From the sequence record KT919973.1: a DNA stretch of 64,000 nt; one strand, given 5' to 3'. Shown here piece by piece: positions 1 to 64,000 of the stretch; within the stretch, counting starts at the first letter, position 1, and each line of letters starts with the position of its first letter. The notes below the pieces were generated by a model. That model did not search any database. It was not told the DNA's origin and saw only the letters and a program-made list of their open reading frames with translations. Made by a program: the position numbers and the translations under genes.

Positions 1-113
1 CCTCAGATTGAACTTCCTGAATTTGAAACGTTGTCACAGTTGTTAACTAAACGCGCAAGTGATTTTCGCGTATATGACTATGACCCATACCCAACCCTAA
101 AAGGTAAAATGTC

Positions 114-308
114 GTGATTAGTAAAACAGATTATTTTGAACTGAAAACAGGTACGCCGATCATTGTAATTGAGCGAATTGACACAATCGACGGTGAGCTT
201 ATCAAACTTCCGTACAGCAAAGTTGTTGCAGCTAACGACCCGCTCATCGGCGATTCGCTAACTGACGGCAAGATTCACTATCTTTTTGACTTTGAAATTG
301 GTGAGTAA
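114..308 (+). CDS. hypothetical protein
   Basis: 64 aa ORF with GTG start in a co-oriented gene string. Confidence 0.5.
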   Translation: MISKTDYFELKTGTPIIVIERIDTIDGELIKLPYSKVVAANDPLIGDSLTDGKIHYLFDFEIGE

Positions 309-516
309 CATGAACTTAGGTGAGTTCGTAACGGGGTTGTTGACATTGATTGCGTTCGGTATCGTCGCAATGTTGGTTATTCTCGGATTGTCAGTTGGCG
401 GGCTTATCTTCGGTGCATGGCTCATCATTTCGGGTCATACAGTCGCTGGGTGGGTTGTATTGTTCATCTCGGCGATTGTTTTCGCTTTAATAGGCACAAT
501 AATGAGGAATTTGTAA
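286..516 (+). CDS. hypothetical membrane protein
   Basis: almost entirely hydrophobic, 2-3 predicted TM helices. Confidence 0.6.
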   Translation: MTLKLVSNMNLGEFVTGLLTLIAFGIVAMLVILGLSVGGLIFGAWLIISGHTVAGWVVLFISAIVFALIGTIMRNL

Positions 517-806
517 TGGCGTTACATATTTACGTAGAAGTTGACACCAATGATGGTGATTACGTTGGCGATTTGAAACCGGCATCGAGTGAAGAAGTTG
601 AGCGATTTGAAACGCTCGTACATCTTTCTGGTGATTCTCTGGCGAGTTGGACAGAAGGCGAATGTCAAGAGCGTCCGAACTCAGAAGTATACCCTGAGTT
701 CAGTGAAGATGATATTCAGTTCATTTCTGAACAAATGCCTTACTGTGAATACGGATTTCACACTGTTGAAAAAATTCAAATTGTTGATGTGTTGAATACT
801 CTATGA
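516..806 (+). CDS. hypothetical acidic protein
   Basis: ATG at 516 overlaps the upstream stop (TAATG) and follows GAGG; start trimmed from ORF 417..806. Confidence 0.65.
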   Translation: MALHIYVEVDTNDGDYVGDLKPASSEEVERFETLVHLSGDSLASWTEGECQERPNSEVYPEFSEDDIQFISEQMPYCEYGFHTVEKIQIVDVLNTL

Positions 807-1120
807 TCAATGAAATTCTAGCTTCAAGTAAGCGAATCGACAACGGTCGAACAGTAAAAGACGTTCACATGAGCGTTGTTGAAGAAGTAGGCGAACTAGC
901 AACTGAAGTTCGCGTCAAGTACGGTACGTCGTACAAAAACGCTGACGTTGACGGGATTCTAGGTGAATCGGTTGATGGTATTCTGTGTCTAATTGACCTA
1001 ATTTACGTCGATAACCCGAACATCACTGAAGCTGAAATCATGAACGTTGTTCGTAACAAGCTCGCTAAATGGGAGCGAAAGGAAAACGAACACAAAGCAA
1101 AAACTGAAAAAAAATGGTGA
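803..1120 (+). CDS. MazG-like nucleotide pyrophosphohydrolase
   Basis: VVEEVGELA...GESVD all-alpha NTP-PPase EExxE/ExxD motifs. Confidence 0.75.
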   Translation: MINEILASSKRIDNGRTVKDVHMSVVEEVGELATEVRVKYGTSYKNADVDGILGESVDGILCLIDLIYVDNPNITEAEIMNVVRNKLAKWERKENEHKAKTEKKW

Positions 1121-1126
1121 AAATAA

Positions 1127-1423
1127 ATGACAAATCGTTATACATTTGAAGAAATTCTTGGTGAAGACTACGACGACAAAGACTATCTTGACTTTCTACT
1201 AGATGGTTATGGTGACTTCCCTGGTGTGAAGTTCATCGACCAAGACGGCGGTGGTGAAGGTGGTTCTGAGTACTGCTACACGATTCTTGAAAAAGACGGT
1301 CGTTACTTCAAGACTGAATACAGCTACTACAGCTACCACGGTTACGACAACTACGGGGACCACTTCGTTGAAGTTTACCCAAAGCAAGTTACAATCACCC
1401 AATACGTGAGCACTCCTCAGTAA
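1127..1423 (+). CDS. hypothetical Tyr/Asp-rich phage protein
   Basis: 98 aa ORF translationally coupled to the next gene. Confidence 0.7.
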   Translation: MTNRYTFEEILGEDYDDKDYLDFLLDGYGDFPGVKFIDQDGGGEGGSEYCYTILEKDGRYFKTEYSYYSYHGYDNYGDHFVEVYPKQVTITQYVSTPQ

Positions 1424-2184
1424 TGCGTATTGTTGTCGGGTCAACTGCGTTACATCATAATGGTATTCGACTGCGTAAGACCATTAAAGATCTAGATGTA
1501 TTCGTAGACTCGCCCGACTCGGCTAACGACGGGGATGATTTTATTGTCATGCCCGTCGATATATTGCAGATGTTCGACGGTGATATAGCAACTGCTGACG
1601 AAATCTACACGATAAAATGCAGTCATCTTGGTTGGGATGAGCATAAAGTCGGGTACAGTCAGTTTGGTGGTTCGACATTGTGGGACAAGCACAAGCGTGA
1701 TGTTATGGCGCTATCGCGATTCTGCAAAATCAAGCCTGAGCTATACGCAGCGTTGACAAATCATTGGCGAAAAGAGCTTGGCAATAAAGATTATCTGTGT
1801 TTGAACAAAGACGCAGACGACTTCTTTAATGACAAAGTTCGATACGTGTATGAACATGATGAGCTTCATCGAATGGTCGCAGCACCTAACCGCCCGTTGT
1901 ATGAGAAAATTCTCAAAGACGGCTGTGATGTTTTAGTCAGTAAAGAGAAGTTCGAACAATTGTCGTTCGAAGACAAGATCAATTTATTCCACGAAGAAAT
2001 TTCGGTAATCGCAATTGAACGATACATTGTTCACGGAATGATGCCGTTGAATGCGTGGAATCATGCGTTGAAGAAGACAATTACACGGCTTACTAAGAAT
2101 TGGGCATGTGATTTCATTTGTGCAAACATGAGTCATTACATGAAGCCGAAATATAATTTGAATATTCTTGAAGAAAAGGGTTGA
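1423..2184 (+). CDS. putative pol-beta-fold nucleotidyltransferase
   Basis: N-terminal VVGSTAL-x10-KDLDVF fits hG[GS]x9-13Dh[DE]h. Confidence 0.55.
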   Translation: MRIVVGSTALHHNGIRLRKTIKDLDVFVDSPDSANDGDDFIVMPVDILQMFDGDIATADEIYTIKCSHLGWDEHKVGYSQFGGSTLWDKHKRDVMALSRFCKIKPELYAALTNHWRKELGNKDYLCLNKDADDFFNDKVRYVYEHDELHRMVAAPNRPLYEKILKDGCDVLVSKEKFEQLSFEDKINLFHEEISVIAIERYIVHGMMPLNAWNHALKKTITRLTKNWACDFICANMSHYMKPKYNLNILEEKG

Positions 2185-2210
2185 CTGCGGTCAGCCCTTT
2201 TGTGTATTAT
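2178..2210 (+). promoter_or_regulatory. early sigma70 promoter with -35 inside a terminator hairpin
   Basis: GGGTTGAC-TGCG-GTCAGCCC-TTTT hairpin; TTGACT-N18-TATTAT. Confidence 0.75.
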
Positions 2211-2254
2211 AGCTACATCAACACGATGTTGACCTAAAACAAAGAGAGAACATT

Positions 2255-2584
2255 ATGACTGACCAAACTAAATTCGACATCAAATTTGCTGAAATCAAAG
2301 TCGTTTATTCTATGCGTGCAGAACACCAAAAAGTAGCAATGCGCCTTGAAGATGGTACAATCATGCTGCATGAAGTGCTTTTCATGGATTCGAAAGGTTC
2401 ATATTGTGAAAGTCGCAAACTGTGGAGCACTACAGTTGAAAAGAAATGTGCATGGCCAGGTTATGAGTCAGCACAGCTTATTGACAAAATCAAAGCAGCG
2501 GGTAAAGTTTCACTTAAACATTGGCGTGCTGCTTCAGAAGCAGACTACGAAAACTTTCGTCTTATCGAATCATTTGAGGGTTAA
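2255..2584 (+). CDS. hypothetical early protein
   Basis: GAGAG RBS directly after the early promoter. Confidence 0.75.
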   Translation: MTDQTKFDIKFAEIKVVYSMRAEHQKVAMRLEDGTIMLHEVLFMDSKGSYCESRKLWSTTVEKKCAWPGYESAQLIDKIKAAGKVSLKHWRAASEADYENFRLIESFEG

Positions 2585-2586
2585 TC

Positions 2587-2988
2587 ATGTCAGAATTTTA
2601 TCAAATGTGGGAAAAGAAAATCGGGCGTCTTGAAGAGATGCACAAGAAAATCTACGACATGGGTCAACTTGCTGCTGGTGATGAAGGCAAGTATATTTTC
2701 AAAACTGAAATGAAGCGTGAGCATCTATCACGCGAGATTTCACATGAAATTGACCATAAAGGTCTAGATCTACATCATCTTATGTACAAAGGTTTGCATG
2801 AGACAGCACGTGAATATCAAGGTGCAATCATGATATTCTGCAAAGAAATGCCACTCGAACAGCGTCGAGAACTTTTTGACAAGATTCGCGCAGTGTTCAA
2901 TATTGATGCTTACACAGACGAAGCATGGGAAGGCGTTCTTAAACGTTTCAAAGGTTCACTAGTAAGCCAAGGTATGATTGAGGAATAA
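2587..2988 (+). CDS. hypothetical protein
   Basis: 133 aa ORF in operon. Confidence 0.7.
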   Translation: MSEFYQMWEKKIGRLEEMHKKIYDMGQLAAGDEGKYIFKTEMKREHLSREISHEIDHKGLDLHHLMYKGLHETAREYQGAIMIFCKEMPLEQRRELFDKIRAVFNIDAYTDEAWEGVLKRFKGSLVSQGMIEE

Positions 2989-2991
2989 ATT

Positions 2992-3699
2992 ATGAGCAGC
3001 TACAACACAAAGAAAGCAGAGTGTGAAAAACGCGGTATTGCATTCAACTTCACTGAAGAACAATGGAAAACATTACAAAGCATGAAGAACGGTGGTCGTT
3101 GTGCATACACAAACCACCCGTTTAATCAAAGCAGCAAGAAAATGCGTGCGACTGTTGAGCGTATTGACGAGTCTATGCCGTATGAACCAAAGAACTGTGT
3201 TCTTGTGACTCAGCTTGCAAACAACGTAAAGTGTAACTACATCGAGCAGAATCAGCCCGTGAGTAAAGCAAATGCTGAAGAAGCTCATACACTGAAGCAG
3301 ATTCAACGTCTTCTTGCAGATGAGACGAAAGTCAAAAGCATTATTCAGTCATATCTTGATCGCTACAAAGGTGAAGTTATTGAAACACCGATGACTGATC
3401 TTGAGATCACTAAGCTATACGTGAAGTACGCGACTGAAGCACAGCGCCAAGGTAAACACTTTGAAATCACGATAGGCGACTTCAAACGTACTGTATCGCG
3501 TAAACGCTGTCAGGTTAGTAAAGTACTACTGCCGAACATGAAACAGCGCGTAGTGCGCGTTATAGACGATTCTAAGCCTATTACGTGTGACAACATTCAA
3601 GTAACTTCGCGTCAAATCGACGAAATCATGACTTCTATTGAAGAAATGGACATGACACTCGCGCAAAAACGCGCAATGATGAAATCAATTGGAGCATAA
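2992..3699 (+). CDS. srd: Srd-like putative anti-sigma/sigma decoy protein
   Basis: KRGIAFNF..CAYTNHPF..TVERID..Y..NCV resembles T4 Srd (KRRSKDFNL..CAYSGEPF..SLERFD..GY..GNV), recalled from memory. Confidence 0.6.
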   Translation: MSSYNTKKAECEKRGIAFNFTEEQWKTLQSMKNGGRCAYTNHPFNQSSKKMRATVERIDESMPYEPKNCVLVTQLANNVKCNYIEQNQPVSKANAEEAHTLKQIQRLLADETKVKSIIQSYLDRYKGEVIETPMTDLEITKLYVKYATEAQRQGKHFEITIGDFKRTVSRKRCQVSKVLLPNMKQRVVRVIDDSKPITCDNIQVTSRQIDEIMTSIEEMDMTLAQKRAMMKSIGA

Positions 3700-3700
3700 A

Positions 3701-3961
3701 ATGAGCTATTTACTATCAATGCAAAAAGGTTGTTCAACTGTCGTAACCGTGAGTGGTGTACCGTTAGTTGTAGATCACGAAACTGAGTATGTGACTGTTG
3801 ATGGAAACGGTTACGTAACGGGTTGGACTGACCGCCCGTACTTCGACGAAGAAGATCAGACATGGTCGTGTTATGAGCTTTACGGTGAAGAGTGGCATTT
3901 GGCAACTATTGCAAACCCAACGAAAGAAGCAGTCGAAACGTTGATCGAGGTATACCCATGA
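3701..3961 (+). CDS. hypothetical protein
   Basis: GGAG RBS then ATG at 3701. Confidence 0.65.
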   Translation: MSYLLSMQKGCSTVVTVSGVPLVVDHETEYVTVDGNGYVTGWTDRPYFDEEDQTWSCYELYGEEWHLATIANPTKEAVETLIEVYP

Positions 3962-4326
3962 GTTGTAATTTAATGGAACGCCTCGCTGATGAATATCGAA
4001 AATCAGACGTGTATGACCCTGATTTGCACTGTGATATTTTTGCTATCCCTGTTCAAGAAGACGGCGAAATGGATTCGATATACATCAAAGAAGCATTGTA
4101 TGGTGTATATAATGAGATTCGGCGCTATACTGGCATGTCGCTAGACGAAGCCAAGGAATGGTTTAAAGTTCAAGAAGTTGAAACGTGGTTTGGTGAATCA
4201 AACACTGTAAACGAAAAAGTTTATAACACGTTTTTCGTGCGTTATGATATTCCTGACGAGTTAGTTAAGCAACAATACTCTGAGTGGAAACAAGGTCCCT
4301 CGGCAACAATTAAGGAATCATTTTGA
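3958..4326 (+). CDS. hypothetical protein
   Basis: ATGA overlap with the upstream stop. Confidence 0.65.
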   Translation: MSCNLMERLADEYRKSDVYDPDLHCDIFAIPVQEDGEMDSIYIKEALYGVYNEIRRYTGMSLDEAKEWFKVQEVETWFGESNTVNEKVYNTFFVRYDIPDELVKQQYSEWKQGPSATIKESF

Positions 4327-5084
4327 GAATTTTCATTTTTAGCGGTGCTGGTCTTGATGCAGAATCAGGTATCAGTACGTTTCGAGACGCAAATGGTCTG
4401 TGGGAAAATCATGACATCATGGAAGTGTGTAACATCAACACATTTGCAAACAATTATGAAGTGACACATCGTTTCTACAATGAGCGTCGTAAACAATTAG
4501 CTGAAGTTCACCCGAATTCAGCACACTACAAAATTGCTGAACTGTGTGAAAAATACGACGTTGACAACTACACTGCGAACGTATCAGATTTACTTGAGCG
4601 TGCAGGTTGTAAAGACGTTAAGCATATTCACGGTGAGTTGACAAAGATCGTGCAAGATTACACGTCAAAAGACAGTACAGTTATTGACATCGGGTACAAT
4701 GAATACGAGTTGCGTACAGGTCGTCGTGATAAACCGGGTGTTGTGTTCTTCAATGAAGGCGCACCATTATACACTCACTTCTGGGGTGATATTGACACTC
4801 TATTGCCGACTGACATTGCAATTGTTGTTGGTTCGACGCTTGAGATTAACCCGATTCATTGGGATTTGTCTGCGACGGGCTGTAAATTCATTCTTATTAA
4901 CCCGACTGGCATTGACACTGAAAAGCATTCTGCACTAAACGAAGCGATTCGTATGTGTGACGTATTCATCAATAAGCCAGCCACTGAGGCATTCGATGAA
5001 ATTGATACGCACATTGAAGAACATATTTCACGCAATTTTCCTAATGGTCTACTTGACTATCGAGGGAATAGCGTTAATCATTAG
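4323..5084 (+). CDS. Sir2/CobB-family NAD-dependent deacylase
   Basis: FSGAGLDAESGISTFRD, HIHGEL, PGVVFF, VVGSTLEI sirtuin motifs. Confidence 0.92.
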   Translation: MRIFIFSGAGLDAESGISTFRDANGLWENHDIMEVCNINTFANNYEVTHRFYNERRKQLAEVHPNSAHYKIAELCEKYDVDNYTANVSDLLERAGCKDVKHIHGELTKIVQDYTSKDSTVIDIGYNEYELRTGRRDKPGVVFFNEGAPLYTHFWGDIDTLLPTDIAIVVGSTLEINPIHWDLSATGCKFILINPTGIDTEKHSALNEAIRMCDVFINKPATEAFDEIDTHIEEHISRNFPNGLLDYRGNSVNH

Positions 5085-5226
5085 TGGAAGTGGGGCTGTT
5101 ATGTCATTCATAGCAGCTTTTTTACTCATTCTAGATAAGTTGTATATTTTAGCAGGTTGTGCGTCTATACTAGGTGCATTGTTAACGTACTGCTATGTGA
5201 AATTGAGTGAGGAACATGATGTCTAA
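5044..5226 (+). CDS. small membrane protein
   Basis: two hydrophobic segments; overlaps both neighbouring genes. Confidence 0.45.
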   Translation: MVYLTIEGIALIISGSGAVMSFIAAFLLILDKLYILAGCASILGALLTYCYVKLSEEHDV

Positions 5227-7012
5227 AAAAGACAACTTTCAAATTTTATCAGACAAACAACACGTTCTTAAACGACCGGGTATGTACATCGGGTCAGTTG
5301 ATCGAGAAGAACATGAGCGTTTTGTCTTAGGTGATTTCAAGAAAATCGAGTACGTACCGGGTCTTGTGAAGATTATCAACGAAGTTATTGATAACTCTCT
5401 TGATGAAGCGATTCGAACTAAGTTCAAATTTGCCAATGTTATTGAAGTGAAAATCGAAGGTAATCGAATCACTATCTCAGATAACGGTCGCGGTATTCCG
5501 CAAGACAAAGTTCTAGACCCAGATGGTAAAGAGCTTCTTCGACCTGAAGCTGCATGGACACGTACTAAAGCAGGTAGTAACTTCGAAGATGACCGAACAA
5601 CTGTTGGTATGAACGGTGTTGGCGCTGCACTGACCAACTACTTCAGTCATCAATTCATTGGTAAGACGTGTGACGGTAAAAACACAGTAACAGTAAGCTG
5701 TTCTAACAATGCAGATCGTATTTTCGTTAGAACTTCGAAAGGTGGTACGAAAGGGACTTCAGTTGAATTCATCCCTGATTTTAACCGCTTTGGTGTATTT
5801 GGTATCTCCCCTCAAGACGAAGAGATCATCAAAGACCGTCTCGCGTCGTTGTCAGTCGCATTCCCTGAGATTACGTTCAAGTACAACGGGAAGAAACACG
5901 CCCCTACGCTGAAGCAATACGCAAAGATGTTTAACACAGAAGTTGCGTTTGAATTTGACAACGTTGCGCTGTTTGTCGCGCCGTCTGATGAATTCAGACA
6001 TAACAGCTTCATCAATGGTGTAAATACATCTAATGGTGGTACCCACGTAGATTACTTCATCAATAAACTTTCAGATGAATTAATCCCGATGATTAAGCGT
6101 AAGCATAAAATCAATGTACCAAAACCACAATTAAAGAATGGTTTGACACTCGGGTTGTTCATTCGTAACTTCACAGACCCTAAGTTTGACAGTCAGACAA
6201 AAGAACGTCTAACTAGTTCTCAAGGTGAAGTGTCACCATACTTGAAAGACTTAGCATATGACAAAATCGCTAAGAAGATTCTGGCAGAAGATGATATCAT
6301 CATGCCGATTATTGAAGCGTTACTTGCTAAACAACAAGCAGCCGAAGCGCGAGAACTAGCACGCAAGCAGAAGAAAGCTCAACAAGCGAAAGTTGCAGAG
6401 CATATCAAGGCTTCGCAGCCAGGTGGTACGCTGTTCTTGACTGAGGGTAAGTCAGCGATTGGTTACTTGATTAAAGTTCGTGACAGTAAAAAGCATGGTG
6501 GTATTCCGTTGCGCGGTAAAGTACTGAGCACATGGGGTAAACGCCCTGCCGAGATCATGAAAAACAAAGAGCTATGCGATATCATGTCAGTGCTGAACAT
6601 TCAGCTCGGTAATGACGACATTCGAGACATGTACTATAAAGACATTGGTATCTTAGTTGATGCGGACGTTGATGGTAAAGGTTCGATTTTCCCGTTGTTG
6701 CTTGCGTTTTTCTACAACTGGCCAGAGCTTTACAAGCAGAAGCGAATCAAGTTCGTTCGTACACCAGTAGTCATTGCATCGAAGAATAAAGAAACGAAAT
6801 GGTTTTATTCTATTGAAGAGTATCGCAAGGCGAAACTGAGTAAAACGTGGAAGATTCGTTACATTAAGGGTTTGGGTTCACTGACTGAAAAAGAATACAA
6901 AAAAGTTATTAACGAGCCAGTTTTTGATGATATTGTAATCGATGACCCAAATTGTTTTGAACTATTGTTCGGTAATGACACTGATAAACGTAAGGATTGG
7001 ATGACCCAATGA
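5216..7012 (+). CDS. 39: DNA topoisomerase II large subunit (fused gp39+gp60)
   Basis: GHKL ATPase motifs (EVIDNSLDE, DNGRGIP, GMNGVG) plus TOPRIM (TEGKSA, PLRGK, DADVDG, YIKGLGS) in one ORF. Confidence 0.97.
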   Translation: MMSKKDNFQILSDKQHVLKRPGMYIGSVDREEHERFVLGDFKKIEYVPGLVKIINEVIDNSLDEAIRTKFKFANVIEVKIEGNRITISDNGRGIPQDKVLDPDGKELLRPEAAWTRTKAGSNFEDDRTTVGMNGVGAALTNYFSHQFIGKTCDGKNTVTVSCSNNADRIFVRTSKGGTKGTSVEFIPDFNRFGVFGISPQDEEIIKDRLASLSVAFPEITFKYNGKKHAPTLKQYAKMFNTEVAFEFDNVALFVAPSDEFRHNSFINGVNTSNGGTHVDYFINKLSDELIPMIKRKHKINVPKPQLKNGLTLGLFIRNFTDPKFDSQTKERLTSSQGEVSPYLKDLAYDKIAKKILAEDDIIMPIIEALLAKQQAAEARELARKQKKAQQAKVAEHIKASQPGGTLFLTEGKSAIGYLIKVRDSKKHGGIPLRGKVLSTWGKRPAEIMKNKELCDIMSVLNIQLGNDDIRDMYYKDIGILVDADVDGKGSIFPLLLAFFYNWPELYKQKRIKFVRTPVVIASKNKETKWFYSIEEYRKAKLSKTWKIRYIKGLGSLTEKEYKKVINEPVFDDIVIDDPNCFELLFGNDTDKRKDWMTQ

Positions 7013-7239
7013 TTACAGCAAAAGAGGCAAGAGCAAAGCGGAAGAAACTTTCGCCTGCTGTTGAGAAGTCACTTGAAGAGCTAGATTTTGCAATTCAAGT
7101 CGCTTCTCCCACGAAGTCGCGAGTTGACTTCAAAACAGAAAAATTGACTGAAAGTGAGCGCGATACTATTCGTAGTATTTTGATTAGTCTCGGCTATGAT
7201 GCGTTCATTACAGGTGAGAAACTTGAGGTGATGTGGTAA
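7009..7239 (+). CDS. hypothetical protein (MxxAxEAR..LGY..W family)
   Basis: ATG overlaps the topoisomerase stop; resembles 7750 and 8139 proteins. Confidence 0.65.
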   Translation: MITAKEARAKRKKLSPAVEKSLEELDFAIQVASPTKSRVDFKTEKLTESERDTIRSILISLGYDAFITGEKLEVMW

Positions 7240-7454
7240 TGAGCAATTTCATTCGAATTCTAGAAGATATGTGTCGCGAGTTTCGCGGCGAACTGAACGA
7301 AGCAGCGACAGCCGAGGTAGATTATTACCTCGTGCAGCTTTACGTCGCTATGCTATCACTAGGTTTCGGCGTACAGATTGCGATTTACATTTTGTTTTAT
7401 GTCATTTTTTATCTACCAATGACCGTAATTGGTAAGCTACTAGGGATTAAATAA
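7233..7454 (+). CDS. hypothetical membrane protein
   Basis: hydrophobic C-terminal half. Confidence 0.6.
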   Translation: MVMSNFIRILEDMCREFRGELNEAATAEVDYYLVQLYVAMLSLGFGVQIAIYILFYVIFYLPMTVIGKLLGIK

Positions 7455-7471
7455 GAGACGGAGGTGGCATT

Positions 7472-7738
7472 ATGCTAAAGTCTTTTATTGAAATATCCCT
7501 AAACGAAATGACATACCAAGAGTTGCGTGATCTCACGATAAATGAGATTCACGCGCTCGTTAAGAAGCTGAAGAGACAGCTTCCACAAGAGTACAAGGAC
7601 ATTATCGACGAACTTGAACCAGACATGTACGAAGATCTGATTGCAGAAATCGCATATGATGGTGGTTTGAAAGGTAAGAGATTTGTAAACTTAAAAATCC
7701 CGAAGCGAATCTTAGATAGGTACGCTGACTACTTCTGA
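7472..7738 (+). CDS. hypothetical protein
   Basis: GGAGGT RBS, 88 aa. Confidence 0.7.
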   Translation: MLKSFIEISLNEMTYQELRDLTINEIHALVKKLKRQLPQEYKDIIDELEPDMYEDLIAEIAYDGGLKGKRFVNLKIPKRILDRYADYF

Positions 7739-7749
7739 GAGAAAATATT

Positions 7750-8142
7750 ATGTTTGATGCTGCTAGTATGCGGTCACGCTATAAGCCGAAGCAACCGTCC
7801 GACCGTCAGTTAAAGAAAATCGAAGAATTTCAAGATTTTCTGTATAACACTTTGAAATCAATTGATAAAATAGCTGATACAGAGCTTGAGATAAAAGTCG
7901 GTATAAAAGCTGAATTTTATGAATCAGCGGTTGCAGAGTTCGAGAAATTAGGTTATAATATCAGAGCAGTGAAGAATACATTCGATATTAAAAATCGAAT
8001 CAACCCTTACGAGCCGTCCGAAATTGGCTACTTGCAATACGAGACTCACAGTTTAGCACTTGCTTATGTGAATCGTATGTTGATGGAACACGGTTCTGAA
8101 CGCATGATATTGACTATAATTGATTGGAGACGAAAGTCATGA
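7750..8142 (+). CDS. hypothetical protein (MxxAxEAR..LGY..W family)
   Basis: 130 aa ORF in operon. Confidence 0.7.
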   Translation: MFDAASMRSRYKPKQPSDRQLKKIEEFQDFLYNTLKSIDKIADTELEIKVGIKAEFYESAVAEFEKLGYNIRAVKNTFDIKNRINPYEPSEIGYLQYETHSLALAYVNRMLMEHGSERMILTIIDWRRKS

Positions 8143-8408
8143 GCATGATTATGAAAGCAGAAGAAGCACGAGCACGCAGCATCAAAGTAATGGAAGAGAA
8201 GTTTCCCGTTGATGATCTAGAACATCTAGATGAGCGCATTGCGCAAGCAACTGATGAAATGCGCTTTGGTATTAATATCAGAATGCAAGACGAATTGCCA
8301 GGTATTGAAAGTCATAGTATGAAACGCCTATTGATTGAATATCTGCGTTTACACAACTACAACGCATTTTATGTCGATAATATTTTGGAGATTCGATGGC
8401 AAATTTAA
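8139..8408 (+). CDS. hypothetical protein (MxxAxEAR..Y..W family)
   Basis: ATGA overlap; GGAG RBS. Confidence 0.65.
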   Translation: MSMIMKAEEARARSIKVMEEKFPVDDLEHLDERIAQATDEMRFGINIRMQDELPGIESHSMKRLLIEYLRLHNYNAFYVDNILEIRWQI

Positions 8409-9124
8409 AAGTTTATTACTGTAGTGATATTCACAACGACTATCACGCAGAGAACGCGCTAGAATCGATTACAGGCGACAAAGACGCTGTATTGGTAGTA
8501 GCGGGTGACATTAACAGCAAAGGGCGCACAGTGCGCGATTTAGAAGCTGTAGCCGACCGTTGGCGCGCTGTTATCGCAGTGCCGGGAAATCACGATTGGT
8601 GGGGTCTTGCGATTCACGAGCGACATAAATTTGAAACTTCGGTTGACAATGTTCACGTCTTGCTTGAAAATACAGTTCAGATTGACGACGTGACATTCTG
8701 CGGAACTACGCTGTGGCACGAAGTCAATGACTGGTTTGAGGGTCAACGTTGGAAAGACAACATGAATGACCGTCGTAAGATTCGCGGTCCGCAATGGCGA
8801 CCTTTGTACGGTGAAGATGTACATGCACTTCATTGTAAATCAGTCAAATTTATTGAGAAATGTCGCGAGATTGAAGGTAAGAAAGTGTTAATCACACATC
8901 ACGCCCCTTCTCTGAAGAGCATTTCATCTTACTATGCGTATTCAAGTACGAATAGTTTTTATTGCACTGACCTTGACCATTTACTTGAAGGGTTCAGTTT
9001 TGCAATTCACGGTCATGTTCATCAAGAATTTGACTATCACGTAAATGGCTGTAATGTACTGTGTAACCCACGTGCATACGGCTCAGAAAACCCAGAATAT
9101 GGGCTTAGGATTTTCGACATATGA
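8396..9124 (+). CDS. calcineurin-like metallophosphoesterase
   Basis: SDIH, AGD, PGNHD, THHAP, HGHVH motifs. Confidence 0.92.
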   Translation: MANLKVYYCSDIHNDYHAENALESITGDKDAVLVVAGDINSKGRTVRDLEAVADRWRAVIAVPGNHDWWGLAIHERHKFETSVDNVHVLLENTVQIDDVTFCGTTLWHEVNDWFEGQRWKDNMNDRRKIRGPQWRPLYGEDVHALHCKSVKFIEKCREIEGKKVLITHHAPSLKSISSYYAYSSTNSFYCTDLDHLLEGFSFAIHGHVHQEFDYHVNGCNVLCNPRAYGSENPEYGLRIFDI

Positions 9125-9309
9125 CTTTTATTTTTGTTTACTTATTGATTGGTGCACTTTTGACAGTTGCGATTCAAGATACATTACACGAAACGTACCG
9201 CCAAAACGGTGGTCAAGCGAGTAAAGGCGTGGTGAATTTATTATCAACAGTCATCACGCCAGTACTAATGATTGCTCTAATCGTGATGAAATTGTTCAAA
9301 ATTAAATGA
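9121..9309 (+). CDS. small membrane protein
   Basis: two hydrophobic helices. Confidence 0.55.
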   Translation: MTFIFVYLLIGALLTVAIQDTLHETYRQNGGQASKGVVNLLSTVITPVLMIALIVMKLFKIK

Positions 9310-9349
9310 TTAAATACGTGCGTCAAATAAAACAATAAAAGGTAATACA

Positions 9350-9595
9350 ATGACGCACGATTTGAATATGCTTCTAGAGCAGTACAACCTAGCAAATTAC
9401 GAATGCGATGGTGATTTTGAAGACTATTACTGGTCGGTAGCCGAATGGATTGGTCAGACTGTATTCAGTCATGGGACAATTCGTAAACATGATATTTTAG
9501 AATTGCTATGTGATTTACTAGCAATAGATGAAGACAAAATCAACGTAGATGATGTTGATGACTTCCTTAACGAAGCGTATGAGGTAATTGAATAA
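9350..9595 (+). CDS. hypothetical acidic protein
   Basis: AAGG RBS, 81 aa. Confidence 0.65.
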   Translation: MTHDLNMLLEQYNLANYECDGDFEDYYWSVAEWIGQTVFSHGTIRKHDILELLCDLLAIDEDKINVDDVDDFLNEAYEVIE

Positions 9596-9653
9596 TGAAG
9601 AAATTTCATCGTAAGGAGTTGTTTCACTAAGTAATTTAACTTGGAGAAACAAC
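9595..9653 (+). promoter_or_regulatory. 11-codon leader ORF plus SD-occluding hairpin
   Basis: ATG at 9595 (MKKFHRKELFH*); GTTGTTTCACTAAGT pairs with ACTTGGAGAAACAAC, which contains the GGAG of gene 9655. Confidence 0.5.
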
Positions 9654-9654
9654 G

Positions 9655-10164
9655 ATGACTGAAGTCAAAAAATACAAAGGCGTAAAAGAAAAAGATCTAC
9701 CACTATACAACTCACGCGAAATGGGACCTCATCATGTTTTCGAATTATGGGATGGTGAATGGGTACCAGAGTGGGCTAGAACATACGTTCGTTATCAGAG
9801 CTTCTGGAGCCCAGAACGTGTTGGGTTTTACATGTCAACTAGCGCAAGACGTATGATTGACCTAATTCGGAATGGTGAATGTCTAGCACGTTACAAAGGT
9901 AACTACGTGTTTCGTTACACGCCAGTGCCACATACTGGTTGCTACAAGAACTGGATTCATGCTCGACGCGGTAACGGTTTGATGTCTGAAATGCATCATA
10001 ACAAGTTCTGTGAAGACGAGATTGAAGCCGAATACGGTAAAGTAGTTCGCAAAAAACGTGCTCATACAGTTCGCTGTCTTCTAGATTGGGATGGTCTATC
10101 GTCTTACAAATCTCCACAGCGCGGGTGGAAACGCTCTAAAAAGCGCAAACAGTGGATGAAATAA
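9655..10164 (+). CDS. hypothetical basic protein
   Basis: 169 aa, GGAG RBS, basic Trp-containing C-terminus. Confidence 0.75.
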   Translation: MTEVKKYKGVKEKDLPLYNSREMGPHHVFELWDGEWVPEWARTYVRYQSFWSPERVGFYMSTSARRMIDLIRNGECLARYKGNYVFRYTPVPHTGCYKNWIHARRGNGLMSEMHHNKFCEDEIEAEYGKVVRKKRAHTVRCLLDWDGLSSYKSPQRGWKRSKKRKQWMK

Positions 10165-10170
10165 ACAAAA

Positions 10171-10202
10171 GGGTTGCAATTTGCAGCCCTTTTCATTATC
10201 AT
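10171..10202 (+). promoter_or_regulatory. terminator hairpin / early promoter
   Basis: GGGTTGCAATTTGCAGCCCTTTT; TTGCAA-N17-TATCAT. Confidence 0.65.
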
Positions 10203-10228
10203 AGATGCTTCAAATAAAGGAGCACAAT

Positions 10229-10426
10229 ATGATTCAAATTTTATTAGCAACACTAGGTGTTATTCTAGTATTCGTATCAGCAACGCCATTAGTATATGTA
10301 GTCAATAAGATTATTGAAGACGAATTCGATTCAATGATAGCTAGTGTAACTGCATTGTTAGTAGCTGTTGCTGTGTTTTGTTTTACTTTTATGTTCATTG
10401 CCTTCACGGGCGCTGAATATATGTAA
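10229..10426 (+). CDS. small membrane protein
   Basis: AAGGAG RBS, two TM segments. Confidence 0.6.
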   Translation: MIQILLATLGVILVFVSATPLVYVVNKIIEDEFDSMIASVTALLVAVAVFCFTFMFIAFTGAEYM

Positions 10427-10439
10427 CGAGAAATATATT

Positions 10440-11033
10440 ATGACAGACAAGAAACAAAAACCTACTCTAATTTTCGACGTAGATGGTGTGCTTATTGATT
10501 GGGCAAGCCAGCTACCGCTATTCTGCAAGCGATGTGGTATCGACCCCGTTCTTGCATTAAAACACTTCACTGCTAAAGAGCATGTTGACGTACGTGATTT
10601 ATTCGGTGTCGAGCAGCGTTCAATAGCATTTGACTTACTTGAGAAGTATAATCTTGAGCACGGTAAGTACATGACTGCGTTCCCTGATGCGGTAGAGAAC
10701 GTTCACAAAATCGCGAAAGAATACAATCTTGTTGCGCTGACTAAATTCGGTGATTCAACTGATCACTGGCTTGTGCGCAAGTTCAACTTAGAAACATTCT
10801 TCCCGGGTTGTTTCAGCGAATTGATTACTATTCGCGGTGATGAGAGCAAAGTCGGTTATGTCTCTCAGCTAGTATCAGATCACGACGTGATCGGTTTCAT
10901 TGATGACCAGTTAGAAAATACTGAGCAAATCAAGAAGTGTTTTCACGACCTTAAAGTGGTACACCTCAATCGATATGACGAACGAGCAGACGTTCATCAT
11001 ATGTCAAAGCTATTAGATTTTATTCACGAATAA
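10440..11033 (+). CDS. HAD-superfamily phosphatase
   Basis: IFDVDGVL motif I and FIDD motif IV. Confidence 0.85.
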   Translation: MTDKKQKPTLIFDVDGVLIDWASQLPLFCKRCGIDPVLALKHFTAKEHVDVRDLFGVEQRSIAFDLLEKYNLEHGKYMTAFPDAVENVHKIAKEYNLVALTKFGDSTDHWLVRKFNLETFFPGCFSELITIRGDESKVGYVSQLVSDHDVIGFIDDQLENTEQIKKCFHDLKVVHLNRYDERADVHHMSKLLDFIHE

Positions 11034-11096
11034 AGTTTAACACGTCTTACATTCATCATATAATAAAGCTCCTGTCGGGGCTTTTTTGGGTTAATT

Positions 11097-11396
11097 ATGA
11101 TTAAACGAGCTTATATTATTCATGCTGATAGCGCACTTGCAAAACGTGCTGTTGCGTTAGATAAGCGAGAGTCAAAAGGCAAGCCGTTCTTTTCGAATCG
11201 AGAAGAATGGGAAGCTGAATTGCAAACCGATTGGCAAGAATGGAACAAAGAAGCTTGTGATTATATTGTTCACATTTACGGTGATCATATCGCAGGTAAG
11301 CCATTCTTAGTAACAATCAACAACGGCAACGTATATTTTGAGGAAAATGATGTTTGCTATACTAATGAAAAGCAACCAAGAAGTGGCGATTATTGA
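11097..11396 (+). CDS. hypothetical protein
   Basis: 99 aa ORF. Confidence 0.65.
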   Translation: MIKRAYIIHADSALAKRAVALDKRESKGKPFFSNREEWEAELQTDWQEWNKEACDYIVHIYGDHIAGKPFLVTINNGNVYFEENDVCYTNEKQPRSGDY

Positions 11397-11550
11397 TCTC
11401 GGTGATGTTACAATGCCTGCATTGTACCTGAAAGAGCAAGATGCACTTAAAGTGTTGTACAAAAATGATTTACACGAACAGTGCTTTGTTGCACGTGTTC
11501 GTCCTGAAATTTATATAGAGGGTCCAGATGATTCTACCAATCCTGAATAA
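11347..11550 (+). CDS. hypothetical protein
   Basis: GAGG RBS; overlaps both neighbours. Confidence 0.5.
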   Translation: MMFAILMKSNQEVAIIDLGDVTMPALYLKEQDALKVLYKNDLHEQCFVARVRPEIYIEGPDDSTNPE

Positions 11551-12865
11551 ACTAGCAGCAACGACTAAACGCACTGAAAAAGAAGCAATCCTGAAGTCTG
11601 AAAAAGACAATGAATTGCTAAAGCGTGTATTTGAGCTTGCATACACACCTACGTATCAGTTTAATATGAAGAAACTGCCTGAAGTGAATGCAGGTGAAGC
11701 ATATGTGCATGAATATACCGAACTAGAAGATGCACTAGAGCAAGTGTTTAGTGCGTTGGTTGTGAATCAAGTGCGCGGTCATTCTGCACAAGATTTTGTT
11801 GCTCGTATACTCGCTTCAGTTTCTGAAGACGACGCGGAAGTGATTCGTCGTGTTATCTTGAAAGATCTTCGAACTGGTTGTACGGGTGGTACTGCAAACA
11901 AAGTTTGGAAGAAACTGATTCCAGAACAACCTCAAATGCTTGCAAGCCCGAAGAACGACAAACTAATCGACGCGATTCTAACTAAAATCGCATACGCTGA
12001 ATTAAAAGCTGATGGTGCTCGTTGTTTCGCTCATGTTGACTTAGATGGTAACATTACTCTTACATCGCGTAACGGTAAACGCTATCAAGGTCTAGTCAAA
12101 GTTGAGAAAGGCTTGACTGAAATGGGTGTAAACGGCTTTGTTATCGACGGTGAGCTTGTGTACGCGCCAAACGGTTTACATGAGGTTGAAGACCGTTCGA
12201 CTGGTAATGGCATTGTCAACAAAGCAAGTAAAGGTACAATCACACCGAAAGAACAGGCTGACATTGTATTTCAAGTATGGGATATCATCCCTGAAGACGT
12301 TTATTTCGGTAACTCGAATGAATTGAACATGCCGTACAGTAAACGTAAACAGATTCTTGCAGATGTTGCTATTAAAGCACGTGGTATCATCGAACCGATT
12401 CCGTGGCAGACTGTTTCTACAAAAGAACAAGCATCTGAAATCTACAATCAGTACGTTGCTCAAGGTCTAGAAGGTATCATCTTGAAAGACCCAGATGCAC
12501 TCTGGGAAAACAAGCGAAGCAAATCACTTGTGAAATACAAAGAAGTTCACGATGGTGATTTAGAGATCATTGAAGTAATCGAAGGCGACAAGAAGAACAA
12601 AGGCAAAATGGGTGCTCTTCTTCTTCGTTCAGCTTGCGGTATGTTGATTACTAAAGTCGGTAGTGGCTTCAGTGATAAACAGCGTGCTGAAATTTGGGAA
12701 CGTCGTGATGAAGTAATCGGTATGATTGTTGAAATCAACTACAACGCAATCACACGCGCACGTAATAAAGAAACATGGTCTTGTTTCTTGCCTATTTTCG
12801 TGCAATTCCGTGATGACAAAGATGTTGCGAATGCGCTTGAAGAAATGAGCGGGTTCAAAGGTTAA
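11528..12865 (+). CDS. 30: ATP-dependent DNA ligase
   Basis: AELKADGAR adenylation motif, IDGEL, EGIILK, OB-fold VGSGFSD. Confidence 0.96.
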   Translation: MILPILNKLAATTKRTEKEAILKSEKDNELLKRVFELAYTPTYQFNMKKLPEVNAGEAYVHEYTELEDALEQVFSALVVNQVRGHSAQDFVARILASVSEDDAEVIRRVILKDLRTGCTGGTANKVWKKLIPEQPQMLASPKNDKLIDAILTKIAYAELKADGARCFAHVDLDGNITLTSRNGKRYQGLVKVEKGLTEMGVNGFVIDGELVYAPNGLHEVEDRSTGNGIVNKASKGTITPKEQADIVFQVWDIIPEDVYFGNSNELNMPYSKRKQILADVAIKARGIIEPIPWQTVSTKEQASEIYNQYVAQGLEGIILKDPDALWENKRSKSLVKYKEVHDGDLEIIEVIEGDKKNKGKMGALLLRSACGMLITKVGSGFSDKQRAEIWERRDEVIGMIVEINYNAITRARNKETWSCFLPIFVQFRDDKDVANALEEMSGFKG

Positions 12866-12867
12866 TA

Positions 12868-12889
12868 AAGGGGGCTTATGCCCCTTTTT
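12868..12889 (+). terminator. intrinsic terminator
   Basis: GGGGC-TTAT-GCCCC followed by T run. Confidence 0.75.
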
Positions 12890-12900
12890 GCGTTTGTGCG

Positions 12901-12908
12901 TATAAATA
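12901..12908 (+). promoter_or_regulatory. gp55-dependent late promoter
   Basis: exact TATAAATA 23 nt upstream of ATG 12932. Confidence 0.85.
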
Positions 12909-12931
12909 CTTTCATTTAGAGAGACAATAAA

Positions 12932-13819
12932 ATGATTATATTCGAGGGATATGACGCGCTATTTGAAGCGTTTGATAGAGCAGCGAATTATGACTGGCTG
13001 ACCGACGACGAAGCGTTTTTTGAAATCGGCGGGACTATGTATAAAGCAATCATAACTAGCAAAGATGAAGCACGCGGACGCATAATTGACGTTTCATTTA
13101 TGTGGAAAAGACCAGATGGTCAGTATTCATATGAATTAAAGAAATCGAGCAACGCGAAAGATTCATTGATGGTAATGAGTACGGTGCTTGCAGCTACGTT
13201 TGACAAGGCTAAACGAGAAAACCCAGATTACATTACATTCAGCGCATTTGCAGACCATGACGACAGAGATGCAAAGAAACGCTATAATCTTTATAAGCGC
13301 ATGGCTGAACGATACGCAAAGCAGATGGACTATACTTTACAAACGCACGGGCGTATGTTTGTATTAAAAAACAACAACCCATCTAATGAAATTAGACGAC
13401 TACCAAATGATGGTATTAAAGTCGAAGATGAGATCACATATGTTGATTTCCCTAGAGTGAACGCATTCACATGGGCGACGCTATTTGAGTGTGAACGACC
13501 TGGTGATTTTGAATTGATTCGTATGACAAATGGGTTCGCTACAATCAAACGAGTTAATGATAAAACAGTTCAAATTAAAGCATCAATCAATGGTAATAAA
13601 TTTGATAATTTAGACACGGTTGAAATATGGGAAAGTCTGCTAGGTACTATTATTGCTAAACCTGCATGGGGTGGTGATGGAGAAGCTGAATTACTAGAGA
13701 AGGGCGCGATTCTAGAAGATGGTAAAATGCTGATTCTTGACTACAACACACTTTACATGGTTGAAAAGGTAAGCGACTTTGAAGAAGTTTGGGGTCATAG
13801 TCTTATTAGAGTTGAATAA
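12932..13819 (+). CDS. putative internal head protein, paralog of the 48401/48859/49781 family
   Basis: late promoter; N-terminus MIIFEGYDALFE-AFDR; shared domain STV..ITFSAF.D..KRYNLYKRMAERYA. Confidence 0.7.
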   Translation: MIIFEGYDALFEAFDRAANYDWLTDDEAFFEIGGTMYKAIITSKDEARGRIIDVSFMWKRPDGQYSYELKKSSNAKDSLMVMSTVLAATFDKAKRENPDYITFSAFADHDDRDAKKRYNLYKRMAERYAKQMDYTLQTHGRMFVLKNNNPSNEIRRLPNDGIKVEDEITYVDFPRVNAFTWATLFECERPGDFELIRMTNGFATIKRVNDKTVQIKASINGNKFDNLDTVEIWESLLGTIIAKPAWGGDGEAELLEKGAILEDGKMLILDYNTLYMVEKVSDFEEVWGHSLIRVE

Positions 13820-13845
13820 AAAAGGGAGCAAATTGCTCCCTTTTT
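13820..13845. terminator. bidirectional terminator
   Basis: AAAAAGGGAGC-AAATT-GCTCCCTTTTT between convergent genes. Confidence 0.8.
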
Positions 13846-13848
13846 CGA

Positions 13849-15477
13849 TCATGGTGTTAGAGGACTACGCTCTTTTGTTAGTCTATCTGCATCGATATCT
13901 ACATCAACAGAACGCATGAAATTGGCTACTTCTGAAAGCTCGTGTAAACGCTCTTGCTTTTTGAAAGCAGACAATACACCTTGCTTCGTATCTTCTTTGA
14001 TTTTCAATCGAATTACAGCGTCGTATTCAGACATTTGAACAACGTCAGCTTCAAACATCGTATTACGGTTGATGATAATCTCTTTTGAGTATTTCATACC
14101 GTGTTTACCTGAAGCTAAAACAGGCAAGCCGCTCGCTTCTATGATGAATACAACATTCATTTTCTTATCTGACTCAAGCAGAGAACGCATATCTGATTTA
14201 CTATTCTTAGCAGTTGAATCAATGATGTTCTTAGAGCTTGATTCAACGAACTTACAAGCAACAAGAGGGTCGATTGACGTTGAGATAAACGCAGTCGAAA
14301 CAAACGAGCCAGATTCAAGAATAGAGCGCACATGTTTACTTGACATTTCACAGCCACGATATAACGTCATTCCACCAGCAATCATACCAGCTTCAGAAAA
14401 CGCTTGGTCGATGCGTGAGACAATCTGTGATTCTTTATCAACACCCGTTCCGTGTAATAACTCTTCATTCACCTTCCATGAAAAACGAGTCGCGGAGTAT
14501 CTAGCAATAGCAGCTTGTGTAAGTGACGATAGACCCGCAAATGAATCTTCCTGCATAAGTTGCAAAGAAAGACGTTCATACTGACTTGCATGAGCACGTG
14601 AGCGAGATTCCATGATACTATTCAGAACGCTTTGAGGCTTCTTCGATTCGGCGATATATGAATTCAATGAAACTGCCACAGTTTCAAGATTCAAACTCAT
14701 ATCAATTAAACCTTTCGCAGCATTAGCAAGAACATGTTCATTGCTTTCATTCAATTGAGAACGAACAGACGAACTTACACGCGCTTCATATTGAGGCATT
14801 TGAAGAACATCATTTGGAACACGTGCAGCGGGGTTTTCTTCTACCCATTTACCTAGTACGTCATCTTCATAGTCGTCATACGCAGCATCGGCAGTTACGA
14901 TAATCGTTTTCTTGCTTGAAATATCAGTTTCGAGTGACATTTTTAACGCAATATCGTTAATTGTTTCTTCAGATGCTTCGAATAGCTTATCGGCATTATA
15001 CCCTGGTTTGGTTACAATAAAGAAGCTGTAATCTTGCGAAATTTCTTCACCACCCACGCCAATGATCTTAGTTGTATCACAGCCGTAACGTAGCTTTTTA
15101 AACAACGTTTTAACGCGCAAGTCGAACATCTTACCCGTACCTAGTTTCTGCACACGCATTGAAACGACATTCGCACGACGTTTGATCATGAAATCTTGAA
15201 CCACTTTAACAATAGTTTGTTGAAGCTTTTGTTCATCTCCCATTTCACGAATAGTAACACCGCCTTTTTTGCCGCGCATTGCTGATACAGTACAGAACCA
15301 CGCACGTTTACCGCGATTTCCGATATCTGATTTTGTTTTAGTTGTGAACGAAACAACGATGTCTCTGGCTTCGCCTTTCATGTCGATCACAAAGAATTTG
15401 TTTTCTTTGGTCGAGCGAGCCGGATAATAGTCGTACGTTGCGCTCATGTTTTCATTTAATTGTTGAAATCCAATCAT
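13849..15477 (-). CDS. alt: Alt-like ADP-ribosyltransferase (virion protein)
   Basis: C-terminal ART motifs LYRG, FISTS, YSKEII; N-terminus MIGFQQLNE; CATAAATA late-like promoter upstream on the minus strand. Confidence 0.8.
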   Translation of the reverse strand: MIGFQQLNENMSATYDYYPARSTKENKFFVIDMKGEARDIVVSFTTKTKSDIGNRGKRAWFCTVSAMRGKKGGVTIREMGDEQKLQQTIVKVVQDFMIKRRANVVSMRVQKLGTGKMFDLRVKTLFKKLRYGCDTTKIIGVGGEEISQDYSFFIVTKPGYNADKLFEASEETINDIALKMSLETDISSKKTIIVTADAAYDDYEDDVLGKWVEENPAARVPNDVLQMPQYEARVSSSVRSQLNESNEHVLANAAKGLIDMSLNLETVAVSLNSYIAESKKPQSVLNSIMESRSRAHASQYERLSLQLMQEDSFAGLSSLTQAAIARYSATRFSWKVNEELLHGTGVDKESQIVSRIDQAFSEAGMIAGGMTLYRGCEMSSKHVRSILESGSFVSTAFISTSIDPLVACKFVESSSKNIIDSTAKNSKSDMRSLLESDKKMNVVFIIEASGLPVLASGKHGMKYSKEIIINRNTMFEADVVQMSEYDAVIRLKIKEDTKQGVLSAFKKQERLHELSEVANFMRSVDVDIDADRLTKERSPLTP

Positions 15478-15568
15478 TTTTATAGACTCACCCTTTAGAA
15501 ATATATGTGTATTTATGATTGCTCATAACACCCGTTGAAATTATTTTAAACTTTTTGTCAGAAAAAGG

Positions 15569-15612
15569 TTGCTTTGTTTTCGTTTTAACCATATTATAGC
15601 TTCATCGAAACG
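15569..15612 (+). promoter_or_regulatory. early sigma70 promoter
   Basis: TTGCTT..TATTAT followed by the shared AGCT..ATCGAAACGA leader. Confidence 0.7.
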
Positions 15613-15636
15613 AATTAACGAACAGAGAGAATAATT

Positions 15637-16143
15637 ATGAATGTACAATCACTGACTAACGAACAACTTGCAGCACGTTACAACATGACAGTAGACTCAA
15701 ACGGCTTTCAAGCTGTTGATGATAAAGGTCGTCGTCATTATCTAACAGACTTGCGTCAGAAAGCGATGAAAGAAGCTAAGACGAAACGTACTTCAAAAGT
15801 TAAAGCAGCGGCAAGCAAAATCGCTTTACCAACCGCAGAAGAGAACTTAGCGCGTCTGAACGGTGATTTTACTGAACATCAATGGTTTATTCGTGAATCT
15901 CAGCCGGGTCTTGATATTGAAGAATTAGGTCTGCGATTCTACTTTATTGGTGGTCACGAACGTCATCAATTGAACATTCGTACAAAGCACTTCAGTAACA
16001 AAGAGTTGAATAACTTTTACGCTGACAAAAAGATTCTGAAAGCTCACAAAGGTACAGGTTCAATCACAATCGGTTCTCTGAGTTATGATGAAGTAGTCGA
16101 AATTGCTAACGATATCATCGAAAAGAGCAAAAACGAGATCTAA
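15637..16143 (+). CDS. hypothetical early protein
   Basis: GAGAG RBS after early promoter. Confidence 0.75.
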   Translation: MNVQSLTNEQLAARYNMTVDSNGFQAVDDKGRRHYLTDLRQKAMKEAKTKRTSKVKAAASKIALPTAEENLARLNGDFTEHQWFIRESQPGLDIEELGLRFYFIGGHERHQLNIRTKHFSNKELNNFYADKKILKAHKGTGSITIGSLSYDEVVEIANDIIEKSKNEI

Positions 16144-16165
16144 ATCACGAAAAAAGTAGTTTTAG

Positions 16166-16198
16166 GGATTGACAATAACACGTCAATCCCCGATAATA
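16166..16198 (+). promoter_or_regulatory. early promoter with hairpin over the -35
   Basis: GGGATTGAC-AATAACAC-GTCAATCCC; TTGACA-N17-GATAAT. Confidence 0.7.
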
Positions 16199-16241
16199 AA
16201 CACATCAAGACGAGATACGAACTACTTAAAGAGAGAACATT

Positions 16242-17069
16242 ATGACAATCACTAAAGCAGAAATGAAAGCTATCGCAATCGACCTTATGTCTGGTAACAA
16301 CTTGATGAAGCGCGATCTGATTGCAGAAGGTTGGTCATTCGAATTTTCAAAACGTAAAGCTGCACTAGGTGATTGTAACTACCGTACTAAAACACTACGT
16401 CTTTCTGAAAAATTCTTGAACGCTCGTACTAAAGAAGAGCAAATCAACACAATCACTCACGAAATGGCTCATGCGATTGCTTACACTGATTACAACGAAC
16501 GTGGTCACGGTGCTATCTGGAAGCGTGTACACCGTCAACTAGGTGGCGATGCAAAGCGTTGCTCAACTGTATCTAACCCTGATGCTGTAGATAGCAAGTA
16601 CGTTGTTTTCTTCGAAAACGCTCAAGGTGAACTTGAAGTAGTTCAGAAAATGGATCGTTTGACTAAGCGTTTTCAACCAGTACACATCAAGGCTCTATAC
16701 TTGAAAGGTCGTAAAGCTGAAACTGAAGGTCAACTTCGTTGCGTTGCAACATCAACATTCAACGCTATCAAAGCAGATCACGAAGCTAAGAAAGCTGAAA
16801 ATACTAAAGCAGTTGAACCTGTAGCAGCACCTGCACCGAAAGCTGAAAAGAAAGCTGAAGCGCCTAAGCCTGCTAAGAAAGTAAACGCACGTGGTCAAGC
16901 TGCTCGTGACGCAATCGCAGAAATCGTAATGAATACTACTCACAAAGGTTGTAAGTCAGTGTCATTTGAACAGCGTGGTAAATACAAAGATTGGTACATC
17001 ATTATTGAACTAGAAGCTCACACAATCGAAAAGCGTCTAGACACTTTCAAAAAATCTCACGGTTTATAA
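16242..17069 (+). CDS. SprT-like zinc metalloprotease with Ala/Lys/Pro-rich linker
   Basis: LGDCNY, THEMAH, GHG..WK, G..AKRC SprT motifs. Confidence 0.85.
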   Translation: MTITKAEMKAIAIDLMSGNNLMKRDLIAEGWSFEFSKRKAALGDCNYRTKTLRLSEKFLNARTKEEQINTITHEMAHAIAYTDYNERGHGAIWKRVHRQLGGDAKRCSTVSNPDAVDSKYVVFFENAQGELEVVQKMDRLTKRFQPVHIKALYLKGRKAETEGQLRCVATSTFNAIKADHEAKKAENTKAVEPVAAPAPKAEKKAEAPKPAKKVNARGQAARDAIAEIVMNTTHKGCKSVSFEQRGKYKDWYIIIELEAHTIEKRLDTFKKSHGL

Positions 17070-17087
17070 CATTGTTGTTCTCTTTAT

Positions 17088-17110
17088 AGCCCCGAAAGGG
17101 GCTTTTTTTT
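17088..17110 (+). terminator. intrinsic terminator
   Basis: AGCCCC-GAAA-GGGGCT followed by T run. Confidence 0.85.
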
Positions 17111-17234
17111 GGTTTGAGCGGAAAAATTCCGTCTCATCTTAGTAGTATTAGTGCTTTTAGTAATATTAGAAGTATTAGTAAGATTTGTTTAATAACCACC
17201 TTGGCAGACGTATAATATAGGTCGAGGTGAAGAA

Positions 17235-17474
17235 ATGATAACGATATACACAATTCCCAACTGTGACGGCTGTCGTCACGCAATTTCCCTCTGTAAGTTC
17301 AAAAACGTCCCGTACACTGTAATAGAGTTACAGTCTCAATCTGATATCGATAAATTGCATGAGAAACTTGGTGGGGTGCGCAACATTCGCGTGCCTCTTG
17401 CTATGCATGGTGATACATACATAGGTCATCTTCCAGAACTCAAGCAATGGGTTGATAACCAGACATATAAATAA
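17235..17474 (+). CDS. glutaredoxin (NrdH/NrdC-like)
   Basis: TIYTIPNCDGC CxxC motif, VP..YIG. Confidence 0.88.
   Translation: MITIYTIPNCDGCRHAISLCKFKNVPYTVIELQSQSDIDKLHEKLGGVRNIRVPLAMHGDTYIGHLPELKQWVDNQTYK
17466..17473 (+). promoter_or_regulatory. late promoter
   Basis: exact TATAAATA upstream of the gp24-like gene. Confidence 0.85.
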
Positions 17475-17529
17475 AAGAAAATAACATTCTCTCCGCTGAA
17501 ATGCGGCAATAAATTAAAGGAATCATACA

Positions 17530-18429
17530 ATGACTGTATCTAATAGTAACGGTTTACCAGACATTGTTTCTGTTCAAAAACGACTATACCCGTTAATATT
17601 TACGCAAATCGTTTCAGAACAGCCAACAACTCAACCGGTTGCGACTGCGTTCGGTTTCAAATCTGTAGCTGAAGCTGATGACGCGAGTGGGTGGCTGCCA
17701 CATGGTTTTAGACTTGATCGCTGGTATGCACAAGTTCAATCATCAAAGCTAAAAACTGAAATCTCACTTGAAACAATTCAAGACATGCAAGCACTTGGTG
17801 TCAATGAATCGATTATCACAGATTCTATTGCTGATCAAATCGCAGATGACATCAACACTAATATCATCGATGCACTAAACAGTATTTCAACTGTTGGTAG
17901 TGCAATTACGCTATCTGCTATTACTAACCGTTTTGATAAAGGTCGAGAATTATACTCGTTCGTCCATGCATCTGCTGCTGAGATTGAAAAGTCAACGGGT
18001 TGTACAGGTACATATATCGTAGCAGGTGGTGAAGCATTTGGTCTATTGACGGGCACTGGTATGGCTACACAGATTGGTGATACTAGCATGTATAAATGTG
18101 ACTCTGGGTTATATCTAGTTCATGACAAGTATGCAACGACTGACTACGTAACAATTGGTGTTAAGAAAGAACTTGGTGATTATGAAATCTCAAGTTTAGT
18201 ATTCAGCCCATACAACTTTGACAAAGCAACAGACGCTGGTATTGCATATCAATATAAAACACAAGACTCAAAATCATTCCACCCAATTTACGGTGTGATT
18301 GCTCGATACGCATTGACCGTTGCACCATTAGAAGATAATCAAACGGGTGCAGTTGAAATCGATTGGGATAATCTTGGTGTTCTTGCGAACAGTTCTAAGC
18401 TGTCATACACTCACGCAGTAACGGTATAA
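17530..18429 (+). CDS. 24: capsid vertex protein (gp23/gp24 family, short form)
   Basis: IFTQIVSEQPTTQPVATAFGF, SSKLKTEISLETIQD, ARYAL match the gp23/24 pattern; late promoter. Confidence 0.8.
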   Translation: MTVSNSNGLPDIVSVQKRLYPLIFTQIVSEQPTTQPVATAFGFKSVAEADDASGWLPHGFRLDRWYAQVQSSKLKTEISLETIQDMQALGVNESIITDSIADQIADDINTNIIDALNSISTVGSAITLSAITNRFDKGRELYSFVHASAAEIEKSTGCTGTYIVAGGEAFGLLTGTGMATQIGDTSMYKCDSGLYLVHDKYATTDYVTIGVKKELGDYEISSLVFSPYNFDKATDAGIAYQYKTQDSKSFHPIYGVIARYALTVAPLEDNQTGAVEIDWDNLGVLANSSKLSYTHAVTV

Positions 18430-18437
18430 GGTGTGAC

Positions 18438-18950
18438 ATGAAAAATCATTATGTAGATAATAAAGCCCTGTACGCATCTTTATGCGAATGGAAAAGCGAA
18501 ATGAAGAAACACCCTGATGCTGCAATTCCCGTCCCTGACGTGGTAGCAATCAGTATCATGAAGATCAGCGAGAATTTATCTCGCCGTTACAATTTTAGTG
18601 GGTATACTGCAACCTGGAAAGAAGAGATGATTGGTGACGCAATCGAACATTGCTTGCGCTATATCAAGAACTTCGACACTGACAAGTATAACAACCCACA
18701 CGCTTATATCACTCGTATTTGCTTCAATGCGTTTGTACAACGTATTAAGAAAGAAAGAAAAGATACAGCGATTAAATATAAAGTATTCTTATGTGATTCG
18801 TCTAACTACTCGATTGATGGTGAAGAAACTGATTTCGATTTTCTTCAACAGATGTTAGAACGTGTCAATTCTTACGAATCTGGCAAGACTGCTAAAGCTC
18901 AACCAGATGAACAGAAAGAACCACTTAACTTACAGAAATTTTACGATTAA
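18438..18950 (+). CDS. 55: late transcription sigma factor
   Basis: HYVDNK, RRYNFSGYT..WKEEMIGDAIE, NPHAYITRICFNAFVQRIKKE. Confidence 0.96.
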   Translation: MKNHYVDNKALYASLCEWKSEMKKHPDAAIPVPDVVAISIMKISENLSRRYNFSGYTATWKEEMIGDAIEHCLRYIKNFDTDKYNNPHAYITRICFNAFVQRIKKERKDTAIKYKVFLCDSSNYSIDGEETDFDFLQQMLERVNSYESGKTAKAQPDEQKEPLNLQKFYD

Positions 18951-18959
18951 GGAATTAAC

Positions 18960-20405
18960 ATGTTAGGTAACTTTGACTCATTTCTGAGTGAAAATCGCCG
19001 TCAAACTCAGGGTGGTAAAATCTACCCTAAGTTTGGTCAAGTTATTGTTGAGCTAGGCACTGCATCTACTGAGTTCAGCAAAGGCAAAGGCGTTGAAACA
19101 ACTATCGGCATGATGGAAAAGGCAAATGAGCTTAAATCTATCATGAGTACTAAACTTGCTGAAGATAAAAACGTCGATGAGAAAAACTTCGATATCAATC
19201 TGAGCGAGAACGTAAGCACAATCAACTTGCTTATGGAAAACGAATTCTTATCATTGCCAGCACATGAGCTACAGCAAGTTAAGTCTATGATCATGTGTAC
19301 TGAAGCGCGTCTTCCTAGCATCGTGATTAAAGGCGGTTACTTAGATCAAGTTGTTGCTGAAGCGACTAAGCTTGGTTATAAGAAAAATGACATTCACGTT
19401 GTTTTCCCTATGCGTGAAATGAAAATTAATCTTGCTGATTCTGATAAGCTTGTAATTGAATCGCTATCAATCGACGACAATTCAGCCTCCGAAGTACTGT
19501 CAATGGCTGAAAACATCGAGCTTGGTGACGTTTATGTGACTGTTGAATCGGTTGATTCAAAAGCCGAACTGTCTGACATCACTGAGATGAAAATCAAGTC
19601 TGGTAAAAATGCACTTACATTGGCTGCACTGAACCGTAAAATCATGGACTTGTTCATTGTAAAAGAAGCGAAAGACGTATCATACGCTCGTGAACGTAAA
19701 GACGATACTGGCTTGCCGATGCTAGAAGGCTTCAAAGCATACGATCTGAAACAGAACATCACCATGATTGAACATGCTCAGAACGTTTTCACGAAAGAAA
19801 TCGCGACTGCGCCACTGACATCGACTGCATGGCAAAATCTTGTTGATGTGAAAGAAGCGTATTTTGACAACGGTTGGAAGCTGAAACACAACAACACAAG
19901 TATTGTTCTAACAAACGCGGAACATGCTATGCGTGCAAGTCGTACGTGTTATGAATACCGTGTTGAACTGTCTGAAGCTGGTTACCCGCTTCTTGATATG
20001 ATTGCGATGATGGAACGTAAAGGCGTGAAACGTTTTGACTGTAAAGCATTTGCTGAAGCTATGCTATCGTTCGATGGTTGTGTTACCCCTGAGCGTCAAA
20101 CAGTGACTGCATTTTCAACAATGGCTGAGTCGAATCGTGTATTCCACCCGAATATCATGTCTAGTCTACGTCCAGTGACTGAAATGGTTGATGATGTTGA
20201 TTCACTGATTCGTGCTCTTGCAAATGATCAGTTCAGTTCATTCAAGGTTGGTCAATCTTTCTCTGAAGCGATGCTTGATCAAGAAACACTTTACTCGATG
20301 ATGGAAAACATCGTTGAAAACGGCGTTGACGTTTCGGTTGACGGTACTTTGATTGAGTTCAGCGTTAACGCAACGAACTATCTGATTGATATTGATATTA
20401 AGTAG
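18960..20405 (+). CDS. putative internal head protein, possibly a degenerate P-loop kinase
   Basis: N-terminus MLGNFDSFLSE; GGKIYPKFGQV..GKG, KLGYKKNDIHVV; function inferred only. Confidence 0.55.
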   Translation: MLGNFDSFLSENRRQTQGGKIYPKFGQVIVELGTASTEFSKGKGVETTIGMMEKANELKSIMSTKLAEDKNVDEKNFDINLSENVSTINLLMENEFLSLPAHELQQVKSMIMCTEARLPSIVIKGGYLDQVVAEATKLGYKKNDIHVVFPMREMKINLADSDKLVIESLSIDDNSASEVLSMAENIELGDVYVTVESVDSKAELSDITEMKIKSGKNALTLAALNRKIMDLFIVKEAKDVSYARERKDDTGLPMLEGFKAYDLKQNITMIEHAQNVFTKEIATAPLTSTAWQNLVDVKEAYFDNGWKLKHNNTSIVLTNAEHAMRASRTCYEYRVELSEAGYPLLDMIAMMERKGVKRFDCKAFAEAMLSFDGCVTPERQTVTAFSTMAESNRVFHPNIMSSLRPVTEMVDDVDSLIRALANDQFSSFKVGQSFSEAMLDQETLYSMMENIVENGVDVSVDGTLIEFSVNATNYLIDIDIK

Positions 20406-20412
20406 GTGTGCA

Positions 20413-21060
20413 ATGAAGCAATTTGGTGAATTTTTAACTGAAGTACAAAAGTACAGTTCCGCAGCAACGTCGATACGTGGTAAAGAAGTAGCAGCACTGG
20501 TTAAACTATACAAGAAAGGTATGTTTACACCGGGTGGTACTGCTCTTGACTATGGTGCTGGTAAATACGGTCGTAACGCTGAATTTTTACGCTCTGAAGG
20601 CATCAAAACGTATGCATATGACAAATTCAATGGTACATCTGCTGATGGTTGGACTGATGTCAGTCTGACTATCCCAAATGGGGAATCATTCGATACGGCG
20701 TTTACTTCTTACGTACTGAACGTTGTACCTGAAGAAGTCGAAGCAGAGATTATTCGTGATGTTGAGTCTCGTGCTCGTGGTAAAGTTTTCCATATCACTC
20801 GCGGTACTGACATTACTCAAACTGTGTTGAACGTGATCAGTGGTAAAAGCAAAAACGATATCATGATGCAATTCATTGCTCAAGAATATCCAGATCTGTC
20901 TATGCAGATTGAAGCAGGTAATGCAACAAGAGACGTGGCTAAAGAAATTGCTACTCGCGGTGTAGTTACAGCGAAAGACAGCTTTCAACGTATTCCAGAC
21001 CTTTCAAAGTACGGTTACAAGAAATCTGGTTCAGGTGCTTCGGTAGTTTGGACAAAATAA
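20413..21060 (+). CDS. class I SAM-dependent methyltransferase with capsid-targeting-like N-terminus
   Basis: ALDYGAGKYGR motif I, YAYD, FDTAFTSYVLNV; starts MKQFGEFLTE. Confidence 0.75.
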   Translation: MKQFGEFLTEVQKYSSAATSIRGKEVAALVKLYKKGMFTPGGTALDYGAGKYGRNAEFLRSEGIKTYAYDKFNGTSADGWTDVSLTIPNGESFDTAFTSYVLNVVPEEVEAEIIRDVESRARGKVFHITRGTDITQTVLNVISGKSKNDIMMQFIAQEYPDLSMQIEAGNATRDVAKEIATRGVVTAKDSFQRIPDLSKYGYKKSGSGASVVWTK

Positions 21061-21077
21061 TTTCAAATTATTTGAAT

Positions 21078-21132
21078 AAAAGGGTTGCTTCGGCAACCCT
21101 TTTTGCGTATTATAGCTCTATCGAAACGAGAT
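21078..21132 (+). promoter_or_regulatory. terminator hairpin / early promoter cassette
   Basis: GGGTTGC-TTCG-GCAACCC-TTTTT; TTGCTT-N17-TATTAT; identical copy at about 36805. Confidence 0.85.
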
Positions 21133-21154
21133 ACGAAAACAAAGAGAGTACATT

Positions 21155-21412
21155 ATGATGATTACTGAATCAATTCGCCTTACTACTGTACGTGATATGC
21201 TAGACTGCCCTGCTACGTCTTTCGCATTCTGGTCGCGAGAATTCATGATTATGCCTGACGAAGATTTAACAATCAAGACAGACGAAGAAAAAGTGACATT
21301 TATTCTTCTTGACTCTATGTGTGTTGTTACTGTAACATTAGACGATACATTAGAAACATTAGAAGCGGAATTCTCAGATGCACTTACAGAACGAGCAAAA
21401 CGAATAGTTTAA
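21155..21412 (+). CDS. hypothetical early protein
   Basis: GAGAG RBS after promoter. Confidence 0.7.
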   Translation: MMITESIRLTTVRDMLDCPATSFAFWSREFMIMPDEDLTIKTDEEKVTFILLDSMCVVTVTLDDTLETLEAEFSDALTERAKRIV

Positions 21413-21459
21413 CTGCTCGTATTTGTTAGATATAATACTCAAACATTGAAGGAAACATT

Positions 21460-21921
21460 ATGATTTATATTGAAACGAGCAACATTCTATCTGATGACAC
21501 TCTTGGGTTTGCAATTGCAGGTGCGCCTCAAATCGACCAGCTTGAGAAAAAAGAGCGTGACAACGTACTCAATAAAGCAATTGAAGTCAAGCTTTATGAG
21601 CGTCTACCGTCAACTGCTGTCCTTGATTTTCTCTTAAATCAAAAGATTTCATTCATTGCCGTTTTGAGCAAAGTTTCGGTTATTGCTGAACAACAACGCG
21701 CTTGGTTTGATACGCTCGGTAAGCAATTAAACGTTGATGTAATGTACACTGACTTTCAAGAAGTCGAGCATACTCGCGATACACTATTGATTGCTGAAGA
21801 TCGTCATGAACTGAAGCTTCACGCTCAGAAAGATGGTAAGATTCTTCCATTTTCAACACATACACAATTTCAATTCATCATCGACCATTTAAAGATTCAG
21901 GTCGATACTAAGGAGCAGTAA
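21460..21921 (+). CDS. hypothetical protein
   Basis: GAAGG RBS, 153 aa. Confidence 0.7.
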   Translation: MIYIETSNILSDDTLGFAIAGAPQIDQLEKKERDNVLNKAIEVKLYERLPSTAVLDFLLNQKISFIAVLSKVSVIAEQQRAWFDTLGKQLNVDVMYTDFQEVEHTRDTLLIAEDRHELKLHAQKDGKILPFSTHTQFQFIIDHLKIQVDTKEQ

Positions 21922-22271
21922 TGCAAGAAAAGCCAGATTTACTTAAAGACGACGAAATTGTTGATGTAGTCGATGATCAAGAGGTACAAGAATATCTCGA
22001 ACAGATTAACGCTCAACGCCGTGCTTTGATTGAGAAAGAAGCTAAACGACGCATCAAAAAGAACTCGCGTGAGATTAAACGTCTGCGTAAGCACGCTGAA
22101 AAGTGTTTAATTGAAGAGAACAAAGCGGGTTATATCTACGCAATTCGTAAGCTGCGTTCTATTACTGGTCAAACTGTCGGTGACGATGTGCTTGAGACGC
22201 TTTGGGAAACAAGTCGTGAACAAGTATTGACTATCGTACGCTCTTTCGCAGAAGCGAAAGCGGGTCAGTAA
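21921..22271 (+). CDS. a-gt.4: conserved T4-like protein, a-gt.4 family
   Basis: KEAKRRIKKNSREIKRLRKHAE..YIYAIRKLR; position upstream of gene 47. Confidence 0.65.
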   Translation: MQEKPDLLKDDEIVDVVDDQEVQEYLEQINAQRRALIEKEAKRRIKKNSREIKRLRKHAEKCLIEENKAGYIYAIRKLRSITGQTVGDDVLETLWETSREQVLTIVRSFAEAKAGQ

Positions 22272-22735
22272 TGGACATCAAATCAGGCGCTGGTTACCCA
22301 GCCAGTGCGCTGTCGAACTTTGCGCCACACGCATTCACTGTGCGTGGCGTTGAATGTGCTTCAATGGAAGGGTTTCTTCAGTCACTGAAGTTTAAAAACC
22401 CTGATATGCAACGTGAAGTCTGCAAGCTTGTAGGTAAAGTTGCTAAAGCACGCGGTGCAAAGAAGAACTGGCAGCGCACTCAGACACTTTATTGGCAAGG
22501 TGAGCCGATTCAGAGAGGTTCGGTTGGTTATCAATCGTTACTCGATGATGCGTACGCTGCGTTGGCTCAGAACGTCAAATTTCAAAAGGCACTGCTTGCT
22601 ACTGGTAAAGCTACCCTTACTCATTCAATCGGGCGTAAGAAGCAGGCAGAGACGGTTTTAACTGTACAAGAATTCTGTAGCCGATTGACAGAGATTCGGG
22701 AACATTTGCAGAATGAAGCTTATGAACGTAGTTAA
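22271..22735 (+). CDS. 30.3: NADAR-family ADP-ribosyl-guanine hydrolase (T4 gp30.3-like)
   Basis: ALSNFAPH.F..ASMEGFLQSLKFKN..WQ.TQTLYWQG..LTHSIG. Confidence 0.8.
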   Translation: MDIKSGAGYPASALSNFAPHAFTVRGVECASMEGFLQSLKFKNPDMQREVCKLVGKVAKARGAKKNWQRTQTLYWQGEPIQRGSVGYQSLLDDAYAALAQNVKFQKALLATGKATLTHSIGRKKQAETVLTVQEFCSRLTEIREHLQNEAYERS

Positions 22736-23222
22736 ATTGATGATTCGTGCGATTACTCGCGCTAAGAAAGCAAAGCCGATTGTTTACATTGACATGGACA
22801 ATGTGCTTGTTGACTTCAAAAGCGGTATTGATGCTCTTTCAATCTGGGAGCGCAATCAATATGAAGGTCGCTACGATGAATGCCCGGGTATTTTCGCTCA
22901 CATGAAACCACTCAACGGTGCAGTTTCTGCATTTGAAATGTTGAACAAACACTTCGATTGCTATATACTGTCTACCGCCCCGTGGGATAATCCCGGTGCA
23001 TGGCAAGATAAACGATTATGGGTTGAGCGTTACTTAGGTAAAGGCGCTTACAAACGACTGATCTTGTCACATAATAAGCAGTTAAACTTCGGTCATTATC
23101 TCATCGACGACCGCACTAAAAACGGTGCAGGTGAGTTTATGGGCGAACACATTCACTTTGGCACAGACGAATTCCCTGATTGGGCTTCGGTTGTGACTTA
23201 CCTTACGAGTGAGAAAAAATGA
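22713..23222 (+). CDS. 5'(3')-deoxyribonucleotidase (HAD, NT5C)
   Basis: YIDMDNVLVDF, ILSTAPW, YLIDDR. Confidence 0.88.
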   Translation: MKLMNVVKLMIRAITRAKKAKPIVYIDMDNVLVDFKSGIDALSIWERNQYEGRYDECPGIFAHMKPLNGAVSAFEMLNKHFDCYILSTAPWDNPGAWQDKRLWVERYLGKGAYKRLILSHNKQLNFGHYLIDDRTKNGAGEFMGEHIHFGTDEFPDWASVVTYLTSEKK

Positions 23223-24262
23223 GCAAAATAGCACTGGTTGGTGACTTACATATCGGCATTAAAGATGACGACTTGTGGGTTCAAAACTACCAACGAGAAT
23301 TCTTCGATTTTATGTTTGCTGAACTTGAAGAGCGCGGTGTAAAACAGATCATTCAGCTAGGCGACTGGTTTGATGTTCGACGCGGTGCGACTCAAGAAAC
23401 ATTGATGTTTCAGCGAACGTATCTAAATGGCATGCTGAAGGGATATGACACTCACGTTCTAGTGGGTAACCATGACATGCACTTGCGTGAATGCATTGTA
23501 CCTAATACACCGTATGAAGTACTGAGCATTGTCCCTGATGTGACTATCTATGAAAAACCGACAACGGTTGAGTTTGATGGCGTGAAAATCGACATTATTC
23601 CGTGGATTTGTAAAGAAAATGCGGTTGAAATCGATGAATTCATCAAAAATTCGACATCTGAATACTGTGTCGGTCACTTCGAACTAAATGGTTTTGAATT
23701 TCATCGCGGTCAGAAAGCAACGGGCTGTCTTGATGCTGGCTTCTTGAAGAAGTACAAGCAAGTATGGTCTGGGCACTTTCATACTCAGTCTGAAGCGGGT
23801 AATATCAAGTATCTTGGTACTCCATATACATTGACACTTGCAGATGCTGACGACAAGCGTGGTTTTTGGTTGTTCGACACTGAAACTCATGAAATGGAGT
23901 TTATCGAGAACCCTAACTGTTGGCATACAAAGCTTTACTTTGATGCCGAGACGTTTGACCCGAAAACAATCCCGAGCTATGAAAACCGTAACGTCAAGAT
24001 TATCGTTGAACGTCGTTCAAGCGACAAGCGAGAAATCTCGTTTGATGTCGTCGAAGACCGTATTGCACAAATCGCACATGCGTGTCAAACACTTGATGAA
24101 TTAGATATCAAGAAAGATGTTGCTGAAGACATCAAATCGATCAAAGACATTGACGACTATGTTGCTGAGTATGCAGATACGCTTGACGAATCGACTGAAG
24201 TTAAGACGAAAGTTAAATCTATCTTCTCGGCGCTTCGTGCTGAAGCTTTGGAGAATGCATAA
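23219..24262 (+). CDS. 47: recombination nuclease (Mre11/SbcD-like)
   Basis: GDLH, LGDWFD, VGNHD, GHFE, SGHFH; adjacent to gene 46. Confidence 0.95.
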   Translation: MSKIALVGDLHIGIKDDDLWVQNYQREFFDFMFAELEERGVKQIIQLGDWFDVRRGATQETLMFQRTYLNGMLKGYDTHVLVGNHDMHLRECIVPNTPYEVLSIVPDVTIYEKPTTVEFDGVKIDIIPWICKENAVEIDEFIKNSTSEYCVGHFELNGFEFHRGQKATGCLDAGFLKKYKQVWSGHFHTQSEAGNIKYLGTPYTLTLADADDKRGFWLFDTETHEMEFIENPNCWHTKLYFDAETFDPKTIPSYENRNVKIIVERRSSDKREISFDVVEDRIAQIAHACQTLDELDIKKDVAEDIKSIKDIDDYVAEYADTLDESTEVKTKVKSIFSALRAEALENA

Positions 24263-24486
24263 TGGAACGTGAATTAGTAAGTCCTTGTAAAATCTGCGGC
24301 AAACTTCCGTTTATTCATAAGGCGCCAGTAATGGCAAATGGGTGTAGTTTCACAGCGTGGATTGTTGAATGTGACAACGACGATGATGATCAGCGCACTC
24401 CTCCTTTCGTTGAGCATAGTCTAGTCGTCTATGGTTCTACTAAAGAAGAAGCAGTTGACCGATGGGATGAAATAGCCAATGATTAA
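24262..24486 (+). CDS. hypothetical Cys-containing protein
   Basis: CKICGK..C..C; coupled between 47 and 46. Confidence 0.6.
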   Translation: MERELVSPCKICGKLPFIHKAPVMANGCSFTAWIVECDNDDDDQRTPPFVEHSLVVYGSTKEEAVDRWDEIAND

Positions 24487-26716
24487 GTTTAAAGACGTAA
24501 CATATAGTAATATCATGTCAGTAGGCAACACGCCTATTACAGTAGATTTATCTGAGTTTAATAAGACATTGATTACTGGTACAAACGGTGCTGGTAAATC
24601 GACGTTTATCGAAGCAGTTTGTTTCGCGTTGTACGGTAAACCATTCCGTAATATCAAAAAGACTCAGATAGTCAACGCCGTGAATAAGAAAAAGCTATTG
24701 GTTGAAATTACATTTCAAGACAATAAGCATGTTTATAAAATCATTCGCGGTATTAAACCAAACAAGTTCGAAATCTACAAAGACGATGAACTAATCCCGC
24801 AAGAAGCTGCTGTTGCTGATTATCAAGACATGCTCGAAAAGAACATCTTGAAAATGAGTCTAAGCACGTTTAAACAGATTGCGGTGCTAGGCACAGCGGG
24901 TTATACTCCATTTATGCTTTTACCTGCTGGTAAACGTCGTGAGATTGTAGAAGACTTGCTTGATATCGGTATCTTCAGTGATATGGCAGCGTTGAACAAA
25001 GTTGCGCTGAAACAACTCAATGAGAAGATCAAAGATACCGAAGCTGAAATCGAACGTCGAATGGGTGAGCTTAAACTACACATTCAGTTTCAGAAAGAAC
25101 AGCAAGATAACCGTGATGGTGACCTTGCTCAACTTGAAGCGCGTAAGAAAGAAGCTGAAGCAGAGCTTGTACCTATTGGTATTGCAATCGCAGAGCTTGA
25201 AAATCAAATCAGCGGCGATAGCAAGATTCTACGTGATCTGAAACAGAAGCTTGATTTTGAACTGTCAGCGGCAGAAGAAGAGCACGAAACTGAACTTGCT
25301 GCGTTAGATTCTGAGCATCGTGCCAATATCAACGAGATCGAATCTAAACAGAAAGAAGAACTTGATGAACTCAAGGCTAAGCAAACAAGCGAACAGAACG
25401 TAATCGACGAGCTGAATGAACAAGAAGTTCTCGACCTCGACAAAGAACACTCACAAGAATTGATTGATTTCGATAAAGAGACCGAGAAAAACACACCAGA
25501 AGCACCCGATGCTGATGCTATTGCTGCTGATACTTCGACGGTGTTGAGCAACAAGAAAGAAATCGCGAAGCTCAAAGAGAATAAAGAATTCTTTGAGAAG
25601 AACGGTGACTGTGAATGTTCGACGTGTAAGCAAACAATTTCGTCTGATTTCGCGCAAAGTGTCATTGATATGGCTGATTCGCAGATCGCAACTCTTACTG
25701 AAGAAAGCAAAGCACTTGCTGAAAAGATTCGTGCTGCTCAAGCGCAGTCTAAAGCTCGTAGTGAGTATATTAGCACTCGTGCGAGTGAACGTTCAGCTTT
25801 AGATGAGAAACAGCGTACAGAGCGTTCTGTGCTTGTTAAAAAGCAATCAGAGAAGCGTGCTGAAGTAATCGAAGCGCAGCGTGAAGAAATGTCGAAGAAA
25901 ACCAGTATTTTCAACGATACACTGACGTTGTTACGTGAAGAACAATCTAAAGCTCGTGCAGAATCAGTTGCGCAGTTTGCTGACATCAAAGCGTCATTGA
26001 CCGATAAGGGTGCGAGTGAACGCGAAGAATTAGCGAATAACATCGCTAAAGACAAAGCTGAATTAGCGAAAGCAATAACTAACGAGCAGAACTTGACGTC
26101 CAAGATTGCGACTATCAATGCAGACATTGAAGACGTAAAAGCGAAAGCTGCAACGGAAGACCGCTCGGCGCTGATCAAGAAACTGACTGCTGAAGTTCGT
26201 GAAGTGAAGGCAGGCTTGCAAAATGATTTGCAGACTAAGCACTGTCGTACCATCGTTGGTACATTATTGAAAGATGACGGCGTGAAGTCGATGATCGTTC
26301 GCCAGTACATTCCGATGATCAACAAGTATATCAATGACTACTTGAAGACCATGAATGCAAACTACAACTTTGTTCTTGATGAAGAATTCAACGAGACGAT
26401 TAAATCTCGTGGTCGTGACGACTTTAGTTACACGTCATTCTCTCAAGGCGAACGTTGTCGCATTGACTTGGCATTGCTATTCGCGTTTCGTGACTTAGTA
26501 AGTGCTCGTACAGGCTCAATGACCAACCTATTAGTACTCGATGAAGTATTTGATTCGGCTGCTGATACTGATGGTGTTGATTCTATCAACCAAATCTTGA
26601 GCAGTATTCAAGATAACGTGTTTATTATCTCACACAGCGAGAAGCATGAACAAAGCATGTTCGATAAGCATATTAAATTTGCCAAGAAAGGTAATTTCAC
26701 AAGAGAGGTCAAATGA
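24479..26716 (+). CDS. 46: recombination ATPase (Rad50/SbcC-like)
   Basis: GTNGAGKST Walker A, FSQGE signature, LVLDEVFD Walker B, CSTC zinc hook. Confidence 0.96.
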   Translation: MIKFKDVTYSNIMSVGNTPITVDLSEFNKTLITGTNGAGKSTFIEAVCFALYGKPFRNIKKTQIVNAVNKKKLLVEITFQDNKHVYKIIRGIKPNKFEIYKDDELIPQEAAVADYQDMLEKNILKMSLSTFKQIAVLGTAGYTPFMLLPAGKRREIVEDLLDIGIFSDMAALNKVALKQLNEKIKDTEAEIERRMGELKLHIQFQKEQQDNRDGDLAQLEARKKEAEAELVPIGIAIAELENQISGDSKILRDLKQKLDFELSAAEEEHETELAALDSEHRANINEIESKQKEELDELKAKQTSEQNVIDELNEQEVLDLDKEHSQELIDFDKETEKNTPEAPDADAIAADTSTVLSNKKEIAKLKENKEFFEKNGDCECSTCKQTISSDFAQSVIDMADSQIATLTEESKALAEKIRAAQAQSKARSEYISTRASERSALDEKQRTERSVLVKKQSEKRAEVIEAQREEMSKKTSIFNDTLTLLREEQSKARAESVAQFADIKASLTDKGASEREELANNIAKDKAELAKAITNEQNLTSKIATINADIEDVKAKAATEDRSALIKKLTAEVREVKAGLQNDLQTKHCRTIVGTLLKDDGVKSMIVRQYIPMINKYINDYLKTMNANYNFVLDEEFNETIKSRGRDDFSYTSFSQGERCRIDLALLFAFRDLVSARTGSMTNLLVLDEVFDSAADTDGVDSINQILSSIQDNVFIISHSEKHEQSMFDKHIKFAKKGNFTREVK

Positions 26717-27177
26717 AACTCGTACCGATGACGGTCGATTACAGTGAAGATATTTACACGATGTGTAAGTATCTTTTACTTAACGACACACACACAGAAT
26801 GTCCAGAAACGAAGATCGGGCGCTTTATGCTCGGTCGTGCGACTGGTCATACAACTTCGATGGTAAAAGCCGCAGAGCGTCTACGTCGTGAAGGTTTCAA
26901 TGTGCTTGAAGTCTATTACAACGAATTGAATCGTTCGATGAATCGCCGTGGTTGGAATCATGACATGGCAACGACTTATGACAAGATCGTCCGTGATGGG
27001 TTTTATCACAACGCATTCGTAGGTCGTGGCAATGCAAATATGCCAGACATCATCTTGTTTGACACATATTCGTTTGCTGAACAACGCATTCGCGGTGTAT
27101 CTACGAAAGTAGATGAATTGATGCATATTTTGCATCGTGAGTTTAACAAGAAAACTGCGTTTTTCTTCATTCAATAG
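26713..27177 (+). CDS. hypothetical protein, degenerate P-loop-like
   Basis: GRATGHTTS and IILFD resemble Walker A/B remnants. Confidence 0.55.
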   Translation: MKLVPMTVDYSEDIYTMCKYLLLNDTHTECPETKIGRFMLGRATGHTTSMVKAAERLRREGFNVLEVYYNELNRSMNRRGWNHDMATTYDKIVRDGFYHNAFVGRGNANMPDIILFDTYSFAEQRIRGVSTKVDELMHILHREFNKKTAFFFIQ

Positions 27178-27443
27178 TGTTTAGACCGGTAAATAGTCGT
27201 GCTAATATGAGCGCAGCTATTGAGGAAATGCAAATGAACTTAGACAATTATCAATCTATGCCAGAGATAAAACATTGGGTTATCATTGATGCATTCACTG
27301 GCGAAGAAAAAATCATCCCTGAGGCTCAACTACTAGAAGCGTTCGGTAAAGAGCGTTGGTTGAAAATCACATCTGGTCTAGACGACTACTTTACTGCTTA
27401 CGAGTATAACTTTGAATATACTGAACGTGGCTTTAAACTTTAA
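27177..27443 (+). CDS. hypothetical protein (position of T4 45.2)
   Basis: small ORF between 46 and 45; start uncertain. Confidence 0.55.
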   Translation: MFRPVNSRANMSAAIEEMQMNLDNYQSMPEIKHWVIIDAFTGEEKIIPEAQLLEAFGKERWLKITSGLDDYFTAYEYNFEYTERGFKL

Positions 27444-27477
27444 TTGAATAAAATATCATAATCTTGAAGGTAAAAGA

Positions 27478-28143
27478 ATGAAACTATCTAAATCTACAAT
27501 CGAAGTACTGAAAAACTTTGCAGGCATCAACAACGGCATGGTTATCCATCAAGGTTCTCGACTACGTACTCAAGACAACTTGAACAAGCAAATCGCTTAC
27601 GCTGACATCGAAGATTCGTTCCCTGTAGAGTTTGCAGTGTACGATCTGGGTGAGTTTCTAAGCGCGTTGAACTTGCTTGACAATGCTGAACTTGATTTCC
27701 AAGAAAAATACGTTGTCGTTACTGGTGATGGTGGTACGAAGCTTACGTTCCAATATGCAAACGCTGAGTTTGTAACTGAAGCACCTGAAAAAGTAAACTT
27801 CCCTACTGAACTAGACGGCGGTGCTGAGTTTGATCTCAAAGGTGAAGATCTACAGCGCGTTAAAAAAGCGTCTGCGACACTAGGTCTTTCTGACATTTGT
27901 GTTCGAACTGAAGCGGGTAGCACTGCAATCACGCTATCAGCTACTGATGCACAAGGTTCAAGCAAACACACGTTTGAAATCAACGTTGGTGAAGTTGAAT
28001 CAGACGTTGAATTCAAGTTCTTCTTCAAAGCAGAGCGTTTGAACATCGTTGACCAAGACTACAAAGTTTCGATTCACCCAGCGGGTATTTCTCGCTTCTT
28101 GGGTCTATCACTTGAGTACTTCATTGCAACCGAAGCACTTTAA
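27478..28143 (+). CDS. 45: sliding clamp
   Basis: MKLSKSTIEVLKNFAGIN..FAVYDLGEFLSAL. Confidence 0.95.
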   Translation: MKLSKSTIEVLKNFAGINNGMVIHQGSRLRTQDNLNKQIAYADIEDSFPVEFAVYDLGEFLSALNLLDNAELDFQEKYVVVTGDGGTKLTFQYANAEFVTEAPEKVNFPTELDGGAEFDLKGEDLQRVKKASATLGLSDICVRTEAGSTAITLSATDAQGSSKHTFEINVGEVESDVEFKFFFKAERLNIVDQDYKVSIHPAGISRFLGLSLEYFIATEAL

Positions 28144-28209
28144 GTTATTTGTAAGTTATCGGGGCTGCAAAGCCCCTTTTTTGAAAATTTTATTATGGGA
28201 AACGACTAA

Positions 28210-29160
28210 ATGAATTTTGATCCGAAAGAACTTCTATGGGAACAACGCTACCGTCCACAAACAATCAACGACTGTGTATTACCCGAGCGCGTGCGTGAAC
28301 ACTTTCAAGCGATGATTGATTCGGGTGAAATCCCAAATATGCTGTTAGCAAGTTCTTCACCTGGTACTGGTAAAACGACTGTTGCGCGTGCTGTGCTTGC
28401 AGATATGGGTTATGAAGTGCTTTTCATTAACGCATCATCTAGTCGCGGCATCAAGCTTGTACAGAACGATTTACCTGCATTCTGTTCGACTGTATCATTC
28501 TCTGGTAAGCCAAAAGCAATCATTCTTGATGAGGCAGACAACTTAACACCAGATGCTCAGAAAGCACTACGTGGTTTGATTGAGCAATACAGCAAAAACG
28601 TTCGCTTTATTCTGACATGTAACTATTCTCAGAAAATCTTAACACCGATTCGTTCACGTCTACAGACATTCGAGTTTGTATACGACAAAGACGAGCGACT
28701 ATCGTGTATCAAGCAAATGATTCTGCGTTCGATGAGTATTTGTAAGCAAGAAGGCATTTCTGTGACTAATGCAGCGGTGTTGAAAGAGCTTGTGAAACGC
28801 AATTACCCAGACAATCGTAAAACTGTTGTTGCGTTGCAGAATTATTCTCGTAAAGGTGTTATCGACGAAGGTATTCTTTCAGAGATCACGGCAAACGATG
28901 ATATTTCTGAAATGATTGCGGCTTTGAAATCGAAAGACTTCAAAACGATTCGCGGTCTAATTCCGAAATACTCTGGCGATCTCGCGTCGTTTCTACATAA
29001 TCTTTACAAAGCGGCATATACTGACTTAGACGGTAATAGCATCCCGACATTCATTCAAATTGTAGGCGAAGCAAACAACAACGCTACAACTTGTGTCGAT
29101 ACTGAAATTCTACTAGCGTACACGCTTGTTCAAATCATGCTTGAGTGTACTTTCGTATAA
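28210..29160 (+). CDS. 44: clamp loader ATPase subunit
   Basis: LWEQRYRPQTI, SPGTGKTT, ILDEAD, PIRSR. Confidence 0.96.
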   Translation: MNFDPKELLWEQRYRPQTINDCVLPERVREHFQAMIDSGEIPNMLLASSSPGTGKTTVARAVLADMGYEVLFINASSSRGIKLVQNDLPAFCSTVSFSGKPKAIILDEADNLTPDAQKALRGLIEQYSKNVRFILTCNYSQKILTPIRSRLQTFEFVYDKDERLSCIKQMILRSMSICKQEGISVTNAAVLKELVKRNYPDNRKTVVALQNYSRKGVIDEGILSEITANDDISEMIAALKSKDFKTIRGLIPKYSGDLASFLHNLYKAAYTDLDGNSIPTFIQIVGEANNNATTCVDTEILLAYTLVQIMLECTFV

Positions 29161-29169
29161 GGGGGTTTG

Positions 29170-29661
29170 ATGGACATCTTTGAATTCCTAGCGAAAGGCG
29201 AAGAAACTGAAGCGAGAATCGCTGAAGAAGAAAAAGAATACGAAGAAGAGCTGAAGAAAGCGAAGAAAGCAGAGAAATATTCACCGTTTGATTTCGTTGA
29301 CAGTATCTACATGAAGAAACGTTTACCAGATGCTGTTGTTGATGAGCAATATCTACCATTTATGGTGAATCGCGCATTGAGCAACGGCATCGATACAGTT
29401 CTTCATGCGTATATCATGGATTCGGTTGGTAGTAAGTTACCGAATGAAATGCAATATGATTATTTGTATCATGCAGTTCGTAAAGGTAAGCGATTCAATT
29501 CATGGGCAAAAGAACCGAAATATGACTATGTTGATCTAATTGTTGAGGTATACAACGTCAATAAATCACATGCAATTAGTATTTCAAATCGTCTAACGCC
29601 CGAAGAGTTGAATCAATTACAAGAATGGTACGACTCACGAACGGGGGGCTTAACACGCTAA
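29170..29661 (+). CDS. 62: clamp loader small subunit
   Basis: YLPFMVNRALS..QYDYLYHAVRKGKRF. Confidence 0.9.
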   Translation: MDIFEFLAKGEETEARIAEEEKEYEEELKKAKKAEKYSPFDFVDSIYMKKRLPDAVVDEQYLPFMVNRALSNGIDTVLHAYIMDSVGSKLPNEMQYDYLYHAVRKGKRFNSWAKEPKYDYVDLIVEVYNVNKSHAISISNRLTPEELNQLQEWYDSRTGGLTR

Positions 29662-30242
29662 ACAGAATCGGGTTTATGTTTGCAGTTGTCATTGTGCCAA
29701 CGTTTGATAGTTGCGGCATTCTTTGAAGATTTGCCGCAATGAATACAAACTGAAATTGGTCTCTCATCCCAACTGTCGCTAATCTTTTTCTTTACATCGC
29801 GTGTTCTCTCAACTCCTTTGAATGTAGACGGTACACCCTTTCGATTACTAGGCTTCCCGACTTTAGCATCACTGAGCTTTTGTTTATGTTCATTGCTCTT
29901 GGGCTTGCCTTTAAGAGAGTCTGAAATATTTCGGCGAGTTGTTTCGGAACGTTTAGTTCCCTTTACACTACCGCCTTCGCCGCCTATTTTGAGATTATAG
30001 GTGTTTTTACTACTTACAAAATTTTCGTTCACTATCAGAGATTCGTATTCATATGCGTCTTCTTCGCAGTCGAACGTTTTTAAAATTATCTTTGTGAAAT
30101 TATCAACACCGTATTTATCAATTGAGCGAAATATAATCTTTCCAGAACCCATGTAACCGTCGTCGATGTTATTCGTTGAGTGTTTACCAATATAAACTTT
30201 ATTGTTTATGTTGTTTATTATTTTATATACGATATGAAACAT
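29658..30242 (-). mobile_element. free-standing GIY-YIG (Seg-like) homing endonuclease with NUMOD3-like repeats
   Basis: IVYKIINNINNKVYIGKH..YMGSG..YN...GG; basic ETRRNISDSLKGK-type repeats; start trimmed to MFHIVYK. Confidence 0.88.
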
Positions 30243-30264
30243 AATAATTCTCTTTATTTTCTGA

Positions 30265-30276
30265 TATTTATAAATA
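30265..30276. promoter_or_regulatory. palindromic bidirectional late promoter
   Basis: TATTTATAAATA contains TATAAATA on both strands, between the endonuclease and regA. Confidence 0.7.
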
Positions 30277-30307
30277 GTGAGACATACATAATGATTACGA
30301 GGCTGCA

Positions 30308-30691
30308 ATGGCAGATTACATTAACAAACTTGAAATTCAATTACCAGACGACGATGCATTTCTAAAAATTCGCGAGACTTTAACGCGAATTGGCATCGCC
30401 AATAACAAAACAAATACTCTATATCAATCGTGCCATATTCTTCAGAAACGTGGCGTGTATTTTCTAGTTCACTTTAAAGAGCTTCTAGCACTTGACGGTC
30501 GATGTGTAGAAATTACTGACGAAGATATTGAACGTCGTAATAACATTGCCAAGTTACTTGAAGACTGGAATCTATGTAAAATCGCGCACCCTGAGTCGCA
30601 CGAATTTACTGGCGATAATAAGTTTCGCGTGATCTCGTTCCGCGATTCTAAAAACTGGAATCTACGATACAAGTATAAGATAGGTGCATAA
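30308..30691 (+). CDS. regA: translational repressor RegA
   Basis: FLKIRETLTRIGIAN..LYQSCHILQKRG.Y..VHFKELL. Confidence 0.97.
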   Translation: MADYINKLEIQLPDDDAFLKIRETLTRIGIANNKTNTLYQSCHILQKRGVYFLVHFKELLALDGRCVEITDEDIERRNNIAKLLEDWNLCKIAHPESHEFTGDNKFRVISFRDSKNWNLRYKYKIGA

Positions 30692-31128
30692 TGAAAACTT
30701 ACACTGAATTTTTGAGCGAATATCACATGCAACACCGAGCGCCGTCACCTCCTGATGACAGCCCTCTGTACGATATCTCATTGACGGGAACATTCCCTGA
30801 AGATGTATACGAAGCGAACGGTCTACGATGGTACGGCAATCACAATGATCGCGATGAGCGCGAGGCGTATCAAATCATCAAACGCTGTCACGGAAACCCG
30901 AATGCGAAAGTTAAAATCTATCGCGCATGTCCCGAGCACGTCAGCGTAATCAACTCAGGCGATTGGGTTACGATTGTCGAGAATTATGCAAAATCGCATC
31001 AAGAGTCTCGCGACTATTCAAGTGAAATTTCAAACGACGATGAGCGTTATCATGTGATCAGTCAAGTTGTACTTGCTAAACAACTCTTCACCGAGGGATA
31101 TTTCCTTGAGTGGGGATACGTTAAGTAG
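30691..31128 (+). CDS. putative internal head protein, ADP-ribosyltransferase-like fold
   Basis: MKTYTEFLSE targeting-like peptide; VKIYRA, GDWVT..YA..H, EWGY. Confidence 0.6.
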   Translation: MKTYTEFLSEYHMQHRAPSPPDDSPLYDISLTGTFPEDVYEANGLRWYGNHNDRDEREAYQIIKRCHGNPNAKVKIYRACPEHVSVINSGDWVTIVENYAKSHQESRDYSSEISNDDERYHVISQVVLAKQLFTEGYFLEWGYVK

Positions 31129-31187
31129 GTATTCAACTTGCTAATAAAATTAAGAGGTGCAAGCCTCTTAATTTTGAGGAATACAAT

Positions 31188-31706
31188 ATGAACGATGAAC
31201 GTTTTCAAGAACTACTACAATTCGGTGGCGAATTCGAAGCTGCCGTTGAGCCTAAGATAGCACGTGTGTTCTGTCATGCAGACCCGCTAGCAATGCTAAT
31301 CAATACAGCTACATCAAAAACAGATCAGAAACATAATCGTGGTCAGCGTTTAATGTTCTGTCAAGACACATCCGCAAGCTTCATGCTACCAGACGTGTTT
31401 GTTTTCACAAAAGGCAAGCAATTCTGTGTTGAAATCAAGTGCAAGAAACGCTTTTATCGCCACTCAGATGGTAAACTATATGGCGTAATCGACTCATACA
31501 AAGTTAAAGAGTATCGCGACGCAGTTCGCCACATGGGATTCGATGGTATATTCTATGTGTTTGGCGACGAAGAAACACGCTCGGCTTATTTTTCAAAAGA
31601 CAACCCGATTGATATGAAAATCGATGCGTTTCGCGAATATAAGAACCCGAAAGGCGAGTTCAAGGCTTGGCTTATCGAAGAACAACACTTTTTAGGGAAA
31701 TGGTAG
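31188..31706 (+). CDS. putative PD-(D/E)xK nuclease
   Basis: FE..V ... LPDVFVF..CVEIKCK motif. Confidence 0.6.
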   Translation: MNDERFQELLQFGGEFEAAVEPKIARVFCHADPLAMLINTATSKTDQKHNRGQRLMFCQDTSASFMLPDVFVFTKGKQFCVEIKCKKRFYRHSDGKLYGVIDSYKVKEYRDAVRHMGFDGIFYVFGDEETRSAYFSKDNPIDMKIDAFREYKNPKGEFKAWLIEEQHFLGKW

Positions 31707-31766
31707 TTTAGAACTTCATTTTTCTCTGATAGCATAGCAACACGTAACAACTTGTGAAGGAATATC

Positions 31767-34319
31767 ATGGCAATCTATACATCAATTGAACGAATCGGCT
31801 CTAATCTTTGTGAACGTTATTTAGATGATGACGGGTTTGAGCATATGCGCAAAGTCAAATATGAACCGACTCTGTTCATTCACTGTAACGAAGAAACTGG
31901 TTACAACGACATCTACGGTCGCAACTGTCGCCCAAAGATGTTTGACACAATGGGCGAAGCTAGTAAGTACATCAAAGACACTAAGCAGCATCATGAAGTA
32001 CTCGGTATGGACGACTTCGTTGTAACTTATATCTCTGATACTTACAAAGAACGTAACTTCGACATCAATCGTATTCGAATTGCAAATATCGATATCGAAA
32101 CCCCGTCTGTTGAGTTCCCTGAAGCAGCGCACGCTCCAGTGCCTATTACTTCAATCGGTCACTATGACAACATCGACGATAAATTCTACGTTTACGGTAT
32201 TCCATCAAATGAAGAATGGTCGCGTGAAAGCAGCATCGTTAAGCCAGAACTTCTAGAAAAAACAGTGTATATTCGCTGTGCAACTGAAAAAGAGTTACTT
32301 GTTAAGTATCTGCAATTCTGGCGCGAAAAGACCCCAGCAATCGTAACAGGTTGGAACATTGAATCGTTCGATATGCCATACATTGTCAATCGATACAAAA
32401 ATCTGTTTGGTGAGAAGGTGATGAATAGCTTGTCACCGTGGGGTAAAGTTCACATTTCGACGATGACTAACGATTACGGTCAAGAAATCTGTAAAGTGAA
32501 TATCGTCGGCGTATCTGAACTCGATTATCTTCAGCTTTACAAGAAATTCACTTACGTGACTCGACCATCTTATCGTCTTGATTACATCGGTGAAGTTGAA
32601 CTTGATGAGAAAAAAGTTGAGTTTACACAAGCGAACTACTTAGAGTTCTATGAGCAAGATTATCAGAACTTCATTGACTATCAGATTCAAGACGTTAACT
32701 TGGTTAAACGACTTGATGAGAAACTTCAGTTGATGCTTTTGACTGTTTCTCTAGCGTACTATGCGGGTATCAACTATCAGACAGTACTTGGTACGATTAA
32801 ACCGTGGGATGCAATCATCTTCAACAGTTTGAAAGCTGAGAAGAAAGTAGTACCAATGATGACATCGCACGAAGGTGGTCGATTCATGGGCGCGTTTGTA
32901 AAAGCACCACAAGTGGGTTATCATCGTGGCATTGGCTCTTTCGACTTAACATCACTGTACCCGTCGATTATTCGTGAGTGTAACATTTCACCAGAAACAA
33001 TCGTTGGTCAGCTTGACTATGAAGGTACACTTGAAGATCGTATCGACAAGATTGTTGACATGGCTATTACGTTCCCTGCTGATGACATTTCAAACAGCGC
33101 GAACGGTATGCAATATCGCAAAGACGTGCGTGGTGTAATCCCGATTGAGATTGAGAAAGTCTTCTTCCAGCGTAAAGCTAATAAGAAGAAAGCGTTCGAA
33201 TACGAACAGCAAGCAATCGACATCAAGAAAAAAATGGACGAAGAAGGTGAAACACCTGAACTTCGTGAAGCATACGAGCACGCGAAACATGAAGCGAAGA
33301 TCTACGACGTACAGCAAATGGCTCGTAAGATCTTGATCAACTCACTCTATGGTGCGTTAGGTAACGAATACTTCCGCTTCTACGATCTACGTAATGCAGA
33401 AGCTGTAACAGCATACGGTCAGCTTGCAATCAAATGGGTAGCGCGTGACGTTAACATCTGGTTGAACAAAGTTTGTAAGACAACTGACAAAGACTACGTG
33501 ATTTACGGTGATACCGACTCAATCTACGTTAACTTTGATCCGCTTCTTGAACTTACTGGCGTTAACAAACTTGAAGGTGATGAATACACAGATAAATTCT
33601 CTAAAGTCTGTGAGACAGTTGAAACGAAAGTTATCAACCCGTCATACGAAGCACTGCACAAGTACATGAACACGTATGAGCGTCAAATGTTCATGGACCG
33701 AGAAGTTCTAGCACGTACTGGTTTCTTTATCGCGAAAAAGCGTTACGCGCTTGACGTACAAGATAACGAAGGCATTCGTAAACCGAAGCTGAAAATCATG
33801 GGTATTGAAACTCAACGTAGTTCAACACCACCACTTTGCCAAAAAGGTCTTAAAGAAGCAATTCGTTTGATTCTGCAAGAAGGCGAAGAGAAGCTTCAAG
33901 AATTCGTTAAAGAGTATGAGAAAGAGTTCAAAGTAGCTCCGTATCAAGAAGTGTCGTTTGTGTCTAGCGCGAACAACATGAACAAATACTCTGACGAGCA
34001 AGGTAACCCAGGTAAAGGTTGTCCAGGTCATGTAAAAGGTGCGTTGTACTACAACAAACTAGCTGCACAGCATGGGTTCGACAAGATCAACGAAGGTGAT
34101 AAAATCGCTGTTGTGTTCTTGACTCGAAACAAACACGGCATTGACCGTATTGCTTACCCGTCTGGTGGTAAACTACCTGAAGCAATCTCATACTTGATTG
34201 ACCACGTAGATTACAATCGTTTGTACGAAGACAAGTTCATCAAACCATTGACTGCGATTTCTGAAGCAATCAAGTTTGACTACAAGAAAACCATCACATT
34301 GGAGAGCTTCTTTGGCTAA
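31767..34319 (+). CDS. 43: family B DNA polymerase
   Basis: DIET exonuclease, [25 protein letters not shown]. Confidence 0.98.
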
Positions 34320-34350
34320 TGTAGATAAAATTGAAATCAGTGGCGCAGAA

Positions 34351-34578
34351 ATGCGCACTGATTTTGCTCGTGAACTTGGTATTGATGAAATAAGATACGT
34401 CAAATACGAGCGTGACATTCAACTCGACATTTCATCTTGGTATGTTGACCATGATAATAATGTATTATCGTTGACGTTTAAAAACGAAGAGCCGTCGATT
34501 CATGGCATCGTCATTCCGCCCCGAGTCGAACTTAACCTATCAAAGGTTAAAGAAATCATCACAGAAATCTTGAAATAA
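34351..34578 (+). CDS. hypothetical protein
   Basis: ORF trimmed to the ATG after the gp43 stop. Confidence 0.5.
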   Translation: MRTDFARELGIDEIRYVKYERDIQLDISSWYVDHDNNVLSLTFKNEEPSIHGIVIPPRVELNLSKVKEIITEILK

Positions 34579-34641
34579 GTTGTTGACAGTGTGCATGAAC
34601 TCATGTACACTGTTAAAAGACTATTTTGAGAGGAAAATAAC

Positions 34642-35787
34642 ATGAACGTACAAGAATTATACAAAAATTTGATGTCTCTAGCTGATGACGCTGAAGGCAA
34701 GTTCTTCTTTGCTGATCATCTTTCACCGCTTGGTGAAAAGTTTCGCGTGTTTAGCTATCATATTGCTTCATATTCTGATTGGCTTTTACCGGGTGCTCTT
34801 GAAGCGCGTGGTATCATGTTTCAATTAGATGACAATGATGAAATGATTCGTATCGTATCTCGTCCGATGGAGAAATTCTTCAATCTAAACGAGAATCCCT
34901 TTACGATGGAACTTGACTTGACGACCACTGTACAACTAATGGACAAAGCTGATGGTTCATTGATTAGCACGTATTTGTCAGGTGAGAACTTCGCGCTGAA
35001 GTCAAAAACAAGCATCTTTTCGGAGCAAGCTGTTGCGGCTAATCGCTACATCAAAAAACCAGAGAATCGTGACTTGTGGGAATTCTGTGACGATTGTACT
35101 CAAGCGGGTTTGACTGTCAACATGGAATGGTGTGCGCCTAACAACCGCATCGTTCTTGAGTACCCAGAAGCTAAACTGGTTATCTTGAATATTCGTGACA
35201 ACGAAACAGGTGATTATGTAAGTTTCGACGACATTCCACAATCTGCGTTGATGCGTGTTAAACAGTGGCTTGTTGACGAGTACGACCCAGCGACTGCACA
35301 TGAACCAGATTTCGTTGAGAAATTGCGAGATACGAAAGGTATTGAAGGCATGATCTTGCGTCTTGCAAACGGTCAATCTGTGAAAATCAAAACTCAATGG
35401 TATGTTGATTTACACTCGCAAAAAGACTCAGTGAATGTTCCGAAGAAGTTGGTAACAACTATCTTGAACGGCAATCACGATGATCTCTATGCGCTATTCG
35501 CAGATGACAAACCGACGATTGAGCGTATTCGTGAATTTGATTCTCACGTGACGAAGACTCTTACGAATTCATTCAATGCAGTTCGTCAGTTCTATGCTCG
35601 TAATCGTCATCTAGCGCGTAAAGACTATGCAATTGCAGGTCAGAAAGTATTAAAACCATGGGAATTCGGGGTAGCTATGATCGCGTATCAGAAGCAGACA
35701 GTCGAAGGTGTCTATGAATCTTTAGTTACTGCATATCTGAAGCGACCAGAACTAGCAATCCCAGAGAAATATCTAAACGGGGTGTAA
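34642..35787 (+). CDS. rnlA: RNA ligase 1
   Basis: RPMEKFFNLNEN, KADGSLIS, NRIVLEY, EG, KIKTQWY. Confidence 0.95.
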   Translation: MNVQELYKNLMSLADDAEGKFFFADHLSPLGEKFRVFSYHIASYSDWLLPGALEARGIMFQLDDNDEMIRIVSRPMEKFFNLNENPFTMELDLTTTVQLMDKADGSLISTYLSGENFALKSKTSIFSEQAVAANRYIKKPENRDLWEFCDDCTQAGLTVNMEWCAPNNRIVLEYPEAKLVILNIRDNETGDYVSFDDIPQSALMRVKQWLVDEYDPATAHEPDFVEKLRDTKGIEGMILRLANGQSVKIKTQWYVDLHSQKDSVNVPKKLVTTILNGNHDDLYALFADDKPTIERIREFDSHVTKTLTNSFNAVRQFYARNRHLARKDYAIAGQKVLKPWEFGVAMIAYQKQTVEGVYESLVTAYLKRPELAIPEKYLNGV

Positions 35788-36057
35788 ATGCATTTTGTAT
35801 TTCAAGACGGGGAGCCGATGCAAGTCGGTGACCCGAATGTATTCATTAAAAAGTTACAAGAAGAGTTTTTACCTGCGTTGCAGAAGAAACTCGAAGAAGA
35901 CCCAAAAAATCGAGGCGGTAAAATCGTCTACGTGGGCCCATCAAAAACAGATACTATTCAAGGTCTTGACGTTCAAATATCAGACAAGAATGGTGTCGTA
36001 TCTACGTTTTATCTAAATCCCTTCACACAGACGTTCGCTCCAGTCTTCTATTCTTAA
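35788..36057 (+). CDS. hypothetical protein
   Basis: 89 aa ORF abutting the rnlA stop. Confidence 0.65.
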   Translation: MHFVFQDGEPMQVGDPNVFIKKLQEEFLPALQKKLEEDPKNRGGKIVYVGPSKTDTIQGLDVQISDKNGVVSTFYLNPFTQTFAPVFYS

Positions 36058-36099
36058 TAATAAATACTCTCGTATACAACTAATACGGGAGTACCTATC

Positions 36100-36483
36100 G
36101 TGTTTTCACAATATAAAATTTACGTGCTCTTGGCGGTTGCTGCTGTTTTCATTGGTTCTATTGGTTACTTGAAGTATGAGAATGTAAGTCTTGAGAAAGA
36201 TTTAGTTACTCAAACTGCTGAAGTTGAGCGACTAACGGGTGATAATGAGCGTTTGCAAACAACTATCAAGAACAAAAACTTAACAATAGATCAATGGCGA
36301 AGTGTTTACCGTGAACAGGAACAATATCGCAAAACTCTTCAAACAGAATTGGACAAGTTAACCGCGACTATTGACACATACAAATCACGTCAAGATATCG
36401 TATTTCAAAAACCTGGTCTAGTTCAAATAAAAGAGCAAAAAGCTCTTGACAAGTTCTTCGACGAGGTGCGAAATGGTCAATAA
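36100..36483 (+). CDS. pseT.3: inner-membrane spanin (Rz-like)
   Basis: N-terminal TM, coiled coil, KPGLV motif; AATAAATA late-like promoter upstream. Confidence 0.8.
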   Translation: MFSQYKIYVLLAVAAVFIGSIGYLKYENVSLEKDLVTQTAEVERLTGDNERLQTTIKNKNLTIDQWRSVYREQEQYRKTLQTELDKLTATIDTYKSRQDIVFQKPGLVQIKEQKALDKFFDEVRNGQ

Positions 36484-36802
36484 AATCATAGCAATTGCTC
36501 TATGCTTCATGCTGGTCGGTTGTATCGGTACACCAAAAGAGCCAGTACCTGAGCCGCAAAAGAATGAAATCGTCCACCCCAATATTCCAACACCACCGCC
36601 AAATCCCGGTGTCAAAATATTGGTCATTACGACTGATACAATCAAAGCTAATACAGCTTATGTGGGTTTTGAATACGACGAATGGTTAGATTTCGCGAAG
36701 TGGATGCATTCGTACAAGACATATAACTTTGATTTACTTGAGGTTATTCGACTGTACAAAGAGCAAGATGCAAATATTCAGAAAAAAGATGAAAATAATT
36801 AA
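36473..36802 (+). CDS. pseT.2: outer-membrane lipoprotein spanin (Rz1-like)
   Basis: lipobox MLVGC, Pro-rich; overlaps the i-spanin. Confidence 0.8.
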   Translation: MVNKIIAIALCFMLVGCIGTPKEPVPEPQKNEIVHPNIPTPPPNPGVKILVITTDTIKANTAYVGFEYDEWLDFAKWMHSYKTYNFDLLEVIRLYKEQDANIQKKDENN

Positions 36803-36804
36803 AG

Positions 36805-36875
36805 AAAAGGGTTGCTTCGGCAACCCTTTTTGCGTATTATAGCTACATCGAAACGACATCGACTAACAAAGAGAG
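36805..36875 (+). promoter_or_regulatory. terminator / early promoter cassette
   Basis: about 40 nt identical to 21078 cassette; downstream about 40 nt identical to the 50737 leader. Confidence 0.85.
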
Positions 36876-36881
36876 TAAATT

Positions 36882-37181
36882 ATGATTCAATTCAAAGGCA
36901 GAAAAATTATCTCTGACAATCAATATTCCATATGGGTTTATGATTCGATTGACTCGCTTAAAAGCGACGACTTAAATGAGCGTAACTTTTATAACAACGT
37001 AACTGGTGAAACTCATAAAAAGCTGCGTATTCGTCGCGGTCGCTTTGGCAAGAATTGGGTTCTCCGTGCTACGTCGAAAGACGACGACTCTACAATGTTA
37101 GTAGTTGCAGAAGGCTTCAAAACGAAGAAAGAAGCAATTGAATACGTAAATGACGTTTACTTAAACACAAAAGGGCTGTAA
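36882..37181 (+). CDS. hypothetical early protein
   Basis: GAGAG RBS after promoter. Confidence 0.7.
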   Translation: MIQFKGRKIISDNQYSIWVYDSIDSLKSDDLNERNFYNNVTGETHKKLRIRRGRFGKNWVLRATSKDDDSTMLVVAEGFKTKKEAIEYVNDVYLNTKGL

Positions 37182-37182
37182 T

Positions 37183-37416
37183 ATGAAGCATCTAGAAAAT
37201 GCATACAACGAAGCGAACACTCAGTTTCATCAATATGGTGTATGTAGTGTATTTCAGCTTGAAAGTTTAATCGAAGAGCTTGAATCTTCTGTTCCGAGTA
37301 ACGTGTTTGTTAAAGCAGCACGCAATGAACTCGATTCATTCGGTGCTCTATCTGGAACTCGTACAACTCAACTTCTCGAAATTGCCGAGTCTATCGTGAC
37401 TCGATACAAGAAATAA
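37183..37416 (+). CDS. hypothetical protein
   Basis: 77 aa ORF in operon. Confidence 0.65.
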   Translation: MKHLENAYNEANTQFHQYGVCSVFQLESLIEELESSVPSNVFVKAARNELDSFGALSGTRTTQLLEIAESIVTRYKK

Positions 37417-37424
37417 GGACAAAT

Positions 37425-38342
37425 ATGAAACTGATTGTAACAGTCGGTGTGCCTGCGTCCGGCAAAACTACGTGGGCTGAGAAATTCTGTGCGAACGGGA
37501 AAGCAGTAAACGTCAATCGCGACGATACTCGTCAAGAACTGTTCGGTCCCTTCAAGTGGGGCGAATACAAATTCACGAAGCAAAACGAAGAACTTGTAAC
37601 TAAAGTCAACAAAGACAAAGCTATGCTTGCACTTCGTCAAGGTAAGAGTGTTGTTATCTCTGATACAAACCTTGTGCCTGAACGTCGCGAAATGTGGCGC
37701 AACATCGCACAAGAGCTAGGCGCTGAATACGAAGAGAAGTTATTTCATATCTCTTTCGATGAAGCATTTGCACGCGATAAAGCTCGTGAAATGTCAGTCG
37801 GCGGTAAAGTTCTAACAACTATGTTCCAGAACTATCACAAACACAATCGCGATTTGATTATTGCGCACTTCAAATCTCTGCTTGAACCTCTGTGGGAAGA
37901 AGGTACTGATTTGTGTGTATTGTCAGACATCGACGGTACGGTTGCTGAAATGCATAAAGGTATCAAAGGTCGTCGTAGCCCATTTGAATGGCTACGTGTT
38001 GAAGAAGATTCGCCACGTGATACTGTAATCGAAATGCTAGATCTTCTAAGCGCCCACTACCCAATCATTTTCATGAGCGGTCGTGATGGTGTCTGCGAAG
38101 AGCATACACGCCGTTGGCTATTGAAACATATGCCATTCGCGTATTCAAGTGGGTTTGGTTTGGTCATGCGTGGTAAAGGCGATTCGCGACCAGACTGGGT
38201 AATCAAACTAGAATTGCTACTAGAATTAGCAAAACGTGGTTATCGTCGTCCTATTGTGATGTTCGATGACCGTGACCAAGTAGTCAATACTCTACGTGAA
38301 GTAGGTGTTGAAGTGTTCCAAGTACAACCAGGTAACTTTTAA
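37425..38342 (+). CDS. pseT: polynucleotide 5'-kinase/3'-phosphatase
   Basis: GVPASGKTT, NRDD, HAD DIDGTVA, SGRD, FDDRDQVV. Confidence 0.95.
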   Translation: MKLIVTVGVPASGKTTWAEKFCANGKAVNVNRDDTRQELFGPFKWGEYKFTKQNEELVTKVNKDKAMLALRQGKSVVISDTNLVPERREMWRNIAQELGAEYEEKLFHISFDEAFARDKAREMSVGGKVLTTMFQNYHKHNRDLIIAHFKSLLEPLWEEGTDLCVLSDIDGTVAEMHKGIKGRRSPFEWLRVEEDSPRDTVIEMLDLLSAHYPIIFMSGRDGVCEEHTRRWLLKHMPFAYSSGFGLVMRGKGDSRPDWVIKLELLLELAKRGYRRPIVMFDDRDQVVNTLREVGVEVFQVQPGNF

Positions 38343-38354
38343 AAAGGTAAAAAT

Positions 38355-38906
38355 ATGATTGAAACATTAGTAACAGTAGCAGCAATCTTGTTTGTGTTGT
38401 TTGTCATTTACATGTACAAGCGTGCCTCAGACAAACAAAAAGCAGAAAATGCGAAGTCGATGCGTGAACAAGCAAGCCCTGACATTCTCGGCAATCTGCG
38501 TGAGCGTGATGCACAAGAACTACGTTCGTTGAACGGTACGTCAAGCAATGCAAAATCTCGTGTGACTCACTCAGTGCGTCATAACGTACCAAAAACTCAA
38601 TCACAGTCGCGTACGTCTCGTAAGCGCCGTGAAGATGATGACATTGTGACGAACCCACTGCATCCCTTAAACCCGATTACTGACCCTGTAGGTCTGTATT
38701 CAGATGACGAGCCAGCACGCTCACGACCTGAACCAAGCTACTCTGCTCCTGAGCCGAGTTACAGCGAACCAGAGCGCGTGTCTAGCCCGGGTAGTTACTC
38801 ATTCGGTGGTAGTTCTGACAGCTCTTCAAGCTACTCAAGTTCGAGTGATAGTGGTTCAAGCTACTCAAGCAGCGATAGCAGTTCTGGTGGTGGGAGCTTT
38901 GACTAA
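38355..38906 (+). CDS. membrane-anchored protein with Ser/Gly-rich low-complexity tail
   Basis: N-terminal TM helix; SSSYSSSSDSGSSYSSSDSSSGGGSFD tail. Confidence 0.7.
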   Translation: MIETLVTVAAILFVLFVIYMYKRASDKQKAENAKSMREQASPDILGNLRERDAQELRSLNGTSSNAKSRVTHSVRHNVPKTQSQSRTSRKRREDDDIVTNPLHPLNPITDPVGLYSDDEPARSRPEPSYSAPEPSYSEPERVSSPGSYSFGGSSDSSSSYSSSSDSGSSYSSSDSSSGGGSFD

Positions 38907-39418
38907 TGATTGTATCTGAGATTCGTGGCGATTTAGTCGCCACTCTCGCTCACGCGATTGAAAACCCTAATCATCAACGTACGTTTATCATGGGGCAAGG
39001 TTGTAACTGTTTTATCAGACAAGGTGCAGGTATTGCAGGTCAATTACGACGTTTCCCCGAAGTTTACCAAGCTGATATCGACTTCGGTCGTAGCGGTGAC
39101 CCACTGAAGCTAGGTGAATACTCGGTTGCGTTGTTTGATGACCACGGAACTGTCCCTCAAGCTGTTGTGTTTAACATGTACACACAGTTCAGCATGGGTA
39201 CGAAAGAGAGACACGCTGAATACTCTGCAATTGCTGAATCTGTGCGTGGTATCGTTCGCTATCTTGAAGGCAATGACGATAAAATCTACTTACCTCTTAT
39301 TGGTGCGGGTCTAGCGGGTGGTGATTGGGAAATTATTCGTGATATCATCGACCGTGCAAGCGGTAGTAAAGAAATCGTTATTGTTCATTTTGAAGAAGAT
39401 AAATTAATCGACTGGTGA
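38906..39418 (+). CDS. macrodomain ADP-ribosylhydrolase (T4 Tk.4-like)
   Basis: EIRGDL, GCNC..QGAGIA, NMYTQ, LPLIGAGLAGGDW. Confidence 0.88.
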   Translation: MIVSEIRGDLVATLAHAIENPNHQRTFIMGQGCNCFIRQGAGIAGQLRRFPEVYQADIDFGRSGDPLKLGEYSVALFDDHGTVPQAVVFNMYTQFSMGTKERHAEYSAIAESVRGIVRYLEGNDDKIYLPLIGAGLAGGDWEIIRDIIDRASGSKEIVIVHFEEDKLIDW

Positions 39419-39588
39419 TGTATGTTCCCTTCCGAACTTGCGTTTAATGCATTGATTTTATTGCTTATTCTGTCATTGATTGCATTATTTGTATATTTTA
39501 TTACGAAAATGATTGACAAGAGTGAGGCTAAACGTGTTAAACTACGTCATAAGATCATAAGGCAACGAGCTAGAAAGAGATTACCTAA

Positions 39589-39819
39589 ATGAGTTTTGAA
39601 ACAAATAAAAAACTTGCTGAAGCTTTCGACTCGTGGCGCATTGTCCCTCGAATTTTAGTTGCAATGTATTGCTACTTGCTTTATACTACAGCAATATGGT
39701 TCATGGCACTGCCTGACCCTTCAGCAACACAATCTGCATTTGTATCGACTATTGTCGGTGCAGGTGCAGCGATATTCGGTTTATACACAAATTCTGGAAA
39801 AGGAAAAACAAATGGCTAA
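39589..39819 (+). CDS. two-TM membrane protein
   Basis: FDSWRIVPR..two hydrophobic helices. Confidence 0.65.
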   Translation: MSFETNKKLAEAFDSWRIVPRILVAMYCYLLYTTAIWFMALPDPSATQSAFVSTIVGAGAAIFGLYTNSGKGKTNG

Positions 39820-40003
39820 ATTACTTTACGCACACGAAGTTGAACATGAAATGCAACGACGCGACGTGTGGTTGAAAGCATGGTGTCATACTGCGAACGC
39901 AAATGACTGTAAAGAAACATCAACTGCAACAAACTATGCTGATGCATGTCTAGCTGCGTTTGACCGTCGATTTGAAAATATTAAGGTGGTATCAGATGCT
40001 TGA
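39812..40003 (+). CDS. hypothetical protein
   Basis: AGGA RBS, 63 aa. Confidence 0.55.
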   Translation: MAKLLYAHEVEHEMQRRDVWLKAWCHTANANDCKETSTATNYADACLAAFDRRFENIKVVSDA

Positions 40004-40394
40004 TTTAGATGTAGTACTACTCAACCCAAATATCATCAAGTCAACTGAAATCGCTGGTCATAACTTCGGTGTTCAGGTCATTGAAATTGTAAGTGATAAT
40101 ATTTCTGGCGACGACGTTGATAACTTTATTGATTTCATCGTTGAAGCTGAAACACAAGAACGTGAGCACCCGTATGTTGGTCACTTCTACGGCGACTTAC
40201 TAGTATTGAACGTAGCTGAAGAACGTCACCACTTCGAAGCGCGTATGTCTGAAGAAGACATTGCGAATCTAACAATCGAGCTTGATGATGCATTCATTCA
40301 ACACACATACGAGTTTATTGAATGGTACAAGCGAAAAGCGCGAGAGTTCTTCGATGATGATGAATTAGAATTCGAAATTGACAATCAAATCTAG
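39996..40394 (+). CDS. hypothetical acidic protein
   Basis: AAGGT RBS. Confidence 0.65.
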   Translation: MLDLDVVLLNPNIIKSTEIAGHNFGVQVIEIVSDNISGDDVDNFIDFIVEAETQEREHPYVGHFYGDLLVLNVAEERHHFEARMSEEDIANLTIELDDAFIQHTYEFIEWYKRKAREFFDDDELEFEIDNQI

Positions 40395-40467
40395 TTAAAT
40401 CCCGTCGGTTAAGACGGGATTTTTTGTTTTGTCTAAATAGAAGAAACAACATTAAAAGGTTAATTAA

Positions 40468-41919
40468 ATGAAACAATTTAACGAATTTTATCAAGAAGTT
40501 CGCCTTGATGAGATTTCTGATCGTGCGAATATCGACATTGATTGGGATTGGGGTCATGAGAACGGGACGGGCGAGACTTCAGCGAGATTCGACGCTGCTG
40601 GTGAGCGATTTGAAGTTGGTGTTGAAGAAAGCAACCCTGGTTATTTCACTATTACATTCCAAAACTCAGGTGGTTATGCTCAGACAGGTAAAGCAGGACA
40701 CTCTGCGGCTGCGGTATTCTCTGGTGTATTGACGACTCTACGTGAATTCACCGAGACGTATGAAGAAGAAATGGGCATGAAGCCGTATGAATATGACTTC
40801 AGCGCAGCTTATGAACTACCAAAGAATCACGAGTACTACGCACTTGTTAACAATCGACGCGAAGCGACTCGTTTAGATGAAGAAAGCAAGAAGAAGCTAT
40901 TGAAAGACTTGATTTCTCGTCCGATGCTTTACTACGCTCTATCGTTGACGTTTGGTAAAGAATACGGCTATTCGACTGACATTAGCGACCGTTGGCTTGC
41001 ACGTCTAGCAGGCGGTGCAAACGATTTCCGCTCTGTTCGTAAGAACGTGACGCGCAGTATTCTTTCAATGAGCGACAGCGACGTTAACCAAGCGTTGATG
41101 AGCATGAGTGGTTCTGTCTCTTTCACACTTACTAACGAGAACGAGCGTGCTAGTAGCTACGATACAGCATTCGGTGGCGGACCGTCTCTTGAAGATTTTG
41201 TTGATGAAGCAGATCAATATCAAATCGAAGCATGGATCAATGAAGGTCGTGAAGATGAAATCATTGAACACGCAGATTGGCAAACTCTAGTTCGTATTGC
41301 TAGTTGGGGTCTGATGCACGAAGAGCTGATTTTCCACGATGACGAAGACGTTCGTGCAGCGGTAGTTGAGTCAGATTACGAAATGGGCGATAAACTTGCT
41401 TCATCTGGCGATTGGCAACACCGTAAACAAGCTGCGGACATGGGTTTTGGTATTTGGGATCTTGTTCTTGACTCAGATGAAGATGTACGGGACACAGCGT
41501 GGGATTGGTCATTCTCAAACGACGATGCAGACACACGTATCACATATGCGAAACGCTACGAAAGTGAATTCGGTCGCGATATGGCAGAAGATATCTGGGA
41601 TAGAATGATCGATGATACAGATGATTACGAAGAACGCCAATACGTAGCCGAACAAGGTTATCGAGTTGAGGAACTTCTAGCAGACCATGATGAAGACGTG
41701 CGCGAATCTGCAATTGGTGCGGTATTTAACGTACTGGGGTTAGATGGTCGCGAAGCTGCTGAGTTCTTGATGAATAACTCAGATCCATATCAAGAAGAGG
41801 TGTTTGAATACGCTATAAATGGTAACTTCGGTCCGTCATTTGATGAAGCACTTATTGAGCTTGCTGAAGAAAACGGCGTTGATGTATCTGAGTACAAAGA
41901 CGACGAAGACGAAGAATAA
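40468..41919 (+). CDS. putative internal head protein with HEAT-like repeats
   Basis: MKQFNEFYQE start, CTAAATA upstream, three D(D/S/H)DEDVR repeats. Confidence 0.7.
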   Translation: MKQFNEFYQEVRLDEISDRANIDIDWDWGHENGTGETSARFDAAGERFEVGVEESNPGYFTITFQNSGGYAQTGKAGHSAAAVFSGVLTTLREFTETYEEEMGMKPYEYDFSAAYELPKNHEYYALVNNRREATRLDEESKKKLLKDLISRPMLYYALSLTFGKEYGYSTDISDRWLARLAGGANDFRSVRKNVTRSILSMSDSDVNQALMSMSGSVSFTLTNENERASSYDTAFGGGPSLEDFVDEADQYQIEAWINEGREDEIIEHADWQTLVRIASWGLMHEELIFHDDEDVRAAVVESDYEMGDKLASSGDWQHRKQAADMGFGIWDLVLDSDEDVRDTAWDWSFSNDDADTRITYAKRYESEFGRDMAEDIWDRMIDDTDDYEERQYVAEQGYRVEELLADHDEDVRESAIGAVFNVLGLDGREAAEFLMNNSDPYQEEVFEYAINGNFGPSFDEALIELAEENGVDVSEYKDDEDEE

Positions 41920-41928
41920 TATTAAAAA

Positions 41929-41962
41929 AGGGTTGACAGATGTCAGCCCTTTTTTGTATTAT
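41929..41962 (+). promoter_or_regulatory. terminator hairpin / early promoter
   Basis: GGGTTGACA-GA-TGTCAGCCC-TTTTT; TTGACA-N18-TATTAT. Confidence 0.8.
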
Positions 41963-41992
41963 AGCTTTATCGAAAACGAAAAAGAGAATAAT

Positions 41993-42265
41993 ATGAACAT
42001 TAATGACTTAACAGAAATATTCATCAACATTCACGACGAGCATTATGACGTTGATGAGACATTAGATCGAATCGAAGCATCTATTGATCGAGACGACGTA
42101 CACGGTGTGTTTATGCCCTTTACACAAGGCGTGAGCATCTTTTTCGAGAAGTTTGACGACGAAACGCTTGAATTGGAAAAGTATCAAGAATTCGTCATCG
42201 AGAAACTACATAGTGAGTTTGGTGACGAGATTGGTGAAATTGAATTTGAAATTAGAGAGAATTAA
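41993..42265 (+). CDS. hypothetical acidic early protein
   Basis: GAGA RBS after promoter. Confidence 0.65.
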   Translation: MNINDLTEIFINIHDEHYDVDETLDRIEASIDRDDVHGVFMPFTQGVSIFFEKFDDETLELEKYQEFVIEKLHSEFGDEIGEIEFEIREN

Positions 42266-42266
42266 G

Positions 42267-42890
42267 ATGTTATTAGCTGACTACATTAAACACGTGATGC
42301 AAGAATATCACACGATTTTCCCGACTCGATTTTCAGTACTAGATCATCTTTTCGCTACGAACGGTAATGGGATTACTCTCAAAGATGGTTATATCATGGA
42401 TTTCGAGACTCGGCAAGTCAAAGAGCCTACACGTTTATCGCGTGAAGAGATTATTCAACATGTGAAAGACTCTTCAGATTATAGACTTGGGTGGTGTGCT
42501 CGTGTGATTAAAGAAATCGGTGATGAGTACCCCGAAGCAACAGAAAAGTTGAAGAAGCGTTTAGAATCTCATATGGCAGAAGACGAGCGAACAATCGAAC
42601 GTCTGTGCAACATTGACGAAGCATACAAAATTCAACCCGATTTAACACGACTTGAGGTGTATGCATGGGGTGGCTCGCGTCGTTATATCCCGATGTATGA
42701 TTTCGAGAAATCGAAATACGATGACACAATCGAGCAGCTTGAGTACTTCAGAGATTGCATTGTCAATGCGACACCTTATGAACTCACTGAAGATTCTTCT
42801 GACACAGAAAAATTCTACGCTCGTGGGGTTCTGTCGTGGAAAGAAAACGTCGGCGAAATCGACAAAATCATTAAAAAACTTCGCAAATGA
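42267..42890 (+). CDS. hypothetical protein
   Basis: 207 aa, GAGAG RBS. Confidence 0.7.
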   Translation: MLLADYIKHVMQEYHTIFPTRFSVLDHLFATNGNGITLKDGYIMDFETRQVKEPTRLSREEIIQHVKDSSDYRLGWCARVIKEIGDEYPEATEKLKKRLESHMAEDERTIERLCNIDEAYKIQPDLTRLEVYAWGGSRRYIPMYDFEKSKYDDTIEQLEYFRDCIVNATPYELTEDSSDTEKFYARGVLSWKENVGEIDKIIKKLRK

Positions 42891-42934
42891 TGTTTATCTT
42901 TTCTGTGTTTTTCTTATAATAGAGTAAGCATGTT

Positions 42935-43312
42935 ATGTTACACAAATATTCGACCAATCGTTTTATGAACATGGTTAATTACATGAGTTCTCAATTCGTG
43001 CAAGGTACGATATTCTTGGGATTCATGCCGATTACAGCGCCCAGCGATTCTTGGGGAATGTACGTACCTGAGAGTGACCATCGCTGGTGCGCTGTCCATT
43101 TATTCGACTCTGAGCAACAAGCGACACGCTCAGATGAAGAAGAACGCGAACAGAAGCGAATCAATAAAGGTTATGAGTGGTTAATTGTGCTTTACGGTAC
43201 AGACAATTCATCATACATGAAACGCTTTAAGCGTCGTGAAGACGCAATCGCATGGTTCTTCAATGAAGAATCAGTTAAAACACTAGATGGGCTATTCTTT
43301 TACAATAGCTAA
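42935..43312 (+). CDS. hypothetical protein
   Basis: 125 aa ORF. Confidence 0.65.
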   Translation: MLHKYSTNRFMNMVNYMSSQFVQGTIFLGFMPITAPSDSWGMYVPESDHRWCAVHLFDSEQQATRSDEEEREQKRINKGYEWLIVLYGTDNSSYMKRFKRREDAIAWFFNEESVKTLDGLFFYNS

Positions 43313-43324
43313 TAGAGAGAATAC

Positions 43325-43945
43325 ATGAACGTTGAACAAACATTGCGAGAGTTGAATCAAATTAACAACAAGGTTTACACTCGCATCGTAAATGAAGCAA
43401 TGAAGCCGAATATTCTTTCAATTTACGAACATGTGAAATTGAAAATCGGGTACAATAAAGAAATCTGGTATGGTGATGCTGATGTATACGTATCAATCGA
43501 GCCAGCGTATGTGAAATACAAAGAAGAACACGACGTTCTGATCATCAAAAACGTAGTATCGTGCTTTGAACGTGGCGTAGTTGTTGCTATCGTCAACAAA
43601 AAGACTGGGGACATCCCACTCTGTAAGTGTGTTGAGTCACACGGTGTGAAGCGCGAAGGTTGGGACTTCGGGGATCATCGCGATTGGGAAGTTGAAGGTC
43701 TTGATACGCTTCGCGACCACAATTGGAAATTCGGTTATGAAGATCTTCGAGATGACTCGTTAGTATTCAAGCGAGAATCTTACTGGGAAGACGTTCGACC
43801 TGACAAACCATACAACGACTGGCATCGTGCATCACATGGCTGTGGATTTCTTGTGGATAACTTGCTATACGCTGAACGAGAAATCAGATGGACATATCAC
43901 ATGGTCGTCGAAGATGAAGCATATACAATTTGCGATGAAGAATAA
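43325..43945 (+). CDS. hypothetical protein
   Basis: 206 aa, GAGAG RBS. Confidence 0.7.
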   Translation: MNVEQTLRELNQINNKVYTRIVNEAMKPNILSIYEHVKLKIGYNKEIWYGDADVYVSIEPAYVKYKEEHDVLIIKNVVSCFERGVVVAIVNKKTGDIPLCKCVESHGVKREGWDFGDHRDWEVEGLDTLRDHNWKFGYEDLRDDSLVFKRESYWEDVRPDKPYNDWHRASHGCGFLVDNLLYAEREIRWTYHMVVEDEAYTICDEE

Positions 43946-43970
43946 AAAAAGGGGCGAAAGCCCCTTTTTA
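43945..43970. terminator. bidirectional terminator
   Basis: AAAAAAGGGGC-GAAA-GCCCCTTTTT between convergent genes. Confidence 0.85.
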
Positions 43971-45023
43971 TGGTCGGTAGATCATATGATTAGAACCCAT
44001 TCGTTCCCATGACCCTAGATTCATACGATTACGCATTTCAGCGAATAATGCTGAGTTTGCTCGTATATCATCAAGTGGTAGCGCAACTACACCTTCAGTT
44101 TTATGTGCCAGTAATTCAAGTTTATCTAGCAAATCGCTAGAATTCCGACCGTCGTATTTAAACTGACTGAACCAATAACCAATCTTACTAAACTTCTTAT
44201 CTCTGGTGTATCTCACATCAAACCCTTTCAATGCATACATCAAGCTGCTTTCTTTACCTTTAAACGGTTGTCTCGACTCACTGTGTTCAGCCCCTGCACG
44301 CGAAATCAATCGTTTCTTAGACTCTTCTGGTATATTGTCCCACCCATCAAAGTTGTGTTTAAATCGATTAATCCATGCTTGAGCAGTGGCTGGTGAATTT
44401 TTAAAATCTGCTTTAGTATCTGCAATCGCTTGTGCATAACGAGCGTTTATCTCGTGCGAATAGTTCTGATATTCGTCGTGTGTCGCTTTGTGACCTGCTT
44501 TAGCATGTCGAATGAACTCTTTATCGATATAAGCTCTATTACGCCCTGAGTGTTGATATACACCCTCTTCGTCGCGTGTCTCGAAGTCTTCTATATCACC
44601 AGAACGCCAGTTATCATAAGCATGTTGAAGTTCATGTAATGTAGTGCTGTACATCTGTTCTTTCTCGACTCTAAACTTAGCCATAATCTGACTCACCGCA
44701 GTGACACCGGTTATATCAACGGTGATTTGCAAGTTCCCTGCTTCACCTGCTTCTGGGTCGTGTAAAGCACCGCGCCAAACACCCATTTCGGTTGGGTTTT
44801 GGTTATCAAGTTTAAGATAAGCAACGATACCACGCGCAAGAAGCGCATCGAACTCAGTTTCACCAGTTTTGATGTTCAGATTCTTGGTATTGAGCGCGAG
44901 TTTGTTTGGGTCGAATGGTCGGCTACTTAGAGCTGCTTCTAATTGTGTCTCAAGCTTATCGACAATAAACTTAGATGCGTACTCTAATGCACGCTGCGAT
45001 TGAACGTTTTCAAAAATAATCAT
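43968..45023 (-). CDS. putative virion zincin metallopeptidase
   Basis: LHELQHAYD HExxH plus YSHEINAR third-ligand motif; CTAAATA upstream on the minus strand. Confidence 0.7.
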   Translation of the reverse strand: MIIFENVQSQRALEYASKFIVDKLETQLEAALSSRPFDPNKLALNTKNLNIKTGETEFDALLARGIVAYLKLDNQNPTEMGVWRGALHDPEAGEAGNLQITVDITGVTAVSQIMAKFRVEKEQMYSTTLHELQHAYDNWRSGDIEDFETRDEEGVYQHSGRNRAYIDKEFIRHAKAGHKATHDEYQNYSHEINARYAQAIADTKADFKNSPATAQAWINRFKHNFDGWDNIPEESKKRLISRAGAEHSESRQPFKGKESSLMYALKGFDVRYTRDKKFSKIGYWFSQFKYDGRNSSDLLDKLELLAHKTEGVVALPLDDIRANSALFAEMRNRMNLGSWERMGSNHMIYRP

Positions 45024-45100
45024 CTTTTTTCTCGAATTCGGTTGACTGTATTACTTATTTAGGTTAATATCTATCGCATCGAAACGAAAGAGAGAACACT

Positions 45101-45796
45101 ATGACTAATGCAGCTCGCAAATATGTGTACGACATCTTCCATGATGAGCTTCAAAAGCCGTCTGTGAATCTAGACGCCTTTAAAATTAAAGGTTCAAATG
45201 GTAAACCACTTCTCGGTTATCTGACTGACACACATCTACGCAAACTACGATTTGTTATGTTCGTGAGTAAGCGACATGCATCCGAGTACGGACGTTCTTG
45301 TTGGTCTCATGATGTTCGTGATGATTGTGACAAAATCGAAGGTACTTGGTCGAGCGTAGCGAAAGAAATTATAAAGCGCAAAGCTGAATACGCAAATTAC
45401 GTGACTAAGACGTATCTTGATTACGACTATGGTGTTGAAGAGCCGACCCTTGCGATCATCGACAAGATGCTGAATAAACCGAAGCGTTTTCACGTTGCAA
45501 AGTACGTCAACAATGAAATGTGTGTTAGTGAGAATAATGATTCAATTGTGCTAATTGATCGTGATACTGATGTGAAATTCGTTGTGAAGTATCAAGATTT
45601 TCGCTATACTGGCGAATTGATGCGTCTCGCAACGCCTGCAAACGTGTTTACCAATAACGAAGAGAAAGCACTTTGCAGTGCAATTTCAAATCTCGTGAGT
45701 TCTCGAATCAACGATATTCTTGCTAAGAAGCGAGCGAAAGAAGAGAAACGTCGCCAAGCAAAACGCCAACAACTAATTGAAGCATACGGAGCTTAA
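45101..45796 (+). CDS. hypothetical early protein
   Basis: TTGACT..TAATAT promoter, ATCGAAACGA leader, GAGAG RBS. Confidence 0.75.
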   Translation: MTNAARKYVYDIFHDELQKPSVNLDAFKIKGSNGKPLLGYLTDTHLRKLRFVMFVSKRHASEYGRSCWSHDVRDDCDKIEGTWSSVAKEIIKRKAEYANYVTKTYLDYDYGVEEPTLAIIDKMLNKPKRFHVAKYVNNEMCVSENNDSIVLIDRDTDVKFVVKYQDFRYTGELMRLATPANVFTNNEEKALCSAISNLVSSRINDILAKKRAKEEKRRQAKRQQLIEAYGA

Positions 45797-45798
45797 TC

Positions 45799-46191
45799 AT
45801 GGCATATCAAGTAATCAACGGCAAATTGCGTAAAGTAAAGAAAAACAAGCCACGCGACTATGATAAAGAGTGGTCAAAGATGCACGAAACTGCCAAGAAG
45901 CAAGCAGAAATCATGGATCGCATTCATGAACGTGAGCGCATTGAACGTCTAGGTTCTCGTGAGCGTCATGAAGCAATGATTGACCTTGCTAAACGCAATG
46001 ATCGTAAAGGTAAGAAAGGCGGCGACTGTAACGTAACTCAGTGTCAAAAGCCCGGTGCAAGCTCTTACAACACTGCAATGAGAGCGTATTACTGCGAGTC
46101 TTGTGCTAAAGAAATTTGGTTAGTAGGTCAACGTCAAGGTCGTGACTTTATTCGACCAACACCAGATTACACATACAAGTACGAGGGTTAA
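45799..46191 (+). CDS. hypothetical protein with putative zinc finger
   Basis: CNVTQC..YYCESC. Confidence 0.7.
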   Translation: MAYQVINGKLRKVKKNKPRDYDKEWSKMHETAKKQAEIMDRIHERERIERLGSRERHEAMIDLAKRNDRKGKKGGDCNVTQCQKPGASSYNTAMRAYYCESCAKEIWLVGQRQGRDFIRPTPDYTYKYEG

Positions 46192-46195
46192 TCTC

Positions 46196-46435
46196 ATGGG
46201 CGAATTTTTATTTCTTATGTTCATTATCACGTTTGTAATTTCAAACATTATCGCAATTTTCACGGGTCTGCATATAATATTCGAACGAACATACAATATA
46301 CCCATGATTATGATCATGTTATATGGGTTTATCGGTACACTACTAGTGTCAATTGTTATGTTTATTCTGTTTATCATATGTAAAATCGAGCAAACGAAAT
46401 TCTGGCAAAACATTTCTAAAATGAGAGAAATTTAA
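46196..46435 (+). CDS. small membrane protein
   Basis: two TM segments. Confidence 0.6.
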   Translation: MGEFLFLMFIITFVISNIIAIFTGLHIIFERTYNIPMIMIMLYGFIGTLLVSIVMFILFIICKIEQTKFWQNISKMREI

Positions 46436-46770
46436 TGCAACAAATTGTATTATATGTTGATTATCAAAACCCACGCACTGCAATCGTAGCTGATACTACG
46501 TTGAGAGACGAAGATTATGATCTATCGGGTATGGGGTTGTCTAAAGCATGGCAATCGAACTACATTGCACTTGAAAAGCAAGGCAAATGGCGTCTAGTGA
46601 AATGTCGTTATGTAATTGGGTTCGAATCAATAGAATTCAACACGATTGACGGTATAGTTGCGTTCATCAATGCGATTAACATCGACAACAATCAACCAAC
46701 GATTAAATCAGTCGTGTTTGAAAAAGTCGCGCCTGTGTATGAAAACATCAAAGTAAGAGGTTTATCATGA
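46435..46770 (+). CDS. hypothetical protein
   Basis: coupled TAATG start. Confidence 0.65.
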   Translation: MQQIVLYVDYQNPRTAIVADTTLRDEDYDLSGMGLSKAWQSNYIALEKQGKWRLVKCRYVIGFESIEFNTIDGIVAFINAINIDNNQPTIKSVVFEKVAPVYENIKVRGLS

Positions 46771-47048
46771 GTTTTGAAACAAAGATTGTCTGTTACGGTG
46801 CACTTGTAACTGAAGTTGAGCATGGTTGGGGCACTCGACCAGATGGTTACATCATCGCGAAAAGCGAAGCTGAAGTGCTGAAAAAAGGTGCTGAAATGCG
46901 AGAAATTGCAGCAAAAGCGAAGTACGGCTATGAATATATCGGTGATGTATTTACATTCGAACCAACTCAAAAAGCTATCGAAGAGTTGACCAACCGCGAG
47001 TTCATTTGGACTGGTCGTGACTTCTCTGAATGGGGTAAACGAATTTAA
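46767..47048 (+). CDS. hypothetical protein
   Basis: EHGWGTRPDG motif, ATGA overlap. Confidence 0.65.
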   Translation: MSFETKIVCYGALVTEVEHGWGTRPDGYIIAKSEAEVLKKGAEMREIAAKAKYGYEYIGDVFTFEPTQKAIEELTNREFIWTGRDFSEWGKRI

Positions 47049-47054
47049 AAAGAT

Positions 47055-47102
47055 TGTGAAACTAGTTTAATATCAACGACATGATGCTATACTAGTTTCA
47101 CA
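47055..47102. repeat. 12-bp inverted repeat overlapping an extended -10 promoter
   Basis: TGTGAAACTAGT-N24-ACTAGTTTCACA; TGCTATACT overlaps the right arm. Confidence 0.7.
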
Positions 47103-47177
47103 TTGCAGCGATGTACTGCAATTCACGTCTGGTTAGGTTGTACAGATAAAAATAAAACTTAAAAATATAGGTATAAA

Positions 47178-47306
47178 ATGAAAAAACTTTGGCTTTCATT
47201 AGCATTGTTATGTTCTACTGCGTCAACGACAGCGGCTACATTCACGGGACTACCGGCTGAAGGTGTCAAAACACCGAGTCCTTTAATTAAAGAGTCGCCA
47301 CTCTAA
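47178..47306 (+). CDS. 42 aa putative secreted peptide (absent from the ORF track)
   Basis: MKKLWLSLALLCSTASTTA-ATFTGLPAEGVKTPSPLIKESPL; AGGT RBS; signal-peptide-like. Confidence 0.55.
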   Translation: MKKLWLSLALLCSTASTTAATFTGLPAEGVKTPSPLIKESPL

Positions 47307-47318
47307 AACGAGGTTATT

Positions 47319-47498
47319 ATGAGAAAGCATGAAATACGAGATATGGTTGAACGTCAAGGGTTCATTCTGAACGAAGAAATTGACGAACACAATCAATCAC
47401 TCTGGCAGATAAAAGACAACGGTCAAGTTGTTTACGAATCGTATAATGAATATTGCCTTGAGGCATTTCTCAAAGGTGTTAGATATTCAGAACAGTAA
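47319..47498 (+). CDS. 59 aa hypothetical protein (absent from the ORF track)
   Basis: GAGGT RBS, MRKHEIRDMVERQGF... Confidence 0.6.
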   Translation: MRKHEIRDMVERQGFILNEEIDEHNQSLWQIKDNGQVVYESYNEYCLEAFLKGVRYSEQ

Positions 47499-47527
47499 GC
47501 GCCTTTATGGCGCTTTTTGAGGTTATT

Positions 47528-47833
47528 ATGAGACGACAAATCAATAGAATGAAAAACGATAATGGTGATTTCGAGCGTTATATGCGCACGCAAGCAGCTA
47601 GATACGCTCGAAGAGAGATCATCAACAATATAGCCGATGACAATGACATCTTCTTAGTCGGTTCTTACACGATGTACAAAGATTGTGATGAAAAGGTTGT
47701 TCTTCAGCTTGTACGATACGCAGGTTACGAGCGTGCTGAAGTTAAAGCAGTGCCGATTGTCGGTAGTCTTGTTGATTGTGTTAATGTCATTCACGGTGTT
47801 GGGTTTAGAGTGGTGCTAAATAATGATAGTTAA
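47528..47833 (+). CDS. hypothetical protein
   Basis: GAGGT RBS then ATG at 47528. Confidence 0.65.
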   Translation: MRRQINRMKNDNGDFERYMRTQAARYARREIINNIADDNDIFLVGSYTMYKDCDEKVVLQLVRYAGYERAEVKAVPIVGSLVDCVNVIHGVGFRVVLNNDS

Positions 47834-48107
47834 CATTGCTCATCATTCTTTTGATGTGTACATTGGTCGCGGCACCCCGTTTGGGAACCCATTTAAATCA
47901 GGGATTGACGGTACTCGAAGCGAAGTTATTGAGCTTTATCGCGAGTGGTTACGCATTCAATTACAAGACGACGAATTTAAAAAGCAGTTTATGCAACTAA
48001 AAGGAAAGATTCTCGCCTGTCATTGTAAGCCTAAAGCGTGTCATGGTGATGTAATATTAGAAGAACTTGATAGATTGAGCAGCCCATTAAACAATTTTAT
48101 AGGTTAA
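47823..48107 (+). CDS. DUF4326-family protein
   Basis: DVYIGRGTPFGNPF..LKGKILACHCKPKACHGDV. Confidence 0.8.
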   Translation: MIVNIAHHSFDVYIGRGTPFGNPFKSGIDGTRSEVIELYREWLRIQLQDDEFKKQFMQLKGKILACHCKPKACHGDVILEELDRLSSPLNNFIG

Positions 48108-48110
48108 TCT

Positions 48111-48404
48111 ATGAGAGAAGCAATTGCATTATTGAAAAACACGAAGATGAGTTATACGGACATTAGCGCATTCGGCGACCCCGTAGTATATGTTCATGCA
48201 GGCCATGAAACGATTTTAAAGGTAGAATACACTGAAGATTGCTACTCATTTTTCGATTACAGAAGCAAGTATCTCTATACTGAACAGTCAATCGACGACT
48301 TAGAAATACATTTAAAATCAATAGATGTCGGTCTTGATGATGATCTACCATTGAATGGTAATATCGACAAAGACACGATACCAGACGGGGAATTTTTAGA
48401 GTGA
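48111..48404 (+). CDS. hypothetical protein
   Basis: AGGT RBS, 97 aa. Confidence 0.65.
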   Translation: MREAIALLKNTKMSYTDISAFGDPVVYVHAGHETILKVEYTEDCYSFFDYRSKYLYTEQSIDDLEIHLKSIDVGLDDDLPLNGNIDKDTIPDGEFLE

Positions 48405-48850
48405 AATTTAGCGAATATCAAAACGAGCTAACAGAAGCATTTGATCGACCAGCACAGATCACAGCACGACGTGGCAATAAGAGCTTTTTTAACGTCGGTG
48501 ACAAACGTTACATCGTCGAACTCGCATATGAAGAATACGATAAATCTATAAATGTTGAGTTTATGTATATGTCCCCAGAATCACCAACATGGAGCTATAA
48601 TCTCGCGAAAGGCGATGCTAGAGACGCGATTACAGTTTTTGCAACTGTTATATCTGAAATTGAAGAATTAATGCGTAGCAAAGATGTAAATTATATACAT
48701 TTCAACGCATTTAGCGATTCGAACGCGGATGATTATCGTAAGAGACTTAGTGTATACAAACGTATTGCAAAACGATTTGCTGATGAACTTGGGTTTAAGG
48801 TTGTGTATGACATGGGTTCTATTTCACTTGAAAGATTGGATAAAAGGTAG
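48401..48850 (+). CDS. putative internal head protein paralog 1
   Basis: MKFSEYQNELTE-AFDRP; shared family domain only. Confidence 0.7.
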   Translation: MKFSEYQNELTEAFDRPAQITARRGNKSFFNVGDKRYIVELAYEEYDKSINVEFMYMSPESPTWSYNLAKGDARDAITVFATVISEIEELMRSKDVNYIHFNAFSDSNADDYRKRLSVYKRIAKRFADELGFKVVYDMGSISLERLDKR

Positions 48851-48858
48851 AGTTTAAA

Positions 48859-49779
48859 ATGAAATTTAGCGAATATCAAAGACTCAACGAGTCGTTAGAT
48901 CGACCAGCGAAATATAAACTCGTCCGAGAGTTACCAAATTTAAACGTGTATGCGTTTCAAGTTGATGGTGTTTATTATGAAATAGACATACAGAAAGGCA
49001 TTATACGTGAACCGAACGGGATGAAGTCGATTAAGGCTGAGGTGTCGTTCAAAGCTCTTGATGGTAGCGGTTATAATCTAACTAAGAAAGATGATAAAAC
49101 AGCACGAGTCGTATTATCAACGGTTGTCGATGCGATTTTCAGTTTTGTTAGAGACAATTCACCTGCTCAAATAACATATAGCGCGTTCAATGACGCTGAT
49201 CAGCGTGATGCAGATAAACGTCTCAGACTGTATAAGATCATGACAAAGGCGAAACTTAGAGAATTCCCTCAGTATGATTACAGAAACGTAGGTCGTGAAT
49301 TTATTGTGTATGATGTGGGTTATCAACAACGTGTAGATGACTTTTCACGTCGAGCACGTCGTCCAGTCGGGTTTGAAGAACATAGCGACCATGTTGAAGT
49401 TAATTTATCTCACGCCAATGCATATGCATTTGTAAGAGCGTTTGAAGTTGAAGATGGTTCGATGATTAGTGGTGTTCTAGGGCAAGGTCGTGCAGTTGTA
49501 AAAGCGGCTGACGAAATTGCAGCTAGGTTACGTGTAAATCGCGTTGTGTATGAAATGTCGGACAGGGAAGGTTGGTTAGCAGCACTACAGCACCCAATTT
49601 TCGACTATGGCGAGGGTCCCGAAGAAGATAGAACATATCTGGTTGGTGCATTCAAGAACTTCTATATCGTCTTGACTAGTCAAACAAGTCTAAAAATATA
49701 CACCGACGATGCGGCGTTTACCAAATACGTGAATGCATTCGACGCGCCGTGGTTAAACCCAGAAATAATGGAATCTTAA
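48859..49779 (+). CDS. putative internal head protein paralog 2
   Basis: MKFSEYQRLNE-SLDRP; family domain plus C-terminal domain. Confidence 0.7.
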   Translation: MKFSEYQRLNESLDRPAKYKLVRELPNLNVYAFQVDGVYYEIDIQKGIIREPNGMKSIKAEVSFKALDGSGYNLTKKDDKTARVVLSTVVDAIFSFVRDNSPAQITYSAFNDADQRDADKRLRLYKIMTKAKLREFPQYDYRNVGREFIVYDVGYQQRVDDFSRRARRPVGFEEHSDHVEVNLSHANAYAFVRAFEVEDGSMISGVLGQGRAVVKAADEIAARLRVNRVVYEMSDREGWLAALQHPIFDYGEGPEEDRTYLVGAFKNFYIVLTSQTSLKIYTDDAAFTKYVNAFDAPWLNPEIMES

Positions 49780-49780
49780 A

Positions 49781-50656
49781 ATGAAATTTAGCGAATATCA
49801 AAACGAACTAACAGAAGCGTTTAACCGCGCTGCACCCATAACAGCACGACGTGGTAATCAGAGTTACTTCGAAATAGACGGCGCTGAGTATATGATTGGT
49901 CTGTATTATGAAGAAGATCGCAAAGCTCTAGGCGTGGATTTTATGCATAAGCCAACGGGTGCAATGTCTTACAATTACAGCCTAGCAAAGGGTGATTCTA
50001 AAGACGCGATGACTGTTTTCGCCACGGTTATTTCTGAAATTAAGCACGTGATGCAAAACAACATCGTAAATCGAATCACATTCGCAGCATTTAATGACAC
50101 AAATCGTTCTGATTCCCGTAAGCGTACTCGATTATACAAAAGAATGGCTGAACGATTTGCCAAAGATTTAGGTTTCAAATTGAGAGTATCAAATGAATCT
50201 GAAGGTGCGTCATTCGTGATGGAACGAATCGTTCCTATTGAAGACCCAAAGCCTGTTTACACTGATAACCCGACTGGTTATGATACAGAAATGGGAACTG
50301 AATTGCTCGATTTACCTACAATTAACGACGCTGCTATTGTTAAAGTAACGGGTGGTGATGGTATTTGGTATCTTCGTGGCGGTCACTCGTTAAACATCGA
50401 AGCTGGTATTGTTGAACTTTCGGCAGGTAGCATCAATGATGATGTTGCTTGGTATAAATCATTTTACACGTTAGAGTGGTATTATGAACCTGAAGACGAG
50501 CTTTTCTACGATGATGAGCAACGTATAGCAATGATTTCTGGTAAGATCTGGGTAATCAATGGAAATGAGATCACCGTTTGGAGTGATGTTAGTTCTCTTG
50601 AAGCCCAAAGTGATTCGAAATTGAGTCAAACAACGTTAGAACGAATTGGTGCTTAA
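49781..50656 (+). CDS. putative internal head protein paralog 3
   Basis: MKFSEYQNELTE-AFNRA; family domain plus C-terminal domain. Confidence 0.7.
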   Translation: MKFSEYQNELTEAFNRAAPITARRGNQSYFEIDGAEYMIGLYYEEDRKALGVDFMHKPTGAMSYNYSLAKGDSKDAMTVFATVISEIKHVMQNNIVNRITFAAFNDTNRSDSRKRTRLYKRMAERFAKDLGFKLRVSNESEGASFVMERIVPIEDPKPVYTDNPTGYDTEMGTELLDLPTINDAAIVKVTGGDGIWYLRGGHSLNIEAGIVELSAGSINDDVAWYKSFYTLEWYYEPEDELFYDDEQRIAMISGKIWVINGNEITVWSDVSSLEAQSDSKLSQTTLERIGA

Positions 50657-50667
50657 ATTAAATACAG

Positions 50668-50693
50668 AAAGGTAGCTTCGGCTACCTTTTTTC
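50668..50693 (+). terminator. intrinsic terminator with CUUCGG loop
   Basis: AGGTAGC-TTCG-GCTACCT followed by T run. Confidence 0.85.
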
Positions 50694-50711
50694 GTTTTAG
50701 AGCAAAAAAAC

Positions 50712-50780
50712 GGTTGCATGAATTTCACGAAACGCCTATTATAGCTACATCGAAACGACATCGACTAACAAAGAGAGAGA
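50712..50780 (+). promoter_or_regulatory. early promoter and conserved leader
   Basis: TTGCAT..TATTAT-AGCTACATCGAAACGACATCGACTAACAAAGAGAG. Confidence 0.75.
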
Positions 50781-50785
50781 ACATT

Positions 50786-50980
50786 ATGAAAGCACGCATC
50801 AATCAAGGTTTTGGCAAATACACTGAAGTTGAAATCGTTTCACACGACGAAAACTCAGTAAACCGTCTTGGTAACAAAGACAACTACACTGTTAGAATCA
50901 CAGGCGGTGTTGACTGTTTCGGCAAACCTGCTAAAATCGGGGCTGTTCAGACAGTTCAAGCATCAAACATCGAATTTTAA
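50786..50980 (+). CDS. hypothetical early protein
   Basis: ATG after GAGAG RBS. Confidence 0.6.
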   Translation: MKARINQGFGKYTEVEIVSHDENSVNRLGNKDNYTVRITGGVDCFGKPAKIGAVQTVQASNIEF

Positions 50981-50992
50981 GAGGTAACAAAC

Positions 50993-51292
50993 ATGGATAT
51001 TACTGGTAAGTTAGAACTATCAATGAAGCAGTTTGTGAACACAGGGTTCAACCCGAATAAAACTCACATTCTAGTTGGTCAAGCAAGCGGTCACTCAATC
51101 GAGCGATTCAATGACGCAGGCGAAATCATGACTTCTAATGTCATGTATGTTGAAATCAATGGCGGTATTGTGTATGCTGTGACGCACTCTAAGAGTCGTT
51201 ATCAACTAACCAACGTGTCTTTTGACGAGATTACGCAAATGATTAAAGACGCTGCTGAACGCGGTATTAACATTCCGCTTTACAACAACTAG
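50993..51292 (+). CDS. hypothetical protein
   Basis: GAGGT RBS. Confidence 0.7.
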   Translation: MDITGKLELSMKQFVNTGFNPNKTHILVGQASGHSIERFNDAGEIMTSNVMYVEINGGIVYAVTHSKSRYQLTNVSFDEITQMIKDAAERGINIPLYNN

Positions 51293-51353
51293 AAATTCTG
51301 CTTTAATACAAACGAATTCACTATTTTTGATTACTTTTTGAGAGAAATATATT

Positions 51354-51671
51354 ATGACTACATTCAACGTTAACTTCACTGCTGCAATCGAACTTACTTC
51401 TAAAGAATTCGTTGAGACGAATCGCATCAAAGGTCGTTTCTTCAATTCAATGGTTGGTCATGAGCAAGGCGAGCACGCATTAACTGCGCCGATTGAATCA
51501 TTCAAAGTAATCGACAACAAAGTATACGCAGAGACGCGCAACGCAGTATATCACATTCGTAACCTATCTGCTGTTGCTCTTGCTGACTTCAACACAATCA
51601 ACGCACCAGTTTACGTAAAAAAAGCTGATGCGCAGTTTGATGAACTAGTTAAATCTGCTCTGTTATCGTAA
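51354..51671 (+). CDS. hypothetical protein
   Basis: GAGAG RBS. Confidence 0.7.
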   Translation: MTTFNVNFTAAIELTSKEFVETNRIKGRFFNSMVGHEQGEHALTAPIESFKVIDNKVYAETRNAVYHIRNLSAVALADFNTINAPVYVKKADAQFDELVKSALLS

Positions 51672-52123
51672 TGTACCCGAAGAATAAAAGCTATTATGAC
51701 TTGGTGTATCTTGACATCGCCAAGTCATTTGCTAAGAAAAGCACCTGCAAGCAGAAGCAAGTAGGTGCTGTCATCGTCAAGAATGATCGTATTATCTCAC
51801 ACGGTTACAATGGTGTTCCTGCGGGTGTGACACACTGTAACAAAATCGAAGACTATGGCGATTTATCACATCGCGAATGGTCAGAAATTCACGAGATACA
51901 TGCGGAACAAAACGCGATTTGCTACGCTGCACGCGCTGGCATATCTACTGAAGGCGCGACTATGTATGTTACAACGTCGCCGTGTCATAACTGTGCCAAG
52001 CTGATAGTCGCGGCTGGTATCAAAATTCTCATTGTAGGTTCGATTTACAGCGGTTCACAACCCGATTGGTGGCATTGGCTAGATGCTCGTGGTGTGAAAG
52101 TTATTATGTTCGAAGACGAATAA
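51671..52123 (+). CDS. cd: dCMP deaminase
   Basis: STC..QVGAV, GYNG, HAEQNAI, SPCHNC. Confidence 0.95.
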   Translation: MYPKNKSYYDLVYLDIAKSFAKKSTCKQKQVGAVIVKNDRIISHGYNGVPAGVTHCNKIEDYGDLSHREWSEIHEIHAEQNAICYAARAGISTEGATMYVTTSPCHNCAKLIVAAGIKILIVGSIYSGSQPDWWHWLDARGVKVIMFEDE

Positions 52124-52177
52124 TGTTTAATATAAGTAATTCGGACTTATAATAGAGCTTTAACAAGAGAGAAACAT

Positions 52178-53110
52178 ATGAAAAGTACAATGTTTTTAAA
52201 CAACATCACATGCATCGATCACGCATACGTTGATGAAAACGGTAAAATTAACGGTATGAGTTACAATCTATGTGTTGAAATCACCGGCGAAGTAGATGAA
52301 ACTGAGCAAGTCGTAATTGACTTCAGCGGTTGCAAGAAAGCGATCAAGCAGTTAGTAGACGAATCTGAACACGCAATTGATCACCGTCTAGTTCTTGTCA
52401 ACGGATACAGTGAATATGTGTTAAGCGATATTGAAAATCGTGACCGTACACAAATCGACTCTCCGTTATTCACTGCTGTTTCGTCTGTCAATGACTGGTA
52501 TCAAGAGATCGTCGATGTATCGCTATTCGATACTGATCTTCACATCCCGTCGGATACGCTGTACATGAACTATCTAACCGAGTATCTTGAAAATATGTTG
52601 CTGAAGCAGCTTAAACTACAAGGCTATCCGGTCACACACGTCACTGTAGAGCTTTCAGAGAGCTTTGACTTGCCATCATGGGCAAACACGCACGTTTCAT
52701 TTCATTACGCTCATGGCTTGCGTTCTAGCTCTTCTTATGGGTGTCAGAACATTGCACATGGACATCGTTCGTTCATTGCAGTTGATGCCATGTTAAACAG
52801 TCGTGGTCGCAAAGTACTGGAGCGCATTGCTGAAGAAATGAGCGGCTACATCGTATGGAACGACAATCTAACTGCGGAAGGTGCGGTAGCGTATTGTTCA
52901 CAGCGTGGTAATTTCTATTTGAACATCGATTCAGAAGAAACAATCGTAATCAACACTGAAACTACAGTTGAAAATCTCGCGAACTACATTGCAAAAACAT
53001 ACGAAGACGAGTTTCAGCGTATGGGTGTACAGCGTGTATGGGTATCTGAAGGTCTTTCGAAAGGCGCAGTCGTTGACATCAAAATCAACAAAGAATTACT
53101 CTATAAGTAA
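52178..53110 (+). CDS. queD: QueD/PTPS-like CPH4 synthase, tandem T-fold
   Basis: CIDHA..IDHR and HYAHGL..CQNIAHGHRSF, TTVENL; adjacent to folE. Confidence 0.75.
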   Translation: MKSTMFLNNITCIDHAYVDENGKINGMSYNLCVEITGEVDETEQVVIDFSGCKKAIKQLVDESEHAIDHRLVLVNGYSEYVLSDIENRDRTQIDSPLFTAVSSVNDWYQEIVDVSLFDTDLHIPSDTLYMNYLTEYLENMLLKQLKLQGYPVTHVTVELSESFDLPSWANTHVSFHYAHGLRSSSSYGCQNIAHGHRSFIAVDAMLNSRGRKVLERIAEEMSGYIVWNDNLTAEGAVAYCSQRGNFYLNIDSEETIVINTETTVENLANYIAKTYEDEFQRMGVQRVWVSEGLSKGAVVDIKINKELLYK

Positions 53111-53126
53111 TCAACAATTAATGTTT

Positions 53127-53149
53127 AGTAGCACGCTTCGGCGTGCTAT
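53127..53149 (+). terminator. UUCG hairpin
   Basis: TAGCACGC-TTCG-GCGTGCTA. Confidence 0.6.
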
Positions 53150-53177
53150 TATTGTTTTCTGACTAAGAGGAAATAGA

Positions 53178-53852
53178 ATGTTAGACAAAAATAAAGTAGA
53201 TCCAATTCTTGGACAAAAAGTTGAAGCGCATCTTCGTGAAATCGGAATGCACACGCCGACTGTTGAAAACGGTCTAACTGATGATGAAAAGAAAGTAATT
53301 CTTGAAGATCGATTCACTGACATCATGCAAGCTCTAGGTCTTGACCTTACTGACGATTCGCTTGTTGATACACCGAAGCGTTGGGCTAAGATGATGGTCA
53401 ATGAACTCATGAGCGGTCTATCACCAGATATGTTCCCTAAATGTACTGCTGTAGACAACAAAATGAACTACGATCAGATGGTTTGTGAAAAAGGCATTAC
53501 TGTTCTTTCACAATGTGAGCATCACATCGTAACAATCGACGGCTTTGCAACAGTCGCATATATCCCAAATAAGAAAGTACTTGGTCTTTCTAAGATGAAT
53601 CGCATCGTCGAGTACTTTGCTCGACGCCCACAGATTCAAGAGCGTTTGACTGTTCAAATCGCTGAAGCACTGAAGTTCATTCTTGAAACTGAAGACGTGG
53701 CGGTGATGTTAGACTGCAAACATTATTGTGTCAAAGCGCGTGGTGTTGAAGACAACAACTCAAGTACTGTTACAAGTCATCTATCAGGTGCGTTTAGAAA
53801 TGAGCCTGAAGCACGAGCAGAATTTATGTCTCTTGCTCGTTCACAGGCGTAA
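53178..53852 (+). CDS. folE: GTP cyclohydrolase I
   Basis: DTPKRWAKM, SQCEHH, GLSKMNRIV..ARRPQIQERLT, HYCV..RGV. Confidence 0.97.
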   Translation: MLDKNKVDPILGQKVEAHLREIGMHTPTVENGLTDDEKKVILEDRFTDIMQALGLDLTDDSLVDTPKRWAKMMVNELMSGLSPDMFPKCTAVDNKMNYDQMVCEKGITVLSQCEHHIVTIDGFATVAYIPNKKVLGLSKMNRIVEYFARRPQIQERLTVQIAEALKFILETEDVAVMLDCKHYCVKARGVEDNNSSTVTSHLSGAFRNEPEARAEFMSLARSQA

Positions 53853-54525
53853 CGTACCAATCTTTGAACTTAGCCGATGTGTATTTCACGCATCGGTTAT
53901 ACACAGTAACATTAGTGGTATTATTAGCTTCGGCTGCTAAACGAGACGATTCAAACACCCCGTTTGGCGTGTGAAATAGATACTTCGATTGCGGGTTTTG
54001 ACTCCCGACTTTAGACTTAGCGAGTTTTCGCTTATGTTCTTCAGTTTTTGTCGTTCCCTTCAGAACACCTTTGCTCTTCGCAACATATTCACCACGAAGA
54101 TAGCGTTCGTCGTCAACTCGAATGTATTCAGTTTCACCAGTAGCAATGCATATCGCAGCAAACTTACCTATATGATGCTTTGCAGCATCTTTTCTAGCAT
54201 CTTTTGTCATCGACTCAAATAGCCTAGAGTTCATATTGAACTCGCGTTGCTGTGAGCCGTTCGACATATTGAATGCTGTTAGTGCAAACTTCAGGCGATG
54301 TTTCAAATTTCCATTGAACATTTTAGCCAATAGCAAATGAGCTATATAATGCTCACGTGCTGTCAATCGCACTAGGTTATGTGATTCATCACTACCACCC
54401 GCACATTTAGGTAAAATGTGATGTTTTTCACTATAGCCGTCGGGTGTGTTTTGAATTCGATTCTCGATTAGAGAAATGTACCATTTCGTGTATTTGTTTA
54501 GTATAAGATTGTCGTGTGTTAACAT
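53824..54525 (-). mobile_element. free-standing HNH (Mob-like) homing endonuclease
   Basis: EKHHILPKCAGG..NLVRLTAREHYIAHLLL; TATAAATA on the minus strand at 54559-54566. Confidence 0.88.
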
Positions 54526-54587
54526 TGTACTCTCTTTAAATAAGCATTACTGTGTTAATATTTATAATTTTTAAGACGAGGTTCACA

Positions 54588-55964
54588 TTGATAATTGAAT
54601 ACGTTATGTCTGCGACGGGTCATGCTCGTCTTGGTGCAGCACATAAACTAATGGACGTGGTTGACACGTCCTATTTGCGTAAAATACTAGACGCAGCACA
54701 AGATCTCGACGGTGTTCATAAAATCAGTATGTTGTATAACGCATACACTGAAAAGAAAGTCGGTAAGCAAATTAAAGACTTGTTCGGTGATTCTGTATAC
54801 AAGATTCATGTCGATTCTGGCGGTCTTCAGATTGTTAACTTAGGTCTAGAGAATACACCAGAACTTCGTAAAGCAGTTTACGAGAATCAAGCAGAGTCTG
54901 GTGATATTGGCATGTGTTTCGATGAAATCCCGTTGCACAATGAAGCACAAGGTGGTGGTTCTGCTCGTATCAACACGAAAGACAAGGTCTTCATGTATGA
55001 TCTAGCGTACAAATACGGTGTTAAAACAGGTAAGAACATACGCGCTCAGATTGAAACATATCTTGAGAAAGAAAGCGATTGTAAACCGTACATAATCTTA
55101 CAAGGCAACTCAGACGATGACTTTAAGGCATTTAGTGATGGTATAATGTCACAACTTGAAGGCGTTGAGCATCACATTGCTGGGTGTGCTGCTGCCGATA
55201 CATGTATTGGTAATGGCGTGCGTGAGTCTATTGACATGATGAGTGTCATTCCGAAGCTCAATATCCCAGATAAAGCAAAGAAATCTGTGCATATGCTAGG
55301 TGTCGGTTCTGTTAAGCGATTGTTGCCTGCTGTAGCTCTTATCAGAAGCGGTTATTTCGGTGATGATTTTCACATTAGCTACGACTCATCAACTCACACT
55401 GGTTGTTTAACCAATCGTGAATACACAGATAAGCTCGGTCGTCGTCGTAAGATCTCAGGTCACGGTATCTTTAAAGATGGTAAGAAATTACCGTCGCGTG
55501 AACTAGATGAAATGCTAGATGAAGTGTGGGGTCGTTTCGGTCATGTGTTACCTCGGGGTAAAGAAGAGTTCAAAGAGTTCGCAACACGATTGTGGTTGAA
55601 AGAACTCGACAAAGAAACGATGACAGACGAAGATATTGTGTTTGAAGTTGCTTGTAATATGTGTATAATCTTATCACAAGTCAATAATTTCCAAGCAATC
55701 ATCTCCGAAACTCTTGACTTGAATACACCGAAAGCAGTTGACTTATCATCATTCTTCGGCGGGGTTGTAGAAGAAAAAGAACCACAAGAAGGGTTTAAGA
55801 AATGGTCTTCGATTCGTCGTCTAGACGTTTTAGATAAACTACTTGATGTGAAAGACGTTGCTGCATATCAGCGATGGCACGCAAGTCATATTGACAAGCT
55901 ACCATCTATGCGTATTCGTCGCGGTACAACTGCTGAATTCCCAGCTTTCAAAGAACAAGAATAA
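54588..55964 (+). CDS. dpdA: DpdA/TGT-like 7-deazaguanine-in-DNA transglycosylase
   Basis: HVDSGGLQ, CFDEIP, ILQG, HMLGVG, SYDSSTH; TTG start after GAGGT; located in the que cluster. Confidence 0.8.
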   Translation: MIIEYVMSATGHARLGAAHKLMDVVDTSYLRKILDAAQDLDGVHKISMLYNAYTEKKVGKQIKDLFGDSVYKIHVDSGGLQIVNLGLENTPELRKAVYENQAESGDIGMCFDEIPLHNEAQGGGSARINTKDKVFMYDLAYKYGVKTGKNIRAQIETYLEKESDCKPYIILQGNSDDDFKAFSDGIMSQLEGVEHHIAGCAAADTCIGNGVRESIDMMSVIPKLNIPDKAKKSVHMLGVGSVKRLLPAVALIRSGYFGDDFHISYDSSTHTGCLTNREYTDKLGRRRKISGHGIFKDGKKLPSRELDEMLDEVWGRFGHVLPRGKEEFKEFATRLWLKELDKETMTDEDIVFEVACNMCIILSQVNNFQAIISETLDLNTPKAVDLSSFFGGVVEEKEPQEGFKKWSSIRRLDVLDKLLDVKDVAAYQRWHASHIDKLPSMRIRRGTTAEFPAFKEQE

Positions 55965-55970
55965 TAAAAT

Positions 55971-56003
55971 GGGTTGACAATTGTCAACCCATTTTTGTAT
56001 AAT
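55971..56003 (+). promoter_or_regulatory. hairpin / early promoter
   Basis: GGGTTGACAATTGTCAACCC perfect palindrome; TTGACA-N18-TATAAT. Confidence 0.8.
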
Positions 56004-56034
56004 GCATATTGGTTACATTTAAGAGAAAAATATA

Positions 56035-57693
56035 ATGAGTAAAAGCGATTACTATGTGTATCTGTTAATAGACCCTCGAACAAATAAAGTATTTTATGTA
56101 GGAAAGGGTAGGAATGAACGTGCTAAGTTTCACGAATCCGAAGTTCGTCGAGATATTTCAAGCAACCGAGTACTAAATTCAGCAAAGAAAAAAGAAATTA
56201 ACGACATCATCAAGAGTGGTTATGATGTCGTTATTAAAATAGTCAAAGACAATTTAACTGAAGATCTTGCATTCGGTATCGAATCGAATCTCATTGAATC
56301 ATTTGGTATCGAAAATCTATCAAATGCAGTACGCGGGCATCATAGAGAAAATTGCGAGCGTTTTAAACTGTCAATGTCATTCGACTCTGAATTGTCATCT
56401 ATATATACAACAACACTGTACAACGTATTCAATCGAGCATTTTCGAATGACTACAATGGTAATAAGTGTCAATCTCATTTAATTTCAAATCATAATGTAC
56501 TAAGAACAATGCTCAAAGCAGTCAACATGATTGACAATGACGGTATGTGGCGTAACACATCGCGTACAGTATTATGTGTTGAATGTATTGAAGTTGTTTA
56601 CCTTGCATATATGTTAGGTGCAGATATGAGTAAGATAACATTTGCCACATCGTCATTAAAAAAAATTGAATGGGTTTCAGAACGATTCGGTATTAGAACA
56701 CAATACAATGTATTAGGAGCAGTCATGGAAAAATTTGACGTGTGTATTATGAATCCACCATACGAACGAACACAAGGGAAACTGTTTGTTGAGAAATGCA
56801 TGGAATATGCGCATGAAGGTGTTATCATCGGGTTAGCTAACTTAGTTATGGACTATTGCAAATACACACGCGGTACGTCGCAGAAAAACCCAGCGCAAAA
56901 CTTTTCACAAACGTTATTAGATCGTTCGCGTGAAATTTACATGACGAATAACACGCTCGTAGACGGCACGACTATTTTCAGCGCAAACATGAAGAACATG
57001 ATTATAATTGCCTCATGGGATGCAAATGAGACAAATTCAACAAAAGTAATCAACTATCAAACGGGCAAGCAAACTGTTGTGAAACGAGGTGAACGAGTCT
57101 CTTTCTTATTAGATCAAAAGAACAAAGAAATAGTTGATTCCCTGCACGAAATATTCAAAGAACGTAAGCCTTTAATTGCTGACGATAATGTACAACTTTT
57201 CCAAAAAGGTCGTATCGTTGATAATGAACGTTTCAAAGGTATCAACTCGATCACGTACCCGATTCATGTTCAACTATGTTCTGCCGAAACATCACCGGCG
57301 TCTGGTGGAGATAAAACGACTCAAATCGGTGCGTTAGATAGTGTATCTGCGATGATGTTTAACAAAACATTCACTCATGATAAAATAAACAACTACAAAG
57401 ACATTCAATCACGCATTGAAGAAGAACAAAGAACAATCAAACGTGGTAGTTGCGAGAATAACCCGTTAATTGCCGCCTTCAAAACAGAAGAAGATGCTAA
57501 ACGAATGTTCGATTGGTTTAAAAACCCATTGATATGTCTATACGCTCTTCATACTGATTATATGCAACACGGGTATGGTATCAATACAGTCCCTATGCCA
57601 TTCTGTACAATCGAAGAATTGATTGATATGGCGGGGTTGACACAAGAACACATAGAATACGCACAAAAAGCATATGAGGGTTATGCGGAATGA
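56035..57693 (+). CDS. GIY-YIG nuclease fused to NPPY amino-methyltransferase and type IIG-like specificity region
   Basis: YVYLLIDPRTNKVFYVGKG..R..E..LSN; FDVCIMNPPY; C-terminal F.TEE.A..VP..GLT.E.IE. Confidence 0.7.
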   Translation: MSKSDYYVYLLIDPRTNKVFYVGKGRNERAKFHESEVRRDISSNRVLNSAKKKEINDIIKSGYDVVIKIVKDNLTEDLAFGIESNLIESFGIENLSNAVRGHHRENCERFKLSMSFDSELSSIYTTTLYNVFNRAFSNDYNGNKCQSHLISNHNVLRTMLKAVNMIDNDGMWRNTSRTVLCVECIEVVYLAYMLGADMSKITFATSSLKKIEWVSERFGIRTQYNVLGAVMEKFDVCIMNPPYERTQGKLFVEKCMEYAHEGVIIGLANLVMDYCKYTRGTSQKNPAQNFSQTLLDRSREIYMTNNTLVDGTTIFSANMKNMIIIASWDANETNSTKVINYQTGKQTVVKRGERVSFLLDQKNKEIVDSLHEIFKERKPLIADDNVQLFQKGRIVDNERFKGINSITYPIHVQLCSAETSPASGGDKTTQIGALDSVSAMMFNKTFTHDKINNYKDIQSRIEEEQRTIKRGSCENNPLIAAFKTEEDAKRMFDWFKNPLICLYALHTDYMQHGYGINTVPMPFCTIEELIDMAGLTQEHIEYAQKAYEGYAE

Positions 57694-58193
57694 CATACAG
57701 CGATACGAATCGTTATTCAGATGATGTTAGCTTAGAGCGTCGAAAGAAGACAGGTGAAGTATTCACCCCTCTGAATTTCGTTGATTTCATGATCGATCAA
57801 AAAAAGCATTTACTGGAAGCTGGTAAGACATGGTTCGAGCCAAGCTTTGGTGACGGTAATATAGTTTGTCGTATAATCGAACGCAAAATTGATATCGGCG
57901 TCGAACCATTACAAGCAGTTCGAGATGTATACGGTTGTGAATATATGAAAGACAATTATGAGTGTACTCTTCAGAGAATACGTGATATAGTAGGCGAGTC
58001 CGATGAACTCGAAGAGATAATGTCTAATAATCTAGCATTTTGCAACACGTTAGACAAAAACGACCGAAGCGAAGGTCGTGAATGGCCTTCTTGGTTGTTG
58101 CAGCTAGACAGAAAATGTCTAAGAGAATCAGGCGGGCTTGCGAGTTTTTTCGATTCAAATAATGAAGGTAAAATTAATGACATCAAATTATGA
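57690..58193 (+). CDS. N-terminal (SAM-binding) half of an amino-methyltransferase
   Basis: RRKKTGEVFTP motif X, FEPSFGDGN motif I, VYGCE; no NPPY. Confidence 0.7.
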   Translation: MTYSDTNRYSDDVSLERRKKTGEVFTPLNFVDFMIDQKKHLLEAGKTWFEPSFGDGNIVCRIIERKIDIGVEPLQAVRDVYGCEYMKDNYECTLQRIRDIVGESDELEEIMSNNLAFCNTLDKNDRSEGREWPSWLLQLDRKCLRESGGLASFFDSNNEGKINDIKL

Positions 58194-59088
58194 TGAAGTA
58201 TCAGCTATTGCGGCTGAGCATTTAGGTAAAAAAGCTGGCGATTACAGCGATTTCGTTAATATCGTAGACGTTCGACCAGATTTACTTGTACCCATCCCGC
58301 GTGAGCTAAATCGAACTGATTATGGTATCACAAACGAAGATTTTGCAGGTTTTGATACATGGCATGGCTTCGAAGTATCGGCACTGACTGAACAAGGTCT
58401 GCCTGTATCTGGTATGGCGAAAGTCGTGTACCCGAGCGATTCACCGAATATCGTTGAAAGTAAATCAATGAAACTGTATTGGAACAGCTTCAACATGGCT
58501 AAAGTCGCTGCGACTCGTGCTGAAGTACAAGGTGCAATTGAAGCTATCGCGTCGCGTGATCTATCTGAAGTCATCGGTGCTGAAGTACAAGTGAGCTTCT
58601 TCACAGTCAGATCAACACAACCGCACGGTATGACAGGGTATGCAGAACTCGACAAATACGTATCTGAAGACACTGTATTCGACTCAGAAAGCGGTGCAGA
58701 TGCTGATTTACTGCAAGAATCTCACGTGAAGCGCATGAAAGTGTTCACGCCGAATCTACGTTCTAACTGTCGCGTGACGCATCAACCAGATTTCGGTGAT
58801 CTGTATGTATACATGAAAGGTGAAAAAACACCAACTATTGACAGTCTCATGCAATACATCGTGTCATTCCGTAAAGAGAATCATTTCCATGAAGAATGTG
58901 TTGAAATGATTTACAAAGCGTTACTTGATAAGTTCGACCCACAAGAGCTTATGGTAACAGCGTTATACACACGTCGCGGTGGTTGGAATATCTGCCCAGC
59001 ACGTGCAACGCATGAAGAACTACTACCAGAAGCACTTGGTAGTGAAGTTGTCTCGCACACTAACGGAAGTTGTTTATTCCGTCAGTAA
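58177..59088 (+). CDS. queF: preQ0 reductase, bimodular QueF
   Basis: IVESKSMKLYWNSF, SNCRVTHQPD, FHEECVE, YTRRGG. Confidence 0.93.
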   Translation: MTSNYDEVSAIAAEHLGKKAGDYSDFVNIVDVRPDLLVPIPRELNRTDYGITNEDFAGFDTWHGFEVSALTEQGLPVSGMAKVVYPSDSPNIVESKSMKLYWNSFNMAKVAATRAEVQGAIEAIASRDLSEVIGAEVQVSFFTVRSTQPHGMTGYAELDKYVSEDTVFDSESGADADLLQESHVKRMKVFTPNLRSNCRVTHQPDFGDLYVYMKGEKTPTIDSLMQYIVSFRKENHFHEECVEMIYKALLDKFDPQELMVTALYTRRGGWNICPARATHEELLPEALGSEVVSHTNGSCLFRQ

Positions 59089-59143
59089 TAAGAGCTATGA
59101 TGAGTGTTCAATTGTGAGCACTCATATACTTGAGAGGTTAAAA

Positions 59144-59860
59144 ATGAAAGTAGTATCTGTTCTAAGCGGTGGCTTGGACTCAACAATCCTTACGTACAAA
59201 CTAGTAGATGAATACGGCAAAGACAATGTGTTTGCATTATCGTTCTACTACGGTCAAAAACAGTCAATTGAGCTAGAAAAAGCTAAATTGACTTGTCAAA
59301 AGCTCGGTATCGAGCATCGTCTAATCGACATCTCATTCTTAGGTGAAGTGGTAGCACCTGTATGTGCAAATATCGCTGGTTCAGATGTTGCTATGCCAAC
59401 TATTCAAGACGTTCTAGGCGACCCTCAACCGCCAACTGAAGTTCCATATCGTAATATGCTATTGAACACTATCGCGTTCTCATTCGCGCAAGCAAATGGC
59501 TGTGCAGCGGTGTTTACTGGCATTCAAGTGCATGACGCATACGGTTACTGGGACTGCACACAAGACTTTCTTGACGGCATGAACAATCTATCTGCACTGA
59601 ATCGTCAACACGAGATTGCATTACTTGCTCCGTTCGCTCGTATGTCAAAGGCAGATGAAATCGCTATTGGTGTTAAGCTCGGTGTACCGTTTGAAGATAG
59701 TCTAACGTGTTACGACCCTAACGAAGCAGGTGAAAGCTGTGGTAAATGTCCGTCATGTGCTGAACGCATCATGAACTTCGGTAAAGCGGGTATTAAAGAC
59801 CCAGCACCTTACTCAATTGACATCCCATGGGAACAAGTATTTGCTAAGGCAGGTCATTAA
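59144..59860 (+). CDS. queC: preQ0 synthase
   Basis: LSGGLDST, YGQKQ..E, VPYRN, YWDC, TCY..CGKCPSC. Confidence 0.95.
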   Translation: MKVVSVLSGGLDSTILTYKLVDEYGKDNVFALSFYYGQKQSIELEKAKLTCQKLGIEHRLIDISFLGEVVAPVCANIAGSDVAMPTIQDVLGDPQPPTEVPYRNMLLNTIAFSFAQANGCAAVFTGIQVHDAYGYWDCTQDFLDGMNNLSALNRQHEIALLAPFARMSKADEIAIGVKLGVPFEDSLTCYDPNEAGESCGKCPSCAERIMNFGKAGIKDPAPYSIDIPWEQVFAKAGH

Positions 59861-60468
59861 TGTGTGGATTATTTGCTGCTAGAAGCAAGCAAGAGCTTAT
59901 TGAATTATCAAAAAGCAATATTCATCGTGGTTCGCGTACTCACTCTGTGAGTACGTTTAAGAACGGTCATGTGACGGTTCACAAGTTTACAGGGGCGTTC
60001 AATACAACTAATGTGCCTGATAGTGCAGATTTTTATATCTGTCATGTACAAGCACCAACGGGAACAAGTGCTCAAGCACATCCCGCTATTGTAACAATTG
60101 AAGAGAACGGTCAGTTGCATGATTCACACGTGTGGCATAATGGCATTCTTAAAGATCATTACATGAAAAAACAGACTCAAGAATGGGATACTGCACACAT
60201 CGCTGAAGCGATTTGCTACGGCAAATTAAACGAACTTGACGGTACGTTTGCTTGTTTTCACTTCATTAACGGCAATTTGCGTGTATTTCGTAATGAAATT
60301 AGCCCGTTGTTCATGAGCGAAGACGGTACATCGTTTAGCAGCACGCGAACGATTTTAACTCCAGAGCATGTTGAGCCAAATAAAGTGTTTAACATCGACT
60401 TGAAGACGTTTAAGATGACAGTCGTAAACGAGTTCAAGACTCTTGAAAATCCCTATTTCTTTATGTGA
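59860..60468 (+). CDS. Ntn-type glutamine amidotransferase (stand-alone Gat)
   Basis: N-terminal MCGLF, RG, H..APT, HP, HNG, DT, RN..SPL; coupled to the queC stop. Confidence 0.85.
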   Translation: MCGLFAARSKQELIELSKSNIHRGSRTHSVSTFKNGHVTVHKFTGAFNTTNVPDSADFYICHVQAPTGTSAQAHPAIVTIEENGQLHDSHVWHNGILKDHYMKKQTQEWDTAHIAEAICYGKLNELDGTFACFHFINGNLRVFRNEISPLFMSEDGTSFSSTRTILTPEHVEPNKVFNIDLKTFKMTVVNEFKTLENPYFFM

Positions 60469-60478
60469 GGTTAAAAAC

Positions 60479-60754
60479 ATGATTGAAGTGAATATCGACG
60501 ACTTGCTGAAAAATGGTAAAGTCACATTTGAATTTGAGAAAGCAGATGGTTCTATTAAGACTGTAACTGGTACGCGCAATCTCGATTTCATCCCTGCTGA
60601 GTTTCACCCGAAAGAAAAGCCTTTAGCTGAAGGTGAGACAAAGCCAGAGAAAACAGAAAAGCAAAAAGCGACATGCGGTTACTTCGATCTCGAAGCTAAC
60701 GGCTGGCGTTCGTTCAAACGAGCTAATTTACGCGAAGTGAAATCGTTTGACTAA
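60479..60754 (+). CDS. SH3/WYL-like conserved phage protein
   Basis: VTFEFEKADGSIKTVTGT..YFDLE..WRSF. Confidence 0.7.
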   Translation: MIEVNIDDLLKNGKVTFEFEKADGSIKTVTGTRNLDFIPAEFHPKEKPLAEGETKPEKTEKQKATCGYFDLEANGWRSFKRANLREVKSFD

Positions 60755-60956
60755 TGACCCGTTTGCTGAACACTTGCGCGTCGGACAGTGGATTATTCAC
60801 AAGAAGACGGGCAATGTGTATACAGTAACGAGTAAAGGCAAACTCAAGTTCGACGGTAAGTGGTACAATGCTATCACTTACACGAGCGAACTAGGCGACG
60901 TATACACAAGAACATACGACGACTTCCGCGGGTTTGAACTAAATAGTCCGCACTGA
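60747..60956 (+). CDS. DUF1653-like small protein
   Basis: HKKTGNVYTV..Y..VYTRTYDDF. Confidence 0.55.
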   Translation: MTNDPFAEHLRVGQWIIHKKTGNVYTVTSKGKLKFDGKWYNAITYTSELGDVYTRTYDDFRGFELNSPH

Positions 60957-61050
60957 GAGACGGTCGCAGTGCGCTGATAAAACAGCGATCAACAAATAGG
61001 AGTGATGGGCCCTAACTCATCAAATCATCAACTTTCGTGAGAACTATATA

Positions 61051-61257
61051 ATGGCTACAGAAAAAGAATTACTCGATGACGTGAATAACTTCTGGATTGG
61101 TTGGGACCAACGTGGTCCTGAGAGTCGAGATTATGACATCGAAGATGGTAATATGCGCAAGAAATGTCGTGAGTTTGAAGAGCGAAAGAAAGCTACAGAC
61201 GAACGCATTGCAGCATTTGAAGCAACACGAAACAAATACAAAAGACGAGAGAAATAA
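61051..61257 (+). CDS. hypothetical protein
   Basis: 68 aa, coupled to gene 31. Confidence 0.6.
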   Translation: MATEKELLDDVNNFWIGWDQRGPESRDYDIEDGNMRKKCREFEERKKATDERIAAFEATRNKYKRREK

Positions 61258-61595
61258 TGACACTTAAAGCACACGCAATGGGCGAACAAATCATCATCGA
61301 CACTAAAGCAGTTAAAGAAGGTGAAGAAATCAAATCTGAAGGTGGTATCGTTCTCGGGCGTGCTACTCAACCCGAAGTTCCGCTTCACGGTATTGTGATT
61401 TCTGTCGGCGAAGACGTAGACCAAAACGTCATCAAAGTAGGTGACAAAGTTTTATTACCACTAGGTAATATCAAAAACGTACCTGACCCACGCATTATCG
61501 AAGGTATCATGAAGCAAGACGACCAAGATCGTGCGCTATGGGTACATACGCATTACAAAAACATCGCGGCTGTATATCGCGACGACGAGGCATAA
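61257..61595 (+). CDS. 31: GroES-like co-chaperonin for capsid assembly
   Basis: GEQII..EIKSEGGIVLG..G.VISVG..KVGD.V. Confidence 0.92.
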   Translation: MTLKAHAMGEQIIIDTKAVKEGEEIKSEGGIVLGRATQPEVPLHGIVISVGEDVDQNVIKVGDKVLLPLGNIKNVPDPRIIEGIMKQDDQDRALWVHTHYKNIAAVYRDDEA

Positions 61596-61597
61596 CA

Positions 61598-61987
61598 ATG
61601 AACGACAATCTTAGACTAATTGAAGTATCAGCAACTGGCTACTACAGCAACGCGACCGCAGCACACACGTGCTGGGTTACGGCTGAGTTTGTTGAGAAAT
61701 ATGAAGATGCGATTTGCGCATTTAGCTTTTATTTCAGTGACCTAGACGGTAAACATTCTGAAACAGAAGCTGAAGTTTGCATTCATGAAGAACAGCGCGA
61801 TATGGCACTGGCTTGGAGTGAGTCTCAAGGCGAAGATTGGTCAATTACTGAAATCATGTTCGATCATGAAGCATTCGAGAGCGATGACATTGAAGAAATG
61901 ATCAGCTTGAACGAAGACATGAACAACACGATTGAAGTCAAGACACAAACAGTCATTACAATCGGTACTGAAACTATCATTGTATAA
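61598..61987 (+). CDS. hypothetical acidic protein
   Basis: GAGG RBS. Confidence 0.65.
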   Translation: MNDNLRLIEVSATGYYSNATAAHTCWVTAEFVEKYEDAICAFSFYFSDLDGKHSETEAEVCIHEEQRDMALAWSESQGEDWSITEIMFDHEAFESDDIEEMISLNEDMNNTIEVKTQTVITIGTETIIV

Positions 61988-62016
61988 AAAAAAGGGAGCA
62001 ATTAGCTCCCTTTTTG
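61985..62016. terminator. bidirectional terminator
   Basis: AAAAAGGGAGC-AATTA-GCTCCCTTTTT between convergent genes. Confidence 0.8.
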
Positions 62017-62523
62017 CTATTCGTCATCTCCATAACCATACTTGTTGTTGTCAAAGTCACAACGCGGGTTATTCAAGAAACTCTTTCTGTAAATCTTTTC
62101 CAATTCGCTTTTCTTCGCACCATCTGGGTACTTAATACCTAGACTGTCTAAATGTTCTTTTTGTTCTTGCAGTTTTAATCGACTGAAGATCTTAGTTTGG
62201 TCTTTTGGGTGCTGAGGGTGATAATCATTATCTGAGTAATCAGCTTCTAGGTATTCTACTAGATTTTTAAGCCACTGAATGTAATCAATTCCACGACCTT
62301 TCAAACCACTTCTTGTAAACTTATGAATCACAACGCCTTCGTAAGTATTGCACGCTCGACACAGAACGCCTCGAATATGCCCCGTGTTGTGGTCGTGGTC
62401 AGTATGTGGCGTGCTTTTCTCTTCACTCAATTTAGTACCGCACAACACACATCTGTCCAATTGATCCATGATTAGTTCATTACGGCATTCTGTCAGTTCT
62501 GATTGTTTAAGTTGTTTGCTCAT
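62017..62523 (-). CDS. 49: endonuclease VII Holliday junction resolvase
   Basis: CVLC..DHDH..GHIRGVLCRACN.YEG..HKFTRSGLKGRGIDYIQWL. Confidence 0.93.
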   Translation of the reverse strand: MSKQLKQSELTECRNELIMDQLDRCVLCGTKLSEEKSTPHTDHDHNTGHIRGVLCRACNTYEGVVIHKFTRSGLKGRGIDYIQWLKNLVEYLEADYSDNDYHPQHPKDQTKIFSRLKLQEQKEHLDSLGIKYPDGAKKSELEKIYRKSFLNNPRCDFDNNKYGYGDDE

Positions 62524-62596
62524 GTTTTTCTCAAAAAAGTTATTGACTATGCTATTGTTTATATGTACAATGAGAAGGCAAATTCATATAAGGAAT

Positions 62597-62857
62597 ATGA
62601 CAATGACATTGAGACATTTAAGACAACGACTCGAAACTCTTGCGATATGTGAATTCAGCGTCGTCGAAGTTCGATACTTTGAAGATGGTCGAGAGCGTTA
62701 TATCACGCCAGAGTTCGAAATCGAATTCAACCCAGAAGTGACAATCATCATGTTGTCAGATTCAAAAGGTCGAATCTCTTACAATGAGATCGAAATAGAA
62801 AAAGAAATCGCAAGTCATGAAGAGCTTGCACATCGTGAACGTTTTTTAGGAATTTAA
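62597..62857 (+). CDS. hypothetical protein
   Basis: AAGGA RBS after TTGACT..TACAAT promoter. Confidence 0.65.
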   Translation: MTMTLRHLRQRLETLAICEFSVVEVRYFEDGRERYITPEFEIEFNPEVTIIMLSDSKGRISYNEIEIEKEIASHEELAHRERFLGI

Positions 62858-62866
62858 GGTAAAATT

Positions 62867-63874
62867 ATGAGCTTTGTGAAATACACATCATTAGAAAACA
62901 GCTACCGTCAAGCATTCGTAGACAAATGTGACATGCTTGGCGTCAAAGAATGGGTAGCTCTTGAGAAGATCCACGGTGCCAACTTCAGTTTTATCGTCGA
63001 ATTCAAACCAAGCACTGAGGAAGTACCTGGAGAGATGTCTGTAACGCCCGCTAAACGCACTTCTACTATTGGCGCTAATGCTATGGGTGATTACGACTTC
63101 TACGGTTGTACGAGCGTTGTAGAAGCTCACATCGAAAAAATGCAAGATATCTCAAATTGGCTATTTGCCAATGATTTTATCAAAAACGATGAAACGATCA
63201 TCGTCTATGGTGAACTTGCAGGTAAAGGCATTCAAAAAGAAGTCAACTACGGTGATAAAGATTTCTGGGCTTACGATATCTTATGCCCAGAAACCGGTGA
63301 GTTTCTAGATTGGGATGTTGTGCTCAAAGCATGTAAGTTTGCTGGAGTCAAGACGACTCACGAAATCGCACGCGGTACACTTGATGAACTACTTAAAATC
63401 GATCCCCTCTTCAGAAGCTTTCACACGCCCGCTGACGTTGATAGTGAAAACGTAGCAGAAGGGTTCGTAGTTAAGCAATTGAAAGCGGAGAAACGCTTAC
63501 ACAACGGTTCTCGTGCAATCTTGAAGGTTAAGAATGAGAAATTCAAAGAGAAAAAGAATAAGCAGGGAAAAACGCCGCGAGCTAAAGTTGTTCTTACAGA
63601 AGAACAAGAAAAACTGCACGCTGCATTTAGTTGTTATCTAACTGAAAACCGCTTGCGCAATGTACTGAGTAAGATCGGCAAAGTTGAAGCGAAGCAGTTC
63701 GGTATGGTAAGTGGTTTGTTTGTCAAAGACGCGAAAGATGAGTTTGAACGTGACGAACGAGACGAAGTAGCAATCCCTCGTGATGATTGGGATGTTATCA
63801 AGCGTTCTCTAGTCAATGTAGCCAACGAGATCTTGCGTAAGAACTGGTTGAATATCGTTGATGGTACTTTTTAA
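62867..63874 (+). CDS. rnl2: RNA ligase 2
   Basis: KYTSLEN, EKIHGANFS, YGEL.G..IQK, EGFVVK, KVKNEKFKE. Confidence 0.96.
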   Translation: MSFVKYTSLENSYRQAFVDKCDMLGVKEWVALEKIHGANFSFIVEFKPSTEEVPGEMSVTPAKRTSTIGANAMGDYDFYGCTSVVEAHIEKMQDISNWLFANDFIKNDETIIVYGELAGKGIQKEVNYGDKDFWAYDILCPETGEFLDWDVVLKACKFAGVKTTHEIARGTLDELLKIDPLFRSFHTPADVDSENVAEGFVVKQLKAEKRLHNGSRAILKVKNEKFKEKKNKQGKTPRAKVVLTEEQEKLHAAFSCYLTENRLRNVLSKIGKVEAKQFGMVSGLFVKDAKDEFERDERDEVAIPRDDWDVIKRSLVNVANEILRKNWLNIVDGTF

Positions 63875-64000
63875 ACACTTTCGTAAACTATACTGCAAGC
63901 ACACGAACAGGAATGAAACAAGTGTATGTGGCATTATATTCTGGTCGTGTCCTGACTGCGGCGATGATAATTATCGCGATAGATAAAGCTCCTTCGGGAG

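Follow-up and report, generated by a model that had tools for sequence, protein, structure and literature searches.

Candidate capsid-targeted cargo proteins with T4-type propeptides in Vibrio phage phi-ST2

Five proteins of Vibrio phage phi-ST2 (T4-like, KVP40-like, Schizotequatrovirus) appear, on balance, to begin with a T4-type propeptide and to share a T4-like packaging route. They are the proteins starting at 30691, 20413, 40468, and 18960 and the ADP-ribosyltransferase (ART) Alt. Their genes lie in the window, a 64,000-nucleotide stretch of record KT919973.1 (Table 1). Besides Alt, the predicted cargo comprises a SAM methyltransferase, a zeta-toxin-like kinase that is catalytically degenerate, an acidic protein with helical repeats, and a small domain also found in actinophages. 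Judged from these genes, phi-ST2 probably delivers a wider pre-made protein set than T4. The evidence is the peptide, its conservation pattern, its modular presence or absence, the promoter motifs, and the head machinery.

An earlier note on this DNA had proposed that ten of its proteins are packaged. All ten ORFs, their start peptides, and their coordinates were verified, the Alt peptide requiring the longer start at 15477. Every promoter motif that the note quoted was found in place. The packaging idea stood for about half of the set, which has T4-type capsid-targeting sequences (CTS) or prohead-protease propeptides on unrelated cargo. It is weaker for the rest. The note's statement that no such system had been described overstated the novelty, since a T4 review already notes diverse CTS-bearing proteins in related phages (PMC9026906). 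Cargo with a CTS belongs to a known kind, and what seems new here is members with a larger, enzyme-rich repertoire.

Table 1. Candidate cargo genes and late-promoter motifs of phi-ST2 (window positions unless stated)
Feature	Position	Strand	Remarks
TATAAATA late-promoter motif	12901..12908	+	31 nt before 12932 start, after hairpin ending the ligase gene; kept at -30 in 1.081.O
295-aa member of four-paralogue family (phrog_6387)	12932..13819	+	N-terminus MIIFE...L-x-E, then AFDR
Alt-like ADP-ribosyltransferase, 542 aa from longer start	13849..15477	-	N-terminus MIGFQQLNE
CATAAATA motif	15510..15517	-	40 nt before long Alt start; same motif and distance in 1.081.O
TATAAATA	17466..17473	+	Before gp24; then gp24, gp55, 18960, 20413 with gaps of 7-9 nt
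481-aa protein, degenerate zeta-toxin-like P-loop domain	18960..20405	+	11-residue CTS variant MLGNFDSFLSE
215-aa SAM-methyltransferase-family protein	20413..21060	+	Canonical CTS MKQFGEFLTE
TATAAATA	30269..30276	+	39 nt before regA
145-aa protein, closest CTS match	30691..31128	+	MKTYTEFLSE (7/10 identical to T4 IpIII); start overlaps regA stop codon
TCTAAATA motif	40432..40439	+	36 nt before 40468, after terminator-like hairpin
483-aa acidic (pI 4.2) helical-repeat-like protein	40468..41919	+	Canonical CTS MKQFNEFYQE
351-aa protein, invariant HELQH and HEINAR	43968..45023	-	N-terminus MIIFE
CCTAAATA motif	45056..45063	-	40 nt before 45023 start; TCTAAATA at -39 in 1.081.O
149-aa short paralogue	48401..48850	+	GTG start; MKFSEYQNELTE, then AFDR
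306-aa paralogue	48859..49779	+	MKFSEYQRLNE, then SLDR
291-aa paralogue	49781..50656	+	MKFSEYQNELTE, then AFNR
80-aa small CTS ORF	record 101936	-	Outside window; among top four IpIII matches

The targeting peptide and its predicted cargo

The reference decapeptide was that of T4 IpIII, read from the T4 record AF158101.6. It was scored against every possible phi-ST2 start (n = 4,818). This genome-wide scan, proposed as a check in the earlier note, put three candidates and one small ORF from outside the window on top. Ranks 1 to 4 in the whole record were 30691, the 80-aa ORF, 20413, and 40468, with scores of 35, 33, 23, and 21. The best score among 79,439 non-start positions of the record was 27. 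The core [FY]xxF[LIY]xE is common to 30691, 20413, 40468, and 18960. It occurs five times in the 107 window proteins (19,927 residues), four times at an N-terminus. Positions 4 and 7 are hydrophobic or aromatic in 30691, 20413, and 40468, and in 18960 with a one-residue shift. The cargo bodies of these four proteins show no mutual relatedness. Read from sequence, these are four unrelated proteins with a real T4-type capsid-targeting peptide. Alt also appears among the well-supported CTS-type proteins. The position-4/7 pattern is absent in this form from Alt, the 45023 protein, and the paralogue family.

The peptide ends in L/I-x-E in 30691, 20413, 18960, Alt, 12932, 48401, 48859, and 49781. 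It ends in Y-Q-E in 40468, and this Tyr at P3 in place of Leu or Ile counts against that protein. Most of the cargo proteins are acidic and the T4 internal proteins are basic, which also counts against packaging. The general signature in the earlier note, a short peptide with an aromatic residue and a final Glu, proved unspecific. [LI]xE ends at residues 5-14 in 24 of the 107 window proteins versus 13.6% of internal control windows.

Residues 1, 2, 4, 7, 8, and 10 are kept in the KVP40 and nt-1 orthologues, and residues 3, 5, 6, and 9 vary. In T4 genetics, targeting depends on residues 4 and 7 and processing on residues 8 and 10 (PMC9026906). The kept positions 4, 7, 8, and 10 are the functional ones, which argues for a protein signal and not a nucleotide constraint. 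The common letters could otherwise come from A+T-rich starts that aid translation or from shared 5' shuffling cassettes, with no protein signal. Many phi-ST2 genes do start MK or MI, and T4-type phages shuffle genes via conserved regulatory cassettes (PMC2839356). However, the four 30-nt segments are only 18-21/30 identical, with different codons behind identical residues. The F-x-x-F-[LY]-x-E spacing survives one-residue insertions, and the peptide ends in a protease motif. We consider this nucleotide-level origin very improbable.

The 30691 gene is accessory and is absent in close relatives. Its body aligns with a 129-aa mycobacteriophage protein that begins right at the body, and the actinophage homologue does not have the peptide. 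The earlier note had counted two ART-like proteins. Alt was supported as one, and family models placed an ART domain only in 13849-15477(-). The second label, on 30691, was not supported, and that protein shows no ART signal.

The methyltransferase label for 20413 was upheld through its family. PF13489 (Methyltransf_23) matches 27 of 32 aligned members, with the window protein itself below threshold. Homology to methyltransferase-family members reaches down to 1.2e-29 among the matches listed. The protein has LDYGAGKYG (motif I, D-x-G-x-G) and keeps the family-wide invariant residues. It had no sequence match in the PDB. In this family, [LIFMVY]xE ends at residues 5-16 in 92 of 113 members versus 27% of control windows. 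Both members with examined contigs (2/2) were on T4-like phage contigs.

The pseudo-kinase label for 18960 was supported by its relatives, 8 of 11 of which match PF06414 (Zeta_toxin) with GGAGSGKG. In the phi-ST2 clade, the P-loop is degenerate. The 18960 protein and its two close orthologues had no PF06414 match, and their Walker A loop is degenerate. Therefore 18960 is probably a diverged, inactive relative and not a functional member. CTS-like peptides also open the zeta-toxin-like relatives from T4-like phages of Klebsiella and Aeromonas. The 18960 orthologue in 1.081.O has Ala at the expected Glu, which counts against the signal.

The HEAT/ARM label for 40468 is a motif or annotation label only. 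It comes from a sub-threshold Pfam hit and the annotation of one relative.

The longer Alt start at 15477 has an SD-like GGGTGAG upstream and is used in the KVP40 and nt-1 records, so it is a better start than the shorter one. Alt scores 23.6 bits against PF03496 (cut-off, 23.4) and 4e-88 against phrog_802. It is 22% identical to T4 Alt over 140 aa. Q-L-[NT]-E is conserved at the N-terminus.

Late-promoter motifs and head machinery

Of 16 TATAAATA sites in the record, 14 are found immediately 5' of gene starts, among them those of gp22, gp23, gp24, gp25, and gp18. CATAAATA also precedes a tail-fibre gene, and the TCTAAATA octamer also precedes gp48, gp19, and inh. NCTAAATA variants are found upstream of gp48, gp19, gp4, inh, and the candidates. 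The 12932, Alt, 40468, and 45023 starts each have TATAAATA, CATAAATA, or NCTAAATA 31-40 nt upstream. Motif and spacing are kept in 1.081.O for 12932, Alt, and 45023. The 20413, 18960, and 30691 genes are without a promoter motif of their own, which counts against the packaging reading. Their late expression would come by read-through, from their operon position behind gp24 or regA. No late-promoter motif was found directly upstream of 48401, 48859, and 49781, the nearest being GCTAAATA at 47815.

The gp67, gp68, gp21, gp22, and gp23 genes of phi-ST2 are annotated. Its gp21 is 49% identical to T4 gp21. In phi-ST2, an L-x-E site (L-N-E followed by A) aligns with the site at which T4 gp23 is matured. 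The propeptide present in T4 gp24 is missing from phi-ST2 gp24, so the heads of the two phages do not mature identically.

By analogy with T4, the cargo genes would be transcribed late, and the peptide would dock the cargo on the gp22 scaffolding core during prohead building. The gp21 homologue would then cleave after the Glu of L/I-x-E. The trimmed protein would be kept in the DNA-filled head and leave it together with the DNA when the next cell is infected. Action before phage transcription, which the earlier note proposed, may follow. Docking, cleavage, retention, ejection, and any effector role are all modeled on T4 here. The searchable literature yielded neither virion composition nor N-terminal data on any KVP40-like phage, and no transcript data were found.

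The cargo may instead be targeted to the prohead and act there, as core, scaffold-accessory, or DNA-packing parts like gp67, gp68, and IpIII, and then be degraded or inert and not injected. T4 assembly proteins use the same N-terminal logic, and IpIII affects head morphogenesis (PMC9026906). The degenerate P-loop of 18960 suggests a non-catalytic role, 40468 resembles a helical-repeat scaffold, and the phi-ST2 head is larger and longer than that of T4. However, the methyltransferase retains D-x-G-x-G and the invariant residues of its family, and T4 Alt is an injected enzyme (T4 record annotation; PMC9026906). The absence of 30691 from close relatives is unlike an assembly component. We regard a role confined to the prohead as unlikely and favor delivery.

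The paralogue family and the HExxH protein

The 12932, 48401, 48859, and 49781 proteins are paralogues, as the earlier note had suggested. Their common N-terminus is therefore one observation. The 12932 gene adjoins Alt, and its family keeps L and E, with a variable middle residue, in KVP40, nt-1, and 1.081.O.

The HELQH and HEINAR motifs of the 45023 protein show no variation across 18 sequences. In this protein, residues 3-5 read I-F-E and residues 12-14 read A-L-E. The 14-residue peptide quoted for it in the earlier note enters a confidently predicted helix (residues 7-33), and only MIIFE lies in the N-terminal coil. The model (pLDDT 84) had no significant match in the PDB (best E, 0.76). 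It had weak SprT-like matches in BFVD, and the fold search gave weak matches to polyvalent-protein domains. Some relatives have Nudix fusions. The zincin label is a motif or annotation label only, from HELQH and HEINAR without a fold match.

The N-termini of the paralogue family and the HExxH protein differ from those of the four CTS proteins, and the case for packaging is weaker. Much less certainly, a second and shorter signal may serve them, either MIIFE or MKFSEYQ...L-x-E. It is also quite possible, at somewhat under an even chance, that the conserved N-terminus is the first fold element of ordinary, unpackaged cytoplasmic proteins. The loose motif recurs in many window proteins, and A-L-E of the 45023 model sits inside the helix. 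The family L-x-E sits in a conserved block, and the N-terminus leads directly into the conserved AFDR. The 48401, 48859, and 49781 genes lie in an operon that looks early and has no late motif close by. However, the late motifs of 12932 and 45023 are kept in a relative that is 40-47% identical, and 12932 is next to Alt. L and E are invariant around a middle residue that may be F, C, V, D, T, or N. Of the six II[FY]E occurrences in the record, four come right after the initiator Met (phiST2_0234 has one intervening Ser).

Known systems and implications

Like T4 IpI, IpII, and IpIII, the phi-ST2 candidates have a 10-11-residue N-terminal peptide that begins with MK and carries an aromatic residue (position 4), Phe (7), L/I (8), and Glu (10). 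The peptides are 5-7/10 identical to that of IpIII (AF158101.6), and the resemblance is to IpIII and IpII. As in T4, the bodies of the cargo proteins are not related to each other, and some of the genes are accessory. The extra small CTS ORF of phi-ST2 lies in the tRNA region, like ipI. In contrast to small basic IpI-III, the cargo is large (145-483 aa), mostly acidic, and enzyme-like, without body homology. The genes are scattered among replication genes, and their packaging is predicted only.

T4 Alt is a packaged ART with a short propeptide cleaved by gp21. The phi-ST2 Alt also has an ART domain and a short L-x-E peptide, and its gene adjoins the DNA ligase gene as in T4. It differs in its low identity over the ART core, its length (542 versus 682 aa), and its unrelated N-terminal region.

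The giant phages phiKZ and SPN3US have many head-internal proteins cut after Glu by a gp21-related protease, with paralogue families that have conserved N-termini (PMC5694885). Their propeptides are mostly >100 residues with the motif S/A-x-E, whereas phi-ST2 has the short T4-type peptide. The polyvalent and MuF-fused virion effectors described by Iyer, Aravind, and co-workers are also head-packed enzymes (ARTs, peptidases, Nudix, and others) delivered with DNA (PMC9503650). They are domains of giant fusions, whereas the phi-ST2 cargo is encoded by separate genes with a short cleavable tag.

The work corrects the Alt start codon and adds two missed small ORFs to the phi-ST2 record. About 10 hypothetical proteins gain labels, in a phage group considered for aquaculture. 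More tentatively, phages of the T4 superfamily may, in many hosts, routinely package catalytic enzymes with short tags that gp21 can cleave. The enzymes would act on host or phage molecules at entry, before phage gene expression. If so, the set in the phi-ST2 lineage would be unusually large, with about 10 in the window and several elsewhere in the genome. The stand-out candidates would be the SAM methyltransferase family (>200 members, mostly from uncultured phages) and the zeta-toxin-like kinase family of Klebsiella, Enterobacter, Cronobacter, and Aeromonas phages. If the packaging prediction for phi-ST2 is borne out in particles, the proteins delivered by T4-like phages would come to include several enzyme classes besides Alt and a few small inhibitors. 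The short tag could then make delivered proteins predictable directly from phage genomes and metagenomes.

The ten genes and their N-terminal peptides

The window is identical to positions 186486-250485 of record KT919973.1, and window coordinates equal record coordinates minus 186485. The phage, Vibrio phage phi-ST2, is a KVP40-like member of Schizotequatrovirus, Straboviridae. The earlier note described ten dispersed genes for tagged, probably injected effectors. All ten ORFs and their N-terminal letters match its text when checked in the sequence, and every promoter motif was found where it had been placed. Genes are named here by their starts in the window. The core [FY]xxF[LIY]xE is common to four of them (30691, 20413, 40468 and 18960), and blastp among their bodies (the parts after the tag) found no relation. 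Genes 12932, 48401, 48859 and 49781 are paralogues of one another. Alt and 45023 each have no relative among the ten proteins. Pfam and PHROGs, run on all ten, returned a function for Alt alone; by these matches Alt is an ADP-ribosyltransferase (ART), as had been proposed.

[quoted passage not shown] T4 ipIII and ipII were translated from record AF158101.6, which was reached through a denV search, and all T4 peptide comparisons are based on it. The phi-ST2 record was scanned in its six pieces, one by one, and every possible start of ORFs of at least 50 aa was scored against residues 1-10 of T4 IpIII. The first four of 4818 starts are, in order, 30691, the ORF at record 101936 (-), 20413 and 40468. 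The whole-genome scan suggested in the earlier note thus places three window starts and one outside ORF at the top. The two best starts score 35 and 33; the maximum over 79,439 non-start positions is 27. Of the five occurrences of the core motif in the 107 window proteins, four are N-terminal. The broader description of the tag (a short peptide with an aromatic residue, ending in Glu) proved non-specific: an [LI]xE ending at residues 5-14 is present in 24/107 proteins versus 13.6% of internal windows.

Two other detectors were dropped. A loose regular expression (aromatic residue, then hydrophobic-x-E) matched 111/1713 starts. A four-position pattern gave 4 matches in 6098 starts, not clearly above the ~3 expected by chance in a rough estimate with assumed residue frequencies, and was therefore replaced by scoring against the T4 peptide.

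Features discussed in the text (window coordinates unless marked)
Feature	Position	Strand	Remarks
SIR2-family protein	4323-5084	+	
Alt	13849-15477	-	
gp24	17530-18429	+	
seg-like homing-endonuclease gene	29658-30242	-	exact TATAAATA just upstream
Paired TATAAATA motifs	30265-30276		two, overlapping and back-to-back; facing seg-like gene and regA
Macro domain protein	38906-39418	+	annotated as such in relatives
Modified-base gene cluster	52178-60468	+	7-deazaguanine/queuosine type: queF-like, folE, queD-like, queC; small DNA methyltransferase; two large hypothetical proteins
mob-like homing-endonuclease gene	53824-54525	-	exact TATAAATA just upstream
68-aa ORF	record 95181-95387 (L006)	-	unannotated; starts MSDKTFDKFMSE; TCTAAATA 37 nt upstream
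80-aa ORF	record 101697-101936 (L006)	-	tRNA cluster; starts MKTFDEFITE; ACTAAATA 35 nt upstream
phiST2_0234 and phiST2_0235	record 153623-155139 (L007)	-	near head module; short tag-like starts (MSIIFE and MIEFLTE); TCTAAATA at -30 of phiST2_0235
1.081.O orthologue of 18960	L018 8813-10255		

Two small ORFs with CTS-like starts lie outside the window. The start of the 80-aa ORF is identical to T4 IpIII at 7/10 residues. The record annotates this ORF merely as a 46-aa CDS from a downstream start. T4 ipI adjoins the T4 tRNA genes, and the 80-aa ORF occupies a mirroring position. The 68-aa ORF, very basic (pI 10.1) and Lys/Ala-rich, resembles a classical internal protein of the basic type.

The candidate tagged proteins and their relatives

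Residues 8-143 of 30691, its body, share 33-35% identity with ~129-aa proteins of Mycobacterium, Gordonia and Rhodococcus phages. The one actinophage homologue inspected begins directly at the body and lacks the peptide. No orthologues were found in the syntenic regions of the Vibrio phages KVP40, nt-1 and 1.081.O, which is similar to the variable ip genes of T-even phages. The earlier note had counted 30691 as a second ART-like protein. This label was rejected: its AlphaFold model is poor (pLDDT 63), with no fold match and nothing pointing to an ART.

The 20413 family comprises 233 homologues. Methyltransf_23 was matched by 27/32 aligned members, which supports the proposed label; judged by these matches, 20413 belongs to a methyltransferase family. 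In 92/113 members with a body anchor, a hydrophobic-x-E ends within residues 5-16, versus 27% of control windows. A few members begin at the body. Both members looked up are on T4-like contigs; tail and terminase genes flank one of the two.

Relatives of the 18960 N-terminal domain occur in T4-like phages of Klebsiella, Enterobacter, Cronobacter and Aeromonas. These relatives match Zeta_toxin, retain an intact Walker A and begin with a CTS-like peptide; the start of one is closely similar to T4 IpI. The P-loop of 18960 is degenerate. The pseudo-kinase label is supported, and on sequence grounds 18960 is a diverged zeta-toxin-like protein. It also has a C-terminal extension of ~280 residues.

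Protein 40468 is very acidic. Its HEAT label goes back to a HEAT match below threshold and to one relative annotated as armadillo-like. Searched against PDB sequences, 20413, 18960, 40468 and two family profiles gave no significant match. Most cargo proteins are acidic, which counts against reading the peptide as a tag.

Two motifs of protein 45023, HELQH and HEINAR, are invariant; some of its relatives are Nudix fusions. The motifs agree with the zincin label; the confident model has no PDB match to add to them, and BFVD gave uncharacterised phage proteins only. Coil in the model is limited to residues 1-6, which makes cleavage after E5 conceivable and after E14 unlikely.

Alt has the peptide only when started at 15477, which is 30 nt before its annotated start. 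An SD-like sequence precedes the 15477 start. The longer start is the one used in KVP40, nt-1 and 1.081.O, and its peptide, MIG[FY]QQL[NT]E, is conserved. By this comparison, the phi-ST2 record places the start too far downstream. The SIR2-family and macro domain proteins join Alt and NAD-salvage genes from other parts of the record in a large NAD/ADP-ribose gene set. A separate gene cluster in the window suggests a modified-base pathway.

The paralogue family has a fifth member, phiST2_0234, whose C-terminal half is homologous and holds the family domain. II[FY]E directly follows the initiator Met, or does so one residue later (phiST2_0234), in 4/6 occurrences in the record.

Late-promoter motifs and head machinery

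TATAAATA has only 16 sites in the entire record, and 14 of these are 28-64 nt upstream of gene starts. Among the downstream genes are gp22, gp23, gp24, gp25, wac and gp18, as well as 12932, regA and three homing-endonuclease genes. Sites of a second class, NCTAAATA, are found ahead of gp48, gp4, gp19, inh, a tail-fibre gene, 40468, 45023 and the pair of small outside ORFs with CTS-like starts; ahead of Alt and a further tail-fibre gene the motif is CATAAATA. In 1.081.O, whose copies of these proteins are 40-47% identical, 12932, Alt and 45023 retain both the motif and its distance. Genes 18960 and 20413 follow gp24 and gp55 without gaps, and 30691 overlaps the end of regA. No such late motif was found near the three paralogues at 48401-50656. 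The evidence that these genes may be expressed late is motif evidence only, and no transcript data were found.

phi-ST2 encodes gp67, gp68, gp21 (prohead protease), gp22 (scaffold) and gp23. The gp21 proteins of phi-ST2 and T4 share 49% identity. The T4 gp23 propeptide is 65 residues long (PMC9026906), and the T4 stretch around residue 65 aligns with L-N-E|A in phi-ST2. L-I-E and L-L-E are kept at the N-termini of gp21 and gp22. phi-ST2 gp24 lacks the propeptide found in T4 gp24, which counts against a head maturation identical to that of T4. It is ~130 residues shorter than T4 gp24 and begins past the position of the 10-residue T4 propeptide. The KVP40 record mentions a possible internal deletion in gp24.

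Conservation of the peptide and earlier descriptions

Orthologues of 20413 and 40468 in KVP40 and nt-1 keep residues 1, 2, 4, 7, 8 and 10; residues 3, 5, 6 and 9 vary. In the IpIII peptide, targeting depends mainly on residues 4 and 7 and processing on 8 and 10 (review of Black's work, PMC9026906). The F-x-x-F-[LY]-x-E spacing survives a one-residue shift in more distant orthologues of 18960 and 40468. Identical tag residues are encoded by different codons. This conservation, the modular occurrence of the peptide and the head machinery all speak for a signal. Tyr at P3 of 40468 counts against the tag reading. The 1.081.O orthologue of 18960 has FLSA versus FLSE in phi-ST2, with Ala, not Glu, at P1. 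Provided that the peptide is a protease site, this orthologue would stay uncut.

The CTS is an established signal, known from unrelated cargo and diverse among relatives of T4; a review states this explicitly (PMC9026906), and the claim that no such system had been described was overstated. The idea of enzymes packed in phage heads is likewise established (PMC9503650). For KVP40-like phages, the searchable literature yielded neither particle nor N-terminal data. CTS-like ORFs are mentioned neither in the phi-ST2 genome paper nor in a review of T4-related genomes. The literature covered did not extend to the T4 genome review or to Miller et al. (2003) on the KVP40 genome, so an earlier mention in the latter is possible. 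The present analysis adds a list of specific candidates for the KVP40 group that can be tested, together with two wider enzyme families bearing the tag.

Follow-up and report, generated by a model that had tools for sequence, protein, structure and literature searches.

Gene phiST2_0312 (KVP40.0066; positions 20413..21060, + strand) of Vibrio phage phi-ST2, annotated as a hypothetical protein, encodes a protein that, in its AlphaFold model and by its aligned motifs, has a class I SAM-methyltransferase fold with conserved SAM-binding motifs, preceded by a 10-residue leader of the T4 capsid-targeting type. Packaging of this protein in phage particles is well supported by an 80%-identical ortholog in particles of phage 6E351A, by the leader, and by the prohead protease gene of phi-ST2. 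Because the leader is combined with a close ortholog in particles, the protein is probably delivered into the host along with the phage DNA. The reading that we favor, and to which we give a fair probability, is that of a leader-directed, head-packaged methyltransferase that is ejected with the DNA and acts early on the host. The window, that is, the whole stretch of DNA analyzed, is the final 64 kb of the genome of phi-ST2, a KVP40-like phage of the T4 type.

Gene context and methyltransferase domain

The open reading frame starts with ATG and encodes a precursor of 215 residues (23.6 kDa; PHROG 14016). It lies where the sequence-only reading had placed it, in agreement with the annotated phiST2_0312, and all the motifs singled out by that reading are present in the translation: MKQFGEFLTE (residues 1–10), LDYGAG (residues 45–50), YAYD (residues 67–70), and FDTAFTSYVLNV (residues 93–104). 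The PDB gave no significant match to the protein, whether it was searched with the single sequence or with a profile, and searches of NCBIfam and PADLOC gave no match.

The gene is the last of 4 genes separated by intergenic gaps of 7–9 nt: (i) a gp24-like capsid vertex protein (17530..18429, +), whose ortholog is found in particles at 90 and 145 counts; (ii) the late sigma factor gp55 (18438..18950, +); (iii) ORF481 (481 residues; 18960..20405, +), which ends 7 nt upstream of (iv) phiST2_0312. The orthologs of the second and third genes are absent from particles. A T4-type late promoter consensus, TATAAATA (17466..17473, +), is located 57 nt 5′ of the gp24-like gene, and an intrinsic terminator composed of an 11-bp stem, a UUCG loop, and a U-run (21078..21108, +; z = −4.8) closes the unit, inside which no + strand terminator was found before 21078. 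The earlier assignment of the gene to a late operon holds in part: the consensus, the tight gaps, and the terminator agree with it, but the unit includes gp55, the late sigma factor itself, and is thus not exclusively late. Moreover, the promoter consensus by itself is weak evidence, since it occurs 5 times in the window against 3.0 expected by chance, which is barely an enrichment. The late-promoter motif (T)ATAAATA lies immediately 5′ of homologs in L025, L018, and L010. A Rosetta-stone link between phiST2_0312 and ORF481 through a 543-residue homolog (P0121) was dropped at a BLASTP E of 20.

The methyltransferase domain spans approximately residues 17–215 (20461..21057, +), as delimited by invariant alignment columns and the secondary structure of the model. 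The AlphaFold model is confident (pLDDT 89.3, pTM 0.84) and has an alternating β/α arrangement with a central seven-stranded sheet and an insert of 4 helices at residues 135–182; residues 1–12 are disordered (pLDDT <50). Motif I, LDYGAGKYGRN (20545..20577, +), is the SAM-binding glycine loop and carries a “GRN” resembling that of TehB in our alignment. The YAYD motif (20611..20622, +) is located at the end of strand β2 in the alignment and the model, and includes the invariant Asp70, at the position that contacts the SAM ribose in class I methyltransferases. The segment FDTAFTSYVLNVVP (20689..20730, +) forms strand β4 and the following loop, and the motif IV position within it reads LNVVP, not (D/N/S)PP(Y/F/W). 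Among 40 relatives with identities down to 35%, residues D46, G48, A49, G50, D70, F93, L102, N103, and V104 are invariant. Such invariance of motif I, Asp70, and the β4 block is what an active SAM site would be expected to show, and from these residues we infer that the protein would bind SAM and transfer methyl groups.

A Foldseek search of the PDB with the model yielded 174 matches at E ≤ 0.001, and the best 50 of these 174 were almost all class I SAM-methyltransferases or putative ones (probability 0.99–1.00), with TM-scores of just 0.4–0.52, so that the substrate is not readable from these relatives. In a BFVD fold search, the sole close match was the ortholog of the KVP40 group, and the rest were generic methyltransferase folds. 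The nearest sequence families are Methyltransf_23 (PF13489) and TehB, with which the protein shares the Rossmann fold, the “G-x-G-x-x-GRN” signature, the acidic residue after β2, and the FD...VL of β4. Unlike these families, it has the GGTSI-like N-terminal strap, the FHITRG (here FHITRN) and FQRIP (here GFQRIP) blocks, and the four-helix insert, and it scores 15.5 bits against PF13489 (E = 0.014), below the 27-bit cutoff. The same Pfam family is matched by 32 of the 40 relatives at E ≤ 0.01 (best 1.3e-7), and relatives fused to other domains reach 30–35.7 bits, above this gathering threshold. The model, the fold matches, and the Pfam matches of the relatives bear out the class I fold proposed from the sequence alone.

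The capsid-targeting leader and presence of an ortholog in particles

The leader MKQFGEFLTE occupies codons 1–10 (20413..20442, +), with a gp21 cleavage predicted after Glu10 (LTE-10) from the published rule and the RB32 leaders. According to the rule for T4, residues 4 and 7 of the leader determine targeting and residues 8 and 10 determine processing (PMC9026906); published cuts in T4-type processing are ITE-6, LTE-619, and LIE-9. The leader described here has F4, F7, L8, and E10 at these positions, and Glu10 belongs to the sole [LI]-x-E site of the protein. We used phage RB32 (DQ904452) as the comparator for T-even leaders. Its annotated internal proteins Ip4, Ip7, and Ip9 start with MKTYQEFITE, MKTFKEFINE, and MKTYQEFISE, against which the leader has 6 identical and 2 conservative positions. 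The pattern MK.[FY].EF[IL].E is found at the N-terminus of 3 of the 412 phi-ST2 proteins, against 0.0005 expected, and at none of the internal sites among the 78,497 residues of these proteins. One of these 3 proteins gives a weak match, beginning at profile position 1, to PHROG 2667 (“internal head protein”), and the leader is also present on a ParB-C-terminal-like domain (30691–31128). The capsid-targeting-like peptide noted in the sequence-only reading therefore agrees with the published rule, with the RB32 leaders, and with a count far above chance.

In 7 of the 8 close orthologs that bear the leader, positions 4, 7, 8, and 10 are kept while positions 3, 5, 6, and 9 vary; in the D481 ortholog, the leader is offset by one residue, and a ninth close ortholog is without it. 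The phi-ST2 genome encodes a gp21-type prohead protease (Peptidase_S77, E = 1.9e-98), and gp67, gp68, gp22, and gp23 are annotated adjoining it. Among 136 distant family members, the literature motif [LIVMF]-x-E with Glu at positions 6–12 is present in 58%, against a background of 19% (p ~ 1e-16); its stricter form, with 2 hydrophobic residues before x-E, is found in 29%, and 42% have no simple N-terminal motif. ORF481 starts with MLGNFDSFLSE and was not counted as a second bearer of a capsid-targeting sequence, since its ortholog is absent from particles; an [LI]-x-E near the N-terminus alone is thus not sufficient.

The virion mass spectrometry proposed earlier as a check is available for an ortholog: the published particle proteomics of the related phage 6E351A (PMC12028318, Table S4) records 31 and 79 spectral counts for VP6E351A_0103 (QZI87378.1), which has 79.9% identity to phiST2_0312 and shares its synteny. 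The sample consisted of PEG-precipitated particles of another phage with some cytoplasmic carry-over, and its signal is in spectral counts only. Relative to mass, VP6E351A_0103 gives 2.3 counts/kDa, compared with 2.8 for Alt, 2.8 for the tail tube, and 0.02–0.45 for non-structural carry-over. The predicted co-transcribed neighbors, gp55 and ORF478, are absent from the 6E351A particle list. The Alt-like signal of the ortholog and the absence of these neighbors are the reason that we regard packaging as well supported. The other 2 mapped leader-bearing proteins, VP6E351A_0391 and VP6E351A_0394, are also in particles, so that all 3 mapped leader-bearing proteins are found there, against a background of 94 of approximately 430.

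In the mechanism that we favor, residues 1–10 would serve as a T4-type capsid-targeting sequence that docks the precursor on the scaffolding core during prohead assembly, and the gp21-type protease would then cut after Glu10 to release a protein of 205 residues, with a predicted mass of 22 kDa and a mildly basic predicted pI of 8.9. The mature protein would stay trapped with the DNA in the head, rather than in the tail, at an abundance similar to that of Alt (tens of copies). Its domain of residues ~17–215, with a SAM-binding site that appears intact, would exit the head with the DNA, as Alt and the T-even internal proteins do, and would work from the very start of infection, ahead of phage gene expression, using host SAM. 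Cleavage, location, ejection, catalysis, and substrate are all steps that we infer.

Substrate and alternative explanations

No close characterized relative of the protein was found. In our view, the most likely substrate is a macromolecule of the host, either a protein or an RNA, and not DNA; the conserved arginines (R54, R60, R130, and R193) and histidine (H127) would suit an anionic substrate, and nucleic acids therefore stay in play. The sequence-only reading, which knew of no characterized injected phage methyltransferase, overlooked DarB of phage P1, an antirestriction protein that carries a DNA-adenine-methyltransferase domain, is packaged in the capsid, and is ejected along with the DNA (PMC5512222, PMC12810830). 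With this precedent, phiST2_0312 could be a packaged DNA methyltransferase that methylates phage DNA in the head, or in cis at entry, against restriction. The leader and the ortholog in particles fit such an enzyme, as do the conserved basic residues, and a staphylococcal nuclease directed by a capsid-targeting sequence works on DNA within T4 heads (PMC3012670). We nevertheless consider it unlikely, because LNVVP takes the place of (D/N/S)PP(Y/F/W), and neither a catalytic Pro-Cys motif nor an extra or target-recognition domain, for which 215 residues are too few, was found in the sequence, the alignment, or the model. No DNA methyltransferase is among the best 50 of the 174 Foldseek matches. 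DarB itself is a protein of ~2,000 residues in which an EcoKI/TaqI-type N6-adenine methyltransferase carrying NPP(Y/F) is fused to an SF2 helicase, and its loading is through DarA/Hdf; phiST2_0312 resembles it as a methyltransferase-domain protein that is carried in the phage particle (judging from the ortholog), but has 215 residues, no NPPY, no helicase, and a T4-type leader for loading. In addition, dPreQ1 (295 Da) is the sole modified base that the 6E351A authors describe in the virion DNA of that phage, and they mention no methylated derivative. Bulk methylation of phage DNA, one of the earlier suggestions, is thus not apparent, and methylation of dPreQ1 was set aside as a function, since the base reported is unmethylated. 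The earlier suggestion of a phosphorothioation link also bears on a DNA substrate. A weak likeness to TIGR04096, a putative methyltransferase family associated with dnd, survives in 3 distant relatives (P0017, P0039, and P0052), which score 20–27 bits against a cutoff of 150 and only at profile positions 14–87, a likeness limited to the SAM-binding N-terminal ~70 positions. Against the link, phiST2_0312 does not match this 478-position profile at E ≤ 0.1, PADLOC finds nothing, and no cellular relative was found in the genome scan described below.

Two further explanations differ from the favored reading in what packaging or the fold would mean. The protein could be a small-molecule or metabolic methyltransferase of the infected cell, similar to TehB or Methyltransf_23, in which case carry-over would explain the signal in particles, and the leader would be an inherited gene-start cassette. 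Its nearest sequence families point this way, most of the top fold matches among the best 50 of 174 are small-molecule methyltransferases (ChlM, toxoflavin N-methyltransferase, BelI, and CysG), and the PEG-precipitated preparation does hold NAMPT, dUTPase, and GTP cyclohydrolase. However, the ortholog exceeds the carry-over enzymes 5- to 100-fold in counts/kDa and is close to Alt, its predicted co-transcribed neighbors are missing from the same particles, and the presence of every mapped leader-bearing protein there is at odds with chance carry-over. The conservation of leader positions 4, 7, 8, and 10 beside variable positions 3, 5, 6, and 9, and the highly significant family-wide enrichment of N-terminal [LIVMF]-x-E, argue against an inherited cassette, and we regard this explanation as quite unlikely. 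Finally, the packaged protein could be an inert methyltransferase fold whose role as an internal protein is structural or is to bind DNA, or it could methylate a virion component during assembly. The T-even internal proteins vary widely, and many of them work as binders (IPI*, for example); the mature protein is basic, with a Pfam score under the threshold. The invariance of motif I, Asp70, and the β4 block down to 35% identity speaks for a working site, and the fusion partners of homologs are modifying enzymes (ART and GNAT); such an inert or assembly-stage role is very unlikely in our estimate.

Family, known systems, and meaning

All 49 cultured carriers of the family are Vibrio phages, and marine metagenomes contain hundreds of members; a scan of 185,579 species-representative genomes with the 2 most conserved peptide patterns revealed no cellular relative. 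The homologs sit in T4-like contigs, and one of them immediately adjoins gp20/gp21/gp23. Some homologs are fused, as ART-PolyVal plus methyltransferase (P0259) and GNAT plus methyltransferase (P0137), and the BFVD search found the fold inside phage proteins of 1,100–1,300 residues; a candidate fusion of 1,322 residues (P0247) proved to be a false positive, a Cna_B repeat protein. In these fusions and in their occurrence within proteins of more than 1,100 residues, some homologs resemble the polyvalent proteins (Iyer et al. 2017). By contrast, phiST2_0312 is a single domain, polyvalent proteins have at least 2 unrelated effector domains, and the methyltransferase family described among them is of the EcoKI/TaqI adenine type, not the family of phiST2_0312. 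A SprT-like zincin, the hub domain of polyvalent proteins, is encoded near phiST2_0312 in phi-ST2 and near homologs in 2 uncultured contigs.

The protein resembles the T-even internal proteins (IPI, IPII, and IPIII of T4; Ip4, Ip5, Ip7, and Ip9 of RB32 and relatives) in that its leader, MK-x-[FY]-x-E-F-[IL]-x-E, is near-identical to theirs, its genome also encodes a gp21-type protease, it is present in particles (here through the ortholog), and its gene, like theirs, is scattered among early or accessory genes. There is no sequence similarity outside the leader, and these internal proteins are small (85–190 residues) and mostly non-enzymatic, unlike the 205-residue enzyme fold with SAM motifs described here. 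As enzyme cargo that would modify macromolecules with an abundant host cofactor, it resembles T4 Alt, an ADP-ribosyltransferase that is processed by gp21 at [IL]-T-E sites, present in tens of copies per head, and ejected with the DNA. The alt gene of phi-ST2 lies 5 kb from phiST2_0312, and the Alt ortholog has a similar number of counts/kDa in particles. The 2 proteins differ in fold and chemistry: Alt carries out ADP-ribosylation with NAD+ on known targets, and phiST2_0312 would methylate with SAM.

Our verdict is that phiST2_0312 represents a new enzyme cargo on an already known T4-type delivery route. To our knowledge, this route is known to carry small binding proteins and a single enzyme, Alt. 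A bolder proposal, which we make tentatively and think somewhat doubtful, is that the protein founds a widespread family, confined to phages, of head-delivered SAM methyltransferases in marine T4-like phages. These enzymes would be injected along with the genome and, within seconds, would methylate one particular protein or RNA of the host for its takeover or disarming. If true, these enzymes would be the methylation counterpart to the ADP-ribosylation by Alt, and the T4 leader would be an address tag that is both general and evolvable, grafted by natural phages onto enzymes of unlike origin. The leader of 10 residues predicts virion content from sequence in the 3 of 3 cases that could be mapped, which aids the annotation of T4-like genomes. 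A methyltransferase cargo would also provide a specific candidate among the numerous unexplained “hypothetical” proteins in the virion proteomes of jumbo phages. Proteins ejected with phage DNA act ahead of all phage gene expression and are thus the first line of takeover and counter-defense, and a methyltransferase cargo would bring new chemistry to this first strike of T4-type phages. Since the family counts hundreds of marine metagenome members and was absent from the cellular genomes that were scanned, it may matter for the infection of abundant ocean bacteria.

Gene context and transcription unit

The 3.4 kb around the gene is 100% identical to Vibrio phage phi-ST2 (KT919973.1; record position 186486 corresponds to window position 1 by exact overlap), a KVP40-like T4-type jumbo myovirus of the genus Schizotequatrovirus, and 84% identical to KVP40. 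The gene (20413–21060, + strand) is phiST2_0312, the ortholog of KVP40.0066, and both are annotated as "hypothetical protein". The ORF encodes 215 residues from an ATG start preceded by a TAGGTG Shine-Dalgarno-like element, and its translation contains all the strings quoted in the sequence-only reading: MKQFGEFLTE (residues 1–10, hereafter the leader), LDYGAG (45–50), YAYD (67–70), and FDTAFTSYVLNV (93–104).

The gene closes a compact unit of four genes, in which a gp24-like gene, gp55, a 481-aa ORF, and the target gene are separated by 8, 9, and 7 nt, respectively. The T4 late-promoter consensus TATAAATA is located at the head of the unit (17466–17473), 57 nt upstream of the gp24-like gene. 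No + strand terminator was found within the unit, and a strong hairpin (21078–21108; UUCG loop, U-run, −17.7 kcal/mol, z = −4.8) lies 3′ of the target gene. The earlier designation "late operon" is only partly supported by this arrangement, because the unit includes gp55, the late sigma factor, whose synthesis has to precede late transcription, and because the window holds hardly more copies of the consensus (5) than expected (3).

Methyltransferase fold and predicted SAM site

The target protein belongs to PHROG 14016 (function unknown). Alone, it matched Pfam Methyltransf_23 below threshold (15.5 bits, E = 0.014), and no sequence relatives were found in the PDB. Its relatives number 233 in a 90%-clustered collection and 516 cluster representatives (E ≤ 0.001) in an exhaustive search. 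An alignment of 40 relatives with identity down to 35% revealed invariant residues in (i) motif I and the next helix (D46, G48, A49, G50, R54, and R60); (ii) the end of β2 (D70); (iii) β4 (F93, L102, N103, and V104); and (iv) family-specific blocks (T19-S20-I21, H127/R130, and G183/Q192/R193). PF13489 was matched by 32 of these relatives and TehB by 5, and fused relatives exceeded the Pfam gathering score. The AlphaFold model built from this alignment has a pLDDT of 89.3 and a pTM of 0.84, with disorder limited to residues 1–12. Foldseek matched the model to 174 PDB entries (E ≤ 0.001), and nearly all of the best 50 are class I SAM methyltransferases, or putative ones by deposition, with probabilities of 0.99–1.00 but TM-scores of just 0.4–0.52 and identities of 8–17%; examples among the matches are ChlM, toxoflavin N-MTase, BelI, CysG, PrmA, and PKMT1. 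The class I methyltransferase fold recognized in the sequence-only reading, with an intact predicted SAM site, is thus well supported by the alignment, the Pfam matches of the relatives, the model, and its structural matches.

We found no close characterized relative, and homology thus gives no substrate. Judged by its motifs, the protein is not a DNA methyltransferase of any known class, because the loop after β4 reads LNVVP in place of (D/N/S)PP(Y/F/W), no Pro-Cys motif was found in the protein, and it is too small to hold a DNA target-recognition domain. A resemblance to methyltransferases of phosphorothioation loci, with a possible anti-defense role, had also been proposed. Three distant relatives do match TIGR04096, at 20–27 bits (cutoff 150) and over its SAM-binding N-terminal ~70 positions only, whereas the target itself has no match and PADLOC found nothing. 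This likeness is a resemblance of the SAM-binding core, not membership, and lends no support to an anti-Dnd role.

Leader peptide and presence of an ortholog in virus particles

The propeptides of T4 internal proteins are 10–19 residues long, and residues 1–10 of IPIII are enough for packaging; in this capsid-targeting sequence (CTS), residues 4 and 7 serve mainly targeting, and residues 8 and 10 serve processing (PMC9026906). The T4 prohead protease gp21 cuts after Glu, for instance at ITE-6 and LTE-619 in the packaged ADP-ribosyltransferase Alt and at LIE-9 in gp21 itself (PMC5694885, PMC9026906). The target leader, a capsid-targeting-like peptide in the sequence-only reading, fits this rule with F4, F7, L8, and E10 (an LTE-10 site), and resembles the N-termini of annotated internal proteins of T-even phage RB32 (DQ904452; accession from PMC3037559), namely Ip4 (MKTYQEFITE), Ip7 (MKTFKEFINE), and Ip9 (MKTYQEFISE). 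Among the 412 genes called on the whole phi-ST2 genome, assembled from pieces, the literature pattern (hydrophobic residues at 4 and 7, LIVMF at 8, and E at 10) was found in 3 proteins versus 1.1 expected, and the stricter MK.[FY].EF[IL].E in the same 3 versus 0.0005 expected, with no internal occurrence across the proteome (78,497 residues). Besides the target, this pattern starts an 80-aa ORF of the tRNA region (MKTFDEFITE) and a 145-aa ORF located after regA (MKTYTEFLSE). Leader positions 4, 7, 8, and 10 are kept and positions 3, 5, 6, and 9 vary in 7 of the 8 close orthologs having a leader; the leader of the eighth, from D481, is offset by one residue, and a ninth ortholog has none. phi-ST2 encodes a gp21-type protease (Peptidase_S77, E = 2e-98), and Glu10 is the sole [LI]-x-E site of the target; therefore, the protease would leave the mature enzyme intact.

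In a 2025 study of Schizotequatroviruses, PEG-precipitated particles of Vibrio phage 6E351A (6E35.1a) were analyzed by tandem MS (PMC12028318). The 6E35.1a ortholog (216 aa, 79.9% identical; QZI87378.1 = MYOV011v1_p0106 = VP6E351A_0103, PHROG 14016) lies in the same gene order as the target (alc / SprT-like / nrdH / gp24 / gp55 / ORF478 / MTase). It is listed in Table S4 with 31 and 79 spectral counts in two replicates, as a hypothetical protein on which the authors did not comment (PMC12028318). These data come from another phage, from PEG precipitation rather than gradient purification, and as counts rather than at peptide level; in counts per kDa, the ortholog (2.3) is comparable to Alt (2.8), the tail tube (2.8), and the portal (3.7), above the prohead protease (1.0) and non-structural carry-over (ligase, thymidylate synthase, SSB, dUTPase, helicase, and NAMPT; 0.02–0.45). 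Of the co-transcribed neighbors, which serve as an internal control, the particles contain the gp24-like protein but not gp55 or ORF478. All 3 mapped leader-bearing proteins, including VP6E351A_0394 (MKTLQEFLAE; 6/10 counts) and VP6E351A_0391 (MKTLAEFLGE; 12/13 counts), are particle-listed, versus a background of 94 of ~430 proteins. The packaging that had been predicted is therefore well supported through the ortholog, for which we infer leader cleavage and a head, rather than tail, location.

The 80-aa ORF (KT919973.1 101694–101936, − strand; L005:3694–3936, in a piece of phi-ST2 outside the window) adjoins the tRNA cluster, as the RB32 Ip genes do, and has a weak match to PHROG 2667 ("internal head protein") that starts at profile position 1; the phi-ST2 annotation gives only a 46-aa version, phiST2_0182, in which the leader is missing. 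Together with its ortholog VP6E351A_0394 and the neighboring paralog VP6E351A_0391, it probably represents the internal proteins of the KVP40 group. In the 145-aa ORF (30691–31128, + strand), the leader is joined to a match to PHROG 2579 "ParB C-terminal domain" and looks grafted, because alignments to its homologs from about 160 mycobacteriophages start only at residue 8–10; carriers of this gene are limited to 8 Vibrio phages, and 6E351A is not one of them.

Other genes in the window were also noted. The gp24-like vertex protein (17530–18429, + strand) has just 299 residues and matches the Gp23 Pfam profile at positions 129–368 of 376 (the C-terminal two-thirds); a possible internal deletion is remarked in the KVP40 record, and its ortholog is nonetheless abundant in 6E351A particles (90/145 counts). 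The 481-aa ORF (18960–20405, + strand) starts with the leader-like MLGNFDSFLSE, shifted by one residue, and has no match in Pfam, PADLOC, or NCBIfam; its ortholog VP6E351A_0102, labeled "Defense?" by the 6E351A authors, is not among the particle proteins, and this ORF was not seen beside the methyltransferase outside the KVP40 group. The annotated start of alt (13849–15477, − strand) may be too short, because the longest ORF, beginning 10 codons upstream, has a leader-like N-terminus (MIGFQQLNE, L-x-E at residue 9) and ATAAATA 33 nt upstream on the same strand (15510–15516). Beside alt, a perfect TATAAATA (12901–12908, + strand) directly precedes a 295-aa ORF (12932–13819) without a family match, whose product is an uncharacterized virion protein, given that its ortholog VP6E351A_0094 (33 kDa) is found in particles (16/61 counts). 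Between a Seg-like homing endonuclease gene (29658–30308, − strand) and regA (30308, + strand), TATAAATA occurs once on each strand in overlapping positions (30265–30276), which may mark divergent late promoters or have arisen by chance in the AT-rich spacer.

A phage family and its proposed role at infection

Among cultured phages, tblastn found the target protein only in 49 Vibrio phages (the KVP40 group and outliers); searches with the two most conserved peptide patterns found no cellular relatives in 185,579 species-representative genomes, and metagenomes contain hundreds of relatives. An [LIVMF]-x-E with Glu at residues 6–12 (mostly 8–10) is present in 58% of 136 distant single-domain members, compared with 19% of phi-ST2 N-termini (Fisher p ~ 1e-16) and 7–24% of equal-sized internal windows of the same 136 proteins. 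By their neighboring genes, the IMG/VR phages carrying homologs are T4-like: the homolog directly adjoins the portal, gp21 protease, and gp23 genes in L019, is found beside tail-sheath and head-completion genes in L023 and L026, and lies near gp43, gp41, and UvsW in L020–L022 or near a SprT-like zincin in L017 and L025. In a Tara contig, rIIA is close to the homolog. A perfect TATAAATA ends 5 nt upstream of the homolog start codon in L025, and ATAAATA occupies the same place in L018 and L010.

Some homologs are fused to ART-PolyVal (P0259), GNAT (P0137), or DUF5661 (P0134, P0127) domains, and the fold occurs inside phage proteins of 1,100–1,300 residues (BFVD); both features recall the polyvalent proteins, a class delivered by phages as infection starts (PMC5512222). 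In phage polyvalent proteins, the hub domain is a SprT-like zincin; phi-ST2 encodes one (16242–17069, + strand; 275 aa, PF10263, E = 1.5e-19) near alt, with alc and nrdH on either side, and two uncultured T4-like contigs (L017, L025) carry homologs of it no more than 3 kb from the methyltransferase homolog. An uncultured 72-kb phage contig carries three consecutive small methyltransferase-fold genes (L010:8851–10693, + strand), in the order Methyltransf_24, Methyltransf_23, and target homolog.

The delivery route of CTS, gp21, internal head proteins, and Alt is classical and already known. In our full-text literature searches, we found no description of methyltransferase-fold cargo on this route or of a phage-only family of such cargo, and the particle presence of the ortholog appears in a supplementary table only, without comment. 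The claim that no injected phage methyltransferase had been characterized needs a slight correction: phage P1 packages DarB in its capsid and co-ejects it. This antirestriction protein has an adenine-methyltransferase domain fused to a helicase, but shares neither size, family, nor loading route with the target.

The most likely mechanism is that the leader docks the precursor onto the scaffolding core and is cut off by gp21 at LTE-10, after which the mature 205-aa enzyme (computed 22.4 kDa, pI 8.9) would stay in the head at roughly Alt-like abundance, exit together with the DNA, and methylate a target as infection begins, drawing on host SAM. In 6E351A virion DNA, dPreQ1 at 15% of dG is the only modified base reported, and no methylated form is mentioned (PMC12028318). 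A nucleic acid or another anionic substrate would likewise be compatible with the conserved Arg and His residues. As the substrate, we favor a host protein or RNA over DNA, because (i) the enzyme has no DNA-methyltransferase motif IV or recognition domain; (ii) no DNA methyltransferase is among the best 50 of the 174 fold matches; (iii) dPreQ1 is the sole modification reported in the 6E351A virion DNA; and (iv) the fusion partners of the family modify proteins or macromolecules.

Follow-up and report, generated by a model that had tools for sequence, protein, structure and literature searches.

Vibrio phage phi-ST2 (KT919973), a KVP40-like T4-type myovirus, carries an array of three paralogous genes, here named A, B and C, that are built on one alpha/beta module of about 145 residues. 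The window analysed is a stretch of 64,000 nucleotides of this record. The phi-ST2 family of genes carrying this module has at least six members, or seven when an Alt-like ADP-ribosyltransferase gene is counted. Comparison shows that related phages gain, lose and exchange array genes, with a conserved 5′ end as the region of homology. The reading that best accommodates these findings, to which we assign a probability of roughly 40%, is that of a recombining module family in which the module would be a non-catalytic docking domain in A, B, C and a further paralog D, with D, paralog F and the Alt-like gene deployed late and A to C early.

The array genes are adjacent and tightly packed, with junctions that are overlaps or gaps of 1 to 8 nt, and pairwise comparison identifies them as diverged copies of one domain. 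The array and its surroundings comprise the following features.

45042..45070, plus strand: candidate sigma-70-type promoter-like site matching the consensus (TTGACT, 17-nt spacer, TAATAT)
48111..48404, plus strand: gene U (phiST2_0359), 97 aa; its stop overlaps the start of the array's first paralog, whichever that is, in all relatives examined
48401..48850, plus strand: paralog A, 149 aa, phrog_27801; C-type lineage, essentially the domain only
48402..48422, plus strand: cassette copy 1, exact match to the 21-mer
48859..49779, plus strand: paralog B, 306 aa, phrog_6387; domain and acidic C-terminal part, pI 4.9
48860..48880, plus strand: cassette copy 2, exact match to the 21-mer
49781..50656, plus strand: paralog C, 291 aa, phrog_6387; domain and acidic C-terminal part, pI 4.05
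49782..49802, plus strand: cassette copy 3, exact match to the 21-mer
50666..50691, plus strand: intrinsic-terminator-like hairpin (11 pairs and a T run) that closes the array

Paralog A begins with a GTG that overlaps the stop of U and, within the phage collection, is found only in phi-ST2, ValKK3 and phi-Grn1. It was rejected as a recent duplicate of C, to which it is just 57% identical, and a foreign origin of the array was rejected on its GC content (40.1% vs 40.8% for the window).

Homology among A to D in BLASTP comparisons is confined to the N-terminal 135 to 150 residues or so, with identities of 57% for A/C (E 2e-51), 33% for A/D (E 2e-18), 32% for A/B (E 3e-12), 36% for B/C and 33% for C/D. 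An earlier note on this DNA had described a domain of about 120 aa in four proteins; the domain is shared by all four, with a size nearer 145 aa. The same note had the domain followed either by no tail or by variable C-terminal domains. Paralog A has none, and beyond the domain B, C and D differ strongly, so that homology of their C-terminal parts can be demonstrated only in part: profile-profile comparison gives B and D a probability of 70% (E 4e-5), B and C 15% (E 2e-3), and C and D no signal. The family phrog_6387 spans B, C and D over their full length, and none of the PHROGs matched by the paralogs has an assigned function.

Further members of the family and their flanking signals lie elsewhere in the window and beyond it.

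12867..12890, plus strand: terminator-like hairpin behind the DNA ligase gene that makes D a separate transcription unit, an arrangement also seen in KVP40
12901..12908, plus strand: exact match to the late promoter motif of T4 type, TATAAATA, 24 nt ahead of the ATG of D
12932..13819, plus strand: paralog D, 295 aa, phrog_6387; domain and beta-rich C-terminal domain
13820..13845, no strand assigned: hairpin in the gap where D and the Alt-like gene converge, which likely terminates transcription in both directions
13849..15477, minus strand: Alt-like ADP-ribosyltransferase, 542 aa, PF03496, phrog_802; ADP-ribosyltransferase (ART) domain at residues 276-541
40397-40425: terminator-like hairpin ahead of TCTAAATA and F
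40432..40439, plus strand: TCTAAATA, one mismatch from the late motif, 28 nt before F
40468..41919, plus strand: paralog F, 483 aa; domain at residues 1-192 with an insert of about 30 aa
KT919973 153623-154543, beyond the window: paralog E; module joined to an unrelated N-terminal part

The fourth copy that had been placed at 12932 is real, D being homologous over its N-terminal domain, and the copies exceed four through F, E and probably the N-terminus of the Alt-like protein. AlphaFold models D as a two-domain protein (pLDDT 85). Sliding-clamp matches of this model in Foldseek (TM about 0.1) were dismissed as noise, and the C-terminal domain of D stands without a structural assignment since Foldseek gave only noise. 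An HMM made only from the domains of A to D missed both the domain of F and the Alt-like N-terminus, which a 36-sequence profile recovered; F matches the family with an hhalign probability of 94% (E 1e-7) and a local HMM E of 4.5e-8. The C-terminal part of F is very acidic (pI 4.17 for the protein) with HEAT-like repeats, the HEAT match itself being sub-threshold.

Residues 1 to about 115 of the Alt-like protein are probably a very diverged copy of the paralog domain. Four sequence tests, each individually weak, agree in register: a match to the Pfam family DUF6934 (E 0.045, 14.2 bits), a match of residues 1-112 to the family HMM (12.6 bits), an hhalign comparison with the family (E 8e-4, probability 24%), and a reciprocal HMM of the Alt-like N-terminus whose top 54 or so hits are family members, ahead of the first of 422 decoys. 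Weak N-terminal matches in the same register also come from phiAS5 and Ac42, in their Alt proteins of T4 type. Foldseek searches of viral models returned matches named ADP-ribosyltransferase, zeta toxin, deaminase and ParB at TM 0.53-0.68, names that belong to the whole proteins. In Pfam and PHROG searches the ART domain is absent from A to D, E and F, and among the genes tested only the neighbour at 13849-15477 has one. A MAFFT alignment of five full-length proteins was set aside because its placement of the Alt-like protein was meaningless.

The wider family is large: a profile built on the domains of A to D retrieves 866 representatives at E<=1e-3, most of them from large phage contigs; relatives occur on phage contigs of 210-332 kb. 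The domain is found solo, at the N-terminus or in 2 to 5 tandem copies, in proteins of up to 2215 aa and in fusions to enzymes, and GNAT, DUF192 and (sub-threshold) ParB-like domains lie between the repeats of relatives. DUF6934 (PF22028) is the sole Pfam family that matches all window paralogs, with scores of 18.9 bits for A, 17.1 for B, 17.3 for C, 15.3 for D and, beyond the window, 24.2 for E, all below the 27-bit gathering cutoff. It is reached through intermediates, as the window profile picks up proteins with DUF6934 scores of 38-163 bits, multi-repeat relatives above the cutoff among them, and 28 of the 36 aligned solo members match it. Judged from these scores A to E are distant members of DUF6934, and at 15-24 bits against a cutoff of 27 they are outliers of the extended family. 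The domain had been called uncharacterised, which still describes it, DUF6934 being itself without known function; a literature search for DUF6934 found no informative mention, NCBIfam and PADLOC searches returned nothing, and a word-based homolog search with C gave 7 close relatives only.

The 5′ cassette is a 21-mer, TGAAATTTAGCGAATATCAAA, with three exact plus-strand copies at 48402, 48860 and 49782, precisely as the earlier note had reported; the searched sequence holds no further copy at up to 3 mismatches (chance expectation 0.03). Each copy forms bases 2-22 of its ORF, copies 2 and 3 agree over 27 nt by extending 6 nt (TTAAAA) further upstream, and D is without the cassette. Array genes occupy one syntenic site in related phages, with one gene in nt-1, two in VH7D, Va3 and KVP40, and three in phi-ST2, ValKK3 and phi-Grn1, so that the site varies between one and three genes and is no invariant single locus. 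The cassette sits at every gene boundary of the array in the relatives compared, and the junction of U with the first array gene is identical in phi-ST2, VH7D, Va3 and nt-1 despite a different following gene. In Va3 the flanking genes are 99-100% identical whereas the C allele (Va3_020) is just 62% identical, with the left breakpoint of the swap about 120 nt inside C. More generally C is the most variable gene among the relatives (58% identity to KVP40.0116, against 75-100% for flanking genes), and B is 87% identical between phi-ST2 and KVP40 (KVP40.0115). The change in copy number at cassettes and the allele swap in Va3 thus support the earlier proposal of a recombination-driven, diversifying locus. 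Sequence comparison shows B, C, D and E to be long-standing orthogroups that the relatives retain, so this variation is not a free swapping of cargo. IMG/VR scans with an exact pattern, a degenerate pattern and a profile returned only KVP40 and VH7D.

The timing of the genes can be read from consensus motifs and neighbours, which suggest early expression for A to C and late expression for D, F and the Alt-like gene. The promoter-like site at 45042..45070 occupies the space behind a divergent gene on the minus strand and heads the co-directional cluster that holds the array; the array is placed among early-type genes, and a scan of 46500-51500 gave no strong terminator-like hairpin ahead of 50666. 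That no clear late promoter serves the array agrees with a scan for TATAAATA, which found none in or just before A to C. Paralog D lies in the conserved alt-ligase neighbourhood, between the DNA ligase gene and the Alt-like gene; its TATAAATA is conserved 23 nt ahead of the start codon of the KVP40 ortholog, and the same motif precedes a gp24-like capsid vertex gene at 17466. The Alt-like gene has a near-consensus late promoter. Literature searches found no virion proteomes or transcriptomes of KVP40-like phages.

What the conserved 5′ end and the peptide it encodes are for can be explained in ways other than recombination. One is that cassette identity is kept by selection at the level of the mRNA, for example as a translational operator for a RegA-type repressor or through translational coupling. 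All seven cassette codons are the same in A, B and C while elsewhere B and C share few codons even at matching residues, the B/C identity begins 6 nt ahead of the ATG, a RegA gene is annotated in the window region of the phage record, and neighbouring genes overlap or lie 1 to 8 nt apart. Exact identity is not required, however, since in KVP40 the B and C cassettes differ at two synonymous sites and B opens with ATG, at a junction where GTG is the start codon in the other four phages; most of the conservation is accounted for by the N-terminal peptide, which is conserved across the whole protein family, and selection on mRNA alone would not explain why gene gain and loss map to the cassettes. 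We regard this explanation as quite unlikely. A second is that all members, A to C included, are head-internal proteins ejected with the DNA, their first 12 or so residues, up to a Leu-x-Glu motif, being a targeting sequence cut by the prohead protease and the cassette its DNA. T4 has N-terminal propeptides of 7-65 residues with a targeting sequence of 10 residues and cleavage after Glu (PMC9026906), and the internal proteins of T-even phages share a conserved targeting sequence but vary beyond it (PMC3012670). A to D all have Leu-10 and Glu-12, and Leu-7 and Glu-9 are likewise invariant in the Alt-like family; Glu is present in every aligned one of 293 domain instances, with Leu, Ile or Val two residues earlier in 83%. 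A solo homolog in phage PA5oct, gp135 (141 aa, HMM E 1e-27), carries the annotation 'structural protein, ESI-MS/MS', from an analysis that according to its paper was run on phage particle proteins; since the list includes seven enzymes deemed virion-unrelated by its authors, this detection is soft evidence. Yet A to C have no late promoter and lie amid early-type genes, and the three-residue Leu-x-Glu motif (residues 9-12 in A to D, 13-15 in F and 7-9 in the Alt-like protein) is short, barely specific and in the A model falls within a predicted helix, residues 3-14, inside the fold (AlphaFold pLDDT 87.8, pTM 0.81). The Glu is as conserved in internal repeats and in phages with likely different proteases, which argues against a cleavage site and for a role in structure or catalysis. 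A to D and F are acidic (pI about 4.05-5.7) whereas T4 internal proteins are basic (PMC9026906), and Pfam, PHROGs and NCBIfam returned no match to an internal-head-protein family. Packaging of every member seems unlikely, and the earlier suggestion of injected proteins is supported only in part: D has an exact late promoter motif, F and the Alt-like gene have near-consensus ones, and the PA5oct homolog is annotated as detected in particle mass spectrometry, while A, B and C form an early-type transcription unit.

A different possibility concerns the domain itself, which might be a working GNAT-type enzyme or an acyl-CoA- or nucleotide-binding module, the paralogs acting on different host or phage targets and packaging being no property of the domain. 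The earlier note took the ending 'LYKR..LGF', seen in C, as a hint of a GNAT-like fold, and predicted structure lends this weak support: in Foldseek the PDB entries matched best are the GNAT-like domain with which M. tuberculosis ICL2 binds acetyl-CoA (E 5e-4, probability 0.99, TM just 0.33-0.42) and Rv1916, with RimJ-type acetyltransferases lower in the list (E about 0.09). The C-terminal half of the domain runs strand, helix, strand, helix, two strands, similar to a GNAT core, whereas the N-terminal half, one helix and a five-strand meander, differs from GNAT. In the wider family a T-G-x-G-D loop (68/59/-/82/58% by column) precedes the long helix, and Arg-115 (91%) and Tyr-119 (98%) lie in the helix that follows it; in GNATs the pyrophosphate loop and the catalytic Tyr sit at corresponding places. 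The near-invariant residues Glu-12, Phe-54, Phe-101, Arg-115 and Tyr-119 (91-98% of instances) are all kept in A to D, which could therefore still be enzymes, and a phage precedent exists in Rac, a GNAT enzyme of phiKMV-like phages that acetylates RNA polymerase (PMC7824862). The fold match is low in TM, however, and sequence does not follow it: no GNAT Pfam family matches any of the 36 members, and PDB searches with C alone and with the family profile returned only noise. Both loop glycines, kept in E, are missing in A to D, for which loss of catalysis is accordingly probable. In the giant relatives the GNAT matches lie outside the repeats, and the presence of true GNAT domains beside them argues that the repeats are something else. 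Tandem runs of 3 to 5 copies in a protein are a pattern seen more often in binding or structural modules. An enzymatic module of this type is considered unlikely.

Several known systems invite comparison. [quoted passage not shown] The T-even N-terminus is a 10-residue tag, whereas here it is the first helix of a folded domain; the array proteins are acidic, not basic, their genes lack a late promoter, and searches of Pfam, PHROGs and NCBIfam returned no sequence relation to the T-even proteins. T4 Alt and the ModA/ModB proteins form one family with a packaged late form and early forms. The present family would resemble it in being deployed at two times, and D lies beside an Alt-like gene; the difference is that A to D and F lack the ART domain, so that what is shared is the non-ART N-terminal module, through weak homology. 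Polyvalent proteins and MuF-fused effectors offer a further likeness in the multi-domain relatives of 400-2215 aa with GNAT, DUF192 and sub-threshold ParB-like domains, in the fold matches named zeta toxin, deaminase and ART, and in solo counterparts, which other polyvalent-protein domains also have according to Iyer et al. 2017 (PMC5512222). The window proteins, however, have one or two domains, whereas the distant relatives on jumbo-phage contigs have 3 to 5 repeats and others besides; no link to MuF, portal or relaxase was seen, and a term search of PMC5512222 did not find the domain.

In the preferred reading, the module of A to D would be a GNAT-derived, probably non-catalytic docking or scaffold domain to which the phage attaches different partners: none in A, an acidic beta-rich domain in B, C and D, acidic HEAT-like repeats in F, an ADP-ribosyltransferase in the Alt-like protein and an unrelated N-terminal part in E. 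Promoters and neighbours suggest that the family is used at two times, in the manner of Alt and ModA/ModB. D, F and the Alt-like enzyme would be late products and candidates for packing in the head and injection alongside the DNA, as T4 Alt is packaged in the head and ejected (PMC9026906; PMC5512222). A, B and C would be expressed early, from a single transcript with translational coupling, and would function in the host cell during infection, probably to take over the host or to counter its defences. The conserved 5′ end, which encodes the first helix of the domain, also provides the homology for the gain, loss and exchange of array genes seen in the comparison.

A far-reaching generalisation, for which we would accept only long odds, makes the module shared by DUF6934 and the Alt N-terminus a domain that T4-like and jumbo phages use generally to load proteins into the head or to render them competent for ejection. 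As a counterpart of MuF, it would carry any fused cargo into the capsid, with giant multi-repeat proteins cut into single units by the prohead protease at the invariant hydrophobic-x-Glu that begins each repeat, and A-B-C serving as a hypervariable cargo depot. The cargo would be ART, HEAT-like repeats, acidic beta domains, GNAT, deaminase and zeta toxin.

The cassette-bounded gain, loss and allele exchange of array genes offers a natural example of a gene start used as a recombination joint in an accessory locus. Should the proteins be ordinary early cytoplasmic factors, they would constitute a well-delimited, still uncharacterised phage gene family. If the module is the N-terminal domain of Alt-type proteins, the unexplained half of a classic injected enzyme would be named and would join a family with 866 representatives; one module would then be seen to serve varied accessory proteins in KVP40-like and many marine jumbo phages, and a concrete way would open into how large phages select the proteins that travel with their DNA.

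Vibrio phage phi-ST2, a T4-type myovirus of the KVP40-like group, belongs to the genus Schizotequatrovirus. The window is the final 64 kb of KT919973.1, so that a window position equals the record position minus 186485. The genome contains a multi-gene family built on one module, a domain of about 145 residues distantly related to Pfam DUF6934 (PF22028), that is encoded by the following genes.

Genes of phi-ST2 carrying the domain (window positions unless marked as record)
48401-48850, plus strand: A, 149 aa, whose GTG start overlaps the stop of an upstream 97-aa gene
48859-49779, plus strand: B, 306 aa
49781-50656, plus strand: C, 291 aa
12932-13819, plus strand: D, 295 aa, a paralog outside the array
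Record 153623-154543 (L008:3626-4543), minus strand, outside the window: E, phiST2_0234, 306 aa, domain at the C-terminus
40468-41919, plus strand: F, 483 aa, domain at residues 1-192 with an insert of about 30 aa (hhalign probability 94%, E 1e-7)

The earlier note described an identical 5′ cassette in a three-gene tandem array, and this was borne out. The 21-mer occurs exactly at 48402, 48860 and 49782, spanning bases 2-22 of each of the three adjacent ORFs, and there are no other matches at three or fewer mismatches (chance expectation 0.03). Codons 1-7 are the same in A, B and C of phi-ST2; elsewhere the codons of B and C mostly differ, even at identical residues. The fourth copy proposed at 12932 is a true paralog, but it lacks the cassette. 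Pairwise N-terminal identity among A-D ranges from 32% to 57%, and A consists of the shared domain and nothing more. The proposed sharing of a domain therefore stands, while its length is about 145 rather than about 120 residues.

The module is widespread in large phages. A profile built from the four window domains was run against a set of 1.84 billion representative proteins; at E<=1e-3 it retrieved 866 of them, 82 of which reached E<=1e-10. DUF6934 is the sole meaningful Pfam match for all paralogs, each match being sub-threshold, and its cutoff is far exceeded by multi-repeat relatives. The PHROGs matched by the paralogs (6387, 27801 and 16075) have no known function. The domain is encountered in three settings: alone in proteins of about 140-180 aa, at the N-terminus of proteins of about 280-310 aa, and as two to five copies in tandem within longer proteins (400-2215 aa). 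In multi-repeat relatives the repeats are flanked or interrupted by distinct GNAT and DUF192 domains and by a ParB-like match below threshold; two of these relatives are carried on contigs of 210-332 kb together with such phage genes as those for lysozyme, a T4-type spanin, ClpB and a family B polymerase. Four metagenomic proteins (P0017, P0016, P0020 and P0012) consist almost wholly of three to five back-to-back copies, each opened by the conserved hydrophobic-x-Glu motif; P0017, at 460 aa, is exactly three copies.

Conserved positions of the domain (A numbering; share per column over 293 domain instances)
Glu-12: 91% (all aligned instances)
Leu/Ile/Val two residues N-terminal of Glu-12: 83%
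Phe-54: 95%
Phe-101: 96%
Arg-115: 91%
Tyr-119: 98%
Loop T-G-x-G-D: 68, 59, -, 82 and 58%

Paralogs A-D retain every one of these positions except both loop glycines, and any catalysis has probably been lost in them. The Gly-rich loop is kept in E, which is separated from the major capsid gene by about 3.5 kb and has a basic N-terminal part unrelated to the domain; the KVP40 counterpart of E shows 62% identity, those of the closest relatives 100%. The C-terminal part of F is very acidic (pI 4.05) and contains sub-threshold HEAT-like repeats.

A further, strongly diverged copy probably opens the product of the Alt-like gene (13849-15477, 542 aa), an ADP-ribosyltransferase gene convergent with D. 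Residues 15-131 match DUF6934 at E 0.045, residues 1-112 score 12.6 bits against the family HMM, and the profile-profile comparison gives E 8e-4 with a probability of just 24%. In the reciprocal search, with an HMM of Alt-like residues 1-150, about 54 family representatives, aligned in a common register, rank ahead of any of 422 decoy ORFs. Weak N-terminal matches in register are also obtained for T4-type Alt proteins from phages phiAS5 and Ac42. These similarities suggest that the domain is homologous to the Alt N-terminus. A longer Alt-like N-terminus encoded at 15447-15477 on the minus strand (Met-Ile-Gly ... Leu-x-Glu) is invariant in all ten aligned relatives; the start annotated in GenBank probably lies 30 nt downstream of the true one. 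The neighbourhood of alt and DNA ligase (gene 30), at 11528-15477, is kept in Aeromonas phage phiAS5 and Acinetobacter phage Ac42 (loci L015, L016 and L017); KVP40-like phages have D inserted between alt and the ligase gene, and alt is duplicated in tandem in Ac42.

The array was compared between relatives at a single site, after the conserved 97-aa gene.

Array content by phage
nt-1: C-type only
VH7D, Va3, KVP40: B and C
phi-ST2, ValKK3, phi-Grn1: A, B and C

In every phage compared the first array gene, whichever paralog it is, begins on the cassette and overlaps the upstream stop, and the cassette is also present at internal junctions, as expected of products of recombination between cassettes. 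Exact identity of the cassette is not obligatory, since those of B and C in KVP40 have two synonymous differences. Allele exchange is also seen. Phi-ST2 and Va3 match at 99-100% identity across the upstream gene, B and phiST2_0365, and differ by a replaced segment of about 1.35 kb (L001 4900-6260 against L013). This segment begins about 120 nt inside C and extends almost as far as the end of phiST2_0364; within it C is 62% identical. A 199-aa gene of Va3 stands in place of a 64-aa gene of phi-ST2 in this mosaic segment. Between phi-ST2 and KVP40, B is 87% identical, C only 58% and neighbouring genes 75-98%, which indicates that B, D and E are stable orthogroups and that C is fast-evolving or exchanged; A is a lineage-specific addition. 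The recombination-driven variable locus postulated earlier is thus supported by one to three array genes per relative, a cassette at every boundary and a swapped C allele in Va3; the variation in copy number is bounded by cassettes, and alleles are exchanged. The annotated start of KVP40.0116 (L002, NC_005083.2, 4292-4325) lies 33 nt upstream of the cassette ATG and produces a 31-nt overlap with KVP40.0115; translation more likely begins at the cassette ATG, at 4325.

Consensus motifs suggest that the array is expressed early and D late. D forms a separate unit, in which the ligase terminator is followed by an exact TATAAATA 24 nt upstream of the ATG, and one hairpin is common to D and the convergent Alt-like gene. 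Terminator and TATAAATA also precede the KVP40 ortholog despite diverged D proteins, so this late-promoter motif is conserved; it is likewise found upstream of a gp24-like capsid vertex gene. The Alt-like gene is preceded by CATAAATA, which is kept in KVP40, and F by a terminator-like hairpin and then TCTAAATA (40397-40439). Two exact, overlapping copies of TATAAATA on opposite strands at 30265-30276 may be divergent late promoters. No motif of these kinds was found for A-B-C, in agreement with the earlier note.

Signals around the array (terminator-like sites from a scan of 46500-51500)
45042-45070, plus strand: TTGACT-17-TAATAT site at the head of the co-directional cluster containing A-B-C
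47751, plus strand: weaker 6-pair terminator-like site
50666-50691, plus strand: 11-pair terminator-like hairpin, the first strong one

The neighbours are of early type, with an nrdA.1-like gene upstream and cd just past the terminator. In this putatively early cluster, shortly before the array, phiST2_0355 (47178-47306, plus strand) encodes 42 aa with a signal-peptide-like hydrophobic N-terminus. Downstream, 51671-54400 holds genes for dCMP deaminase, an annotated NADPH-dependent 7-cyano-7-deazaguanine reductase and GTP cyclohydrolase I; dPreQ1 and methyl-dPreQ1 have been measured in phi-ST2 DNA, and the start of the phi-ST2 DpdM gene was found to be miscalled (PMC10516641).

That all members are packaged, A-C included, as the earlier note proposed, is unlikely given these signals. 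In T4, Alt and the internal proteins become part of the prohead core and are later ejected, a 10-residue targeting sequence suffices for head loading, and N-terminal propeptides of 7-65 residues are removed by cutting after Glu (PMC9026906; PMC3012670). The array resembles T-even internal proteins and MuF-fused or polyvalent effectors in having a conserved front end ahead of variable cargo, but it fails on several of their defining features. The sole experimental datum for the family is the annotation 'structural protein; ESI-MS/MS' of PA5oct gp135, a solo member of 141 aa (family HMM E 1e-27), from a study in which seven of the 93 proteins detected were virion-unrelated enzymes. For the cassette only, nucleotide identity might be kept for a reason at the RNA level; this is the least probable alternative, set beside the synonymous differences in KVP40, and is compatible with the other readings.

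That the domain is an active GNAT-type enzyme or a ligand binder is about as unlikely as the packaging of all members. The AlphaFold model of A, from a 36-sequence alignment (pLDDT 87.8, pTM 0.81), has the order helix, five-strand meander, helix, strand, helix, two strands. In the PDB it comes closest to M. tuberculosis ICL2, in the GNAT-like C-terminal domain that binds acetyl-CoA, and to Rv1916 (E 5e-4 to 4e-3, TM 0.33-0.42), followed by RimJ-type acetyltransferases (E about 0.09). GNAT sequence models were matched by none of the 36 family members, so the suggested GNAT-like fold is plausible as a remote relation only. A search of predicted viral structures gave 39 matches at E<=1e-3. TM is 0.53-0.68 for portions of multi-domain proteins of phages that bear the names ADP-ribosyltransferase, zeta toxin, cytidine deaminase or ParB/Srx; one of the ADP-ribosyltransferases, the 'NAD-arginine ADP-ribosyltransferase' of T4-like Shigella phage SP18, falls just above the cutoff (E 1.8e-3). 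A match named 'structural protein' is weaker (TM 0.43). D is modelled as two domains (1-147 and 162-295; pLDDT 85), the C-terminal one having no credible match in the PDB structure search.

Database entries call the paralogs hypothetical proteins, and the domain is listed only as a DUF; no published description was found of its link to Alt-type enzymes, of the giant tandem-repeat proteins or of this variable array. The reading preferred here, tentatively and at a probability of roughly 0.4, is a split deployment of one module: A-B-C would be made early and act in the infected cell, and D, F and the Alt-like protein would be made late and packaged in the head.
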